Virus record (IMG/VR): IMGVR_UViG_2910170622_000001 | Location: 1-33,788 of that record | Length of the DNA stretch: 33,788 bases | Direction: 5' to 3' (one strand) | DNA from: a virus | Part shown: positions 1 through 33,788 of the stretch, one piece after another | Position numbering within the stretch: the first letter of the stretch is position 1 | Layout of the letters: each line of letters begins with the position of its first letter | Program-made: the position numbers and the translations under genes | Notes under the pieces: generated by a model | The model's input: only the letters and a program-made list of their open reading frames with translations | Told to the model about the DNA's origin: nothing | Databases searched by the model: none

Positions 1-1074
1 TTGTCTGAACCTATCCCTAGAGCCGTGACTACCTACTTCCGCCCCGCCATTGATGCGATGACTGGCTACGTGCCAGGTGAGCAGCCAAAGTCTGACACAC
101 CCATCATTAAGCTAAATACCAACGAGAATCCTTATCCGCCCTCTCCAGCAGCGATCGCAGCGTTGCAAACGCTTAAGGCTGAGTCACTGCGACGGTATCC
201 TGATCCCTACGCCAATGAGTTTCGGCAGGCGATCAGTGAAGCGCTCGGCGTGCCGATGGACTGGATTATTGTGGGCAACGGCAGTGACGATATCTTGAAT
301 ATCATCATTCGTGCGTGCGCTGAAACTGAGCGCAAAGTAGTTTATCCGGTACCGACTTATGTGCTGTATCGCACCTTAACTGCAATGCAGCCAGCGGACA
401 CGATCGAGATTCCCTACGGAGACGACTATCGCTTGCCGATTGCGGAACTAATTGCTGCGAATGGTGCCGTTACCTTTATTGCGTCGCCCAACAGCCCTTC
501 TGGTCATGTGGTGTCGATCGCTGAACTACGCCAACTAGCGGCAGGGCTTACGGGTGTTCTGGTGGTTGATGAGGCATATGTTGACTTTGCCGAAGAAACT
601 GCATTGCCGCTGGTACAGGAATTTGATCATGTGATTGTAACGCGCACGTTATCTAAAGGGTACTCGCTAGCAGGGTTGCGTCTCGGTTTTGGCATCGCTA
701 ATCCAACGCTGTTGAGTGGCTTGTTCAAAGTCAAAGACAGCTACAACATTGATGCGATCGCGGGGTTAGTAGGTGCCGCTGCTATGCGCGATCAGGCGTA
801 CAAAAATGAGTGTGCTGCCAAAGTCAAAACTTCGCGGGCAGCGCTGGCGATCGCGCTTAAGCAACTGGGTTTCCGCCTGTGGGATTCGCAAGCTAACTTT
901 TTGTTGGTGCAGCCGCCCCAAAGCAATGCTGAACAAATCTATTTAGCACTTAAAGAGCGCGGCATTTTGGTGCGCTACTTCCATCAAGCTGGTTTAAGCG
1001 ACAAGTTGCGCATTACCGTTGGCACGGACGAGCAAAACCAGGTGTTGGTGGAAGCGCTAATCCATTTGGTGTAG
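1..1074 (+). CDS. hisC: Histidinol-phosphate aminotransferase (PLP-dependent); true start possibly GTG at 25
   Basis: Motifs KLNTNENPYPP, GNGSDD, SPNSPSG, DEAYVDF and the PLP-lysine motif TRTLSKGYSLAGLRLG; ~350 aa. Confidence 0.97.
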   Translation: MSEPIPRAVTTYFRPAIDAMTGYVPGEQPKSDTPIIKLNTNENPYPPSPAAIAALQTLKAESLRRYPDPYANEFRQAISEALGVPMDWIIVGNGSDDILNIIIRACAETERKVVYPVPTYVLYRTLTAMQPADTIEIPYGDDYRLPIAELIAANGAVTFIASPNSPSGHVVSIAELRQLAAGLTGVLVVDEAYVDFAEETALPLVQEFDHVIVTRTLSKGYSLAGLRLGFGIANPTLLSGLFKVKDSYNIDAIAGLVGAAAMRDQAYKNECAAKVKTSRAALAIALKQLGFRLWDSQANFLLVQPPQSNAEQIYLALKERGILVRYFHQAGLSDKLRITVGTDEQNQVLVEALIHLV

Positions 1075-1092
1075 CAGTCCGCTGACGTAAAT

Positions 1093-1320
1093 TCAGCCTG
1101 GTTCTATGTCGCCGTCCTGGCTAGCTGTTGTCTCCTCGTTCTCTGCCATCGCTTCTTGCACAAAGATTCTAGCAAGGCGATCGTACATACCTGCGCCGAT
1201 GTATTGCGGATACTTGTGCAAGCAGCTACAAACTGGGCGCAAAGCGGTTGTGGTCGTGCGAGAATGGCAGCAAAGCGCGATCGACCACCCCATCACCAAA
1301 GGCGACAATGGCACGGTCAC
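1093..1320 (-). CDS. Small hypothetical phage protein
   Basis: GTG start overlaps the upstream TGA (GTGA coupling); last gene of the minus-strand operon. Confidence 0.45.
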   Translation of the reverse strand: MTVPLSPLVMGWSIALCCHSRTTTTALRPVCSCLHKYPQYIGAGMYDRLARIFVQEAMAENEETTASQDGDIEPG

Positions 1321-1475
1321 TCCTGACTCAACCGATCGCACAACGCCTTAGCTCTCCGTTCAGCCAGCGCGATCGCCAAACCCGTAGGCATCCACCAGGG
1401 CATCGCATTAAGCGATTGTACGAATGCGTATCTTCTGAGTGTTTCTGGTGACTCGATCCAAGTTAGTTCAGCCAT
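1317..1475 (-). CDS. 52-aa hypothetical protein (MAELTWIESPETLRRYAF...), not in the ORF track
   Basis: ATG overlaps the end of 1468-1851 (ATGGCTGA) and its stop overlaps the next GTG; coupled on both sides. Confidence 0.6.
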   Translation of the reverse strand: MAELTWIESPETLRRYAFVQSLNAMPWWMPTGLAIALAERRAKALCDRLSQE

Positions 1476-1851
1476 TTCTCAAAGTGTTAGGAAAGGGGCA
1501 TCCAGCACTACAGCCACCGCTACACCGTTGCCGATGACGCTCTAGGTTTGTCACTACAAAAGTTGATCGACTCTCAATATCGTTAACTCTGCAAGCGCTG
1601 TTGGCACCCCCAGGTTTGGCAGTATAGCCCCACAGTTTGCCGTCAGCGTCAATGCCAGTGCGATCGTTCCTCCAATGGTCAACCTGAACCACAGAAACAG
1701 ATGAAGGATCAGGAATGAGACTACTACCGTCTGCGCGATCGACCACCTGATAGCCCAGTGCTGTCAACTCATCACGCAGGCGATCAGCTTCAGCCCATTG
1801 CCGATCGCGCCTTGCCTGTTCTCGTTGTGCCAGAAGCTGTTGTGGTGTCAT
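1468..1851 (-). CDS. Protein with N-terminal CysRS C-terminal (anticodon-binding)-like domain and Cys-rich tail
   Basis: LLAQREQARRDRQWAEADRLRDELTALGYQVVDRADGS matches the CysS C-terminal pattern R..AR..K.W..AD.IRD.L...G..L.D...G; tail CSGGCSAGCPF. Confidence 0.75.
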   Translation of the reverse strand: MTPQQLLAQREQARRDRQWAEADRLRDELTALGYQVVDRADGSSLIPDPSSVSVVQVDHWRNDRTGIDADGKLWGYTAKPGGANSACRVNDIESRSTFVVTNLERHRQRCSGGCSAGCPFPNTLRNG

Positions 1852-1916
1852 GGCTGTTTAAGCTTCCCTCGCGGCTGACTAGACTGTTTAAGCTTGGAGC
1901 GATCGCTCTTTTGCTT

Positions 1917-2294
1917 TCAAGCGGGTGCTTGCAGCTCAAAGTGAGCCGACAGCCCCATATCGCTACAACATTGCTCAAAGGTCCAAGCTTTGTTAATAAA
2001 TGACTGAGCATTGAAACTATTGGTTTCTAAGAGTTTTGGCTCTGCCGAATCGCTAGGCGATGACAACATATAGAAGACAGCGCCAGGGATCAGGATCAAC
2101 GCCAGTTTCATGGCGATCGCCTGAAGCTCGGTATAAACCCCACTGGAGTAGTGATACAGAGGCGCTTCATTTGTCCACTCAAACGGCACACGGTTGTTGA
2201 ACATATTTTGCCCGCCAGTCGGGTCATAGTCCATAGCGGCGCGATCGGCTTGTGCTTTGTAGGCAGCAGGAATAAAGATAGTGATACGTTTCAT
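1917..2294 (-). CDS. Hypothetical phage protein (start MKRITIF)
   Basis: AGGAG RBS upstream of ATG at 2294; in operon after the tailspike-like gene. Confidence 0.75.
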   Translation of the reverse strand: MKRITIFIPAAYKAQADRAAMDYDPTGGQNMFNNRVPFEWTNEAPLYHYSSGVYTELQAIAMKLALILIPGAVFYMLSSPSDSAEPKLLETNSFNAQSFINKAWTFEQCCSDMGLSAHFELQAPA

Positions 2295-2304
2295 TGTATA
2301 GCTC

Positions 2305-4752
2305 CTAAATGTTGTAACTTTGCATAAAGGCTCGAATCCTTGCTTGCACGGTGGCGCTGTGAGTGCGGTAAACAATCAAGCCGTGTAAGTAGCCGTTCCA
2401 AAAATCTGTCAAGGCTGCGTTATAAGCAGTCGTGCCACCCGTTCGCGCCCCGAAGATGTTGCCCGTTTGCTGTACTGAAGTGGTTCGCACACTATTAGTT
2501 GAGGCATTATTTGTGCCGATCGTTGTAAAAGTTGTGCCACTCCGATATGACGAAAGGATGCCACTGCCAGAAAAAACAACCGCAGTCGTTGGCGTAAGGG
2601 TGCCACCGATCGACTGAGCAAAATTAGTCGCTGTTTGTTGGCTGATATATCGAGTAGCGTTGCCACCAATAAACTGCGTTAAAAGCCGTCGATCGACCGT
2701 TGTACTGTTGCGGGTTACTGCCACATGGAAGGAGAAATCAGCGCTATCTGGCAGCAATGGATTCGCGGTATTACTCCCATCAAGGAAATCATCAACACCG
2801 TCAAACGACAAGCGGAAGCCTGCTGCCACTGTATCGGTTTGCAAGAGAGGTCTGCTACCTGCTGTTGCTTGCACCCACTGGTTTGATCCAGTGATCCAAT
2901 CTGTCCACGCTGAAACAGCAGTGCCGACGCTTACCCCAGTGCTATCGGCACCCGCCTGCCACCAACGATGAGCGGTTGCTAAGTCATCAATGATCTGCCT
3001 GCCAGTAGTCGATTGCGCTGTCGCAACTGAATTGGCAACCGTGGCGATGCGATCGCGCCTTGCTGTTGGCACATTTGGCAGTTTTGTCGCCACATAAGCA
3101 GCATCGGCGGCAGTAACAACGTAAACAGGTGGTGTACCGGGAGTAGCCGATCGCGCCCCAACACTCAGAGTAGAGTCAGCGCCAATGCTGGTGATCTTCT
3201 GACTAATATCGGTGCCAAAATAATCAGTTAAGCCTGCCTGGATGCCATACAAGCCGTACAGGTCAATGCCTGTTTTTGTAGCTGTGGGGGAAGCTGCTGT
3301 GAGCTTAAAATCAGTCGCCATGGTTCCCGACAAATTGACAAAAAGCGGATTACCTTCTTGCCCATAATTGGTTGCACCAATTTTCTCTTGTGCAGGGGTG
3401 CCGCGCCAATTCGTCAGCCCTGTATAAGTTGTGCCACCCCATTTGAAGGTAACAGTGCCGGTCGTTGAATAATATTGATTATCAATAAAGATCAAGCCAG
3501 CGGCAGGCGACTCCGCCATCAACGTGGTGAGTGTGCTGACTAGGATATTCTTAGCAATCAAGCCTGTGTTGACTGCCAAGCGATTATAGATTGCAGGCAG
3601 AGGAGCACCGCCCGTCTGGTTCACACGATTGACGATCGTATTATTGATAATCGTAGAATTTGTGGCTGACTCACCATTGAGTCCACCGTAGATGTAAATT
3701 GTGCCAAAACCTGAATCGCCCGCCAGTGGAGAACCTTTGGCACAATCAACGAAAATATTCCCACTGATGCTATTGCCATCACCGTCGATGATCAGAGCGG
3801 CTTCACCACGGCAGTTGTAAGCGTAATTATTGATAATCTTGCAATCGATGCAATTGAGATCAATGCCGTAAGCGCCGCCATCGGGTGAAGTGTTTTGGCA
3901 CTTGGCATTGACAGCAATGTTTTTCTGCATAATTGCTCGCTTGGCATCATAAACCCAGATTAGGTTGCAAGCAAAGCCATTCGCTGAATCATTACCATCC
4001 GCATAGTTATCTTCAATCAGAGCGTCTACAACACCCCCCAGGACGATCGCGGATGCTGATGGTGTTGTCGTACCCAAGCCCCACAGCTTATTGATGATGT
4101 TGGATCGCACTGTAATGTTTTTGTGCGTGAAGGGATTGTCTGCGTATGAAATGATGCCCTGCGTACTGACGTTGGTGATTGTGCAGCCTTCGATCGTAAA
4201 GTTGCTAAAGGCAGGAGTGCCACCAAAAACGATCGCATTCTTGCAGCCATCAATGTCGCAATTAATCACACCGCTGCCAGAGTAGCCACTGCCGTTCTCG
4301 TAGTAGAAATTTACAGCATCACCAGCAGTCGTGTAGGAAGCTTGAAATAGTTTGAGGTTGCTAATCCGTACATCACGGTTGTAAATGTAAAAAGGCGAAC
4401 TGTTTGCCGCAGTCGTTTGGATCGTTGCTTTGCCCGTGCCATAAGAGTCGAAACGGTAAGGCGTAGTACTTCTAGGCGTGTTTGGTGAATCAAAAGAGAT
4501 CCCATCCGGTGCGCTGAAAGTATCGCCACCTCGAAAGAGGATGCGATCGCCGTCTTGAAGCCCTGCCACGATCGCTGTATTAACTCTACCGATCGTTGCC
4601 CATGCTGTTGAAGGAGTAAGACCATCATTCGTATCGTTGCCAGTAGCGCTGACGTAAAAGGCTCTCCCTGTTTCTGCAACGACCCAAGTAGCCGCTGCGT
4701 AAGCTGCTGCTGACCACGTACCAGTCGACCATGTGCCAGCGCTGTACGTCAT
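2305..4752 (-). CDS. Right-handed parallel beta-helix protein with C-terminal LamG/ConA-like domain; putative tailspike/polysaccharide-binding virion protein
   Basis: FYVSATGNDTNDGLTPSTAWATI and GDRILFRGGDTF start motifs, Asn/Ile-rich coil repeats, GNPLFVN...DFKLTAASP; C-terminal AVSAWTD..SGN...QATAGSRP...LSFDGVDDFL. Confidence 0.8.
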   Translation of the reverse strand: MTYSAGTWSTGTWSAAAYAAATWVVAETGRAFYVSATGNDTNDGLTPSTAWATIGRVNTAIVAGLQDGDRILFRGGDTFSAPDGISFDSPNTPRSTTPYRFDSYGTGKATIQTTAANSSPFYIYNRDVRISNLKLFQASYTTAGDAVNFYYENGSGYSGSGVINCDIDGCKNAIVFGGTPAFSNFTIEGCTITNVSTQGIISYADNPFTHKNITVRSNIINKLWGLGTTTPSASAIVLGGVVDALIEDNYADGNDSANGFACNLIWVYDAKRAIMQKNIAVNAKCQNTSPDGGAYGIDLNCIDCKIINNYAYNCRGEAALIIDGDGNSISGNIFVDCAKGSPLAGDSGFGTIYIYGGLNGESATNSTIINNTIVNRVNQTGGAPLPAIYNRLAVNTGLIAKNILVSTLTTLMAESPAAGLIFIDNQYYSTTGTVTFKWGGTTYTGLTNWRGTPAQEKIGATNYGQEGNPLFVNLSGTMATDFKLTAASPTATKTGIDLYGLYGIQAGLTDYFGTDISQKITSIGADSTLSVGARSATPGTPPVYVVTAADAAYVATKLPNVPTARRDRIATVANSVATAQSTTGRQIIDDLATAHRWWQAGADSTGVSVGTAVSAWTDWITGSNQWVQATAGSRPLLQTDTVAAGFRLSFDGVDDFLDGSNTANPLLPDSADFSFHVAVTRNSTTVDRRLLTQFIGGNATRYISQQTATNFAQSIGGTLTPTTAVVFSGSGILSSYRSGTTFTTIGTNNASTNSVRTTSVQQTGNIFGARTGGTTAYNAALTDFWNGYLHGLIVYRTHSATVQARIRAFMQSYNI

Positions 4753-5579
4753 GTGTTCCTCTTGACGAACAAGGCAGGGAAGCTAGCGTCACACTGAGCC
4801 GTGGCAGCGCCAGCAATCGTGGAGATCTTAATTCGTGTTTTTTCGGGTAGTCTGAGATACCCCATATCGCGCATAGCATTGTCGCCTTCTCGAACTGAGA
4901 GCACACCTTGAAAGTTGTAAATACCTTCTAATATTGTTTTTGACGAAATACCTGGCACATCAAGCTTAGAGACGGTGGCACGAAAGCGGAAGTCGTGCAA
5001 AGCTGACACCGCCGAGCCAAAGAAAGACGGAATATAAGCGTCGTAGCCCAAAGGCACCGCGCATCGTGCCGACAGGGACATATTGCCGCCAGAGGTAATC
5101 TGCTCTAGCTCTGCGCCTGCACCTGCAATCCGTAGGATGATATTTCCGGCTGCGGTTAACCCTGTGCCAGCGGTTAAAGTATGCATCCACCAGATCGCTT
5201 GTGGCGTAACGCTTGCACCATCTTTTTGTACTGAGACAGCCAGAATGCCGTTTAGAGTGACAGTTGTTTTCTGTAGGTTGTAAGCAGCATCCAAGTAGAC
5301 AAGTTCTACAGTTCTCACGCCTGACCCTAGCGCTGAATCACTTGCTGATGTGCTAATTATTTCTATACTTTGATTGCCAGCCAGCAAAGGAATGCGGTTA
5401 TTGTTCAACACAAATTCAACAACGTCTGTCTGCCCACTGGCGTTAAACGAGTTACCCGATCGCCGTCCTGAAAAACTAGTGACAAAGCCAGGTTTGCCGT
5501 CGATAAAGCCCGTTCTCTGTACCTGCATCGCTGGCAGACCAGGAATATTGCCAGCACTAGCGGGAAAAATGTTAGCCAT
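4749..5579 (-). CDS. Putative virion structural protein
   Basis: Motif ISTSASDSALGSGVRTVELVYLDAAYN...VTLNG resembles a recurrent phage structural family; ATGA overlap with next gene. Confidence 0.65.
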   Translation of the reverse strand: MANIFPASAGNIPGLPAMQVQRTGFIDGKPGFVTSFSGRRSGNSFNASGQTDVVEFVLNNNRIPLLAGNQSIEIISTSASDSALGSGVRTVELVYLDAAYNLQKTTVTLNGILAVSVQKDGASVTPQAIWWMHTLTAGTGLTAAGNIILRIAGAGAELEQITSGGNMSLSARCAVPLGYDAYIPSFFGSAVSALHDFRFRATVSKLDVPGISSKTILEGIYNFQGVLSVREGDNAMRDMGYLRLPEKTRIKISTIAGAATAQCDASFPALFVKRNT

Positions 5580-5581
5580 GA

Positions 5582-6247
5582 TCAGTAGAGTTGATAACGG
5601 TAGTTAGCGGTGATGGTGATAGCGCTGTCAGATCGCTGCCCAATGAATAAATACCTGCCTCTTTTTTCGCCAGAAAACGGGCTGGAAGACTTCTCTCCAG
5701 TCGTGTTAGAAGTAAAAGAATAGACGTTAATGTTCTGGCTAATCACTTGCTCACCACCACTTGCGGTGGCATAGGTATTGACGGTTTCATTGATGCCATT
5801 GGTTGGCGCGTTGCCGCTCGTTGCTGCGTCATGGCTCCAGACCAGTCGATAGTTGCCTGAATTGCCTACTGTGCCGCCTGCTGTGGTCACGATCGGCAGA
5901 AACGAGATCTCGTTGTAACCGCTACAGTCGATCGCGCTGGAATAAACCCAAGTAGTGCTAGTGCTGGTGATAGTGACTGTGGCAACTGCGCTTTCAATTG
6001 GTGGTGAAGCTTGGACGCGATCGCGCAACAGCGTCAGGTTGCGGATATTGGCAAGAATTGCGCCACTAAGGTCAAGCGCAATCTGGCGATCGTTCCCCGC
6101 TGCTGTCGTTCCTGGGGCTGTCGGATCAACTGTTAAGCCTGAGAACGCCTGCAATCCGTAAGGATCGACATTAGTGCCTGTCCCTTTGCCAAACTGGAAA
6201 AAGGCAGTATTACTACCAAAAGTTGCTAACTGAACAGGTGTCGGCAT
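5582..6247 (-). CDS. Putative virion structural protein (Thr/Gly/Ser-rich, beta)
   Basis: AGGAG RBS; composition and operon context. Confidence 0.65.
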   Translation of the reverse strand: MPTPVQLATFGSNTAFFQFGKGTGTNVDPYGLQAFSGLTVDPTAPGTTAAGNDRQIALDLSGAILANIRNLTLLRDRVQASPPIESAVATVTITSTSTTWVYSSAIDCSGYNEISFLPIVTTAGGTVGNSGNYRLVWSHDAATSGNAPTNGINETVNTYATASGGEQVISQNINVYSFTSNTTGEKSSSPFSGEKRGRYLFIGQRSDSAITITANYRYQLY

Positions 6248-6257
6248 TTGCTACTCC

Positions 6258-6902
6258 TTATAAATGAGCCAGCACACCTGTAGGTGGCAGTGGCACCGTG
6301 AGCGTATTCTGGCTACCGCTTGAAGTTGAAGGCGTATAAGGTGCAGGCACATAAACTGTGAGCGTAATGGTGCCGGATGCTGTTGCAGGACGACTCATCA
6401 CTATCTGAGTTGCAGAAGTGATTTCATCGATCACTGATCCGAATGCCAAGCCTGTACCCGCTAGTCGATAACCCTCTGCCAAACCAGCAAAGCTTCCAGT
6501 CGTGGTGAGAATGACCGAATCGGCTGTAGTTGTCACACTGGCAATCGTGGTTGTTTCAGTCAGCTTTACCGAGCCAAGCACCGGATCGCTGCCAGCACTC
6601 GCCCCACCGATTTGCTTAGAGAAAGCCATCTCAACGATCGGCGTTGCTGCGCTTGTGTAAAGATTGCTCCATAGGGGTGGACCATCACTAACGTTAACGA
6701 TCGCGCTTGTGCCTACAAGTGCAGCGGCAGTCGTTGTTAAAGGCTTGGCAGCATAGTTCCCGCCCGCTGCTTGAGTGAGTTCAGCCACCGTGTCGATCGT
6801 GTCGGTCAGTACTGCCGTTAAGAGATGGGCATTAACGATCGTGCCAGGGGGTAGGTAGGCTGCTAAGATTTGCCGCTTAATATCTGAAGGCTGAAACGCC
6901 AT
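6258..6902 (-). CDS. Putative virion structural/fibre-associated protein
   Basis: AGGAG RBS; small beta module GLAEGYRLAGTGLAFGSVIDEITSATQIVMSRPATASGTITLT of the kind seen in fibre proteins. Confidence 0.65.
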   Translation of the reverse strand: MAFQPSDIKRQILAAYLPPGTIVNAHLLTAVLTDTIDTVAELTQAAGGNYAAKPLTTTAAALVGTSAIVNVSDGPPLWSNLYTSAATPIVEMAFSKQIGGASAGSDPVLGSVKLTETTTIASVTTTADSVILTTTGSFAGLAEGYRLAGTGLAFGSVIDEITSATQIVMSRPATASGTITLTVYVPAPYTPSTSSGSQNTLTVPLPPTGVLAHL

Positions 6903-6903
6903 A

Positions 6904-7725
6904 TTAACTCCTAAGAACGGTGGTAAAGATTGTCCGAGTGCTGCCTATCGCTACGCTGTACGTCGTATCCATCAACAGCGACTGCATGGTTAAGCTGTCG
7001 GCGTTTGCCTGTCGTGTGACCGATGGCGCTGCATCTAGCAGAGTCGTCATGCCGCTTAAAGCATCAGCCTGCTTAGTTGTTGCAACACGGCGATCGCTAT
7101 CGACTAACAAGCCTGAAAGCAGTAAGCCATCAGGCTGTCTAGCTGTCGTTGTTTGATAGCTACTATCGACAGCGATCGGTGTTGTCGTCAGTCCGTCTGC
7201 AAAGCGTTGCGTGCTGACCGTGTAACTGGTGTCTTGCCGCAGCAGCATCAGCAACAAAGCATCCGCATCGCGCTGCGTCAGTGCCCCTGCTGAGTAGGCT
7301 GTGTCTAAGCCAAAAATCGAGGCTTGAATAGAATCAGACTGCCGAAGAGAGGCGATCGAGTGTGCTGTATCGATTGGCAGCGATTGCTGCGCCAGTGATT
7401 CTGCTTGCCTGATGGAGGCAGTAACGTAACCCACATCCATCAAAGTCGAAACTAGCAGCAACCCATCAACTTCCCGTTCAGTTAGGAGGGTGACAGCGTA
7501 AACCGTGTCCAGCAATAACGGTTGTAATGTCAGGTTGTCAGCAAGGAAAGCGCGATCGACAACATAGCCTGCATCACCTAGCAAGGTTGTCAGTGCAAGT
7601 GAATCAGTTGGGAAAGTCCCACCAACTTGATTTGATTCTCCATCAATAACGTGAAGCTCAAACCGTTGATTAACAACCGCGTAAACTTTGGGGCAGGGAC
7701 GCACTACCGCGTAGATTTTTGTCAT
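6904..7725 (-). CDS. Tandem-repeat (22-24 aa) putative virion protein; start MTKIYAVV
   Basis: TAATG coupling at 7725; about ten repeats of R-x-A-D-x-L-x(4)-L-L-x-D-T-x-Y. Confidence 0.7.
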   Translation of the reverse strand: MTKIYAVVRPCPKVYAVVNQRFELHVIDGESNQVGGTFPTDSLALTTLLGDAGYVVDRAFLADNLTLQPLLLDTVYAVTLLTEREVDGLLLVSTLMDVGYVTASIRQAESLAQQSLPIDTAHSIASLRQSDSIQASIFGLDTAYSAGALTQRDADALLLMLLRQDTSYTVSTQRFADGLTTTPIAVDSSYQTTTARQPDGLLLSGLLVDSDRRVATTKQADALSGMTTLLDAAPSVTRQANADSLTMQSLLMDTTYSVAIGSTRTIFTTVLRS

Positions 7726-8192
7726 TACGCCACCACACTCCTGCGAGTCACGTCTCTGCAATAGTCAAAGTAAGAGGCATCAACGATCGTCTTAGTTAGA
7801 TCGCCTAGTAGCAGCTCAATATCGTAGACGTAGACATTTTTACCAAGCCGTGGATCGTCACCATCTAGTCGCTGTCTTGGGAGCGCAAACAAAGCAGTCT
7901 GAGCAGCAGATAACCGTGGTGAAATTTTTGTAAACAGTCCTGTAATTGGTGCTGCGACACCTTCAGGCGTGATTGTGTAAGTGCCATAAGTTAGCGGCAA
8001 AAAAGTAAAATTGATTGGCGGCAGTTTTGACTTTTCTGCGTAGTTGTCTCTAACTTGCCCTGCTGGTTCCCACAGCGTGTAATCGCCTTCAATGAACAGG
8101 TCAAACCAGTCAAACGTATCGCCTTGCACAGGGGCGTAACATTTGCCAGGTGTGTCAAAGTTCGTGAGTGGAAATGACAGGCAACAACTCAA
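7725..8192 (-). CDS. BppU-N/Ig-like virion protein
   Basis: Pattern QGDTF...GQVR...LSAAQTA...YVYDIEL...DVTR typical of this phage family; TTG start with AG-rich RBS. Confidence 0.65.
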   Translation of the reverse strand: MSCCLSFPLTNFDTPGKCYAPVQGDTFDWFDLFIEGDYTLWEPAGQVRDNYAEKSKLPPINFTFLPLTYGTYTITPEGVAAPITGLFTKISPRLSAAQTALFALPRQRLDGDDPRLGKNVYVYDIELLLGDLTKTIVDASYFDYCRDVTRRSVVA

Positions 8193-8207
8193 GCGATCGC
8201 CCTCTCT

Positions 8208-8588
8208 CTAAACCACAAAGCCTGTAACAAAACGGCAAGCGCTATTAGCCATCAACGCCTGCAACCGTAAACCCCATTTAGTGGCGCTCAACTGATTAGC
8301 TTCTGCTTTGCCATCTGTCGCCGCGAAACTGACTGATTGAGAACCTTGAGAACCACTGATTGAACTGATCTGCCCGATCGCTCTACCGCCCAACTGCCCT
8401 GTCTGGTCTAGTGTCAGAAGATGCGCTAGATAGTACTTACGCCCTTCGTCCATCTCGTCAACGCACAAAGAACCCTCAGGTAGCAGCGTGGCTACATAAG
8501 CCAACTCACTGGCGATTAGGGTTTCGTCCAGTGAGTCAAATTCCTCAAAGCGTGGGTCTGCGAGAAAGTCGGCAACAGTCAGCGCCAT
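8208..8588 (-). CDS. DUF4054-type head-tail adaptor
   Basis: TVADFLA..RFEEF, YYLAHLLTL, GQISSIS.SQGSQSVSF, LSATKWG motifs; located downstream of the capsid gene. Confidence 0.8.
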   Translation of the reverse strand: MALTVADFLADPRFEEFDSLDETLIASELAYVATLLPEGSLCVDEMDEGRKYYLAHLLTLDQTGQLGGRAIGQISSISGSQGSQSVSFAATDGKAEANQLSATKWGLRLQALMANSACRFVTGFVV

Positions 8589-8591
8589 ACA

Positions 8592-9017
8592 TTAAGCCCG
8601 TTGATAACCGATCGTGATCACACCATCGACTGCGGTTGTAACGCCTGTGACATCAAGCGCCAAGCGATCGCCTGCTGCAAATGTCAATGCTGATTGATTA
8701 GAGACTAAAGTTGCGTTAACAGTGTTGTGTGCAGCGGTTTTCAAATCGAATGTGCCCGTCTGCAAGGCTATGCCAGCAGCAGGCGCAGTCGTGCCCGTAC
8801 ACTTGGTTAAAAGCCCTGTAACGGCTCCAGCATCCGTGCCAGGTGCATTAGATGTGTATTTGGCGCTGATCAGCTTCCAAGCTTCATCAGAGGGGAAGAG
8901 GTTTTGATCCGCAGGCGTGCCACTGATTCGGAAAGAACGGTACTGCACACCGTTGTTGAGCGTTAGAGGGCTACTCGGATCGCCAATAACTAAAAAGCGT
9001 CCATCAGTAATCGGCAT
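8592..9017 (-). CDS. Putative capsid decoration/structural protein
   Basis: Beta-rich, LTFAAGDRLALDVTG; TAATG coupling; head operon context. Confidence 0.6.
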   Translation of the reverse strand: MPITDGRFLVIGDPSSPLTLNNGVQYRSFRISGTPADQNLFPSDEAWKLISAKYTSNAPGTDAGAVTGLLTKCTGTTAPAAGIALQTGTFDLKTAAHNTVNATLVSNQSALTFAAGDRLALDVTGVTTAVDGVITIGYQRA

Positions 9018-9430
9018 TAGATTTCACCTTTTTTGATTGCGGCAATGCGGCGTTGCAGTTGCCCTTGTACAGATTTTCGCGTTTCTTTTTCTAGCCAGCG
9101 ATCGAGGATAGCGATCGTGGATGTGCGGCGAATAATACCGCCCGTTTCCTCATCTCCTTCACCAACTTTGAAGCCACTTAATTCGAGGTTGGCGGCTAAA
9201 GGTGCTTGCGGTTCAATCTCGATCGCTAGTGGGTCAACAACAGATTCAATGATTTTGATGCTGCCATTAGCTGCATAGCGCTGAAAGTCAGGATGGGCAA
9301 TAACCTTATCTACTTCCAGTGGCGTAAGTTGATAATTGATACCCGGACGTACCGGAATGCGATCGAACTTCACGCCATTGTTAGAACGTGGAACACAGTA
9401 TTCCGGAATTAACTCAAGCAGTTTTGTCAT
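9017..9430 (-). CDS. Head-cluster hypothetical protein with short C-terminal helical motif
   Basis: AGGAG RBS; LDRWLEKETRKSVQGQLQRRIAAI resembles small proteins that often follow capsid genes. Confidence 0.7.
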   Translation of the reverse strand: MTKLLELIPEYCVPRSNNGVKFDRIPVRPGINYQLTPLEVDKVIAHPDFQRYAANGSIKIIESVVDPLAIEIEPQAPLAANLELSGFKVGEGDEETGGIIRRTSTIAILDRWLEKETRKSVQGQLQRRIAAIKKGEI

Positions 9431-9438
9431 CTAAACTC

Positions 9439-10410
9439 CTATGCAGCGGATTTTGCCACGTCGATATAAGCGAACGCGCCAGGGTAGTTGACGATCGTTT
9501 CTGTCGTGCAACCGAACATGGGGTAGATGGTTTTCAAGCCATGCACTTCAACATATTTAATCGGCACCATCTGAATCATTTCGATGTGACGCTCAACCAC
9601 TTCGGGGTCAAGGCTGTAAAGCACAATCCGGTCTTTATTTGTCCCGGGTGCTAGTACACCATTTGCTTCGAGCTTTGCTGCACTGCATTCTTGACGTTTG
9701 CGGATCTCAAACTTAATGCCTTCTTCACTCAGCGCCTTTTCAATGTGGTCTTTAACCGTTGTGGCAGTGCCGGACATGACCAGGCTGATCAGGCGGAAAA
9801 AGAGAGTGTTACTAACCAGCGCCACTGATGGGAAGAACACATCGCTACTGCCGCTATAAAAGTCCTGCACTTCATTGATGAAAAAGTCAGCCATCGTGGT
9901 CGCAGTAGTCGCAGTATACGGGTCAAAACTGCTGTTGTTTGGCGTGACGTTGGCATTGTTGAGCAAGCCTGTCATGTTCAACTTGGTGTCGCCAAAAGCG
10001 GCGATCCGGTTCCGTCGCTCTTGAATGGCACGAATACAAGTTTTCATCTTTTGGTCGTACTGCCGTACCCGCAAAGTTGCAGCAGCGTTTGACAAGGCGT
10101 ACATCTCACGCCGTTCGGCTTGGAAGTCGATATGAAAGCCAGCAACCGCCATCACAACACGGTGACGGTCTTCTGAAGCAGTGGCATCAACTAACGGGAA
10201 GTCAAAAGCCCCATCAGCCAAAATCTTGGCATCACCGACATCATTAATGACTGTCGATACTAATTCATGAGCACCAGGCATTAAATCCGGCATCGTTGGA
10301 ATGTCGGTGCCTGACTCAAAAGGCAATTCACGGCGACGTGGCTCAATCAGACGCGGTAAGCGCTGTTCGAGATCACGATAAAGATACATTCCACCTTGTT
10401 CAACGGGCAT
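9439..10410 (-). CDS. Major capsid protein (DUF2184 / HK97-fold)
   Basis: GDAKILAD...DFPLVD, NRIAAFGDTKLNMTGLLNNANV, DRIVLY..DPE, IVNYPGAFAYID; 323 aa; AGGAG RBS. Confidence 0.9.
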   Translation of the reverse strand: MPVEQGGMYLYRDLEQRLPRLIEPRRRELPFESGTDIPTMPDLMPGAHELVSTVINDVGDAKILADGAFDFPLVDATASEDRHRVVMAVAGFHIDFQAERREMYALSNAAATLRVRQYDQKMKTCIRAIQERRNRIAAFGDTKLNMTGLLNNANVTPNNSSFDPYTATTATTMADFFINEVQDFYSGSSDVFFPSVALVSNTLFFRLISLVMSGTATTVKDHIEKALSEEGIKFEIRKRQECSAAKLEANGVLAPGTNKDRIVLYSLDPEVVERHIEMIQMVPIKYVEVHGLKTIYPMFGCTTETIVNYPGAFAYIDVAKSAA

Positions 10411-10421
10411 CAGTTATTCTC

Positions 10422-10943
10422 CTATGGACGATTTAAGCGTAGTGGTGCAACTTTCATCGCCGCTGCTGTGGCACCTGTGACAGTCTTCAACCAGTAAGCG
10501 CCAGCAATGAGAGTGGCACTACCCCCATTAGCCGCGCCTCTAAATGCACCAACAACTGAGGATGTAGCTGTGTGGTTTAAGTACACTGGAGAGCCTTGAA
10601 CAATGTCGCCGTCAATATAAACAGCAATGTCGCCTGCTTCTAGAAAAGCTAGTTCGTGAAAGTTTGGGATGCCAAAGCGACCGCTGCCATCAAGCGAATA
10701 GCCCGATCGCTTTTCAATGTCCATTTGACGGTTGACACCGCGAAAAATGCTGTTCGCGTCAGTTGGCAGTGTCAGCAAGTCAGGTGTAGCACCTTGACAA
10801 ACACCAAAGCCGAACGGAATGATCGCGCCAGTGTTGTTAAAGCCAGTCAGGATGCTACTGATGGACGATCCTTGAGTGGTGATTTCTTGACCGGGGAAGT
10901 AAAGCTGCCCGTCGAGTAAATCAATGTGAGTAGTTACGGGCAT
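10422..10943 (-). CDS. Capsid cement/decoration protein
   Basis: IPFGFGVCQG, GDIAVY, GSPVY, GAFR motifs; between scaffold and capsid genes; AGGAGG RBS. Confidence 0.75.
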   Translation of the reverse strand: MPVTTHIDLLDGQLYFPGQEITTQGSSISSILTGFNNTGAIIPFGFGVCQGATPDLLTLPTDANSIFRGVNRQMDIEKRSGYSLDGSGRFGIPNFHELAFLEAGDIAVYIDGDIVQGSPVYLNHTATSSVVGAFRGAANGGSATLIAGAYWLKTVTGATAAAMKVAPLRLNRP

Positions 10944-11699
10944 TTAGTTACCTCCTTTCCATGCGTTTGCATACATTTGTTTGACAGCATCCATATGGTT
11001 GTCTCGACTGTCATCACGGACTGAAGAGGCGATCGCTAGCTTCTCAAGCTGCCCGCCCGTTGACGGTCTACGCCATAGCTTCATTGCTGTGTAAGCCCCT
11101 GCCACAGCTTGCTCTGAGTCAAGCTTGATGTCGCTGTCAAAGTTAGCGATCGCTGCTGCTTGAATGCTGTAAGCACTGCTGCTACCGTCTAGCTTGAAGT
11201 CATCAGGCAGAAACGGCTTTGCATCGTCATACGCTGCAAAAATACTGTCTAGACGTGCTTGCACTGCTGCTTCAATATCAGAGTCAGAACGTTCTCCAGT
11301 CTCTTCGTCTTCTTCGGAGTCAGTGCGGTTGAGAAGAGTACGAGCGATCGCTAACTCACCTTCCAAAGAGTCGATGTGAGCATTTGCACGCTCTAAATCG
11401 GCAGCATCCTTTTTCATCTTCTTTTTGATGAAGTCAGGGATCTCGTCTTCCTCTTCTTCGTCATCCATATCCTCGTCATCTTCTTCCATCACGACTTTTT
11501 TCTTAGAGTCGTAACGCTCGTCTTCACTGTCGTAACCGCGTCTCATGGGTGCTTCCTCATAGTTTTCTTCGTCGTCATACATGGACTCTGCGATCGCCTG
11601 CTGCTGCTCTTTCATCTCAAGTGAGTACTCAAGTGCTTCGGCTAATTCAGGCTCAACGTCATGGGTTTTGATACTGCCGGGGAGTGTGATGGTTGTCAT
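10944..11699 (-). CDS. Scaffolding protein (acidic, coiled-coil); start MTTITLPG
   Basis: Highly D/E-rich, ends YANAWKGGN like the C-terminal scaffold part of DUF2213 proteins; lies between protease and cement genes. Confidence 0.75.
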   Translation of the reverse strand: MTTITLPGSIKTHDVEPELAEALEYSLEMKEQQQAIAESMYDDEENYEEAPMRRGYDSEDERYDSKKKVVMEEDDEDMDDEEEEDEIPDFIKKKMKKDAADLERANAHIDSLEGELAIARTLLNRTDSEEDEETGERSDSDIEAAVQARLDSIFAAYDDAKPFLPDDFKLDGSSSAYSIQAAAIANFDSDIKLDSEQAVAGAYTAMKLWRRPSTGGQLEKLAIASSVRDDSRDNHMDAVKQMYANAWKGGN

Positions 11700-11707
11700 G
11701 TCTTGCC

Positions 11708-12949
11708 TCAAAAGTTAAGCCCTGCTTCTGCTAGGCGTTTGTTTCTAGCCGCCCCTTTCGCTCTATTGGTTTCTGCTGCTGCTGTAATTGCCTGCTTCGA
11801 TGGCTTGTTCTTTCCTTTCTTTGGTGCCGACTGTCGTGAGAAATCAGAGAAGCCTGATTTACTCCGAGATGAGGCAGACTTAGAGACGTTTGATAGCGCT
11901 TTGCCTTTCTCGGGAGTAATGCCTCTCAACCTGTTTTGCTCCACACGCTTCTTGTCAACAGCAGCCCGTTTAGTGCCGTCGCTAAACTTTTCACGTAGTT
12001 GCTGAGTGCGTTCCTGATTCTTCTTGACTTGAGTTTTAGGGTTGCAATTCTTGCTAGCAGGGATCGAGTAACCACCAGGACACTTCTTGCCTGTGCCAGT
12101 TTTTTTATCAAACCGCCACAGTTCGCCCTCTGAGTCAACCCGGTACTCTTCTTCTGTGGTGTCAAACACTGGCACCATGTCAGCAGCGTCAGCATGGCAA
12201 CCGCAGTCATCTAGCCCCCGTTCTTTAATCTCAATGTAGAGATCCATCGGTACCCAGAAAGGACGTTTGCCCTGTGGGGTCGTTAGCTCAATCTGATATT
12301 TATCTGCCACTGGTGCATCCTTACGAACAGTCGGTATTGGTGCTTCAATAGCGGGTTCAATCTGCCATGCGATGTCATTCGTATCAGCGGAGTCGAATCT
12401 AAAAGTTTTGATTTTTGCGCCAGCAGCTCTTGGCTTAGAGCAGACTGCCATGTGGTCTTTACGCATAGGCTCATCTTGCAAAGCGTCAAACGCTTCCCCA
12501 TGCCACTCGCCAGCGTCATTTCTTACGTTCGTTTCATAGCCAACGCTCACGCCATCTTTGCGACCAAAACGGATGTCGTCTTGCGTTTCAGGGTCATAAA
12601 CATCAAAGGTTACTTGCACCCGTCCATCGTCAAAGACATGGACTTTGTTCTGAGTTCTACCGACTTGATACTTTTCTAGTAACGCATCATCATTCCGAAG
12701 CAGGCAGGGAGGATGCTCTCTAGTTACGGGTAAATCAGCTAACTGAGCTACTAACGGTTTTCCATCGCTATCTGTTCGTCGCAAAAACTCGCGCGATACT
12801 AATTCACGACGAGTTGATCCATCAGCATTTCGATACGTTAAAATCCCAGGCTCACGAGCGATCGCGGTGACAGTCATCACTCCATCTCTGGAGTCAAAAC
12901 GCTCGATCGTTGCTAATTGATTAAAGCGAATTGCTGTAGCCAAGGGCAT
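11708..12949 (-). CDS. DUF2213-type prohead maturation protease with basic C-terminal extension
   Basis: IAREPGILTY, RRELV, LPVTREHP, GVSVGY, DHMAVCSKPRA motifs. Confidence 0.88.
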   Translation of the reverse strand: MPLATAIRFNQLATIERFDSRDGVMTVTAIAREPGILTYRNADGSTRRELVSREFLRRTDSDGKPLVAQLADLPVTREHPPCLLRNDDALLEKYQVGRTQNKVHVFDDGRVQVTFDVYDPETQDDIRFGRKDGVSVGYETNVRNDAGEWHGEAFDALQDEPMRKDHMAVCSKPRAAGAKIKTFRFDSADTNDIAWQIEPAIEAPIPTVRKDAPVADKYQIELTTPQGKRPFWVPMDLYIEIKERGLDDCGCHADAADMVPVFDTTEEEYRVDSEGELWRFDKKTGTGKKCPGGYSIPASKNCNPKTQVKKNQERTQQLREKFSDGTKRAAVDKKRVEQNRLRGITPEKGKALSNVSKSASSRSKSGFSDFSRQSAPKKGKNKPSKQAITAAAETNRAKGAARNKRLAEAGLNF

Positions 12950-13001
12950 AATGTAATCACGCAGTCAATACCTTGTTCTACCCCTTGCCACCCTGCCTAA
13001 G

Positions 13002-13232
13002 ATGAAATCGTTGGAAAGTCCAACACAGCAAGAACTTCGCCGTCGCTTTGTCGGCAACTTTAAGAACGCAGTTGAGCGATCGGCGTACAGCGATACTCAG
13101 TTGACAGACATGATGGGATTGCACCGCACTGCCATTTATGAAATTGTCAACAGTGGCAGAAAGGTCGATCCAGCAGAGCTATCCGGTTGGTGTCGTGTCC
13201 TGTGCGTAAGCTTTCAGGATTTAGTGGGATGA
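13002..13232 (+). CDS. XRE-family helix-turn-helix protein
   Basis: SDTQLTDMMGLHRTAIYEIVNSGRKVDPAELSGWCRVLCVSFQDL. Confidence 0.8.
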   Translation: MKSLESPTQQELRRRFVGNFKNAVERSAYSDTQLTDMMGLHRTAIYEIVNSGRKVDPAELSGWCRVLCVSFQDLVG

Positions 13233-13489
13233 CCGTTACAGTCACCATTACGGACACTCAGACAGGCAGGCAGATGGCTTTGCCTGTTGACTGGGACAAT
13301 GACGACGCTTTGTGGTGTTCTGGCAACAATGACTGTGATTGCAATCTTGGTCTGCTTTTAGGTGTTTGGAGGCTTGAGGATGCAGTTTGTGGTGATACAC
13401 GTTTTGAGGTAGAGGCGATCGACGAGCAAGGCTTACTCTGGCGGCGTGGTGTTGACGGCAATGAGTACGATCGGGAGTTAGTTGAATGA
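13229..13489 (+). CDS. Small Cys-containing hypothetical protein (W.SGN.DCDCN...CG..RF)
   Basis: ATGA coupling at both ends; possible Zn ligands. Confidence 0.65.
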   Translation: MTVTVTITDTQTGRQMALPVDWDNDDALWCSGNNDCDCNLGLLLGVWRLEDAVCGDTRFEVEAIDEQGLLWRRGVDGNEYDRELVE

Positions 13490-14016
13490 AAAAGAAACTG
13501 TCAGACTTTCGTTTACAGCAACGCAACGGTAACAAGCATAGCGTTCGTGGCATGGGGATGCTTGACCACACGATCGCTACAGAAGGATTCATTGGCGCGA
13601 TAACGGCAGCAGCAGACGGTGAAGTGTTTGACGGCAGTGCTAGGCTTGAAACTAGCTTCGATCGCTTTGGTGAGACGGTAGAACCGATAATTGTTAGAAG
13701 CAAGGGCGATCGCCCGATTATCCACATTAGGGAAGATATACCGAACGCCGAAGACCCGAAAGCAAAGCTGCTTTCGATCGCGGCTAACCGTATCTCTGAG
13801 GTTAACTACGTGCCTGACACAGATGTGTTAGCAGAGTTGTCTGGGGATATTGACCTATCATTGCTCTACTTTGATGATGAGCTTGATAACTTGCTTAAAG
13901 GGTTGAGTGATCCGCCCCCACCACCAGAGAACGATCGCGGCTTCAATGGTCAAACCAAAGAGATTAACTGCACTTGCCCTCAATGCGGGCATGGGTTTGT
14001 AAGACAAATGCAATAG
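13486..14016 (+). CDS. ParB-N-like protein upstream of terminase, with C-terminal CPxCG Zn ribbon
   Basis: RNGNKHSVRG...GFIGAIT...FDGSARLE, AANRISE, CTCPQCGHGF; this arrangement is common next to terS. Confidence 0.7.
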   Translation: MKKKLSDFRLQQRNGNKHSVRGMGMLDHTIATEGFIGAITAAADGEVFDGSARLETSFDRFGETVEPIIVRSKGDRPIIHIREDIPNAEDPKAKLLSIAANRISEVNYVPDTDVLAELSGDIDLSLLYFDDELDNLLKGLSDPPPPPENDRGFNGQTKEINCTCPQCGHGFVRQMQ

Positions 14017-14038
14017 AAACCTACAAAAAATATAAGAA

Positions 14039-14497
14039 ATGGAAGGAAGAGGTAGAGGTAGACCGTCAAAACTAACACCAGCAGTCAGAGAAAAGCTGGT
14101 GCAAGCGTTGTTGGCTGGCAACTATATCGAGCCTTCCTGTGCCTATGCAGGGGTGTCTTATGTTTCCGTCCGTAATTGGATGAATAAAGGCGAGCAAGCT
14201 ACTTCGGGAGAGTTCAGGGACTTTTATTCAGCAGTAACTAATGCGATCGCCCAGGCTGAAATCTCGACAGCAGCCCACATCAAAGGGGCTGGCAAGGATG
14301 ATTGGCGAGCGTCAGCATGGCTACTAGAGCGCAGACACCCCGATCGCTGGTCAAATACGCAACGGGTCAAGATTGAAGTCGAAAAAGAGTTAGAGCAAAC
14401 GTTAGCCAAACTGCAAACCAAACTACCTGAAGATGTCTTCATCCAAATCATCGACGCTATCGCTGATGCAGAAGCTAGCGAGGAAGAAACAGGCTGA
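14039..14497 (+). CDS. terS: Terminase small subunit
   Basis: GRPSKLTP HTH, AGVSYVSVRNWM, DWRASAWLLERRHPDRW; immediately upstream of terL. Confidence 0.82.
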   Translation: MEGRGRGRPSKLTPAVREKLVQALLAGNYIEPSCAYAGVSYVSVRNWMNKGEQATSGEFRDFYSAVTNAIAQAEISTAAHIKGAGKDDWRASAWLLERRHPDRWSNTQRVKIEVEKELEQTLAKLQTKLPEDVFIQIIDAIADAEASEEETG

Positions 14498-16100
14498 GTT
14501 CAAATCCAGGCAGAAAATTGCTAATGAGCAGATTAGCCTAGCGACGTTTGTTAAAGAAAGCTGGCATGTTTTAGAGCCGGAAACGACTCTAGCTTGGAAC
14601 TGGCATATTGATGCCATGTGTGAGCATATCCAGGAATCACTACTGGACTGGTTGCGACACAAACAAGACTCAAACTATAAGCAGCGCATCCAAAACCTTT
14701 TAATTAATGTGCCACCTGGCAGTCTTAAGTCTAGAGTCGTCAGTGTTTGTGCCCCCGCATGGTTTTGGACTATCTGCCCTTCATGGCGTGCTATCTTCCT
14801 TTCTTCTAACCCTCGTGTAGCCTTGCGAGATAGCGCCTATTGCCGGGACTTAATTGAAAGTGAATGGTATCAGAAACGCTTTAAGCCTGACTGGAAGCTG
14901 CGTGTTGATACAAACGCTAAGTCGCTTTATTGGAACACCAAAGGTGGGCAAAGGGCATCTTTTGGTTTCAATTCACGGATTACGGGCGATCGCGGCGACT
15001 GCATTTTGGTAGATGACCCTCATGATGCTAAAGAGATCGAATCAGATTTGCTGCGTCAAGCTGTCCTCGATCGCTGGGATAGTGCCATCCGTAACCGGGT
15101 CAACGACTTGCGATCGTCTGTTCGTATCGGCATCATGCAGCGCTTACATCAACTTGACTGGTCCGGGCACGTTTTACAGGAAGGTGACTGGGCGCTTCTT
15201 TGTATCCCTCAAGAATTTGAAGCACCACAAGCACCAACACCGCTCGGCTGGGTAGACCCTCGAACCGAACCGGGGTCATTGATGTTTGAAGAACGCTTCC
15301 CTGAGTATGTTTTAGAGAAAGAGAAACTTGTTTTAGGTTCGTATGGTTACGCAGGACAGCATCAACAGAAACCTGCGCCATCTGAAGGAGGGATGTTTAA
15401 GCTGGCGAATTGGCGTGTGTATGTGCCAAGCGCTGCGCCTAGGTTCACTCGCATGATTCTGAGCTGTGATGCTGCTTTTAAGGGCACAAAAGATTCTGAC
15501 TATGTGGTTGTGCAGGCGATCGCGCAGGTTGCCGATGTGCATACGGTGTTAGATCAGGATGGGAAGCCGATGCTGTTCTCTGATTACTATCTGCCCTACC
15601 AAGCACGATCGCGTGTGGGCATAAGTGGCACCGAGACAATGATCAGAGAAACGTCAAATCGTTACCCAGAAGCGTATACAAAACTGATTGAAGATAAGGC
15701 AAACGGACCCGCAGTGATTGAGCGATTGAGTAGTGAGTTAACAGGCATCACACCATTTAAGCCAGGGATGAACAGCAAGCGATCGCGTGCGTGGTCAATT
15801 CAGCCAATTCATGAAAGGGGTGGTATTTTACTGCCTGCTTCTGACGCTGTTGCGGCAGCGCTTGAGTCAATGGGTAAAACCTCGATTACAGTAGGTGAAT
15901 GGTGGGAATTACATCCACCGCTGCATAAGACAAATGCTGAGTACGCACCAGTACAAGAATGGTGCAAAGCGTTAATGGATGAATTCGCTCAGTTCCCTAA
16001 CGCTGCCAATGACGATCAAGTGGATGCGCTCGATCAAGGCATTATCTGGCTCGAAGCTAACAAGCCACAAAAAACAGGTATGGACCTGCTTTGGGCTTAA
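14466..16100 (+). CDS. terL: Terminase large subunit (start probably MQKLARKK)
   Basis: Walker A LLINVPPGSLKS, Walker B ILVDDPHD, IMQRLH, nuclease motifs SCDAAFK..DSDY, IEDKANG, FPNAANDDQVDA. Confidence 0.95.
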   Translation: MQKLARKKQAEFKSRQKIANEQISLATFVKESWHVLEPETTLAWNWHIDAMCEHIQESLLDWLRHKQDSNYKQRIQNLLINVPPGSLKSRVVSVCAPAWFWTICPSWRAIFLSSNPRVALRDSAYCRDLIESEWYQKRFKPDWKLRVDTNAKSLYWNTKGGQRASFGFNSRITGDRGDCILVDDPHDAKEIESDLLRQAVLDRWDSAIRNRVNDLRSSVRIGIMQRLHQLDWSGHVLQEGDWALLCIPQEFEAPQAPTPLGWVDPRTEPGSLMFEERFPEYVLEKEKLVLGSYGYAGQHQQKPAPSEGGMFKLANWRVYVPSAAPRFTRMILSCDAAFKGTKDSDYVVVQAIAQVADVHTVLDQDGKPMLFSDYYLPYQARSRVGISGTETMIRETSNRYPEAYTKLIEDKANGPAVIERLSSELTGITPFKPGMNSKRSRAWSIQPIHERGGILLPASDAVAAALESMGKTSITVGEWWELHPPLHKTNAEYAPVQEWCKALMDEFAQFPNAANDDQVDALDQGIIWLEANKPQKTGMDLLWA

Positions 16101-16126
16101 TAAAGAAGGGGTGCTGAAACACCCCT
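16099..16126 (-). terminator. Hairpin GGGGTG-TTTCAG-CACCCC followed by TTCTTTATT on the minus strand
   Basis: Perfect 7-bp stem 16107-16126; U-rich tail only on the minus strand. Confidence 0.55.
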
Positions 16127-16181
16127 AGAGTAACTCAATGACATATGCGTTTGTGCTTCCATCTTAGCCACAGGCTAGACA

Positions 16182-19100
16182 ATGGCAACACAAAACGGCA
16201 ATGGCAACGGAAATGGATCGGTCGTAGCGCACTGGGATGATATGGCATCGCTCGGTGCTGCCCTCTCTGGTGGGATCTATAACCCACAGACAGGTATGGG
16301 TATGGTCGGCACTGACCCTAGCCGATCGGCATCGGTCTTCTACGGTGGCAGGCTAGAGCGTGAACAGCAAGAAAGCTTGTTCCGCAACTATGGCTTGCTG
16401 CGTAAAGTCGTGTGCAATATCCCCAGAGCTGCCACTTACCGATGGGGTACGCCCACATTGCCAACGGGTAGCAGTGCCAAGCTTAATGCACTGATTGATG
16501 CACTTAACCAGATCCCAATCCATAGCGCTCGTCACGTCTACAAAGGAGCTAAGAAAGGCTTTCAAGAAGCGCTCAAGACTGCGTTTCTGACGGGTAACTC
16601 TGCCCTCGTTATGGATGCGGATGATGGGTTGCCATTGGATCAACCGCTGAACCTGAAGCGACTTAACAGCGTTAGAAAGCTGTGGCTGTTTAGCCGGTGG
16701 CAACTGGTGCCAGATGACCGATCGCTGACGGTGCTGCGGCAATCTGAGCACTTTGAGATTGTGGACCACAGGGCGATGGATGCACCTGAAGCGAGTTGGC
16801 GTATCCACCGATCGCGTGTGCTGTGGTTCCGTGGTGCTGAACTAATCGACGGGTATACGGGCAGCTATAACCAGGGCTGTGATGATTCGATTCTGCAAGC
16901 GATGTTGGAGTCGTTTTACCTCTATACGAACGGGGTGAAAGGGGCAGGCAGAATGCTGGAGGATTTTGATTTCTATGTACACAAAATCACTGGTCTGCTA
17001 GGCAAACTCGAAAGCAATCCGCAGAAAGCACAGCAGGTCATATCAGCACGACTGGAGATCAACCGTCAGCGGCGATCGAACTTCCGCGACATGGTGATTG
17101 ACAAGGAGAACGAAGAAATCGCCCCTGTCAGTCGCCAAGTCGGTGGTTATAGCGATATGCTCGACCACTGCAAGAACTACCTCTTAGCGTCCACAGACTA
17201 CCCGCCTTCTGTGCTGTTTGGTGAGTTTAGTGCTGGGTTGAACGCGACAGGCATGGAAACATCCGAGCGGCAAACGTGGAACGATACGACTGCACAGGCA
17301 CAGCAGGATAAGTGCGAAGACAATGTTTTAACACTGGCTAACGTGTTGTGTGCGGCAAAGAGTGGACCCACACAAGGCAACGAACTGAAAGGGCTTGCAT
17401 GGCATTGGCACGTCCTCTATGCACCATCCCCTGAAGAAAACGCAGGGCTACAAAGCCAGTTCGCCACGATGCTATCGACCTTGGCACAAGTTGAGCAAAG
17501 TGTGATCGGTCAGGTTGGCATCCGCACGCTGTGGGGACAGAACGAGTTTAACCAGAACCTTGTACTGCCTAAGAACTACGTCAAGTTTCTGGATGACGCG
17601 ATCGCCGCTGCCGTTATTCCACCGCCACCTGAAGAGGAGATGTTAGGCGAGGCAGAGTTAGAGGGCGAAGAATTTGAGGGTGAGGAGCAACTAGCGCTAG
17701 AGGGCAATGATCAAGATCAGGCGATCGCTGACGAACTACTAGACGACCGCACCTTGCTCGACTCCAACGACGTTTTCTTCCTCTACCACCTAGACGCTAG
17801 TACACGCAGCGAACTCCTAGCGAAGGTCAAAGCTAAGAACGAGAGTTTAGCCAAGGGTAAGAAGTTCAACGCCTTCGGGAAAACAACGGCTGAGATTAGG
17901 GCGTTTGTAGGCGAAGGTGGTGATTCACCTGCTAGTAAGTCTAAGGGCACTGCCAAGCCTGCTAGCGGCAAAGCAGGCAAGTATCAGACATCTAAGACCA
18001 GTGGTGCCATTGCCAATGCGATCGCCCGTAAAACGGGTGCTAAGGCAGAGGATATTGAGCAGGACTTGCGCGGCAAGATTCAGAAGGCGATCGACAAAAA
18101 GCGGCGTGACCTGAAAAAGGCAGGCAAGGAAGTCACAGACAAGGATCTGCGTCAGGCTGCACGCGATGTTGTGAAGATTGAGGCGAAGGGTGCGATCGCT
18201 AAAGCTAAAGGTGAACCGATTGCACCAGAGAAAGCCATCGTTAAGAAGCCGAAAGCGACTAAAGCTAAAGCGGTTGAAACTCCTGAAGCGGCAGAGCCTA
18301 AGAAGACGAAGACTGCCAAGAAGAAAGTGGTCGAAGTCGAGCCTAAGCCTATGGAAGAGAAGCCCGTCAAAGCTACTAAACTTAAGGAAAAAGCTAAGGA
18401 TAAACTAAATGTCGGAACAGAAACCAAACCCCAAAAACAAGAAAAATCAGGAAGTAAGACCGGAGAGGTTCGTGGAGCAGCCGGAGGACGTGAACCTGTT
18501 CCTGAAACCGACGAAAAAGAAAGAAAAAGAGCGTTAGAGACGCACGATGTTATTAAAGGCGACTTGTCACGAGATCAAAAAATAGATCGTATTGCCGAAA
18601 TTACAGGACTGGACAAAACTAAAGCCGAGTTTGCTTTAGACGGTATTTCTACCTTCACAAGTGATGCAGGTGAGATAAGACAGTTCGAAATTGGTCAACC
18701 TCTTAAAAGCGACGATCAAGAATACAAAGATGGAGTCAAGGAGAGTGCTGACGGGACAAATCTTTATGTTCGCTCCATGCCTAAATTCAAAGGCGAAATA
18801 CACAGAGGACTTAAATTCAACACAGACGAGGAGAGAGACAAGTTTATTTCATCTGTATCTAACGGGTTTGAGTTGCAAGCTTTAAGTAGTTTTTCATCTG
18901 ATCCCGCGATCGCGCTTCGGTTTAGCGTGGGTATGAAGAAAAAGCCAGGTGTAGTCATAAGCGTCAAATCAAATACAAAAGGAGCTTCCGTAAAAGGAGT
19001 TTCTTCAGTCCCAGCCGAGGATGAAATTGTTGTTCCTAAAGGAGCAAAGTACAAAGTAGTTAAGCAATACGTGAAAGATGGCACTGTCCACCTCGACGTA

Positions 19101-20456
19101 GAGGAAGACGACGACGTTAAGCCACAAGTCGCAACGCCTCCTGTTAACTCTAAAGCGGTGCCAGCTAATAAGCCCAAGCAATCGCCGCGCGCCGACTCTT
19201 ACGAGCAAATCAACTTTAAGCCACCCGTCGAGGCACGACAGGCGTGCAAGAAAGGGCTAGAACTGCACAAAGCAGGCAAGTCAGGCAGTGGTATTGAACC
19301 TGCCACGATTAAAGAGGCAATGGCGATCGCGCAAGGTAAAGCTGTTACCCCTGAAAAGGTCGAAAAGGCGTACAGATGGTTTGCCCGCAACAGTCGCTTT
19401 GCAAGTGCCCCTGAAGGCTCTGGCGCTCACACCGACTGGCTAATTTGGGGCGGCGAACCTTTCAAAACATTCGTAGGCAAAGTAAAGCGGCAGATGGAGG
19501 CAGCACAGGGAGAGCAATCGGACTCTTTTGCTGATGAAAGGCTAAAACTTGATGCGACATGCGGCAAAGGATGGGTAGGGTCAAAACCGCCGGGTTGCAC
19601 TAGAGCAAAGAAGGGGCAACCAATACCGACAGCAGCTAAACCAGAAACTACACCAGTTGCTAAAGAAACCGCTCAACCATCAAAAGCTGCACCCGCAGAG
19701 CAAAAAAACCGTACTGCTGGATCTCACTCTATTTTTAGTCGCAGACTGGTTCAAGCTGAAGGTGATGAGCCAGAAAAAGCAGATATTGAGGCGATGGCTT
19801 CCCAGTTAGAGCAAAAACTGGGGCTAACAAAAAAAGAAGCGAAAGAAACTATTTCTAGCGTCACCAGTTTTACAGGAGATAACTACACAGCGATTCGTAA
19901 AGCTGAACGTGAAGGCAAGCCAACAAAAGAAGGTAAGGCGATCAATCGTTATATCGAAAAAGCGCCAAAATATGACGGCGAAATTTATAGGGGTTTATCG
20001 TTTAAGACCACTAAAGAGCTTGATGACTTCCTGAATACTGCTAAAGAAGGTTCGTCAATGAAACCTGACGCTGTATCAAGTTTCAGTAGCGATCGATCTA
20101 TTGCCGAACGATTTTCTAAAGATTCTGGCAACCAAAACTCGGTTGTTCTTAAAGTCAAACAAAACCGTAGCGGGGCTTCCATACAAGACTTGACACTATA
20201 CCCAGAAGAAGGCGAGGTGCTTGTGCCTAAAAACACGACCTACAGAGTAGCTTCAGTGAAAAGAAAGGGCAACACTGTAGAGATTGAATTGGAGGATACC
20301 GCACCTCCACTTGAAAAAAGCAAAGTGGAAGAGAAGAAGCCTGCCAAAGAAACTAAAGTGCAATCGTTCAATTCGCAAGCAGCGATCGCCAAATTCAAGG
20401 AAGGCAAGCCGCTAAGTCAAGAAGAAGCAGCATTTATCAAACAATTATTAGGCTAA
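16182..20456 (+). CDS. DUF1073-type portal protein fused to a Lys-rich linker, two R-S-E ADP-ribosyltransferase domains and a helical phage-head domain
   Basis: N-terminal ~480 aa with LLRKVVCNIP, RIHRSRVLWFRG, DSILQ, PPSVLFGEFSAGLNATG; ART1 HRG/SSFSSD/AEDEIVVP; ART2 YRG/SSFSSD/EEGEVLVP; FKPP..RQACKKGLE...WLIWGG domain. Confidence 0.88.
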   Translation: MATQNGNGNGNGSVVAHWDDMASLGAALSGGIYNPQTGMGMVGTDPSRSASVFYGGRLEREQQESLFRNYGLLRKVVCNIPRAATYRWGTPTLPTGSSAKLNALIDALNQIPIHSARHVYKGAKKGFQEALKTAFLTGNSALVMDADDGLPLDQPLNLKRLNSVRKLWLFSRWQLVPDDRSLTVLRQSEHFEIVDHRAMDAPEASWRIHRSRVLWFRGAELIDGYTGSYNQGCDDSILQAMLESFYLYTNGVKGAGRMLEDFDFYVHKITGLLGKLESNPQKAQQVISARLEINRQRRSNFRDMVIDKENEEIAPVSRQVGGYSDMLDHCKNYLLASTDYPPSVLFGEFSAGLNATGMETSERQTWNDTTAQAQQDKCEDNVLTLANVLCAAKSGPTQGNELKGLAWHWHVLYAPSPEENAGLQSQFATMLSTLAQVEQSVIGQVGIRTLWGQNEFNQNLVLPKNYVKFLDDAIAAAVIPPPPEEEMLGEAELEGEEFEGEEQLALEGNDQDQAIADELLDDRTLLDSNDVFFLYHLDASTRSELLAKVKAKNESLAKGKKFNAFGKTTAEIRAFVGEGGDSPASKSKGTAKPASGKAGKYQTSKTSGAIANAIARKTGAKAEDIEQDLRGKIQKAIDKKRRDLKKAGKEVTDKDLRQAARDVVKIEAKGAIAKAKGEPIAPEKAIVKKPKATKAKAVETPEAAEPKKTKTAKKKVVEVEPKPMEEKPVKATKLKEKAKDKLNVGTETKPQKQEKSGSKTGEVRGAAGGREPVPETDEKERKRALETHDVIKGDLSRDQKIDRIAEITGLDKTKAEFALDGISTFTSDAGEIRQFEIGQPLKSDDQEYKDGVKESADGTNLYVRSMPKFKGEIHRGLKFNTDEERDKFISSVSNGFELQALSSFSSDPAIALRFSVGMKKKPGVVISVKSNTKGASVKGVSSVPAEDEIVVPKGAKYKVVKQYVKDGTVHLDVEEDDDVKPQVATPPVNSKAVPANKPKQSPRADSYEQINFKPPVEARQACKKGLELHKAGKSGSGIEPATIKEAMAIAQGKAVTPEKVEKAYRWFARNSRFASAPEGSGAHTDWLIWGGEPFKTFVGKVKRQMEAAQGEQSDSFADERLKLDATCGKGWVGSKPPGCTRAKKGQPIPTAAKPETTPVAKETAQPSKAAPAEQKNRTAGSHSIFSRRLVQAEGDEPEKADIEAMASQLEQKLGLTKKEAKETISSVTSFTGDNYTAIRKAEREGKPTKEGKAINRYIEKAPKYDGEIYRGLSFKTTKELDDFLNTAKEGSSMKPDAVSSFSSDRSIAERFSKDSGNQNSVVLKVKQNRSGASIQDLTLYPEEGEVLVPKNTTYRVASVKRKGNTVEIELEDTAPPLEKSKVEEKKPAKETKVQSFNSQAAIAKFKEGKPLSQEEAAFIKQLLG

Positions 20457-23400
20457 TTATGATTAATCATAAAAAGTTTGGAGACACTGACAGTAGTTTT
20501 TGGAGCATAACACCATCTGAACCGAAAGCCGATGCATTCCCCAAGTACGATCGCCGCGTGTTAATTCACGGTTGCACGATCGGCATCACGCACCCAGTTG
20601 GTAGTCATCGCTTCCCCAACGGCAAACCACTGATTGCAGCGTATGGGCACTTACTCGGCACCTCAGACCGATCGCGCCACTCTTCCAGCGCTGACATCTA
20701 TCTCGGCAACGAGCCAGAGTCAACGCAGTTATGGAAAGTGACTCAGACGAAGCCAGATGGACTCTTTGATGAGTACAAGTATTTTGCTCATGTCAAAGAT
20801 GCAGCACAGGCGAGGGCATTACATCGCTACCACGTTGGGGGCGATCGCTCTGGGCAAGTAGAACCTGCTGATTGGTCAGAACTCAAAACAAACCGCTGAG
20901 AGAAATCCTTATGCCGACATTGACTGAGATGGAAAGACTAGCCGATCGCTACTCGATGCCGATCGCTGAAGTTGTGGCAGTGATGGCTGCGAGAGAGGAT
21001 GCTGAATGCGGCAGAGGGTGGCAAGGGAACAAGCCAGGTTGCACTAGGGCTAAAAGCAAAGCGTCTTCCTCAAATACAACAGCAGTTAAAAAAGAATCTG
21101 CCCCACAACAAGTAGAGAGAAAGGCTAAGACTAAAGCAGTTGAAGCAAAACCAAAAGATAAATCAATAAAGGAAGCCGAAAATGGATCAAAAGTACCTGG
21201 ACGAGTTACACGAACTGGAAGCAGCAGCGGGGTCAGCACTGGCGGCAACACAGAAGCCGAAACCCTCCAATCAAGCGGAATCAAAACCGATGCCGATAAA
21301 AAAGAAGTAGAAAAAAATCTAAGGTCATGGATTTCAAAGAATGCAGACCTTAGAGGCAAAAAGGATGCGCCTAAAACACTAGAAGATAACGCTAGTATTG
21401 CGTTTGAGATACTTGATAAAGTCGAATCTGGCGAGAGTTCCTTTACAGGGATTAAAGATAAAAAAGGGAATCTGCAAGCTGCCGCGATCGTTAAGGAAGG
21501 CAAAGACCACCTAGAAATTGAGTATTTAGCAACGGCACCTTGGAATATCGCAGGGAAGGACAAGAAGGCTGTCAGAGGTGCTGGCACTGCCGCCATGGCG
21601 TCTGTCATTGCTGAAAGTGTGAATAAAGGGCACGGTGGCAAAATTAGGCTTGATGCACTGCCAGGTGCAATTCCTTTCTACGAAAAAATAGGCTTCAGTG
21701 TCACTGGCAAAACGAAAGGCGGCAACGACGGCGTGATGTCTATGGAGCTAACACCACAAGCGGCTAATGCTTTTCTTGAAAAGATTGGGAAGAAAGCCAA
21801 AATGGATTCATTGCACCCATCAACCGCTTCACTAATCAGCGCGATCGCAAAGTATCAGCAGCAAGGCTACGACATAGCACCAGCGATCGACTCTATCCGC
21901 AGCGATGGCAAGTGGCAACCTTGCGGCAAAGGGTACGCACCCCCAGGCACGTGCAAGAACGGCAAGCCGGAAGCAAAGGGTAAAACTGCTACAAGTCGCC
22001 ATATCCTTAACCCCAACGCTGACCTGAACTCAAGCGCGGGGCAGAAAGAGGCAGTGGGCAGAACGAGCCGTATCAATCAGTTGGTCGATAAGCTGGCAAA
22101 CGGTCGGTTTAAGGTCACTCCAGACGATCCAAACAAGGCGGGTAAGATGGGCGCTCTCACCGCCATGCGTGACGCTAAGAACCCTAACATCGGGTTGATT
22201 ACTAGCCACAACGCTAAAGACGGCATCACAGGAGCAATGTCTTACAAAGAGGGTCGGAACACTATCACAGTGCAGAACTTTGGCGCTGATGGTTCTGCTA
22301 AAGGCTCTGGCTCTGAAATGTTCAATCAGTTGTTGCTTCATGCTGCCAAGCAGGGCAAAGGGTTAGAAGCTTCATCAGTGGAAGGGGCAAAGGGTTTCTA
22401 TAGCAAGATGGGCATGACTGACGAAGGCTATGGGCAATTCTCTATGTCGAAGCGTGATGTTGCTGCTGCCGTTGCCAAGTTGAATGCTCGCACTGATTCA
22501 AGGTTAGATGCCACTACAAAGAACTCACCACCTAAGCCATGCGGTAAAGGTTGGCAAGGCACAAAGCCAGGTTGCACTAGAGCGGGGAAAGGGCAACCCA
22601 CCCCTACAAAGTCAGCAACACCGAAAGCAGCAACACCAGTTGCCAAAAAGAGTAAAGCGACAACCAAACCACAGCCATCAGACGACCTTGAAACGCTGAA
22701 GAAAAACTATGAAGAACGGGATGCTCGATCGCTTGGTGGCGTTACAAGCAAATTCAGCGATGTGGGCAATATGATGCAGCTTTACGCTGATGAAATTAAG
22801 TCAGCAGGTAAAGGCGATAAAACATTGACTGCTGCTTTCGATCGCGGTGAGCGTAACTGGAATCCTGCGCTAGTGGTTGAGACAGACAAAGATCAGTACG
22901 AAGCGATCGGTGAGAGTAGCAACCGGACGATCGCGGCTGCTAAAGGGTCGAAAGAAGGTCGAGCATTTAGCATCATCGTGCCAAATAATCCTGATCAGAT
23001 TGAACTTGCCAAAATGCTGCAAGTGCCTGACAAAAAGAACCCAGCGGTAATGGGCAAAGAGCGGGCAGACGACAAAGAAGACAAACAATCGTTTGACTAT
23101 GGCAATTACATCAGTGCCTACTCAGACACGATCGCGTCCCCCTCTGGCAAACGTCAGCACGAAGGCACCGACGAGCAAATCGAAGCCGCTGCCAAGAAGT
23201 TGTTAGCGACGAATGGGCGTAACTGGGTGCCGATCGTCGTGAAGCCGACTGGTAAGAATGAAGCAGGCGACGAGCAGTTTGAAGTGGTGGGCAACCACTT
23301 CGCCTATGATGTGGCACGCAAAGCAGGATTAGAGCGCATTTGGACAGTTGTAGCTGATGACACTGTGAACGCTGCCAAACCAAAGACAAAACAGACTAAG

Positions 23401-24729
23401 GCTGACTCTATGCACCCATCTACAGCAGCACTGATTAGCGCGATCGCCAAATATCAGCGCTTAGGCTACAACGTTGATAGCGCGATCAACTCGCTCAGGC
23501 AAGATGCCCGCGGCGAGGGAGTTGCTTGTGGTAAATCTTTTATTAGTCCTAGAGCCAAATGCAGCAAGGAAAAGTCTAAAACAACTTCCAAGGAAGCGTT
23601 ACAGAAGACTACAGCGAAGGCAAAAGCACGACAGCAGCTAAGGGCAGAAGTCGAGGGGCGTGGCAAGCCTAAGTCCAAAGGCATGACCAAAGCAGAAGTC
23701 TCAGAGATGATGGCTAACCCTGAAGCGGAAGCCGCACGACTGGCTGTGATGGGCTACCCCAAAGTCGAGCCATCCGCCCGATCGCGCCGGATTGCAGGCT
23801 TAGTCGATGACCTGAAGACCACTGCCAAAGCAGAGGATAAGAACGCCGATCGCATTCAGGCAGTTGCCGCTGAAGCGCTGAGTCGTCTAGGCATTGAAAC
23901 TACGCCATCGAAGACACAGACACAGCCAACTAAGCTACCCGCAGGAGGATCAGGTAAGCAACGGTTACAAGCAGCGATGGAAGGGCTGAAGGCCAATACT
24001 CAGGCTGACTTGGTGAACGCTGCCCAAGGGCTAGCTGTGGCACAAGTGGCAGTCAACGAGTTGACCAAGCAGGCAGAGAAAGATAAGCAGAAGGAGAAGA
24101 GAGCGATCTCACCTACACCAGAAGAAGGCTCAACTGCTGCTATGTACGAACGCAGAGCGCGTGAGTTTGAGCAACGCAAGGAGCAACAGCAGCGTGATCA
24201 ACAGAAACTAGCAACCGCTGACTTAAGCAAACTCACACCAGAGCAGCGTCAAGTAGCAGCACAAATTCAGCGCAAGGTAGAACAAGGTTTCACGATCGAC
24301 CCTGCTATCACCAAACAACGGCGTGAAGAGATTCAAACGAAGCTAACCAGACAAGGCAGGCTAGGGCGTAAAGAGCTTTTTGAGAACCTAGCAGCGTGGC
24401 AGGCAGAAGACGAAGTGCTGAGAAAGTTGGGCTTCCCCACCGCTAGCGATCGCCCTAAGCCTACTCTCAAACCCAAAGGCATCACTTCTGCCCCCCAGTC
24501 GTCACGCGGTAGAAGTGGCACCGCAGGCGATAACCCTAACTACAGGGGCAAATATGGCTACGTTAGCGTCGATTCACTGTCACCTTCTACCGGGTCACTG
24601 ATTAGCGCGATCGCTAAGTACAAAGCAGATGGGTTTGACGTTACACCAGCGATCGAGGCTTTTAGGAAGGATGCAGCGTGTGGCAAAGGTTGGCAAGGTA
24701 CAAAGCCACCAGGCTGTACTAGGGCTAAA
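19560..24729 (+). repeat. Dispersed coding repeat A: CG(K/R)GWxGxKP(P)GCTRA at 19560, 21007, 22540, 24679; variants at 21922 and 23527
   Basis: Visible in protein and DNA (tg[ct]gg[ct]a[ag]agg.tgg...cc[ag]gg[tc]tg[ct]actag). Confidence 0.9.
20459..20899 (+). CDS. Phage inorganic pyrophosphatase-like (InPase) domain protein, degenerate
   Basis: ITHPVGSHR, AAYGHL.GT, DIYLG, Q.KPDG.FDEYK match the phage InPase pattern; the usual DGD motif is missing. Confidence 0.65.
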   Translation: MINHKKFGDTDSSFWSITPSEPKADAFPKYDRRVLIHGCTIGITHPVGSHRFPNGKPLIAAYGHLLGTSDRSRHSSSADIYLGNEPESTQLWKVTQTKPDGLFDEYKYFAHVKDAAQARALHRYHVGGDRSGQVEPADWSELKTNR

Positions 24730-25773
24730 AGTACAAAGCCTAGCCCAGAGAAGACAGTTGCAAAGAAAGCGCCACCAAAAGCTGTCAAAACAACAGAACT
24801 TAAAAAAGAAAAGGCACCCAAAAAACAAGCCGCTAAAGCAAAACCAGAAGTAGCTGATGACTCTGTGAAGAATGGAGTTGTCAAAGCGAAGGCAGGCGAT
24901 TTAAACCCAGTTAAGCTGACTGCTGATGAGATGGTTAACATATCAGATCGCTTAGACAGTATCGACACTAGCGCTAACGGCGACAGGATTGGGGCAGCTT
25001 GGGCAAAAATACAAGGTTTTGACGGCAAACCAGAGCTTTCCTCTAAGGCAGATATGGATGCTGCTATAGCTAGGGGCGAGACAGCAACGTATAGAGGGGT
25101 GGCTCTTGAGAGTCATGCCAAACAGCTTCAAACTGGTGAGCTATTTGTTGGAGGTGGTTTGTTTGGCGACTCCATCTATACAGCAGTCGATAATCCACCG
25201 GGGTTAGGTTACAAGACTGCAAGCGGTTATGCAGGCGAAGGCTCAACAGTAGTCAGGATGTCGATCAAGCCTGGACTGAAAATAGTCAAGCACGATGCCT
25301 TGATTAAAGAAATGGAGGAAGCCGCGGAAGATTTCAAGGAGAAAAAAGCACCGTTAATTATTCAGAAAGAAACCGAGCGCCTAAACAAGACTGTCAGCTT
25401 GAAAAAGGTTGACAGCAAGACAGATGCAATGTCGATCGATGGCGTTGATGCAGGACAGGTTAAGAAGGTAGGAAAGTTTTATCGCACGATCCTACCTGGG
25501 TATCGTCGTGAAGAAGACACCAAATTCAAAACACCCGAAGAAGCTCAAGAGTCTTTGAAAAAGCGAAAAATGTCAGAACTGGCAGAATTGAAAGTAGCAA
25601 AAGTCTACGACAATTTCTTTCTCAATGAAGGTACATACGCTTCTGCCCGTGGCTATGACGGCTATAGTATTGCCAATACTAAAGGGGGCAAAACACCTCT
25701 AGCTGATTACACAATGATTACCAACAGGACTGCATTAAGAATGCAGTCTGAACTACTGAGCAAGCAGTCATGA
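20911..25773 (+). CDS. Polyvalent effector polyprotein: GNAT, GNAT, ParB-like x2, coiled-coil, C-terminal ART-like domain, separated by repeated modules
   Basis: GNAT1 IEYLATAPWN..RGAGT..DALPGAIPFYEKIGF; GNAT2 KGSGSEMF..AKGFYSKMGM; ParB-like RNWVPIVVK..FEVVGNHFAYDVARKAG; ART-like YRG..G.GLFGDSIY..ASGYA..GYDG..ITNRTAL. Confidence 0.82.
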   Translation: MPTLTEMERLADRYSMPIAEVVAVMAAREDAECGRGWQGNKPGCTRAKSKASSSNTTAVKKESAPQQVERKAKTKAVEAKPKDKSIKEAENGSKVPGRVTRTGSSSGVSTGGNTEAETLQSSGIKTDADKKEVEKNLRSWISKNADLRGKKDAPKTLEDNASIAFEILDKVESGESSFTGIKDKKGNLQAAAIVKEGKDHLEIEYLATAPWNIAGKDKKAVRGAGTAAMASVIAESVNKGHGGKIRLDALPGAIPFYEKIGFSVTGKTKGGNDGVMSMELTPQAANAFLEKIGKKAKMDSLHPSTASLISAIAKYQQQGYDIAPAIDSIRSDGKWQPCGKGYAPPGTCKNGKPEAKGKTATSRHILNPNADLNSSAGQKEAVGRTSRINQLVDKLANGRFKVTPDDPNKAGKMGALTAMRDAKNPNIGLITSHNAKDGITGAMSYKEGRNTITVQNFGADGSAKGSGSEMFNQLLLHAAKQGKGLEASSVEGAKGFYSKMGMTDEGYGQFSMSKRDVAAAVAKLNARTDSRLDATTKNSPPKPCGKGWQGTKPGCTRAGKGQPTPTKSATPKAATPVAKKSKATTKPQPSDDLETLKKNYEERDARSLGGVTSKFSDVGNMMQLYADEIKSAGKGDKTLTAAFDRGERNWNPALVVETDKDQYEAIGESSNRTIAAAKGSKEGRAFSIIVPNNPDQIELAKMLQVPDKKNPAVMGKERADDKEDKQSFDYGNYISAYSDTIASPSGKRQHEGTDEQIEAAAKKLLATNGRNWVPIVVKPTGKNEAGDEQFEVVGNHFAYDVARKAGLERIWTVVADDTVNAAKPKTKQTKADSMHPSTAALISAIAKYQRLGYNVDSAINSLRQDARGEGVACGKSFISPRAKCSKEKSKTTSKEALQKTTAKAKARQQLRAEVEGRGKPKSKGMTKAEVSEMMANPEAEAARLAVMGYPKVEPSARSRRIAGLVDDLKTTAKAEDKNADRIQAVAAEALSRLGIETTPSKTQTQPTKLPAGGSGKQRLQAAMEGLKANTQADLVNAAQGLAVAQVAVNELTKQAEKDKQKEKRAISPTPEEGSTAAMYERRAREFEQRKEQQQRDQQKLATADLSKLTPEQRQVAAQIQRKVEQGFTIDPAITKQRREEIQTKLTRQGRLGRKELFENLAAWQAEDEVLRKLGFPTASDRPKPTLKPKGITSAPQSSRGRSGTAGDNPNYRGKYGYVSVDSLSPSTGSLISAIAKYKADGFDVTPAIEAFRKDAACGKGWQGTKPPGCTRAKSTKPSPEKTVAKKAPPKAVKTTELKKEKAPKKQAAKAKPEVADDSVKNGVVKAKAGDLNPVKLTADEMVNISDRLDSIDTSANGDRIGAAWAKIQGFDGKPELSSKADMDAAIARGETATYRGVALESHAKQLQTGELFVGGGLFGDSIYTAVDNPPGLGYKTASGYAGEGSTVVRMSIKPGLKIVKHDALIKEMEEAAEDFKEKKAPLIIQKETERLNKTVSLKKVDSKTDAMSIDGVDAGQVKKVGKFYRTILPGYRREEDTKFKTPEEAQESLKKRKMSELAELKVAKVYDNFFLNEGTYASARGYDGYSIANTKGGKTPLADYTMITNRTALRMQSELLSKQS

Positions 25774-26070
25774 GCAAAGAGATAGCTTTTACCACATTGA
25801 GCCAAAGGGCAGGCAAGGTAATAAATGCCCCTGTCTTTAAGAAGTTGAAGTTTGACAGTTTAGCGAAGTACTTCAAGCTTGTTGGCGTAATTAATAACAC
25901 TGACTTCTTTGAGAATCTGCCTGCATCTACTCAAGCCTTAATCAAGCAAGCAGAGCAAGAGCTGGACGAAAAGTCTAGCCAACCACCTAGCACCATACGA
26001 CCATCCACTGATTCATTGGTTAATGCGATCGCTAAGTTCCAGAAGCAAGGCATTAAAATCGACTCTGCCA
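21805..26070 (+). repeat. Dispersed coding repeat B: DSx(H/S)PSTxxLISAIAKYxxxG(Y/F)xxxxAI at 21805, 23404, 24571, with a divergent copy at 26001
   Basis: Four aligned copies, three in the polyprotein and one in the downstream gene. Confidence 0.88.
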
Positions 26071-26258
26071 CAGCCTTGGACATTCTAAAACAGCACAAAG
26101 ATGGGATGAGCAAATACGATCGACTGGTCAAGTCTCTAGCTGCTAAAGGTGCTGATGATCCAAAAGCGCTAGCAGCAGCGATCGGGCGCAAGAAGCTCGG
26201 TAAGAAACGGTTTCAGGCAAGAGCAAAAGCAGGCGCGAGGAAAGCGGCTAAAGCATGA
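25770..26258 (+). CDS. Putative immunity-like protein fused to repeat B and a basic tail
   Basis: ATGA coupling to the ART-like C-terminus; LSQRAG...FENLP..TQALIKQAE; PSTDSLVNAIAKFQKQG; KGADDPKALAAAIGRKK. Confidence 0.7.
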   Translation: MSKEIAFTTLSQRAGKVINAPVFKKLKFDSLAKYFKLVGVINNTDFFENLPASTQALIKQAEQELDEKSSQPPSTIRPSTDSLVNAIAKFQKQGIKIDSATALDILKQHKDGMSKYDRLVKSLAAKGADDPKALAAAIGRKKLGKKRFQARAKAGARKAAKA

Positions 26259-26712
26259 CGGGGACAAGCTTAGGCGATCGCCCTTTCTTCCCCTTCACGG
26301 TACGCACTGGTAATGGTGTGCTGACAACTGGCGCGATCGCCTCTACAGCCCCAGCCTTGACCACTACTGGCTTCACGCTGACAGTTACGGCAGGGGTAGC
26401 CTCTTTCTCAAGGCACGAGTCAACATAACCGTCCGACCATGCTCTGAACTTGCCTCCTGCCATAAATGCTGTGTATGCGGCTAGGGCGATCGCTGCGAGT
26501 ATTGCCCTGCCTGTGAAGCGGTACAAAGCTTTAGCGGTAGGTGAAGTATAAAAGCGGTGAACTTCAAGCGCTACAGGCTTAATCTCGGTGGTGTAGGCAA
26601 GGTTGATGGAGTGCGCGATCGCTTCTGCCACAAGCTTAATTGAAACGTAACAGCTAGCGGCGAAGACTACGGAAAAACGACCAGCACCAGACTGGAAGAG
26701 TGAGACTTGCAT
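26248..26712 (-). CDS. Accessory (moron-like) hypothetical protein with one hydrophobic segment; start MQVSLFQ
   Basis: AAGGA RBS, own sigma70-like promoter, segment AILAAIALAAYTAFMAG. Confidence 0.6.
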   Translation of the reverse strand: MQVSLFQSGAGRFSVVFAASCYVSIKLVAEAIAHSINLAYTTEIKPVALEVHRFYTSPTAKALYRFTGRAILAAIALAAYTAFMAGGKFRAWSDGYVDSCLEKEATPAVTVSVKPVVVKAGAVEAIAPVVSTPLPVRTVKGKKGRSPKLVPVML

Positions 26713-26816
26713 TGTAGGAGTCCTTAAGATTGTTGGGTGCCCTGCAGTGTCGGGCTTCGTTCGGTCAGCGGTCTTTTGTTGCGTCGGTGGATGCGCTCGC
26801 TGCATTCCATGTGTCC

Positions 26817-26846
26817 AAACTATCAGCGCGACTACAATAGTGTCAA
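26817..26846 (-). promoter_or_regulatory. Sigma70-like promoter TTGACA-18-TAGTTT
   Basis: Consensus -35 at 26846-26841 and -10 at 26822-26817, upstream of the 26712 ORF. Confidence 0.6.
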
Positions 26847-26868
26847 TGTGATTCACAGGAACTTCACC

Positions 26869-27096
26869 ATGTCCGACGCAAGCTTAAACAATCAGAAAGT
26901 GGAATATCCTTCTTACGTTTCAGGCGAGTCTGAATATGAAATAGATCTGGATAAATCTATAAGAGAAATGGTAGAGCGTCCGTGGGCTCCTCATCTCATA
27001 GAATCTCTCGAACTAGAAGACGGTGACGACATGTGGCTAGTGTGGCTAAACCTTGCCGACAAAGCAGAAGCGATCGCCAAAGAGCGAGGACGTTAA
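26869..27096 (+). CDS. Small acidic hypothetical protein (MSDASLNN)
   Basis: AGGA RBS; next gene starts 2 nt after its stop. Confidence 0.6.
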   Translation: MSDASLNNQKVEYPSYVSGESEYEIDLDKSIREMVERPWAPHLIESLELEDGDDMWLVWLNLADKAEAIAKERGR

Positions 27097-27098
27097 CA

Positions 27099-27461
27099 AT
27101 GGAAGTCACAGAAGACAAGCGTAACGCCTATCAGAAGCAGTGGGAAGCGATGAGCGATCGTGAGCAGCACGCTGTCCGGCTAGTAGAGATGGCGCATCAG
27201 ATGCTTGAAACTTTTGAAGATGGCAAGACGATCGCTTGGATACAAGAGTTTTTCTCAAAAGTCCCTGAACTTACTTTTTCAGTATCAGAGATTGAGTTTG
27301 CTATGATGCACGCTTTGAAAGCTAGGCAAGCAGCACTTAAGGCAATCTGGAAAAAGCTATATAGCCGTGAAAGTCTTGCAACGGCAATGATTGAGCAGCA
27401 AGCACACCAAGAAGCGATCGCCCAGCGCATCAAGGATGAGAAAGAGGAAGCTACATCGTGA
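27099..27461 (+). CDS. Helical hypothetical protein (MEVTEDKR)
   Basis: GAGGA RBS; GTGA coupling to next gene. Confidence 0.65.
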   Translation: MEVTEDKRNAYQKQWEAMSDREQHAVRLVEMAHQMLETFEDGKTIAWIQEFFSKVPELTFSVSEIEFAMMHALKARQAALKAIWKKLYSRESLATAMIEQQAHQEAIAQRIKDEKEEATS

Positions 27462-27877
27462 CAAATGGTTTCTTCCAAAAGATAACGGGTCCAGAGTTTG
27501 ACGGCATCATGCAAAGCGTTGGGATGCGACCGGAACAGGTACGCTATGGCGAAACTAAAGTTATCAAACCTGTGCCACTGTTGACCATTTCAGGTTTAGT
27601 CAACATCACCGCAATTCAAGCTCCTGGTCTAACAGATGGCGGCGAATATGTGCAGGCTTACGAGGCATCCATTCCACTGTCTACACTGACGCGATCGTTC
27701 GGGCGTGACGGCTGGCAAAGCGCGATCGCTCCTGGTCAGATTTGGTACGTGAATCTAGGCGACGGTACTGGGTGGAGACGATGCCGCACGTATGCTGAAG
27801 CTACGACAGGCGTAGGGATGCGCTACGGGGTGAAGTTGGCAGAAATGGGGCTAGGTGACTGGCAGACAGCGATTTAA
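27458..27877 (+). CDS. Putative head-closure/neck protein
   Basis: Size, beta-rich sequence and position ahead of the tail-completion-like gene; the function is inference. Confidence 0.45.
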   Translation: MTNGFFQKITGPEFDGIMQSVGMRPEQVRYGETKVIKPVPLLTISGLVNITAIQAPGLTDGGEYVQAYEASIPLSTLTRSFGRDGWQSAIAPGQIWYVNLGDGTGWRRCRTYAEATTGVGMRYGVKLAEMGLGDWQTAI

Positions 27878-27888
27878 GGAGAGAGCTT

Positions 27889-28041
27889 ATGCTTCGTTTT
27901 AAGTGGTTCAGAAAATGGCTTGGCGGGACTTGGTATCTCTGTGAGTACCCTGGATACGACTGTGGCGGCATCTACATCTGGAGGAAAGCGCCACACCACA
28001 ACGAGATTGTTGTTCAAAGGGAGCATTACGACAGTGTTTGA
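27889..28041 (+). CDS. 50-aa aromatic-rich protein MLRFKWFRKWLGGTWYLCEY..., not in the ORF track
   Basis: Strong AAGGAGAG RBS; its end overlaps the GTG of the next gene. Confidence 0.7.
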   Translation: MLRFKWFRKWLGGTWYLCEYPGYDCGGIYIWRKAPHHNEIVVQREHYDSV

Positions 28042-28495
28042 AATCTCCCTAACTCTTAACCCACAGCAGTTAGCCGATCTAGAAAGGACGATCGCGCAAC
28101 TCAGCAACAACTCATGGATCGCCACAGCGCTACGGGGCATGATTCCAGAGTTAGAGCAAATCAACCGTACTCAGGCAGGTTTGGTCTCGCAACTGCCCTA
28201 CTCAGAAGGGTATGAGGGCAGGCTCAAGCCATCACGCAAAAACACAGCCATACAGGGCGATGGTAAATTTGCACAGGACACACTAGGGCTTGTCGCTGAT
28301 ACCGTCTCTAATTGGGTGATAGAGGGTGATAACGATACTTTAGCCAACTTCTCAGACAGGGCTTATGCTGGTAGGCAACAGGCGATCGCTGAGAGTAAGG
28401 GCGTAGCGGGTGGTTTCTATGCCGATGACGAAACTTATTTTAGGCTGATGGAACTAGCGATCGGTGATGGCGCTGAAACTATTTGGAGAGAGTAA
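28034..28495 (+). CDS. Putative tail-completion / virion morphogenesis (HK97 gp10/gpS-like) protein; GTG start
   Basis: QDTLGL...SDRAYAGRQQ resembles the DTG.L...YA..HQ motif. Confidence 0.5.
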   Translation: MFEISLTLNPQQLADLERTIAQLSNNSWIATALRGMIPELEQINRTQAGLVSQLPYSEGYEGRLKPSRKNTAIQGDGKFAQDTLGLVADTVSNWVIEGDNDTLANFSDRAYAGRQQAIAESKGVAGGFYADDETYFRLMELAIGDGAETIWRE

Positions 28496-28740
28496 TGGAC
28501 ACTGACAGCGTGGATCAGTATCAATTAGAGATCAGTTTTAAGAACAATTATGACAGTGATTTCACCATCGACATTGCGCCACCAACCAAAGATTCAGTTA
28601 AAGCGCTTTGCAACAGTTTTAATGAGTCGGTGCAAACTGGTGGATTCGTAGAAGTCCATGACATTCACGGACAAAGTTTTTTGGTTAAAGGTGCTGAAGT
28701 AGTGCGGGTTTGGTTCGCGAAGGTTTCACAGGACAATTAA
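28495..28740 (+). CDS. Small hypothetical protein (MDTDSVDQ)
   Basis: GGAGAG RBS and TAATG coupling. Confidence 0.6.
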   Translation: MDTDSVDQYQLEISFKNNYDSDFTIDIAPPTKDSVKALCNSFNESVQTGGFVEVHDIHGQSFLVKGAEVVRVWFAKVSQDN

Positions 28741-29226
28741 ATGCCAGTAGCAATACTCGAACATCCCATCACCGCAGTTCTGACCAAAACCACAGAACCA
28801 CTAGGACTGCTACCCTACCTCGATCGGCGCTTTGAGGCAGATTGGCAACGCTTCCAGGTGAAAAACTACGGCTTCCAAGGCGCTGGCAATTTCGATCCCT
28901 CAGTCAACGGCTCAGGCTATCGAGTGCGAGAAGATGATTCTGTAGGCTCAACTGCACACCGTGCTACTTACACATCTTCTGTTTTATTGGGCAAGATATT
29001 CCCGTTAATCGGTGTAAACGATCAACAGGTTTCTGCTAACGTCAGCTACTCAGTGGATAAGGCAATTAGAGCGTGGTTGTGCCAAGCATCAGGCGTTGTG
29101 ACAGGTGCAGAGTTACAGATTCAGTGCAGCAGAGCGATCGAGTCTGATAAAAATATTAGTGCTAGCAACGTTAGAGCTAAATGGCACGTATTGATCTGGA
29201 GCTTTCAGCTGGCGGTTTACGGTTGA
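28741..29226 (+). CDS. Putative tail terminator-like protein
   Basis: Size and position between neck genes and the tail tube candidate; the function is inference. Confidence 0.4.
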   Translation: MPVAILEHPITAVLTKTTEPLGLLPYLDRRFEADWQRFQVKNYGFQGAGNFDPSVNGSGYRVREDDSVGSTAHRATYTSSVLLGKIFPLIGVNDQQVSANVSYSVDKAIRAWLCQASGVVTGAELQIQCSRAIESDKNISASNVRAKWHVLIWSFQLAVYG

Positions 29227-29231
29227 TCACC

Positions 29232-29417
29232 TTAGAATCTCACCTCGCCGCCAAACTTTTCTAGGAACAATAAGAAGCGATCGGCGCTCATCTTGCGCTT
29301 GCCATTGACGTATAGGTTGATGGTCGGTTGCTTCACGCCTAGAAAGATTGCAGCTTCGCCCTGCGTCATGTTTCTAGCTGCCAATAGCCTTCCAAGTAAC
29401 TCGCCTGAGAAATCCAT
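29232..29417 (-). CDS. Small XRE/Cro-like HTH protein
   Basis: MTQGEAAIFLGVKQPTINLYVNGKRK. Confidence 0.85.
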   Translation of the reverse strand: MDFSGELLGRLLAARNMTQGEAAIFLGVKQPTINLYVNGKRKMSADRFLLFLEKFGGEVRF

Positions 29418-29509
29418 AACGGAAGCGTTATATCACCCCTCTAGTTTACTCAGTCAAGGGCTTAATGGAAGTAACTCTCCTGCTTTAGCCCTCCTAGACT
29501 GGCTTCCAC

Positions 29510-29800
29510 ATGAAAATACCCGCTACAGAAGTCAAGACAACTACAAAAGATGTTGAGCTTGATGTCAAAGCCGTTTACAAAGAGCCGCATTTAACCGTCA
29601 CCGTGGATGGTTTGGAAGTTTTAACACTCACAGTCTCCGCTAGCACATCGCGTTCCGCATCGGGTGCTGACGACATTCTCGATCTGCGCCTGAGCATTTC
29701 TGAGGAGGAAAGCCTTCTCAAACAAATCCATTTGCCATCACTCAAAGCTGAACAAAAGCACGAGAAGGAAGCAGTAACTCACCCAACGACAGGAGCTTAA
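29510..29800 (+). CDS. Hypothetical protein
   Basis: ORF directly upstream of the tail tube candidate. Confidence 0.6.
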   Translation: MKIPATEVKTTTKDVELDVKAVYKEPHLTVTVDGLEVLTLTVSASTSRSASGADDILDLRLSISEEESLLKQIHLPSLKAEQKHEKEAVTHPTTGA

Positions 29801-29803
29801 CAA

Positions 29804-30595
29804 ATGCCCGGTGATGTCATTCAAAAAGTGGTGAAAGGCTTAGTCCGTACTGCTGTACGTGACAATAGCAACCCCTTAGCACCAGTAACATTGCTCCTGC
29901 CAACAGCTTCTCAGATTACCTACGACACAGGGATTGAGTTAGCCGACCTAGAAGGCGTTTCTTGCCAAGGCGTGAAGATTACCCGATCGCGCTATCCAAC
30001 CAGTGAAAAGCCAAAGGTCAACTTGACGTTTCCCAACACACCAGAAACGATCGCCCTCAAGTTGAACCGTAAGTTTGTTACAAGAACAGCAGTCAGCAGC
30101 AGTATTTTTCAGTCTGATTTTATCGTCCCACCTGATGGGATTGTGGCAGCAAAGCCGATCGGTACGCTAGGTAACGGTGTTGCGGCGGATGCTGTCTCTA
30201 AGGCTTGGCAACTGAACGCTGCTGGTATTACTGATCAAACGGCACTCACACAAGGCACGTTTGCAGGCTTTGACGCTGCCACCACTCCGCTAGGTTTTGC
30301 GATCGGTGCTGACAACGCCCAAAAATGGGGTTCTGGACTTTGGAACAGTACCGTCTCGTTTGAAATCCCCACCGTGATTGCTTCGTTGTCTTCACTTGGC
30401 ACCATCCCATATTCTGCGTTGAATCTGCGGTTAGCCTTCGTGACGATCGACGGTAAATCGTTGCTGACCATTAGTTTTGGGCAGGTATCAGTTGACTCTA
30501 CAGGCTCCATCAACTTCGGTGAGGGTCAGACAGAGGTAGGGTTCTTTGCTGGCAGTCCTGAGATTGATCTGATTCCACTCTCTAACTTCTGTTAA
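29804..30595 (+). CDS. Putative major tail tube protein
   Basis: 263 aa, Thr/Gly/Ala-rich and beta-rich, AGGAG RBS, followed by two chaperone-sized genes. Confidence 0.6.
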   Translation: MPGDVIQKVVKGLVRTAVRDNSNPLAPVTLLLPTASQITYDTGIELADLEGVSCQGVKITRSRYPTSEKPKVNLTFPNTPETIALKLNRKFVTRTAVSSSIFQSDFIVPPDGIVAAKPIGTLGNGVAADAVSKAWQLNAAGITDQTALTQGTFAGFDAATTPLGFAIGADNAQKWGSGLWNSTVSFEIPTVIASLSSLGTIPYSALNLRLAFVTIDGKSLLTISFGQVSVDSTGSINFGEGQTEVGFFAGSPEIDLIPLSNFC

Positions 30596-30598
30596 TAA

Positions 30599-31261
30599 AT
30601 GCGCCATCTAGTCGTCACTTACGGCGATGGCACGATCGCCATTCTTTATCCAGTGGCGCGAAACCAACTGTCTCTGCTTGATTTGCTCACGCAGAGACTT
30701 TTGCAATTATGGATTGAAAAAGAATGCAAGAGCGCGGTTCTGGTCGCTTCTGTTGATGGTTGGCAACTGATTGAAGCGATCGGCAAGCTTATCCGCTCAC
30801 ACAAGTTACTGCCGTTCAAATTGGCACCGCTCAAAACAGACGTAGACCTTGTACAGCGGTTGTTTCTGGCAAATGGCGAGAAGCTAGATCAAGCGGGTGA
30901 GTTAGTGCAACTGCATCTCTATGAGCCGCATAAGCGTAAACAGACTGCCGATGATGGTGTGCCAACGCTTCAGAACTTGCCCTTTCCAACCTGTGGCAAT
31001 AACGACAATGACACGATCGGCAACCTCTTAACACTGTGGCAACCATCCGAAGTGGAGCGGTTGATGGGATGGCTAGATGCTGAGTCGATCGACCAAGTGA
31101 TGCACGTTTTCAGCGAACTGAACAGGGGTGAGGAACGGTTAGAGGAGTTTATACACGAGCGCGATCGGCGCTTGCTAGAGGCAAATAGAAAGATTCTGAA
31201 TGAGGCACTGGGCTTGCCTTCCTACTATGTCGGCTTAGGAGATGACGACGATGCAGATTAA
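30599..31261 (+). CDS. Putative tail assembly chaperone-like protein
   Basis: Helical and acidic; directly after the tube candidate. Confidence 0.45.
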   Translation: MRHLVVTYGDGTIAILYPVARNQLSLLDLLTQRLLQLWIEKECKSAVLVASVDGWQLIEAIGKLIRSHKLLPFKLAPLKTDVDLVQRLFLANGEKLDQAGELVQLHLYEPHKRKQTADDGVPTLQNLPFPTCGNNDNDTIGNLLTLWQPSEVERLMGWLDAESIDQVMHVFSELNRGEERLEEFIHERDRRLLEANRKILNEALGLPSYYVGLGDDDDAD

Positions 31262-31682
31262 GTTACGCGATCGCACCTATGAAGCAAACGACCTGACAGG
31301 ATTGAAGATTATCCCGCTCGCGTCTGTGTTGGGGATGGATGCCAAAGGACAGCCGATCGATTTGTCAACGATGAGAGAGGCTGAACGAGCCACCTATGCC
31401 GCCTTAGTCCTGCAACGTCTATCAGAACCATCAAACCATCATCGCATTGCCTACAGCCTCAAGGCGATCGTGCCTGACATTGACCCTGATCTATGCAGCT
31501 ACGAGCTAGTGTTGCTGCCCAACGGCTCACGACAAGAACTGGTCACGCTCGATCTAGAGCTTGAAGAGTTGATCAATGTCTTTGCTCAGTTGCAAGGCGT
31601 TGAACTAGAGCCTGAGACAGTGCCTCAACGCAACGGGTTTCAGAAACCACGTCCTGTAGTGGTTGGCGATCGTCGCCGTTGA
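31251..31682 (+). CDS. Putative tail assembly chaperone-like protein (start MQIKLRD)
   Basis: AGGAG RBS upstream of ATG at 31251; acidic and helical. Confidence 0.45.
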   Translation: MQIKLRDRTYEANDLTGLKIIPLASVLGMDAKGQPIDLSTMREAERATYAALVLQRLSEPSNHHRIAYSLKAIVPDIDPDLCSYELVLLPNGSRQELVTLDLELEELINVFAQLQGVELEPETVPQRNGFQKPRPVVVGDRRR

Positions 31683-31700
31683 TCGTTTGTATTGACAACG

Positions 31701-31739
31701 AAAAAGCAGCGTATGATTGCGAGTCATACGCTGCTTTTT
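31701..31739. terminator. Bidirectional intrinsic terminator
   Basis: Perfect 16-bp inverted repeat AAAAAGCAGCGTATGA / TCATACGCTGCTTTTT between convergent genes. Confidence 0.85.
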
Positions 31740-31763
31740 GTCTATGGACTTATTCGGCTGGAC

Positions 31764-32288
31764 CTAACAAGCGCAACGGCTCAAAGAGTCTTCGTAAATA
31801 AGCGTGTCATCCTCGCTGGTATTGACAGCTTCCATCGGAGTTTTTTGAAAGCTATAAGAAAGGTCGTAGCGCCATCCTGGGGCTGAATTATGTCTTAGAG
31901 ACTCAAGCGGATTTTCGTAAGCCATGCCTGTAATGATGCCTTTGTGTTTGCCGTAACAAGCCTCTTCAAACAGGCTAAACTTCGGTGTCGGCACAGACTC
32001 AGGAATAGTGATGCTGATTTGATTGGGTTGGGTCATGGGGCTTTCTCCAATGAGTTCAATATCGTTTTCTGGCACAGCGTCAGCGAACACTCGCGAATTG
32101 TAGAACTGGACGTGATAGGTGAAACCAGGATCGTAATGGTGGCGATCGCTGCTGTAGTCGGTATAGGTAAGCGCAATGATCACGCCTTGCTCGACTACCA
32201 TTTCCCTAGTGTCATCAGTACGCCATGAGGTTTGAATGTGCTGACCCGCTTTGTACTTCGGTTGCGGGAATTGGTACTCTTTAGACAC
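31764..32288 (-). CDS. Protein with two tandem SH3-like (DUF1392-like) domains; GTG start, internal ATG with RBS
   Basis: Two copies of P.PK(Y/F)...G.I.(G/A)..Y...PG(F/W).Y. Confidence 0.65.
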   Translation of the reverse strand: MSKEYQFPQPKYKAGQHIQTSWRTDDTREMVVEQGVIIALTYTDYSSDRHHYDPGFTYHVQFYNSRVFADAVPENDIELIGESPMTQPNQISITIPESVPTPKFSLFEEACYGKHKGIITGMAYENPLESLRHNSAPGWRYDLSYSFQKTPMEAVNTSEDDTLIYEDSLSRCAC

Positions 32289-32589
32289 AAAGCGCCTCCT
32301 CAGCCAGGAAAAGCTCATTTTCATCGACTAGCTCGATAGCGTAACCACCAAAAAGGATGCTGTAGCTAAAGCCAGAAGAGGGTGCATAACCACTACGCGA
32401 AGTGCATTCGTAGTCGCCTGAAATGTAAGCAAAGCCTTGCACAATGCCGCGATCGATTGACATTTCTTTTGTCTCCTCGTCAATAATCCAACGAGTTTCA
32501 ACACATTGACCGATCTTGAATTTGGGTTGAAGTGCAGGCAATCGACGCATTCTGCGATCGCGTTTTGTTACTGGATAAAGTTTATGCAT
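32281..32589 (-). CDS. SH3-like (DUF1392-like) small protein, paralogue of the downstream domains
   Basis: QPKFKIGQCVETRW...DRGIVQGFAY...SGFSYSI. Confidence 0.65.
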   Translation of the reverse strand: MHKLYPVTKRDRRMRRLPALQPKFKIGQCVETRWIIDEETKEMSIDRGIVQGFAYISGDYECTSRSGYAPSSGFSYSILFGGYAIELVDENELFLAEEALCV

Positions 32590-32620
32590 GGTTCTAAGTC
32601 CTTCTAAAGTGCAGTGGGTT

Positions 32621-32640
32621 AAGAAGGGGCGTAGCGCCCC
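32621..32640 (-). terminator. Possible weak terminator GGGGCG-CTA-CGCCCC-TTCTT
   Basis: 6-bp GC stem and short U tail downstream of the 32661 ORF. Confidence 0.45.
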
Positions 32641-32660
32641 GTTGCAGCAGGTAGAAAGGA

Positions 32661-32945
32661 TTAGAACGGATCGCTTAGTAGCTCAAAATTAGACTCAGGA
32701 TCGAGCGTATAGCCTGTCAGCTTGTAAAGGTCACGCAGATAAGCAACCTCGCGCAACACGTCGCAGAAGCTATCAGAGAGCGTCACCACGTCTAGCTTCA
32801 TGGAGCGATCGAGCTTGTGGTTGATCAGCGTCACCCGATGAATGTACTGGCGTGGTTCGCTGATACCGAGGAAAGCGAAGAGGGCGCGATCGGTCTTGCT
32901 AGGGGCGGTTTCTACGGTGTTGGAGGAAAGGAGTTGAGGTGACAT
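32661..32945 (-). CDS. Hypothetical early protein
   Basis: First gene divergent from the repressor. Confidence 0.65.
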   Translation of the reverse strand: MSPQLLSSNTVETAPSKTDRALFAFLGISEPRQYIHRVTLINHKLDRSMKLDVVTLSDSFCDVLREVAYLRDLYKLTGYTLDPESNFELLSDPF

Positions 32946-32965
32946 AATGGGCTAAGGTTCCTTAA

Positions 32966-33097
32966 CTAAGCAGTTTGGACTCTATGGGCGGTTAGCGGGT
33001 TTGCGAGACTCATTGCTAATCGCCCATAACTGTATTTAACCAAATCTGCTTAGACCTGTCAAGTTGACTTAGCTAATTGTTTTGGGTTAAATTGATT
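32966..33097. promoter_or_regulatory. Divergent promoter/operator region (genetic switch)
   Basis: Back-to-back -35 boxes (TTGACA minus 33062-33057, TTGACT plus 33064-33069), plus-strand -10 TAAATT 33088-33093, nested inverted repeats. Confidence 0.65.
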
Positions 33098-33367
33098 ATG
33101 TCAAAGAGAGATGAGGATGTAAAAGTGACTTCTAAACTGGCTGAGTACAGGAAGACCAAAGGGTTGAGTCAAGACGACTTGGCGCAAGCGTCGGGGCTTA
33201 CTAAGACCACTATTCAAAACTGGGAGAATGGGCGAAACCTTGGCGCAGTCCTGCGGGTTCTCAAGGTGTGCCAAGAACTCAATGTTGATATACGGCAACT
33301 TTTTGTAGTGATAGATACTGTAGACGAAGAGCCTGCTGGGTCGGCAGGAGGAGAGGATGGGCGGTAA
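33098..33367 (+). CDS. XRE-family repressor-like HTH protein (start MSKRDED)
   Basis: LAEYRKTKGLSQDDLAQASGLTKTTIQNWENG...CQELNVDIRQLF. Confidence 0.9.
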   Translation: MSKRDEDVKVTSKLAEYRKTKGLSQDDLAQASGLTKTTIQNWENGRNLGAVLRVLKVCQELNVDIRQLFVVIDTVDEEPAGSAGGEDGR

Positions 33368-33653
33368 GCTTTGGGAAGGATGGGAGATCCAAGTTCTTAG
33401 AGATTGTTGTGGCAAAATGCCGATCAAGTGAAGGCGGAGGGATGCAAAAGCATGCAACGATATGCAAAAAACATAGGAACCCTTAAGGGTTCGGTAAAAG
33501 TTTTTAAGCAAAAATCAGCCTCTCTAATCGGTGACTGCGATCACATCAAAGCATCTGACGTTACCGCTGAAGTCACCAGTTTTTTACTATCAGCATCATA
33601 CGATAGCGTATATACAAATCTTTACAAAGGACGTGATCCGCCACCCTGGTCAG

Positions 33654-33776
33654 TCATTTTCCTTTTGAATCATCACCATCTGTGCGCTCGTACCGAACTT
33701 TCGGGGGATCAGGTGTTGGCGGGGGCGGGGGTGGTTTAGGTTTGTCGTCCTGATTTGAATTTGAATTAGTAGTCAT
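33654..33776 (-). CDS. 40-aa proline-rich peptide MTTNSNSNQDDKPKPPPPPPTPDPPKVRYERTDGDDSKGK
   Basis: Open frame that explains the G-run at ~33700-33735; ATGA overlap downstream. Confidence 0.4.
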   Translation of the reverse strand: MTTNSNSNQDDKPKPPPPPPTPDPPKVRYERTDGDDSKGK

Positions 33777-33788
33777 GACTGAACATAA

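Follow-up and report, generated by a model that had tools for sequence, protein, structure and literature searches.

Enzyme cassettes behind a shared tag in the head module of a cyanobacterial prophage are probably packaged, cut apart, and delivered with the DNA

Why does a phage keep a long array of enzyme domains, punctuated by repeated sequences, among the genes that build its head? This question is raised by a cyanobacterial prophage (IMG/VR record IMGVR_UViG_2910170622_000001), whose entire 33,788 nt are referred to here as the window and whose cargo region spans positions 10944–26258. Since each enzyme stands behind a tag that ends in a likely head-protease site, we consider it probable, by analogy with known phage systems, that the capsid takes up these enzymes as cargo, the protease separates them, and they reach the new host along with the DNA. 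We assign a probability of roughly 0.6 to the complete reading, in which the tagged cassettes would be loaded into the prohead, cut by the DUF2213 protease, and ejected with the DNA to act on the host.

The cargo genes are flanked by TerS, TerL, portal, protease, scaffold, cement, and capsid genes, which are late virion genes of a portal-terminase phage. The minus strand encodes the major capsid protein (9439–10410) and a cement protein (10422–10943), with matches to PF09950 (76 bits) and PF22758 (55 bits). The shell formed by these two proteins (9439–10943) would be the container of the cargo. Adjacent on the same strand are a scaffolding protein (10944–11711), which has a hyper-acidic stretch and no Pfam match, and the prohead protease (11708–12949; PHROG 530, head maturation protease). 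The DUF2213 domain of the protease (12395–12949) matches PF09979 with 57.2 bits at a cut-off of 22, and H79, S135, and H166 are invariant across the DUF2213 proteins of eight phages. A Drexlerviridae homolog has been treated as a scaffolding prohead protease with a catalytic serine (bioRxiv 10.1101/2023.05.21.541620).

An initial annotation of this DNA had described two repeated modules, A and B, between the enzyme domains. Both repeats are real, as judged by BLAST (E-values of 1e-8 to 1e-16) and by profile, and together they form one tag. Its layout is a two-helix element of ∼30 amino acids (B), an R/K/H-x-D sequence followed by a small residue, and a Cys loop, C-G-K/R-G-W-x-G-x(3-4)-C, with a basic linker (A). 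Profile searches detect this tag five times in the polyprotein and once in the portal fusion; the downstream gene has a B copy alone. The Asp and both Cys residues are invariant in 14 of 14 copies, and an x-D sequence lies no more than 16 amino acids upstream of the Cys loop in 114 of 126 loops. Each B copy holds one HIP1 octamer. Two further assignments gained no support. The C-terminal 230 amino acids of the protease contain a two-Cys loop (∼12041–12082) and a very basic tail, but the loop is a visual look-alike rather than a true A module (tag profile E = 5.6). Pa193 gp24 had prompted the idea that B derives from the coat-binding helix hairpin of the scaffold; the B profile finds all B copies with E-values of 1e-9 to 1e-19 and the scaffold only at E > 3.

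The portal gene (plus strand) encodes a 1424-amino-acid protein that combines a portal, two ADP-ribosyltransferases (ARTs), and a helical domain. The portal domain (16182–17795; PF06381, 112 bits) ends in an H-L-D↓A site (17787–17798), where the arrow marks the candidate cut. It is followed by a Lys/Ala-rich linker (to ∼18605) and ART1 (17796–19187 together), an R-S-E ART that matches PF03496 with 23.9 bits. An R-A-D↓S site then precedes a helical domain of ∼120 amino acids with no Pfam match (19188–19553). The final segment (19554–20456) consists of a K-L-D↓A site with tag part A (19554–19676; tag profile E = 5e-12) and ART2 (∼19821–20342). ART2 is a strong match to PF01129 and PF03496 (E = 1e-12). 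ART1, whose profile score lies at the cut-off, is a duplicate of ART2 (33%–48% identity), and the translated sequences of both carry the R, S-x-S, and E-x-E catalytic residues. Only 2 nt past the portal stop begins a separate 146-amino-acid open reading frame on the plus strand (20459–20899) for an InPase (PF18823; 51.9 bits, cut-off 26.8). This protein has no tag, and a K-A-D↓A site is present 25 amino acids from its start. In relatives the InPase domain may be fused to the portal or placed inside a polyprotein, and it occupies four different places among them. A −1 frameshift that would join the portal fusion to the InPase was considered and dropped: Although 34 upstream codons are open in the required frame, a slippery heptamer is absent.

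The polyprotein of 1620 amino acids, also encoded on the plus strand, comprises two GNATs, a tandem ParB/Srx-like unit, a helical unit, and an unconfirmed ART-like end. A TTG at 20872 is a possible alternative start; the database protein (P0001) begins at 20911. The N-terminal tag (20911–21096; degenerate B, R-E-D↓A site, and Cys loop; tag profile E = 6e-22) precedes GNAT1 (21229–21798; PF13673, 29 bits). Tag 2 (21799–22014; K-M-D↓S, B, R-S-D↓G, variant Cys loop) precedes GNAT2 (22015–22491), which is 68%–70% identical to its counterpart in the related locus L016. The direct Pfam match of GNAT2 is weak (E = 0.08), and homologs with 44%–48% identity exceed the GNAT cut-offs. Tag 3 is represented by part A only (22492–22671; R-T-D-S and R-L-D↓A sites, Cys loop, basic Pro/Lys linker; profile E = 3e-12) and is followed by the tandem unit (22672–23397), whose two halves are similar to each other. 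The Pfam profile search returned no match for this unit. A language-model lead and a low-confidence structural model (pLDDT 48) hint at a ParB/Srx-like fold; the top Foldseek matches all belong to ParB/Noc/sulfiredoxin-fold proteins and are weak (E = 0.05–0.9, best probability 0.98).

Tag 4 (23398–23616; K-A-D↓S, B, R-Q-D↓A, variant Cys loop) is followed by a helical unit (23617–24567), which is 31% identical to its L016 counterpart and has no Pfam match. Tag 5 (24568–24768; x-V-D↓S, B, R-K-D↓A, Cys loop; tag profile E = 1e-24) leads to the C-terminal unit (24769–25773). This unit has no Pfam match at E ≤ 1 and no PDB sequence match, and its AlphaFold model (pLDDT 32) is unusable; a language-model lead (0.89) to ART-PolyVal (PF18760) suggests that it is possibly ART-like. 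The plus-strand gene that follows (25770–26258; 162 amino acids) overlaps the polyprotein stop. Its product has a basic tail and a B copy (∼26004–26096; B profile E = 1.5e-9) flanked by x-T-D↓S and H-K-D↓G sites.

The open reading frames and domains listed in the initial annotation are present where it had placed them. Among the eight enzyme-like domains that it counted, five are firm and two are soft, whereas the third ART is unconfirmed; the resolvable segments between repeats are ART, GNAT, InPase, and putatively ParB/Srx-like units, as had been proposed. Two or more unrelated effector domains were found within a single polypeptide in both the portal fusion and the polyprotein. An HExxH motif is absent from all five proteins, which also gave no peptidase Pfam match. 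This argues against an in-built peptidase of the HExxH type that would process the polyprotein.

The tag is not restricted to the window. It was found in 94 unannotated representative protein clusters, most of which combine one tag with one effector in a chain of 200 to 460 amino acids that begins with the tag (residue 1). The tagged cargo families are ART, GNAT, InPase, kinase, DnaJ, ParB, LRAT, ATLF-type peptidase, and helicase, and the tag is also present on DUF2213 proteases (three clusters) and on a portal (one cluster). Internal polyprotein tags have the same full layout as the N-terminal tags of free proteins. Zero tags were found among 50,697 isolated phage records or in five complete DUF2213 phage genomes. 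Among 401 cyanobacterial genomes, the only matches were in G001 (the center of the search, which holds L009 and whose tag was known beforehand) and in one transposase-like false positive. A pattern scan with a closer tag alignment returned only L014, and word-indexed searches retrieved almost no homologs of either the tag or the C-terminal unit. A PDB sequence search with the tag gave no match, and in Pfam the tag matches none of the LPD families of Iyer et al. that are now included there.

The motif [R/K/H]-x-D-[S/A/G] had been noted at module boundaries and as dense in the scaffold, and counts relative to composition-preserving shuffles bear this out. The scaffold contains 10 sites where 1.0 is expected (z = 9.6) and the protease contains eight where 1.3 is expected (z = 6.1). 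The corresponding values are 16 and 4.5 for the polyprotein (z = 5.4) and three and 0.6 for the downstream gene (z = 3.2). Enrichment is confined to these four genes; the motif is at background in 25 of 25 other genes, and the capsid and cement proteins of the window have zero sites. Control motifs with Glu in place of Asp, with reversed order, or with a large P1' residue are flat or depleted. The portal fusion overall is not enriched (five sites, 3.3 expected), and three of its five sites are located at module junctions. Approximately seven sites fall within enzyme cores (GNAT1, ART2, and the C-terminal unit), which indicates that not all sites can be cut and that accessibility must decide. 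In cargo proteins outside the tags the motif is barely enriched (131 observed, 110 expected).

The same pattern extends to other DUF2213 phages. In L016, which served as a hold-out test (its portal is 41% identical), the observed and expected counts are 10 and 0.9 for the scaffold, 10 and 1.7 for the protease, and 12 and 3.4 for the polyprotein, with the remaining genes at background. The L011 protease-scaffold fusion has 15 sites (1.9 expected). DUF2213 protease-scaffold proteins of eight isolated phages share the enrichment, with z values of 5 to 10 in those of CL131, S-CBS4, PaV-LD, ACG-M12, B054, TLS, and T1. When all 8000 patterns of the form X.YZ were scanned in scaffolds without bias, R.DS ranked first (21 observed, 0.83 expected).

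Published data on two coliphages link the motif to processing. The mature N-terminus of the TLS capsid protein, established by Edman sequencing (PMC11447400), maps to residue 28, directly past K-N-D. Likewise, the cryo-EM model of the T1 capsid protein has residue 27 as its first residue (PMC11945409), directly past K-Q-D. In each protein this is the sole motif site. The head genes of both phages include PF09979, PF06381, and PF09950 members. As a limit on this evidence, the two anchors are capsid proteins of coliphages in which the protease is only ∼28% identical to that of the window. In several phages, capsid and portal proteins carry the motif 5–27 residues from their N-terminus. Given the family-wide scaffold enrichment and the TLS and T1 mature N-termini, the motif is a probable DUF2213 cleavage site. 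The proposal in the initial annotation is thus well supported for the motif as a protease site, whereas we infer that this particular cargo is cut. A rule that is universal within DUF2213 was rejected, as the PB1 (Pbunavirus) DUF2213 protein has no site. We found no stated cleavage specificity for the DUF2213 family in the literature.

One alternative is that no protease recognizes the motif, which would instead reflect the composition or structure of head-interior proteins that are acidic, helical, and rich in Ser and Ala. Scaffolds are indeed helical and rich in Asp, Ser, and Ala, and S-x-x-E helix-capping boxes lie behind many of the sites. However, shuffles that preserve composition yield only one tenth of the observed count, and neither the Glu and reversed variants nor those with a large P1' residue share the enrichment. 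The proximity of the motif to capsid and portal N-termini in several phages, and its match to the mature TLS and T1 capsid N-termini, likewise make this explanation very improbable.

Each computational check suggested in the initial annotation favored its reading. The repeats recur in other prophages that have the same DUF2213/PF06381 head module, and the cargo between them varies among these relatives, even in order. In L016 the ParB/Srx-like unit precedes GNAT2, which is the reverse of the window order. The L016 scaffold is 43%–47% identical to that of the window and conserves six motif sites in position. The H-L-D↓A site past the portal domain is conserved in P0003 and P0005, and the Lys/Ala-rich linker has counterparts of 65% identity in P0003 and L016. 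The helical domain of the portal fusion is also found past the portal domain in P0004 and P0007, in each case just behind an x-x-D↓S/A site. Every cassette of the window has a free tagged counterpart, including P0063 for GNAT1 (38% identity), P0012 and L020 for GNAT2, and P0092 for the ParB/Srx-like unit. Cassettes occur as free genes, in portal fusions, and concatenated in polyproteins, and in L014 and L020 free tagged genes adjoin the terminase or portal genes. Viral contigs searched with the portal, P0073, or P0076 as single queries yielded no matches.

These data bear on a second alternative, in which the cargo consists of late cytoplasmic proteins that never enter the virion, for example superinfection exclusion proteins or lysogenic-conversion toxins with a downstream immunity gene, and the repeats are recombination scars or oligomerization modules. 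The cassettes are clearly shuffled, and the HIP1 octamer in each B copy perhaps aids this process. Yet the genes have the portal on one side and the remaining head genes on the other, one set is fused to the portal itself, and the tag is also found on portals and DUF2213 proteases, which are capsid-interior proteins. Moreover, the motif is common only to the scaffold and protease, and the downstream gene has a B copy and basic tail like the cargo rather than a typical immunity fold. We consider a cytoplasmic role quite unlikely.

A third alternative is that giant polyvalent proteins of the kind described by Iyer et al. are packaged but remain uncut, with tags serving as targeting or spacer modules and R-x-D as a structural element such as a helix cap, similar to the scaffold cut sites only by chance. 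There is precedent for this, as delivery without cutting is known for the N4 virion RNA polymerase and for several polyvalent proteins of plasmids (PMC5512222). The enrichment of the motif in cargo is almost wholly inside the tags, and the sites within enzyme cores also fit an uncut protein. In contrast, no pattern in the scaffolds is more over-represented than this four-residue sequence with its small P1' residue, which also marks the experimentally known capsid cut in TLS and T1, and a protease that shares the capsid interior with its own exposed sites is expected to cut them. The internal tags also retain the layout seen at the N-termini of free proteins. We consider intact delivery unlikely.

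The favored reading, loading followed by cutting and ejection, can be outlined in four steps. First, the portal fusion would be built into the prohead in its role as portal, and the tags would bring in the polyprotein and the small proteins. Second, the DUF2213 Ser/His/His protease, which would destroy the scaffold at the same motif, is predicted to cut past each tag Asp and past the portal domain. The products would be single effectors with new N-termini at or just before the Cys loop, and B would be lost as a propeptide or spacer. Third, the basic, tag-headed enzymes may remain with the DNA and exit the capsid with it, as do T4 Alt and the internal proteins. Fourth, the enzymes might ADP-ribosylate, acetylate, or otherwise modify components of the new host or its defenses, judging from their domain families. 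The suggestion in the initial annotation that some cargo is tethered to the portal holds insofar as ARTs are fused to it, but the conserved H-L-D↓A site directly past the portal domain indicates that the tether is probably only transient.

More tentatively, and with somewhat less than even odds, the B/R-x-D/Cys-loop tag could be a portable, natural "load and release" signal, able to carry any protein into the procapsids of a DUF2213-type phage clade. The protease would clip the tag, and the resulting N-terminus, a Cys loop plus basic residues, would keep the enzyme on the DNA for co-ejection. Phages could then build an injected arsenal by shuffling tagged cassettes among free genes, portal fusions, and polyproteins.

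These findings provide a concrete candidate rule for DUF2213 head proteases, cleavage past the Asp of R/K/H-x-D before Ser, Ala, or Gly, in a family that is represented in T1-like coliphages, Listeria phages, and many cyanophages. The tag also singles out about a hundred protein clusters as effectors that virions probably deliver, among them kinases, ARTs, acetyltransferases, peptidases, and helicases, from a phylum in which polyvalent proteins are said to be scarce. If the tag does load and release cargo, it would account for the assembly and reshuffling of the anti-host proteins that phages inject, and it would offer a model from nature for loading capsids with foreign proteins. It would then represent an undescribed cargo-addressing system, with an Asp-specific cleavage rule for a very large uncharacterized protease family.

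Several known systems share features with this locus. Phage polyvalent proteins and portal- or MuF-fused effectors (Iyer, Burroughs, Anand, de Souza, and Aravind 2017, PMC5512222; Iyer et al. 2022, PMC9503650) likewise combine ART, GNAT, ParB-like, and InPase domains in one polypeptide among the late head genes of portal-terminase phages. Portal–InPase and portal–ART fusions are known there, and packaging and injection are predicted. For those proteins, processing by an in-built zincin-like metallopeptidase, frequent but not obligatory, was proposed, whereas no such enzyme is present here. The prohead proteases phiKZ gp175 and SPN3US gp245 process inner-body and ejection proteins (PMC5694885, PMC10052503), so that many head-interior and ejected proteins are cut at one short motif common to scaffold-like proteins. 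However, that motif is S/A/G-x-E, and these jumbo phages use a T4-like protease and have neither portal-fused enzyme arrays nor such a tag.

T1 gp50 and TLS gp33 (PF09979) belong to phages with the same protease, portal, and capsid families and a capsid cut past K-x-D, and the motif density of their scaffold part is the same (11–12 sites, 1.2 expected). These phages, unlike the window, encode protease and scaffold in a single polypeptide and have neither a tag nor enzyme cargo. We did not find a cleavage rule stated in the T1 and TLS papers. The cut position inferred in the TLS paper differs from that paper's own Edman sequence. In Pbunaviruses (Pa193/E217/PB1), gp24 is a DUF2213 "scaffolding protein" of which a helix-turn-helix piece of ∼40 amino acids stays under the capsid vertices (PMC11042391). 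As in the window, the DUF2213 protein adjoins cement and capsid genes, and the PB1 portal has a C-terminal InPase-like domain; PB1 differs in having zero R-x-D-S/A/G sites, no tag, and no polyprotein. The initial annotation regarded the linker and cleavage grammar as not known to be described. Head-packaged effectors processed by a protease and polyvalent portal fusions were already known, whereas the tag and the Asp rule appear to be undescribed, as we found no earlier account of either.

A further functional parallel is phage T4, which has the gp21 prohead protease, capsid-targeting sequences, the internal proteins IPI–III, and the packaged ADP-ribosyltransferase Alt. There the protease degrades the scaffold by cutting at a short motif and also removes the N-terminal targeting peptides of injected head proteins, one of which is an R-S-E ART; a similar arrangement is predicted here, and no homology between the two systems was detected. 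T4 cargo consists of separate small proteins with a signal of ∼10 amino acids, whereas the window has a tag of ∼60 amino acids with a two-Cys loop that is reiterated in polyproteins and on the portal. The T4 enzyme is an S77 protease that cuts past Glu (L/I-x-E), whereas the DUF2213 protease is predicted to cut past Asp (R/K/H-x-D↓S/A/G). Because the motif is R/K/H-x-D and its Glu variant is not enriched, the system of the window is not a member of the T4 type. By analogy, it appears to work like the T4 capsid-targeting system: We infer a targeting role for the tag, and packaging, cutting, and ejection of the polyproteins, followed by action on the host, would take place as in T4.

The window is taken from a 108.9-kb provirus record in IMG/VR, of which it forms the first 33.8 kb. 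It contains 46 HIP1 octamers where 0.6 are expected, and this excess is a signature of a cyanobacterial host. The minus strand carries, in order, genes for the capsid protein (PF09950), a cement protein (PF22758), an acidic scaffold of 255 aa with no Pfam match, and a DUF2213 protein of 413 aa (PF09979; "head maturation protease" in PHROG). The scaffold, a separate protein here, includes a stretch of about 40 acidic residues, and the C-terminal third of the protease forms an extremely basic Lys/Arg/Ser tail (window 11708–12400; 6083–6650 in the relative prophage L016). Electrostatic contact between protease and scaffold, or between cargo and scaffold, is conceivable. The divergent plus strand encodes a ParB-like protein, TerS, TerL, a portal fusion of 1424 aa, an InPase of 146 aa (PF18823), the polyprotein and a 162-aa protein whose gene overlaps that of the polyprotein. 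The ParB-like gene (13486–14016; 176 aa, PHROG 620) has a Cys-rich C-terminus and, lying upstream of TerS, heads the rightward head operon. Translation of the polyprotein could start at TTG 20872 (1633 aa) or ATG 20911 (1620 aa); the latter is more likely and is where the database protein begins.

The initial annotation described two repeats, A and B, in this region. Both were recovered by fragment BLAST, a 14-copy alignment and profile searches, which reveal them as two halves of a single module, here called the tag. Part B is a two-helix piece of ∼30 aa. It is followed by R/K/H-x-D and a small residue, and then by part A, a two-Cys loop (C-G-K/R-G-W-x-G-x(3-4)-C) that leads through R-A-K into a basic Lys/Pro/Ala linker. 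Only the Asp and both Cys are invariant in the 14-copy alignment. The polyprotein has five copies, one at its very N-terminus, and the portal fusion has one, before its second ADP-ribosyltransferase (ART) domain. The 162-aa downstream gene carries B without A, the free InPase gene has no tag, and no further copies occur in the whole provirus record. Every B copy contains the HIP1 octamer (GCGATCGC) at Ala-Ile-Ala codons (window 21841, 23440, 24607 and 26025), which may reflect only the codon choice of a HIP1-rich genome or may aid cassette recombination. The idea that B is a copy of the coat-binding hairpin of the scaffold, prompted by phage Pa193, gained no support from a profile test.

At least eight enzyme-like domains had been proposed for the cargo, and most of these assignments hold. 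In the portal fusion, the portal domain (PF06381) precedes two paralogous ARTs, both firm assignments with their R, S-x-S and E-x-E residues intact. In the polyprotein, GNAT1 is detected directly, and GNAT2 is confirmed through homologs of 44%–48% identity that pass GNAT cut-offs. The InPase also stands. The unit at 22672–23397, whose halves resemble each other, has no match in Pfam. Its structure model is poor; the top Foldseek hits are exclusively ParB/Noc/sulfiredoxin-fold chains, and a language-model search points the same way. A ParB/Srx-like fold is suggested at low confidence. The third proposed ART, the C-terminal unit of the polyprotein, is a language-model lead only (ART-PolyVal), with nothing returned from Pfam, PDB or AlphaFold. 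HExxH metallopeptidases are absent.

The InPase gene begins 2 nt past the stop codon of the portal fusion (window 20454–20461). Its frame is open for 34 codons upstream, and no slippery heptamer is visible at the junction. Since an InPase domain forms an in-frame fusion with the portal in relatives (database proteins P0003 and P0007, loci L016 and L012, and PB1 gp18), the window gene looks, from sequence comparison, like a split or not-yet-fused cassette. The portal fusion also includes a helical domain of ∼120 aa (window 19197–19553), which in other such fusions (P0004 and P0007) comes immediately after the portal domain. In portal fusions this domain always follows an x-x-D|S/A site by a few residues.

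The motif [R/K/H]-x-D-[S/A/G] had been noted at module boundaries and, at high density, in the scaffold, and counts against composition-preserving shuffles bear this out. It is seen 10 times in the scaffold (1.0 expected), eight times in the protease (1.3), 16 times in the polyprotein (4.5) and three times in the downstream gene (0.6). The remaining 25 window genes are at background, among them the terminase and tail genes as well as the capsid and cement genes, which have no sites. Three control motifs (Glu in place of Asp, the motif reversed, and a large residue following the Asp) show no enrichment or are depleted. Nine of the polyprotein sites bracket tags; the others fall in the segment leading up to GNAT1, within GNAT1 itself and within the C-terminal unit. 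Taken as a whole, the portal fusion shows no enrichment, yet three of its five sites fall at junctions, one following the portal domain, one preceding the helical domain and one preceding the ART2 tag. The first two of these are kept in the portal fusions of relatives. In cargo outside tags, the count hardly exceeds expectation (131 seen, 110 expected). Enzyme cores contain several sites, not all of which can be usable.

That this motif is a protease site is well supported by hold-out relatives, distant phages, its position and experimental N-termini. L016 and L011 served as hold-outs, on which nothing had been defined beforehand. In L016, whose portal is 41% identical, the motif is enriched in the scaffold (10 seen, 0.9 expected), protease (10, 1.7) and polyprotein (12, 3.4), and in none of the other 19 ORFs. 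The protease–scaffold fusion of L011 has 15 sites where 1.9 are expected. Six sites of the window scaffold recur at corresponding positions in that of L016. The same density (z from 5 to 10) is found in distant isolated phages with DUF2213 protease–scaffold proteins: cyanophages CL131, S-CBS4 and PaV-LD, coliphages ACG-M12, TLS and T1, and Listeria phage B054. When all 8000 X.YZ patterns were counted without bias across eight scaffolds, R.DS came first (21 seen, 0.83 expected) and R.DA next, and R.DS keeps its rank when the window is excluded. The residue after [RKH]-x-D is Ser in 33 cases, Ala in 22, Gly in eight and Met in seven, with any other at two or fewer. In most DUF2213 protease–scaffold proteins compared, the motif closes the protease domain, and it sits near their N-termini. 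It also lies 5–27 residues from the first residue of capsid and portal proteins in ACG-M12, CL131, PaV-LD, B054, TLS and T1.

The experimental anchors come from capsid proteins of distantly related coliphages rather than from tag-bearing phages. The Edman sequence reported for the mature TLS capsid protein (PMC11447400) starts at residue 28 of the deposited gene (L030 15087–16061), directly after K-N-D, where this protein has its single motif site. The TLS authors surmise a loss of 45 residues (PMC11447400), which conflicts with the mapping of their own Edman sequence to residue 28. For T1, the cryo-EM capsid model starts at residue 27 (PMC11945409), the Ala after K-Q-D, again the sole site. 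TLS shares all three Pfam families (PF09979, PF06381 and PF09950) with the window prophage. One Ser and two His are invariant in the DUF2213 domain, and published work regards the Drexlerviridae homolog as a scaffolding prohead protease that has a catalytic Ser (bioRxiv 10.1101/2023.05.21.541620). The DUF2213 protein of the Pbunavirus PB1 (L029 5172–6569) keeps Ser/His/His and has no R-x-D-S/A/G site. The rule thus applies to much of the family but not to the whole of it, and the PB1 branch must be either inactive or governed by a different rule. The portal of PB1 (L029 1112–3421) ends in an InPase-like domain.

A tag profile built from the 14 copies was scored against 1.84 billion representative proteins. 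It matches 94 proteins at E ≤ 10−3 and 35 at E ≤ 10−10. Most are 200–460 aa long with the tag at residue 1, and about twenty long proteins have two to six copies. An x-D lies at most 16 residues upstream in 114 of 126 Cys loops, usually two to three residues before the first Cys. The domains that follow are ART (six), GNAT (five), InPase (three), protein kinase (three), DnaJ (three), lethal-factor-type peptidase (two), ParB_N (two), LRAT (two), helicases and others. Three DUF2213 proteases and one portal also bear the tag. No Pfam family covers it, and the ten tag proteins looked up are all metagenomic, with no name or as "hypothetical."

Each window cassette has a free tagged counterpart: P0050, P0018, P0062 and L014 for ART, P0063 for GNAT1, P0012 and L020 for GNAT2, and P0092 for the ParB-like unit. 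The free genes in L014 and L020 directly adjoin terminase and portal genes. Cargo between repeats does vary among prophages, a point that the initial annotation had raised as a check: the ParB-like and GNAT2 cassettes are in reverse order in L016, and the InPase occupies any of four positions: immediately behind the portal domain, C-terminal in a portal fusion, within the second polyprotein, or free, as in the window. Within one metagenomic contig (JAESFU010000041.1), the 22.3-kb stretches L016 (188–210 kb) and L017 (86–108 kb) match at 100% identity, owing either to duplication of a prophage head region or to an assembly artefact.

The tag is rare. Neither the isolated-phage collection nor any of five complete DUF2213 phage genomes yielded it, and 401 sampled cyanobacterial genomes gave no new carrier; the sole true match, G001, is the search center and holds locus L009. 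A further match to the tag profile (L031, G283:C27, 4430–6484) was a false positive, a transposase-like ORF of 684 aa with a look-alike C-G-K-G-Y...C loop.

The system is built from units of tag, basic linker and effector. The tag very probably contains the site at which the head protease cuts, and it is common to proteins needed inside the procapsid (enzymes, portal extensions and the protease). A model patterned on T4 is the simplest. Tagged proteins would be incorporated in the scaffold core, and the protease would then degrade the scaffold, part the cassettes and trim B. Basic enzymes headed by the Cys loop would remain with the DNA and be ejected with it. We infer cutting of the window cargo because it presents exposed copies of that site, whereas loading through the tag, and ejection, are suggested by analogy and context only. 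Counting against the model are the near-background motif counts in cargo outside tags, the sites within enzyme cores, the untagged free InPase and the distance of the coliphages that provide the anchors. Fusion to the portal guarantees twelve copies per head. The conserved site after the portal domain points to subsequent release of the ARTs, which would then not stay tethered.

The concept of protease-processed, head-packaged cargo is already known from T4 (Alt, internal proteins and capsid-targeting sequences) and from the ejection proteins of phiKZ and SPN3US (PMC5694885; PMC10052503). Likewise, polyvalent proteins with ART, GNAT, ParB and InPase domains, as well as portal fusions, have been described by Iyer et al. 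(PMC5512222; PMC9503650). The tag itself appears undescribed, as does the Asp-specific rule for DUF2213 proteases; no stated Asp specificity was found in literature searches on DUF2213, prohead-protease cleavage and processing in T1-like phages. Two further differences also appear undescribed. The prohead protease would take the place of an in-built metallopeptidase, and Alt/VIP2-type ARTs, lacking or rare in such arrays and in cyanobacteria according to the 2017 paper (PMC5512222), occur in both settings here.

Follow-up and report, generated by a model that had tools for sequence, protein, structure and literature searches.

A cyanobacterial provirus portal protein extended in frame by two ADP-ribosyltransferase domains

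Is a portal gene that runs on, without a stop, into two ADP-ribosyltransferase (ART) domains a single real gene, and what would a phage do with enzymes attached to its portal? Both questions are raised by a 4.3-kb gene in the window analyzed here (the whole stretch of DNA, 33,788 nucleotides). The element is a provirus whose host, to judge from 46 HIP1 sites, is cyanobacterial. The features discussed below are listed in Table 1.

The fusion gene and its head module

The predicted protein (1,424 aa; 155.7 kDa computed from sequence) is made up, in order, of a PF06381 portal, a charged linker, a first ART (ART1), a helical domain, a two-cysteine module, a second ART (ART2), and a short tail. A preliminary description of this DNA had read a DUF1073-type portal over ~aa 1 to 480 that continues in frame for ~940 aa, and it had proposed an HMM search with the DUF1073 and ADPrib_exo_Tox profiles. 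That search returned a full-length PF06381 match over aa 63 to 429 (model positions 3 to 353 of 357; 112.3 bits versus a Pfam cutoff of 33.8; also matched on DNA), and the portal domain is followed by 944 further residues with no stop. The domain also matched phrog_146 portals (E = 1e-45) and is 56% identical to a portal from an independent assembly (P0002) and 30% identical to the portal of Synechococcus phage S-CBS4. No relatives of this portal lineage were found in GTDB genomes or in IMG/VR, and the lineage is rare.

The genes surrounding the fusion belong to packaging and head assembly. TerS and TerL lie directly upstream, and a prohead protease is encoded within the same head module. Searches of the 108.9-kb record with PF06381, PF04860, and PF05133 recovered no second portal; the fusion is the sole portal of this ~109-kb provirus. 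An InPase gene begins 2 nt past the fusion stop codon and likely encodes co-packaged cargo; elsewhere, the InPase domain occurs within the P0002 portal fusion and within the next large protein in L004. Further downstream is a 1,633-aa multidomain protein with a GNAT domain.

Table 1. Positions of the portal fusion, its parts, and neighboring genes in the window
Feature	Position	Strand	Details and basis
Prohead (head maturation) protease, DUF2213 family	11708..12949	-	phrog_530, E = 2.5e-22; Pfam PF09979, E = 2.7e-15
TerS	14039..14497		
TerL	14433..16100		
Portal-cargo fusion gene	16182..20456	+	Single ORF, ATG to stop, 1,424 aa, no internal stop
Portal domain, aa 1-480	16182..17621	+	PF06381 Phage_portal_3 (formerly DUF1073); Pfam, phrog_146
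Linker, aa 481-795 (315 aa)	17622..18566	+	Composition, comparison with P0002
ART1, aa 796-978	18567..19115	+	R875, SSFSS 902-906, E946-D-E948; Pfam
Middle domain, aa ~1007-1115 (~110 aa)	19200..19526	+	All-helical, head-associated, uncharacterized; AF2
Two-cysteine module CGKGWVGSKPPGC, aa 1127-1139	19560..19598	+	Similarity to downstream protein
ART2, aa 1203-1375	19788..20306	+	R1270, SSFSS 1299-1303, E1343-G-E1345; Pfam, AF2, Foldseek
C-terminal tail, aa 1376-1424, and stop codon	20307..20456	+	Translation
InPase gene, 146 aa	20459..20899	+	Pfam PF18823, E = 9e-14

A frame of this kind could arise from a sequencing or assembly error that masks a stop codon or a frameshift 3' of the portal domain, in which case the ARTs would belong to a separate gene, for example, one encoding a minor head protein without MuF. 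The exact fusion protein is known from a single contig, as such an error would allow, but no rival ORF on the same strand of the 4.3-kb open frame exceeds 76 aa. The region after the portal domain is in frame with P0002, and both parts compared are under purifying selection, with dN/dS values of 0.148 for the portal domain and 0.151 for a linker module at aa 536 to 678 (65% identity). Three further assemblies (Logan, ENA, and NCBI) contain portal-cargo fusions, and the 29 long ART carriers compared include 6 with a portal domain and 5 with MuF. Given the linker dN/dS of ~0.15 against an independent assembly and the fusions in three others, these comparisons indicate that the uninterrupted portal-ART frame is real, and we regard an artifact as extremely improbable.

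The ART domains and the regions between them

The motifs that had been read in the two ARTs were recovered, HRG, SSFSS, and E-D-E in ART1 (with the first as H-R875-G) and YRG, SSFSS, and E-G-E in ART2 (Y-R1270-G), and the domain coordinates given earlier were right to within a few codons. ART2 matched ADPrib_exo_Tox (PF03496) and ART families over aa 1268 to 1373 (E = 1e-12; 34 to 48 bits versus a Pfam cutoff of 23.4), and ART1 scanned alone gave a borderline ADPrib_exo_Tox score (23.5 bits versus the same cutoff). The two domains are paralogous (34% identity; E = 5e-29). Judged from the alignments, both keep an intact R / S-x-S / E-x-E catalytic set, which comprises R875, S903-x-S905, and E946/E948 in ART1 and R1270, S1300-x-S1302, and E1343/E1345 in ART2. 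The R, the S, and both E residues are invariant in the ART1 subfamily (n = 16); among 42 ART2 homologues, the R, the S, and the second E are invariant, and the first E is retained in 41.

Profiles of the ART1 subfamily and of ART2 aligned with the Vis toxin at E = 6.5e-15 and E = 4.8e-20, respectively, with the motifs in register (YRG, STS, and ExE of Vis). ART2 is modeled by AF2 with an ART fold (pLDDT = 95.6). Its best Foldseek match was Tre1 (6dre_B; E = 5e-13, TM = 0.66 to 0.72), followed by Vis, C3, ExoS/T, and HopU1, with a Foldseek probability of 1.00 for Tre1, Vis, C3, and ExoS. For ART1, we infer the fold from its 34% identity to ART2. The E-x-E loop had been taken as a sign of the arginine-specific type, in agreement with the nearest solved relatives, Vis, Tre1, HopU1, and Vip2, all arginine-specific. 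Vis of Vibrio splendidus and Tre1, a Serratia T6SS effector, share with the window ARTs the fold and the R / S-x-S / E-x-E site and are arginine-directed, but they are free or T6SS-delivered toxins, whereas the window ARTs are parts of a virion protein and are only ~22 to 24% identical to them. ART2 also matched phrog_832, annotated as “RNA polymerase ADP-ribosylase” (E = 2e-8).

The linker is rich in both basic (K+R, 21%) and acidic (D+E, 19%) residues. It contains an acidic stretch, the junction motifs LLDS525 and HLDA536, the conserved module noted above, and a K/A/E/P-rich spacer; it had no Pfam or PHROG match and was not MuF-like when compared with a MuF profile (hhalign probability, 0.1%). 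The middle domain, modeled at an AF2 pLDDT of ~98, is flanked by RADS1003 on one side and by QSDS1112 and KLDA1122 on the other. It has no Pfam or PHROG family, and comparison with PDB structures gave nothing convincing (Z ≤ 5.1). Its homologues are numerous; of 37, 13 are fused to a prohead protease and 8 to a portal, and fusions to 2H phosphoesterases and to InPase also occur.

Cargo exchange among related carriers

Comparison with relatives indicates that what follows the portal domain is variable. In P0002, the portal protein has an InPase insertion that falls precisely between its TLLDS and HLDAS motifs. The P0005 portal carries one ART, which is 61 to 62% identical to ART2 (pN = 0.27 versus pS = 0.80); the P0005 protein ends at a conserved ELEDTAPPLEK, and the window protein extends ~45 aa past this point. 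A metagenomic protein, P0004, has two ARTs of the same type as those in the window protein behind a MuF domain. Among the top 150 representative clusters, five combine a portal with an ART and four combine a portal with the middle domain, and in cultured phages a related ART lies within a minor head protein adjoining the portal. Overall, cargo domains swap as cassettes among portal, MuF, stand-alone, and polyvalent contexts and are edged by recurring short motifs. Some relatives place an ART-ART pair on MuF, and others have portals bearing a single ART, an InPase, or the middle domain, so the portal acts as a swappable cargo carrier.

The preliminary description had seen no MuF gene and had proposed that the portal takes over the role of MuF as carrier. 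Of the MuF families of Jamet 2017, PF04233 and PF06152 were searched for, and both are absent from the fusion protein and from the whole 109-kb record. The takeover is a reasonable reading because the same ART-ART cargo rides on MuF in P0004, although MuF and a portal-ART protein coexist in L005.

Fusions of ARTs, InPase, 2H, PBECR, and Nudix domains to portal or MuF have been read as head-packaged injected effectors (Iyer 2017, PMC5512222; Iyer 2022, PMC9503650). The portal-fused ART strategy is therefore already described, and the architecture itself was anticipated, by comparative genomics; both studies are purely computational, so portal-effector fusions have been without experimental characterization so far. 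As in the “polyvalent proteins” of Iyer, effector enzymes are placed on a portal or MuF in a terminase-portal module, here followed directly by the InPase gene and the 1,633-aa protein, and at least two effector-type domains share one polypeptide in a packaging context. Unlike those examples, the window protein joins a PF06381 portal, an ART, an unnamed helical domain, and a second ART, an arrangement unique among the top 150 representative clusters.

MuF toxins (Jamet 2017, PMC5576092) and MuF-ART fusions form another related group, with proteins of Microbacterium phages Percival and Goodman (PMC7302621) and Bxa, a MuF-ART fusion that ADP-ribosylates arginine (PMC11699363). The window protein resembles the MuF-ART fusions in being a portal-vertex head protein with a C-terminal R-S-E ART, but its carrier is the portal, without MuF (PF04233, PF06152), and the record has no ARH-type immunity gene. 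Portal-MuF fusions of actinobacteriophages (Microbacterium clusters EA3/EA5/EA8 and EB; PMC7302621) likewise extend the portal gene in frame by a head-internal protein, and those phages are cultured. They carry MuF and no ARTs, whereas the window protein carries ARTs and no MuF.

Proposed delivery of the cargo and rival functions

Portals are dodecamers that nucleate procapsid assembly, and their C terminus faces the head interior. The most probable explanation, in our view, is that the sole portal of this provirus loads two ARTs and the helical domain into the head, for release, ejection, and ADP-ribosylation of host arginines. By portal topology, the C terminus, extended by 944 cargo residues, would face the head interior and bring the cargo with it, two diverged arginine-type mono-ADP-ribosyltransferases flanking a helical head-associated domain. 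Since assembly starts from a dodecamer of the portal, 12 copies of each cargo domain would enter each head with no separate targeting signal, compared with the 1 to 2 copies per head reported for SPP1 gp7 (as cited in PMC5576092). The fusion would thereby do the job of MuF or of the capsid-targeting peptide of other phages. The candidate DUF2213 prohead protease probably frees the cargo by cutting at short junctions of the form x-[L/A]-D-[S/A], and the freed cargo would be expelled with the DNA; such release, and entry of the cargo into the host by injection, are plausible. As soon as infection begins, the ARTs may then ADP-ribosylate arginine residues in proteins of the cyanobacterial host, in the manner of T4 Alt.

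T4 Alt, which is packaged in the head and injected, ADP-ribosylates RNA polymerase on arginine; it is a free protein that is directed by an N-terminal capsid-targeting sequence and is trimmed by gp21. The window protein shares with Alt the R-S-E ART and, by our proposal, packaging in the head and delivery with DNA, but it has two ARTs, and its targeting would be achieved by covalent fusion to the portal. If packaged and active, it would provide a fixed dose of 12 + 12 ART domains per virion at the DNA-exit vertex and a clean natural example of portal-based covalent cargo loading. The system would be tractable for asking how a head accommodates large portal-fused proteins, how these are released and ejected, and what phage ARTs target among cyanobacterial proteins.

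Twelve 104-kDa extensions would amount to ~1.2 MDa of internal protein, a load that this head may not tolerate and a point against the proposal. The 24 ARTs that the preliminary description placed at the exit channel would be there only if the fusion escaped proteolysis. The cleavage motif [RKH]xD[SAG] was not enriched in the fusion protein (5 observed versus 3.3 expected; P = 0.24) and was not significantly biased to interdomain positions (P = 0.21). This missing statistical support favors a different reading, in which the ARTs stay tethered to the portal ring, are never injected, and act at the portal vertex, within the procapsid, or inside the cell that makes the virions. As substrates, packaging-machinery proteins of either phage or host origin are conceivable, modified, for instance, to counter portal- or terminase-sensing defenses; DNA during packaging is a less likely substrate. 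Such tethering would also suit the linker module, which, being conserved and under purifying selection, is more than a disposable spacer, and action of head-linked ARTs against portal- or terminase-directed immunity has been raised as a possibility (Iyer 2022, PMC9503650). We nevertheless judge permanent tethering unlikely: motif-bounded cassettes that swap among contexts would be expected of releasable cargo, the phage encodes a prohead protease, and the nearest structures are protein-arginine ARTs rather than DNA-modifying ones.

The provirus state of the element and the polymorphic cargo of related portals would also be expected of a polymorphic antibacterial toxin like the MuF toxins (Jamet 2017; Bxa, Apk2), serving lysogen fitness or interbacterial competition and neutralized by immunity in the lysogen. 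Tre1, which gave the best structural match, is a toxin used between bacteria, and Bxa, the MuF-ART of a prophage, poisons bacteria (PMC11699363). On the other hand, no ARH or macro-domain hydrolase gene was found anywhere in the record, the gene directly downstream encodes InPase cargo rather than a small immunity-like ORF, MuF domains PF04233 and PF06152 are absent, and the ARTs are part of a structural protein that is essential and is produced only in the late lytic phase. With an ARH or macro immunity-type gene missing, a host takeover enzyme fits better than a toxin-immunity pair, although a small nonenzymatic immunity protein is conceivable, and we give a toxin function even less weight than tethering.

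Under the preferred reading of injected cargo, we tentatively extend the proposal to the neighboring genes, although we rate this extension as less likely than not. The portal fusion, the protease tail, the InPase gene, and the 1,633-aa polyprotein might together form a modular cargo-loading system of x-[L/A]-D-[S/A]-bounded cassettes with the tag CGKGWxGxKPGC, excised in the head by the DUF2213 protease. Each head would then deliver a cocktail of defined stoichiometry, with two ARTs that differ in their targets and the helical domain, each in 12 copies, and more cargo from the polyprotein. The helical domain, widespread on proteases and portals, could bind DNA inside the head or belong to a previously undescribed class of injected effectors. 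The exchange of ART, InPase, and helical-domain cassettes also suggests a general rule by which cargo could be engineered into phage heads. The two-cysteine module of the fusion is 44 to 55% identical to three sites in the 1,633-aa protein, which has five copies or variants of it in all, and a further variant is present in the tail of the prohead protease.

The fused portal gene and its ART domains

The portal fusion is real, intact, and well supported; it is of a kind already described, and its cargo is unusually rich. The uninterrupted frame from portal to ADP-ribosyltransferase (ART) domains noted in the preliminary description was confirmed as written, since the gene is a single ORF, inside which no rival same-strand ORF exceeds 76 aa. 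The portal had also been described as DUF1073 type, and this was borne out by a near-complete Phage_portal_3 match (PF06381, formerly DUF1073) at aa 63 to 429, scoring 112 bits against a Pfam cutoff of 33.8. By these tests, the portal fusion can be assigned to the PF06381 portal family. It is the sole portal detectable in the provirus record by profile searches with PF06381, PF04860, and PF05133, and every portal subunit must therefore come from the fused gene; a search of the record with PF06074 (Portal_Mu) was uninformative, as its control gave no signal.

Features of the portal fusion and its surroundings (window coordinates unless marked aa)
Feature	Position	Strand	Description
DUF2213 head maturation protease	11708-12949	-	Divergent from portal fusion
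Cement protein and major capsid protein genes		-	Divergent, with DUF2213 protease
ParB-like gene, TerS, TerL	Upstream of portal fusion	+	Same strand as portal fusion
Portal fusion gene	16182-20456	+	Single ATG-to-stop ORF, 1424 codons, ~156 kDa
ART1 motifs	aa R875, SSFSS 902-906, E946-D-E948
ART2 motifs	aa R1270, SSFSS 1299-1303, E1343-G-E1345
Middle domain	19200-19526 (aa ~1007-1115)		All-helical, ~110 aa, between ART1 and ART2; AlphaFold pLDDT ~98
Two-cysteine module	19560-19598	+	CGKGWVGSKPPGC; just ahead of ART2
InPase gene	20459-20899	+	Starts two nt past portal stop
1633-aa multi-domain protein	20872-25773		After InPase gene; GNAT acetyltransferase domain, "virion structural protein" PHROG match

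Just past the portal, aa 536 to 678 are 65% identical, in frame, to the matching part of P0002, a portal fusion of 1478 aa that comes from a separate ENA assembly, and the dN/dS of 0.15 over this stretch equals the portal domain's own value. Comparison of ART2 with the related protein P0005 gave a pN of 0.27 and a pS of 0.80, which, with synonymous sites saturated, indicates only that pN is below pS. Portal-cargo fusions occur in Logan, ENA, and NCBI assemblies alike. Given the conservation in P0002, the dN/dS value, the ART2 substitution pattern, and the recurrence of such fusions, it is very unlikely that an assembly or sequencing artefact lies behind the long frame.

The HRG or YRG, SSFSS, and E-x-E motifs previously reported for both ARTs were all found (see the table). 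Arginine-directed R-S-E ARTs are generally recognized by such an E-x-E loop. In Pfam, the ART2 region matches ADPrib_exo_Tox and ART at aa 1268 to 1373, and the ART1 region scanned alone is borderline, barely making the ADPrib_exo_Tox cutoff (23.5 versus 23.4 bits). The two domains are clearly paralogous (34% identity across 194 residues, E = 5e-29). The proposed ART fold was recovered for ART2, whose alignment-based AlphaFold model (mean pLDDT of 95.6) has as its top Foldseek match the T6SS effector Tre1 (6dre_B, E = 5e-13, TM of 0.66 to 0.72), followed by Vis toxin, C3 exoenzymes, ExoS/T, Certhrax, C2-I, and HopU1, all at a probability of 1.00. The AlphaFold model of ART1 with the middle domain was poor; since MAFFT had misplaced all ART1-type rows of the input alignment, this model says nothing about the fold.

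For both ART subfamily profiles, the best match is the arginine-specific Vis toxin (E = 4.8e-20 for ART2 type and 6.5e-15 for ART1 type), with the Arg, STS, and ExE motifs lining up in both cases. The Arg, central Ser, and second Glu are invariant in 42 ART2-type homologues, 41 of which also have the first Glu, and R, S, and both Glu residues are invariant in 16 ART1-type sequences. By these features, ART1 and ART2 can both be placed among the R-S-E ARTs. A further match of ART2 is to the PHROG annotated "RNA polymerase ADP-ribosylase" (E = 2e-8). Arginine modification has been shown experimentally for Bxa, a prophage MuF-ART (PMC11699363). The low identity between the two domains (34%) and their membership in separate conserved subfamilies suggest that they may have different targets, as T4 Alt, ModA, and ModB do.

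Linker, middle domain, and two-cysteine module

Directly past the portal, the linker starts with an acidic stretch containing the motifs LLDS525 and HLDA536 and continues as a conserved module and then a K/A/E/P-rich spacer up to aa 795. It matches no Pfam or PHROG family, and a MuF domain hidden in it was ruled out by these negatives together with an hhalign probability of 0.1%.

The middle domain has the signature PPxxVRxAxxRGL...RN.RF...LWGG and is absent from Pfam and PHROGs; a fold search returned only generic helical matches (Z ≤ 5.1), none convincing. Homologues are many, and the 37 carriers examined comprise 13 prohead proteases, 8 portals, and others with 2H phosphoesterase, InPase, or MuF domains. 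This range of carriers points to an unnamed, promiscuous head-associated module, which is a candidate new domain family.

Five copies or variants of the two-cysteine module recur in the downstream 1633-aa protein (aa 46, 351, 557, 886, and 1270), and one variant lies in the tail of the protease (aa 290). The reiterated module has the consensus CGKGW(Q/V)GxKP(P)GCTRA and nearly always follows an x-D-[A/S/G/K] site at a distance of a few residues. Common to three head-module proteins, it could be a tag or junction element. Both the unnamed helical domain and this shared Cys-module and junction architecture are notable in their own right.

Prophage context and exchange of cargo among relatives

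A 108.9-kb provirus (IMG/VR) on a 516-kb contig begins with the window, which covers its first 33.8 kb. The window contains 46 HIP1 octamers (GCGATCGC), or 1.36 per kb, versus ~0.5 expected by base composition, and the related loci L004 and L006 (1.5 per kb) are also HIP1 rich. HIP1 abundance is a hallmark of cyanobacterial genomes. Scans of named genomes and IMG/VR found no related prophages, and we therefore infer a cyanobacterial host from HIP1 density only, with the prophage apparently bearing its host's HIP1 signature. The head module diverges around window 12950-13486, with protease, cement, and capsid genes leftwards and ParB-like, TerS, TerL, and portal genes rightwards; this ~0.5-kb region presumably holds divergent late promoters. 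The linker and Cys modules of the portal fusion recur in the 1633-aa protein, which resembles a classic polyvalent head protein.

An exhaustive HMMER search with aa 780 to 1424 returned 1,939 representative clusters, with ART1, the middle domain, and ART2 matched as separate modules. Among the best 150 of these clusters, tandem arrays of 2 to 9 ARTs are common, five clusters join a portal to one ART, four join a portal to the middle domain, and only the protein studied here combines portal, ART, middle domain, and ART. Four metagenomic polypeptides, P0080 (3020 aa), P0018 (2857 aa), P0071 (1450 aa), and P0024 (1814 aa), each have 5 to 9 tandem copies of this type of ART, arrays far larger than the pair in the portal fusion. 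The 29 long ART carriers include proteins with MuF (5), Phage_portal_3 (3), Portal_Mu (3), NUDIX (3), and InPase (2) domains; P0004, a related metagenomic protein, has the architecture MuF, ART, ART.

Cargo differs among related portals. P0005, which is syntenic with the window and shares its portal lineage, has a single ART with 61 to 62% identity to ART2, and its next large gene bears InPase. In P0002 (L006:189-4625), an InPase cassette sits exactly between TLLDS and HLDAS, motifs that are adjacent in the portal fusion. InPase switches carrier among related phages, being stand-alone in the window and inside the portal fusion in P0002; in L004 (10675-13269), it lies within an 864-aa Hva1_TUDOR-InPase protein. 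At the related locus L005, a portal-ART from a different lineage occurs alongside a MuF gene of its own.

In the cultured phages PaMx28 and DLP4, the gene that directly follows the portal encodes a minor head protein of ~1190 aa with a related ART at its end; PaV-LD has one in a minor head protein of 360 aa. Among cultured phage records, none covers the greater part of the portal fusion protein, and a megablast search with the locus found no match in cultured phages.

Probable cargo delivery and relation to MuF toxins

Because the C-terminus of portal proteins faces the capsid interior, a C-terminal fusion would bring 12 copies of each cargo domain into the head, and the portal fusion would take the carrier role held elsewhere by MuF or capsid-targeting peptides. 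The most likely continuation is that the DUF2213 prohead protease would release the cargo, which would be ejected along with the DNA. We favor this continuation because the cargo behaves like a set of cassettes with recurring short motifs at their borders, because these cassettes are also found free or on different carriers, and because the protease is encoded in the same head module. We found no data in the literature on DUF2213 protease specificity. The motif [RKH]xD[SAG] was not enriched (5 versus 3.3 expected, P = 0.24), nor was its inter-domain concentration significant (P = 0.21); it is at most a hypothetical cleavage site, with qualitative support from the InPase insertion in P0002.

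We know of no portal-effector fusion that has been characterized, and the main value of the portal fusion is therefore as an experimental entry point. Fusions of a portal or MuF with InPase, PBECR, and 2H domains were described by Iyer et al. in 2017 (PMC5512222); there and in Iyer et al. 2022 (PMC9503650), such fused effectors, ARTs among them, are read as head packaged and injected. Jamet et al. defined MuF toxins in 2017 (PMC5576092), and portal-MuF and MuF-VIP2 fusions are present in Microbacterium phage isolates (PMC7302621). The features found here are consistent with a polyvalent head-fused effector protein. By its sequence, the portal fusion would not be classed as a MuF toxin, because it lacks the defining MuF domain, although it probably works like one. 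The earlier remark that no MuF gene is visible holds for the entire 108.9-kb record, in which Pfam detects no MuF domain.

The provirus record contains no ARH or macro domain; with neither a hydrolase nor any other evident immunity gene present, a role in host takeover is favored over a toxin-immunity system. In the NCBI-derived relative L005, a 694-aa protein (14032-16116) joins NUDIX to the DUF2213 (Pa193_gp24) protease family and, judging from its domains, represents another cargo fused to a head-assembly protein.

Follow-up and report, generated by a model that had tools for sequence, protein, structure and literature searches.

A probable polyvalent protein of concatenated leader and cargo units among the head genes of a cyanobacterial prophage

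A question raised by this locus, from a cyanobacterial prophage, is why a single gene in a run of head genes encodes a succession of different domains; namely, whether its product is one long multi-domain chain, a toxin with its delivery part, or a series of cargo proteins that each carry a leader. We analysed a window of 33,788 nucleotides (positions 1 to 33,788 of IMG/VR record IMGVR_UViG_2910170622_000001; features are on the plus strand unless stated otherwise). The gene at 20911..25773 is one uninterrupted frame of 1,620 amino acids, with an ATG at 20911 and a stop at 25773. An alternative TTG start at 20872 would overlap the upstream gene, and the ATG is backed by the database copy P0002 and the homologue P0004 because both begin with MPT, an ATG-type start. 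The product is a polyvalent multi-cargo protein of five leader-plus-cargo units, and we refer to it as a polyprotein, inferring that the chain is cleaved.

The units share a plan: a helical module B or a variant of it, a [RKH]-x-D-[AGS] site, a Cys-pair module A, usually a K/P/A-rich spacer, and a globular cargo. All 10 cysteines of the polyprotein fall into five C-x9-11-C pairs (CGRGWQGNKPGC, CGKGYAPPGTC, CGKGWQGTKPGC, CGKSFISPRAKC and CGKGWQGTKPPGC), which are the A modules, with the hairpin-like two-Cys consensus CG[KR]GWxGTKP(P)GC followed by K or R. Module B, of about 35 amino acids, precedes three of the five A modules; these strict copies share the pattern DS[LM]xPST..LISAIAKY..G.D..AI and score 56–66 bits with a B-only HMM. 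The same HMM finds a fourth copy in the gene downstream and matched no further open reading frame (ORF) in the rest of the 109-kb record. The spacers after A1, A3 and A5 consist to 57–70% of K/P/A/S/T and have net charges of +6 to +11. As DNA, the module copies are 62–84% identical, which indicates that the repeats are old and constrained at the protein level; a recent duplication or an assembly artefact as their source is ruled out by this low identity. The first-pass annotation had proposed a beads-on-a-string architecture with a Cys-pair module and a basic spacer before each cargo, and the single frame, the five pairs and the measured spacer compositions agree with it, as does the order that it had read (A-GNAT1-B-A'-GNAT2-A-ParBx2-B-A'-helical-B-A-C-terminal domain).

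Unit 1 opens with an N-terminal helical leader (20911..21006), a B-like variant that ends in REDA and can be aligned with the leaders at the N-termini of P0003, P0004 and P0009. It is followed by A1 (CGRGWQGNKPGC; 21007..21042), a basic, low-complexity spacer identified by composition (21043..21318; net +8) and GNAT1 (21319..21798), an acetyltransferase-like domain with RGAGT as motif A. GNAT1 matches the Pfam family PF13673 (E = 1e-6; nt 21574–21717), as expected for the acetyltransferase that had been proposed, and has homologues among single-cargo proteins (P0032, P0028 and P0011). The added label of 'toxin-type' is without basis: GNAT1 had no match in NCBIfam, and its PDB profile matches were exclusively to GNATs, weak and generic. 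Unit 2 comprises B2 (21799..21918; KMDS at its start and RSDG at its end; B-only HMM and copy alignment), A2 (21922..21954; from the cysteine inventory), whose variant CGKGYAPPGTC also sits before GNAT2 in P0003, P0004 and P0008, and GNAT2 itself (21994..22500), a divergent GNAT-like domain. The second acetyltransferase reading is upheld by the GNAT1 profile, to which hhalign matches GNAT2 with 96% probability and E = 2.5e-9; blastp relates GNAT2 to P0032 (1e-4). Both GNAT domains match phrog_1917, annotated as 'virion structural protein' (GNAT2 with E = 2.6e-7).

In unit 3, RTDS and RLDA precede A3 (CGKGWQGTKPGC; 22540..22575), which is followed by a spacer (22576..22713; 70% K/P/A/S/T, net +6, by composition) and a cargo of two mutually paralogous halves, cargo 3a (22714..23058) and cargo 3b (23101..23382). 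The AF2 model of this duplicated ParB/sulfiredoxin (Srx)-fold domain has a pLDDT of 83. Cargo 3a aligns with the pNOB8 ParB-N domain (Z = 6.8). The top Foldseek matches of cargo 3b are ParB, Noc or Srx throughout, its BFVD matches are ParB/Srx, and VIA-align gives Z = 9.4–9.6 (~9.5) against ParB/Noc, with an rmsd of 2.4–3.0 over 77–85 amino acids. At the position of the ParB arginine motif GERRxRA, cargo 3b has an invariant GNHFA.

Unit 4 begins with B4 (23398..23517; KADS start, RQDA end; B-only HMM and copy alignment), at exactly the position at which the stand-alone unit 4 genes P0035 and P0051 start. Its A4 (23527..23562; cysteine inventory) is the type-2 variant CGKSFISPRAKC, also found in P0010, P0035, P0042 and L007. 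Cargo 4 (23563..24567) is rich in A/K/E/Q/R, has a net charge of +22, is probably helical and ends in a conserved TAGD..YRGKY.xVSVDSL; a family search gave no match, and it is 31% identical to P0003 over 349 amino acids. B5 (24568..24678; B-only HMM and copy alignment) begins with VDSL, in which the basic position of the [RKH]xD[SAG] motif is not kept, and ends in RKDA. It leads to A5 (CGKGWQGTKPPGC; 24679..24717), a spacer (24718..24885; 70% K/P/A/S/T, net +11, by composition) and the C-terminal cargo 5 (24886..25770), whose relatives are limited to P0053 and L011 (80–88% identity). Cargo 5 had been labelled 'ART-like', but searches of Pfam, PHROG, NCBIfam and PDB sequences and a profile of R-S-E ARTs from the same phage group gave no match, and its AF2 fold prediction failed (pLDDT 36). 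Structure prediction sustained the ParB-like pair; overall, the architecture and three of the five cargo assignments (GNAT1, GNAT2 and ParBx2) stand, and the 'ART-like' and 'toxin-type' labels are unsupported.

The C-terminal cargo could alternatively be the interbacterial toxin of a MuF-like polymorphic system of a temperate phage, with the gene at 25770..26258 providing the immunity protein that neutralises it and the upstream units serving mainly as delivery or scaffold parts. MuF toxins (Jamet et al. 2017, PMC5576092) are likewise encoded near the portal of temperate phages, with a variable C-terminal domain that is enzymatic and often an ART, and a small ORF follows 89% of them. The polyprotein and downstream genes overlap by 4 nt, suggesting translational coupling, and cargo 5 still adjoins the downstream gene start in the decayed relative L011. 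We nevertheless regard this reading as improbable: five cargo domains stand here in place of one, every unit and not the C-terminal one alone varies among relatives, conservation lies in a short, repeated leader and not in a structural domain at the N-terminus, a MuF domain is absent, and no toxin family is detectable in cargo 5. The downstream protein (162 amino acids), with its B module (nt 26001–26102) and basic tail, resembles a head-associated protein and not a cytoplasmic inhibitor.

To follow the leader beyond this gene, we used a B-A module profile, which matched 46 proteins among 1.84 billion searched. Most have 180–420 amino acids, with an N-terminal module, a K/P/A-rich spacer and one cargo, which can be an ART, kinase, GNAT, ParB, J-domain, InPase or HExxH domain (counts with the module: ART 4, kinase 3, GNAT 3, DnaJ 2, ParB_N 2 and InPase 1). 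Altogether, 66 module instances occur in 50 proteins, inside the first 90 amino acids in 40 of the 50; in one portal and two DUF2213 proteases the module is on the C-terminal side. Architectures differ among homologues, which favours the beads-on-a-string reading, as an invariant structural architecture would have spoken against it: ParBx2 and GNAT2 are reordered and combined with other cargo in P0003, P0004 and P0005, unit 4 is a gene of its own in P0035 and P0051, and cargo 5 comes after InPase in L011. The leader is portable, and cargo is shuffled among relatives.

The genomic setting suggests a link between the polyprotein and the virus head. It lies in a packed same-strand run of TerS, TerL, portal-ART-ART, InPase and polyprotein genes. 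The portal (16182..20456; PF06381, PF03496 and PF01129) is fused to two R-S-E ART domains and contains an A module (CGKGWVGSKPPGC; 19560..19598), with KLDA before it and a spacer and the second ART after it. The InPase gene (20459..20899; PF18823, E = 9e-14) encodes an inorganic pyrophosphatase of the polyvalent-protein type, the Pfam family being defined on polyvalent proteins, and in a Stenomitos relative (L004) InPase is fused to the portal. This Stenomitos prophage and the IMG/VR contig G001 share synteny around the locus; in G001, leader-plus-ART and leader-plus-InPase genes come after a portal that has two modules. On the minus strand are a DUF2213/Pa193_gp24-type prohead protease-scaffold protein (11708..12949; phrog_530, PF09979), with a CGC motif (12197-12205) and a type-2 A-like Cys pair (CPGGYSIPASKNC; 12044-12082) in its C-terminal part, and an acidic scaffold-like protein (10944..11711). 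That the polyprotein is instead a cytoplasmic multi-enzyme outside the virion, made late or by the prophage to take over the host or to exclude superinfection, is highly improbable. Its Cys modules would then be metal-binding or redox-sensitive joints with no part in head assembly, and two-Cys loops with the conserved Asp could bind metal; against this, three phage contigs keep the gene between the portal and the late genes that follow, the module is also on portal and prohead-protease proteins, and the GNAT domains match a 'virion structural protein' family.

Evidence on processing comes from the candidate cleavage motif [RKH]xD[SAG]. The polyprotein has 16 sites against 4.5 expected, the prohead protease 8 against 1.4, and the scaffold, the ORF with the strongest enrichment, 10 against 1.1 (z = 9), the motif having been derived from the very sequences scored; these are the top three ORFs of the window by enrichment, and its capsid and decoration proteins have zero sites. 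The same three gene types lead the ranking in L004 (z = 6.8, 6.6 and 5.1), a partly independent replication as L004 is a relative of this prophage, and the protease leads in L009. Ten of the 16 polyprotein sites are at unit boundaries, and a site lies at most 12 amino acids upstream in 41 of the 66 modules; one site is inside the GNAT1 fold and three are inside the C-terminal domain. The literature that we searched holds no description of DUF2213 protease specificity, and the conserved Asp that precedes the first Cys by four residues may coordinate metal or have a structural role instead of serving as P1. A structural role would fit a single chain of ~175 kDa that is packaged and ejected uncut, with B-A modules and spacers as flexible, DNA-binding or threading-competent joints. 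The polyprotein has no peptidase domain, its spacers (net +6 to +11) are basic enough to be compatible with DNA binding, and some polyvalent proteins, among them ArdC and the phage N4 virion RNA polymerase (vRNAP), are transferred at full length (Iyer et al., PMC5512222); N4 vRNAP is packaged without processing. We consider an uncut chain rather unlikely: two or three phages show the motif enrichment jointly in protease, scaffold and polyprotein, stand-alone homologues begin where unit boundaries fall, and a dedicated prohead protease gene is nearby.

We favour, with moderate confidence, a phage-type polyvalent protein of concatenated leader and cargo units that is packaged into heads, is probably a substrate of the prohead protease, and is ejected. 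We infer packaging, processing and ejection from the order of the genes, from analogy and from the statistics of the motif. The polyprotein would be made late, together with the head proteins, and its reiterated leader would draw it into the procapsid interior. The DUF2213-type protease may then cut at [RKH]-x-D-[SAG] on either side of the B segments, to release five cargo proteins that retain an N-terminal Cys module and basic spacer. These would exit with the DNA and act on the newly infected cell. The set has two GNAT-like domains, a tandem ParB/Srx fold in which the arginine motif of ParB is absent, a basic, probably helical domain and the C-terminal domain, with activities that are predicted.

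Several known systems resemble this arrangement in part. Packaging and injection have been predicted for polyvalent proteins of phages that carry ART, kinase, GNAT, ParB-like and InPase domains (Iyer, Burroughs, Anand, de Souza, Aravind 2017, PMC5512222). Shared features are the great length and many domains of the protein, the place of its gene in the head region of a portal-terminase phage, the combination of GNAT with ParB/Srx-superfamily domains, and ART and InPase fused to or adjoining the portal. By contrast, a search of the polyprotein for MuF, zincin peptidase (MPTase) and LPD domains, the anchor or processing domains that define the class, found none; a reiterated leader of ~50 amino acids, present at the front of single-cargo proteins as well, joins the domains, and neither 'linker' nor 'cysteine' appears as a word in that paper; the ParB-like domain is tandem, with GNHFA replacing the arginine motif; and the host group is cyanobacterial, in which a paucity of polyvalent proteins was reported.

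The T4 internal proteins and Alt, itself an ART like cargo in this phage group, carry a capsid-targeting sequence (CTS) as a leader that is cut by the prohead protease gp21 (PMC3012670, PMC5512222). There too, the cargo is diverse and a short conserved N-terminal leader is the sole shared part, and we propose similar loading into the prohead core, trimming at a short acidic-before-cut motif and ejection with DNA. The leader here does not resemble the CTS in sequence, is longer (~50 amino acids) and has a two-Cys module proposed to stay on the cargo; in addition, one gene strings several units together, the protease is of the DUF2213 family and the proposed motif contains Asp. Ejection (E) proteins of phiKZ-like phages, SPN3US among them, have N-terminal propeptides that the prohead protease removes at a short consensus motif, which occurs several times within the propeptides; this protease is self-cleaving, and processing extends to the portal (PMC10052503). 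Recurrence of a short motif, and the location inside the head and the processing proposed here, are parallels, whereas those phages are giant and lytic, with a T4 gp21-like protease, a Glu-based motif and mostly non-enzymatic paralogues as cargo that are not concatenated into one polyprotein. Finally, the protease of the window belongs to the same family, PF09979 (DUF2213), as Pa193 gp24, which is discussed as a scaffold only and in which a helix-turn-helix of ~40 amino acids binds the capsid inside at the five-fold vertices (PMC11456595). This element and the coat-binding helix-turn-helix of P22 scaffolding protein are possible models for the two-helix B module, although B has no detectable sequence similarity to the scaffold or protease of the window. 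That the leader heads single enzymes in related phages suggests that it is a common label by which proteins are loaded into the virus head and delivered to the next host.

From its ATG, the gene at 20911–25773 (+) runs as one open frame through 1,620 codons; this start is backed by a database copy and by the homologue P0004. The window covers the opening 33.8 kb of a 109-kb IMG/VR provirus record. The gene lies among the virion and late genes of a portal–terminase phage, and the gene order and domain content were read directly. On the minus strand, a head module contains genes for the major capsid protein (9439–10410), a decoration-like protein (10422–10943), an acidic scaffold-like protein (10944–11711) and a DUF2213/Pa193_gp24-type prohead protease (11708–12949). 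On the plus strand, a ParB-like gene of 176 aa (13486–14016), which matches phrog_620 and the N-terminal part of phrog_498, sits directly 5' of TerS; TerS and then TerL are tightly packed between it and a 1,424-aa portal protein (16182–20456; PF06381) that is fused to two R-S-E ADP-ribosyltransferase (ART) domains. A gene for a polyvalent-protein-type inorganic pyrophosphatase (InPase; 20459–20899) separates the portal fusion from the polyprotein gene, so that the polyprotein gene immediately follows TerS, TerL, portal and InPase, all of them on its own strand. A scan for promoters and terminators as operon signals found nothing that exceeded shuffles. The octamer HIP1 (GCGATCGC) occurs 46 times in the window compared with 0.58 expected, and the closest named relative of the polyprotein gene is in a Stenomitos rutilans metagenome-assembled genome (MAG). 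Because of both, we assign the phage to a cyanobacterial host on sequence grounds. Most of the related contigs, including L004 (a Stenomitos prophage), L005, L011 and L013/14, are also rich in HIP1, which points to cyanobacterial hosts for them too.

The polyprotein is built from two repeated modules and five cargo domains. All ten of its cysteines fall within five C-x9–11-C modules (A), and three copies of a helical module of about 35 aa (B; consensus DS[LM]xPST..LISAIAKY..G.D..AI) score 56–66 bits with a B-only hidden Markov model (HMM); in every B module, HIP1 encodes the Ala-Ile-Ala of 'SAIAKY'. We refer to B followed by A as the leader, and to leader plus cargo as a unit. The stretches after A1, A3 and A5 consist of 57–70% K/P/A/S/T and carry a net charge of +6 to +11; from their composition, these highly basic spacers would be suited to DNA binding within the head. 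The modules, spacers and cargo of the frame match exactly the order of elements listed in the first-pass annotation. Copies of the repeats are only 62–84% identical in DNA, which contradicts an assembly or duplication artefact, and about 55–60% identical in protein; they are old copies held by protein-level constraint. Across the 109-kb record, the B-only HMM found no match beyond the three polyprotein copies and one in the downstream gene, and thus detected no scaffold or protease holding a B-like helix pair. That downstream gene (25770–26258, +; 162 aa) overlaps the polyprotein stop by 4 nt and has the fourth B module (26001–26102) and a basic tail; its product lacks a Cys pair and falls in no known family. 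It may encode a further protein of the head interior and not an immunity protein.

The first two cargo domains belong to the GNAT acetyltransferase superfamily by profile comparison, as had been proposed. GNAT1 matches PF13673 with 29.2 bits (cut-off, 23.6) and has an intact motif A, RGAGT; the acetyl-CoA-binding motif A of GNATs is R/Q-x-x-G-x-G/A. It also occurs in the single-cargo homologues P0032, P0028 and P0011. GNAT2 alone is under the Pfam cut-off, and a profile search of its alignment against the PDB gave nothing significant; its five-sequence profile aligns with that of GNAT1 (hhalign; probability 96%, E = 2.5e-9) over motif A and the C-terminal beta-alpha, with KGSGS opposite RGAGT. 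Both GNATs match phrog_1917, a family annotated 'virion structural protein'. A toxin-type identity for GNAT1 (TacT/AtaT-like tRNA acetyltransferases) found no match in an NCBIfam search, the matches of its profile in the PDB are weak and to generic GNATs (E ≥ 0.012), and no antitoxin-like neighbour is present.

The first-pass annotation had also read two ParB-like domains in cargo 3, and structure prediction bears this out. For residues 590–842, AlphaFold2 (AF2) with a nine-sequence alignment gave a model with pLDDT 83 and pTM 0.82, for which the top Foldseek matches in the PDB are all ParB, Noc, KorB, sulfiredoxin (Srx), SerK or SbnI; matches in BFVD are likewise ParB/Srx proteins. The second half aligns with ParB/Srx structures (VIA-align; Z 9.4–9.6, rmsd 2.4–3.0 over 77–85 residues) and the first half with the ParB-N domain of pNOB8 (Z 6.8), and the two halves are paralogous (blastp). 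A profile search of the ParB alignment against PDB sequences returned nothing significant. The active site of ParB carries the arginine motif GERRxRA, and DdrB-like ParB proteins have a conserved Arg. Where ParB has GERRxRA, the family has an invariant block V-G-N-H-F-A without Arg at the equivalent helix start, an equivalence of position drawn from the structural match and not from a residue-level alignment. The model thus predicts a ParB/Srx fold that lacks the canonical arginines. The separate 176-aa ParB-like gene has no sequence kinship to this tandem.

The remaining two cargo domains fall outside recognized families. Cargo 4 is a helical domain of 335 aa, rich in A/K/E/Q/R and with a net charge of +22; it has no family match in Pfam, PHROG or NCBIfam, and its sole relative, P0003, is distant. 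The C-terminal domain, cargo 5, had been called ART-like, a label that we do not retain. It has no match in Pfam even at E = 10, nor in PHROG, NCBIfam or PDB sequences; PF18760 (ART-PolyVal) and PF00644 (PARP) match nothing in the 109-kb record; and alignment with a seven-sequence R-S-E ART profile of the phage group gives a probability of 0.5% (hhalign). The resemblance is limited to the short strings YRG and GDSIYTA, the expected position of the ART Glu reads D-Y-T, and an AF2 model from a two-sequence alignment (pLDDT 36) is unusable. Its only relatives, P0053 and the contig L011, are near-identical (80–88% aa identity); it is missing from the one of five related loci that was examined at the genome level, and tblastn did not find it in 50,697 GenBank phages at E values up to 1. 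At 6109–7826, L011 has, in one reading direction, an InPase, a four-Cys linker (KCKPTSVSCGNSCQRAGSKCKNK), a basic spacer and this C-terminal cargo. The stretch contains three frameshifts and the neighbouring genes are fragmented as well; L011 represents a prophage in decay or else a poorly assembled contig.

The leader recurs far beyond the polyprotein. A B-A HMM run against 1.84 billion representative proteins (E ≤ 1e-3) matched 46, a set that agrees with the outcome of a word-indexed search of 5.8 billion proteins. We collected 66 module instances in 50 proteins, in 40 of which the first Cys comes no later than residue 90. A typical member (180–420 aa) consists of an N-terminal helix, the motif R-[LMI]-D-A-(T)-P-CG[RK]GW[VE]GTKP(P)GC-[KT]-R, a K/P/A/T-rich spacer and one cargo. 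By Pfam, the cargo are R-S-E ARTs (4), protein kinases (3), GNATs (3), J-domains (2), ParB_N (2) and InPase (1), and sequences show HExxH proteins and hydrophobic Gly/Ala-rich domains in addition; the leader heads at least eight different cargo families. Hydrophobic Gly/Ala-rich cargo (..WKVGKVVGGAIGQVAASHGA..) follows the leader in P0003 (aa 40–220), P0011, P0020, P0045 and the C terminus of P0029 and is absent from the polyprotein of the window; it may be a membrane-active ejection protein. No Pfam family covers the module, and the leader appears to be an undescribed family. Against the 50,697 GenBank phages, no match was found for the leader (residues 1–62 of P0015; tblastn, even at E = 1), for 14000–33788 (megablast) or for the whole polyprotein (tblastn). 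A whole-polyprotein search for related loci in IMG/VR returned nothing, and a search with the module alignment returned one further contig only. The sole match of that alignment among 185,579 species-representative genomes, in Verrucomicrobia, is not credible, and no open reading frame (ORF) there contains the module.

Head proteins carry the module as well. It lies C-terminal to the portal domain in the portal of the window, in P0033 and in the portal of the related IMG/VR contig G001, and in the C-terminal part of the DUF2213 protease-scaffold proteins P0029 and P0039; the protease of the window carries a C-x11-C loop that is related to it, as well as a CGC motif. Both are in the C-terminal half of that protease (11708–12949, −), where 'DDCGCHADA' (12197–12205) and the C-x11-C loop CPGGYSIPASKNC (12044–12082) precede a long basic tail. 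Polyprotein homologues terminate in CGCxEC with a K/R tail, and the protease P0039 carries 'GCGCDSGNCGCEKCKKKRKEKR'; taken together, a second Cys element recurs in these proteins. The portal fusion (16182–20456) extends about 940 aa beyond PF06381, with two ARTs (HRG/SSFSS/EDE and YRG/SSFSS/EGE) that are separated by a helical domain of about 100 aa (..KAYRWFARN..WLIWGG..), and one A module ahead of the second. With twelve portal subunits, the vertex would carry as many as 24 ART domains. Module-bearing genes directly adjoin the portal gene in three independent contigs (the window, L004 and G001). The metagenomic phage contig L007 (82 kb) carries, at 4255–12845, a row of four or more neighbouring genes with Cys-pair leaders (864 aa, 287 aa, a 350-aa ART and 514 aa), two of them with a nearly identical 55-aa N terminus (MTPETF..IVSIERNHGLRLDARSVWLRMDATPCGRGWVGTKP..). 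L007 appears to contain the leader system in the form of separate genes.

Units are also separable and shuffled. In P0003, P0004 and P0005, the ParB-like tandem lies ahead of GNAT2, together with other cargo; P0016, P0019 and P0046 consist of leader and ParB-like tandem only, and P0032 of leader and GNAT1 only. P0035 and P0051 are stand-alone genes that start exactly at the B module of unit 4, and InPase is a separate gene in the window and fused to the portal in L004. The first-pass annotation had named an invariant structural architecture in homologues as evidence against concatenated effectors. We found the opposite: cargo order and content vary, and these shuffled architectures contradict a tape-measure-like or otherwise invariant structural protein.

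A candidate cleavage motif, [RKH]-x-D-[SAG], occurs 16 times in the polyprotein (4.5 expected from shuffles), 8 times in the protease (1.4 expected) and 10 times in the scaffold-like protein (1.1 expected), and is absent from the capsid and decoration proteins (0.5 and 0.2 expected), counts that are to be read with the motif having been defined on the tested sequences themselves. These three proteins rank highest for enrichment among the 34 ORFs of the window. The same three gene types rank top in L004 (z = 6.8, 6.6 and 5.1) and the protease ranks top in the more distant L009 (z = 4.9), both replicate loci being relatives. Ten of the 16 polyprotein sites are at unit boundaries; in the usual arrangement, K-x-D-S opens B, and R-x-D-A/G stands between B and the first Cys. 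Across the collected set, 41 of the 66 modules have a site at most 12 residues upstream, and Asp is the commonest residue at position −4. The conserved Asp could have a role other than cleavage. The recurrence of the motif in scaffold, protease and internal proteins resembles that of the prohead-protease motifs of T4 and SPN3US (PMC10052503).

The best-supported reading is that the polyprotein is a phage-type polyvalent protein of concatenated leader–cargo units. We infer packaging, cleavage and ejection, as well as every enzymatic activity. By analogy with the T4 capsid-targeting sequence (CTS), the leader would recruit cargo into the interior of the procapsid, the DUF2213 protease would cut at Asp sites, and the cargo would exit the head together with the DNA. 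The T4 CTS is the sole conserved part of otherwise diverse internal proteins (PMC3012670). In the Pa193 structure, a DUF2213-family protein attaches to the inside of the capsid through a helix-turn-helix (PMC11456595), which offers one concrete model, without a detected sequence link, for the two-helix B segment. We consider more tentatively, and think it rather unlikely as a whole, that an element of about 50 aa (helix, R-x-D-A, CG[KR]GWxGTKP(P)GC and basic tail) is the universal head-loading and release tag of one cyanobacterial phage clade, cut at Asp sites by the prohead protease to yield five separate ejected effectors per gene. Such a tag would be equally active on single-enzyme N termini, between polyprotein domains and on portal and protease-scaffold proteins. 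Its two-Cys loops might pair, perhaps by jointly coordinating a metal ion in the manner of the Rad50 zinc hook, and knit cargo, portal and scaffold into one core.

Proteins of the polyvalent class contain 2–15 unrelated effector-type domains per polypeptide (Iyer et al. 2017, PMC5512222). Like them, the polyprotein combines several unrelated domains (GNAT1, GNAT2, the ParB/Srx tandem, the helical and the C-terminal domain) and is encoded among the virion and late genes of a portal–terminase phage; a reiterated leader, on which that survey is silent (PMC5512222), joins its domains. MuF, zincin MPTase and LPD domains, which are frequent and not obligatory in the class, have no Pfam match in the polyprotein at E ≤ 1, and it has no HExxH motif. 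In function class, and not by homology, a short conserved N-terminal leader ahead of otherwise unrelated proteins is like the T4-type CTS. The system, known here from its genes, would work like the T4 CTS/internal-protein and phiKZ-type E-protein systems, with which it has no sequence, protease family or motif in common.

Most known polyvalent and ejected effectors come from phages of Proteobacteria and Firmicutes. The polyprotein would fill a gap in host range, with polyvalent effectors in a cyanobacterial phage; such proteins were reported as scarce in cyanobacteria by the defining survey (PMC5512222). One portable leader is found on ARTs, kinases, GNATs, ParB-like domains, J-domains, pyrophosphatases and peptidase-like domains, and its cargo is encoded in two ways, by individual genes next to the portal gene or by a single gene that concatenates several. 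Should the leader indeed direct loading and cleavage, it would serve as a defined signal, transferable to other proteins, that brings them into cyanophage heads, a use to which the T4 CTS has already been put, and would provide a testable cleavage motif for the widespread, uncharacterised DUF2213 prohead proteases. The list of cargo, which includes two domains without a recognizable family, is a catalogue of candidate early host-takeover and anti-defence effectors for filamentous cyanobacteria.
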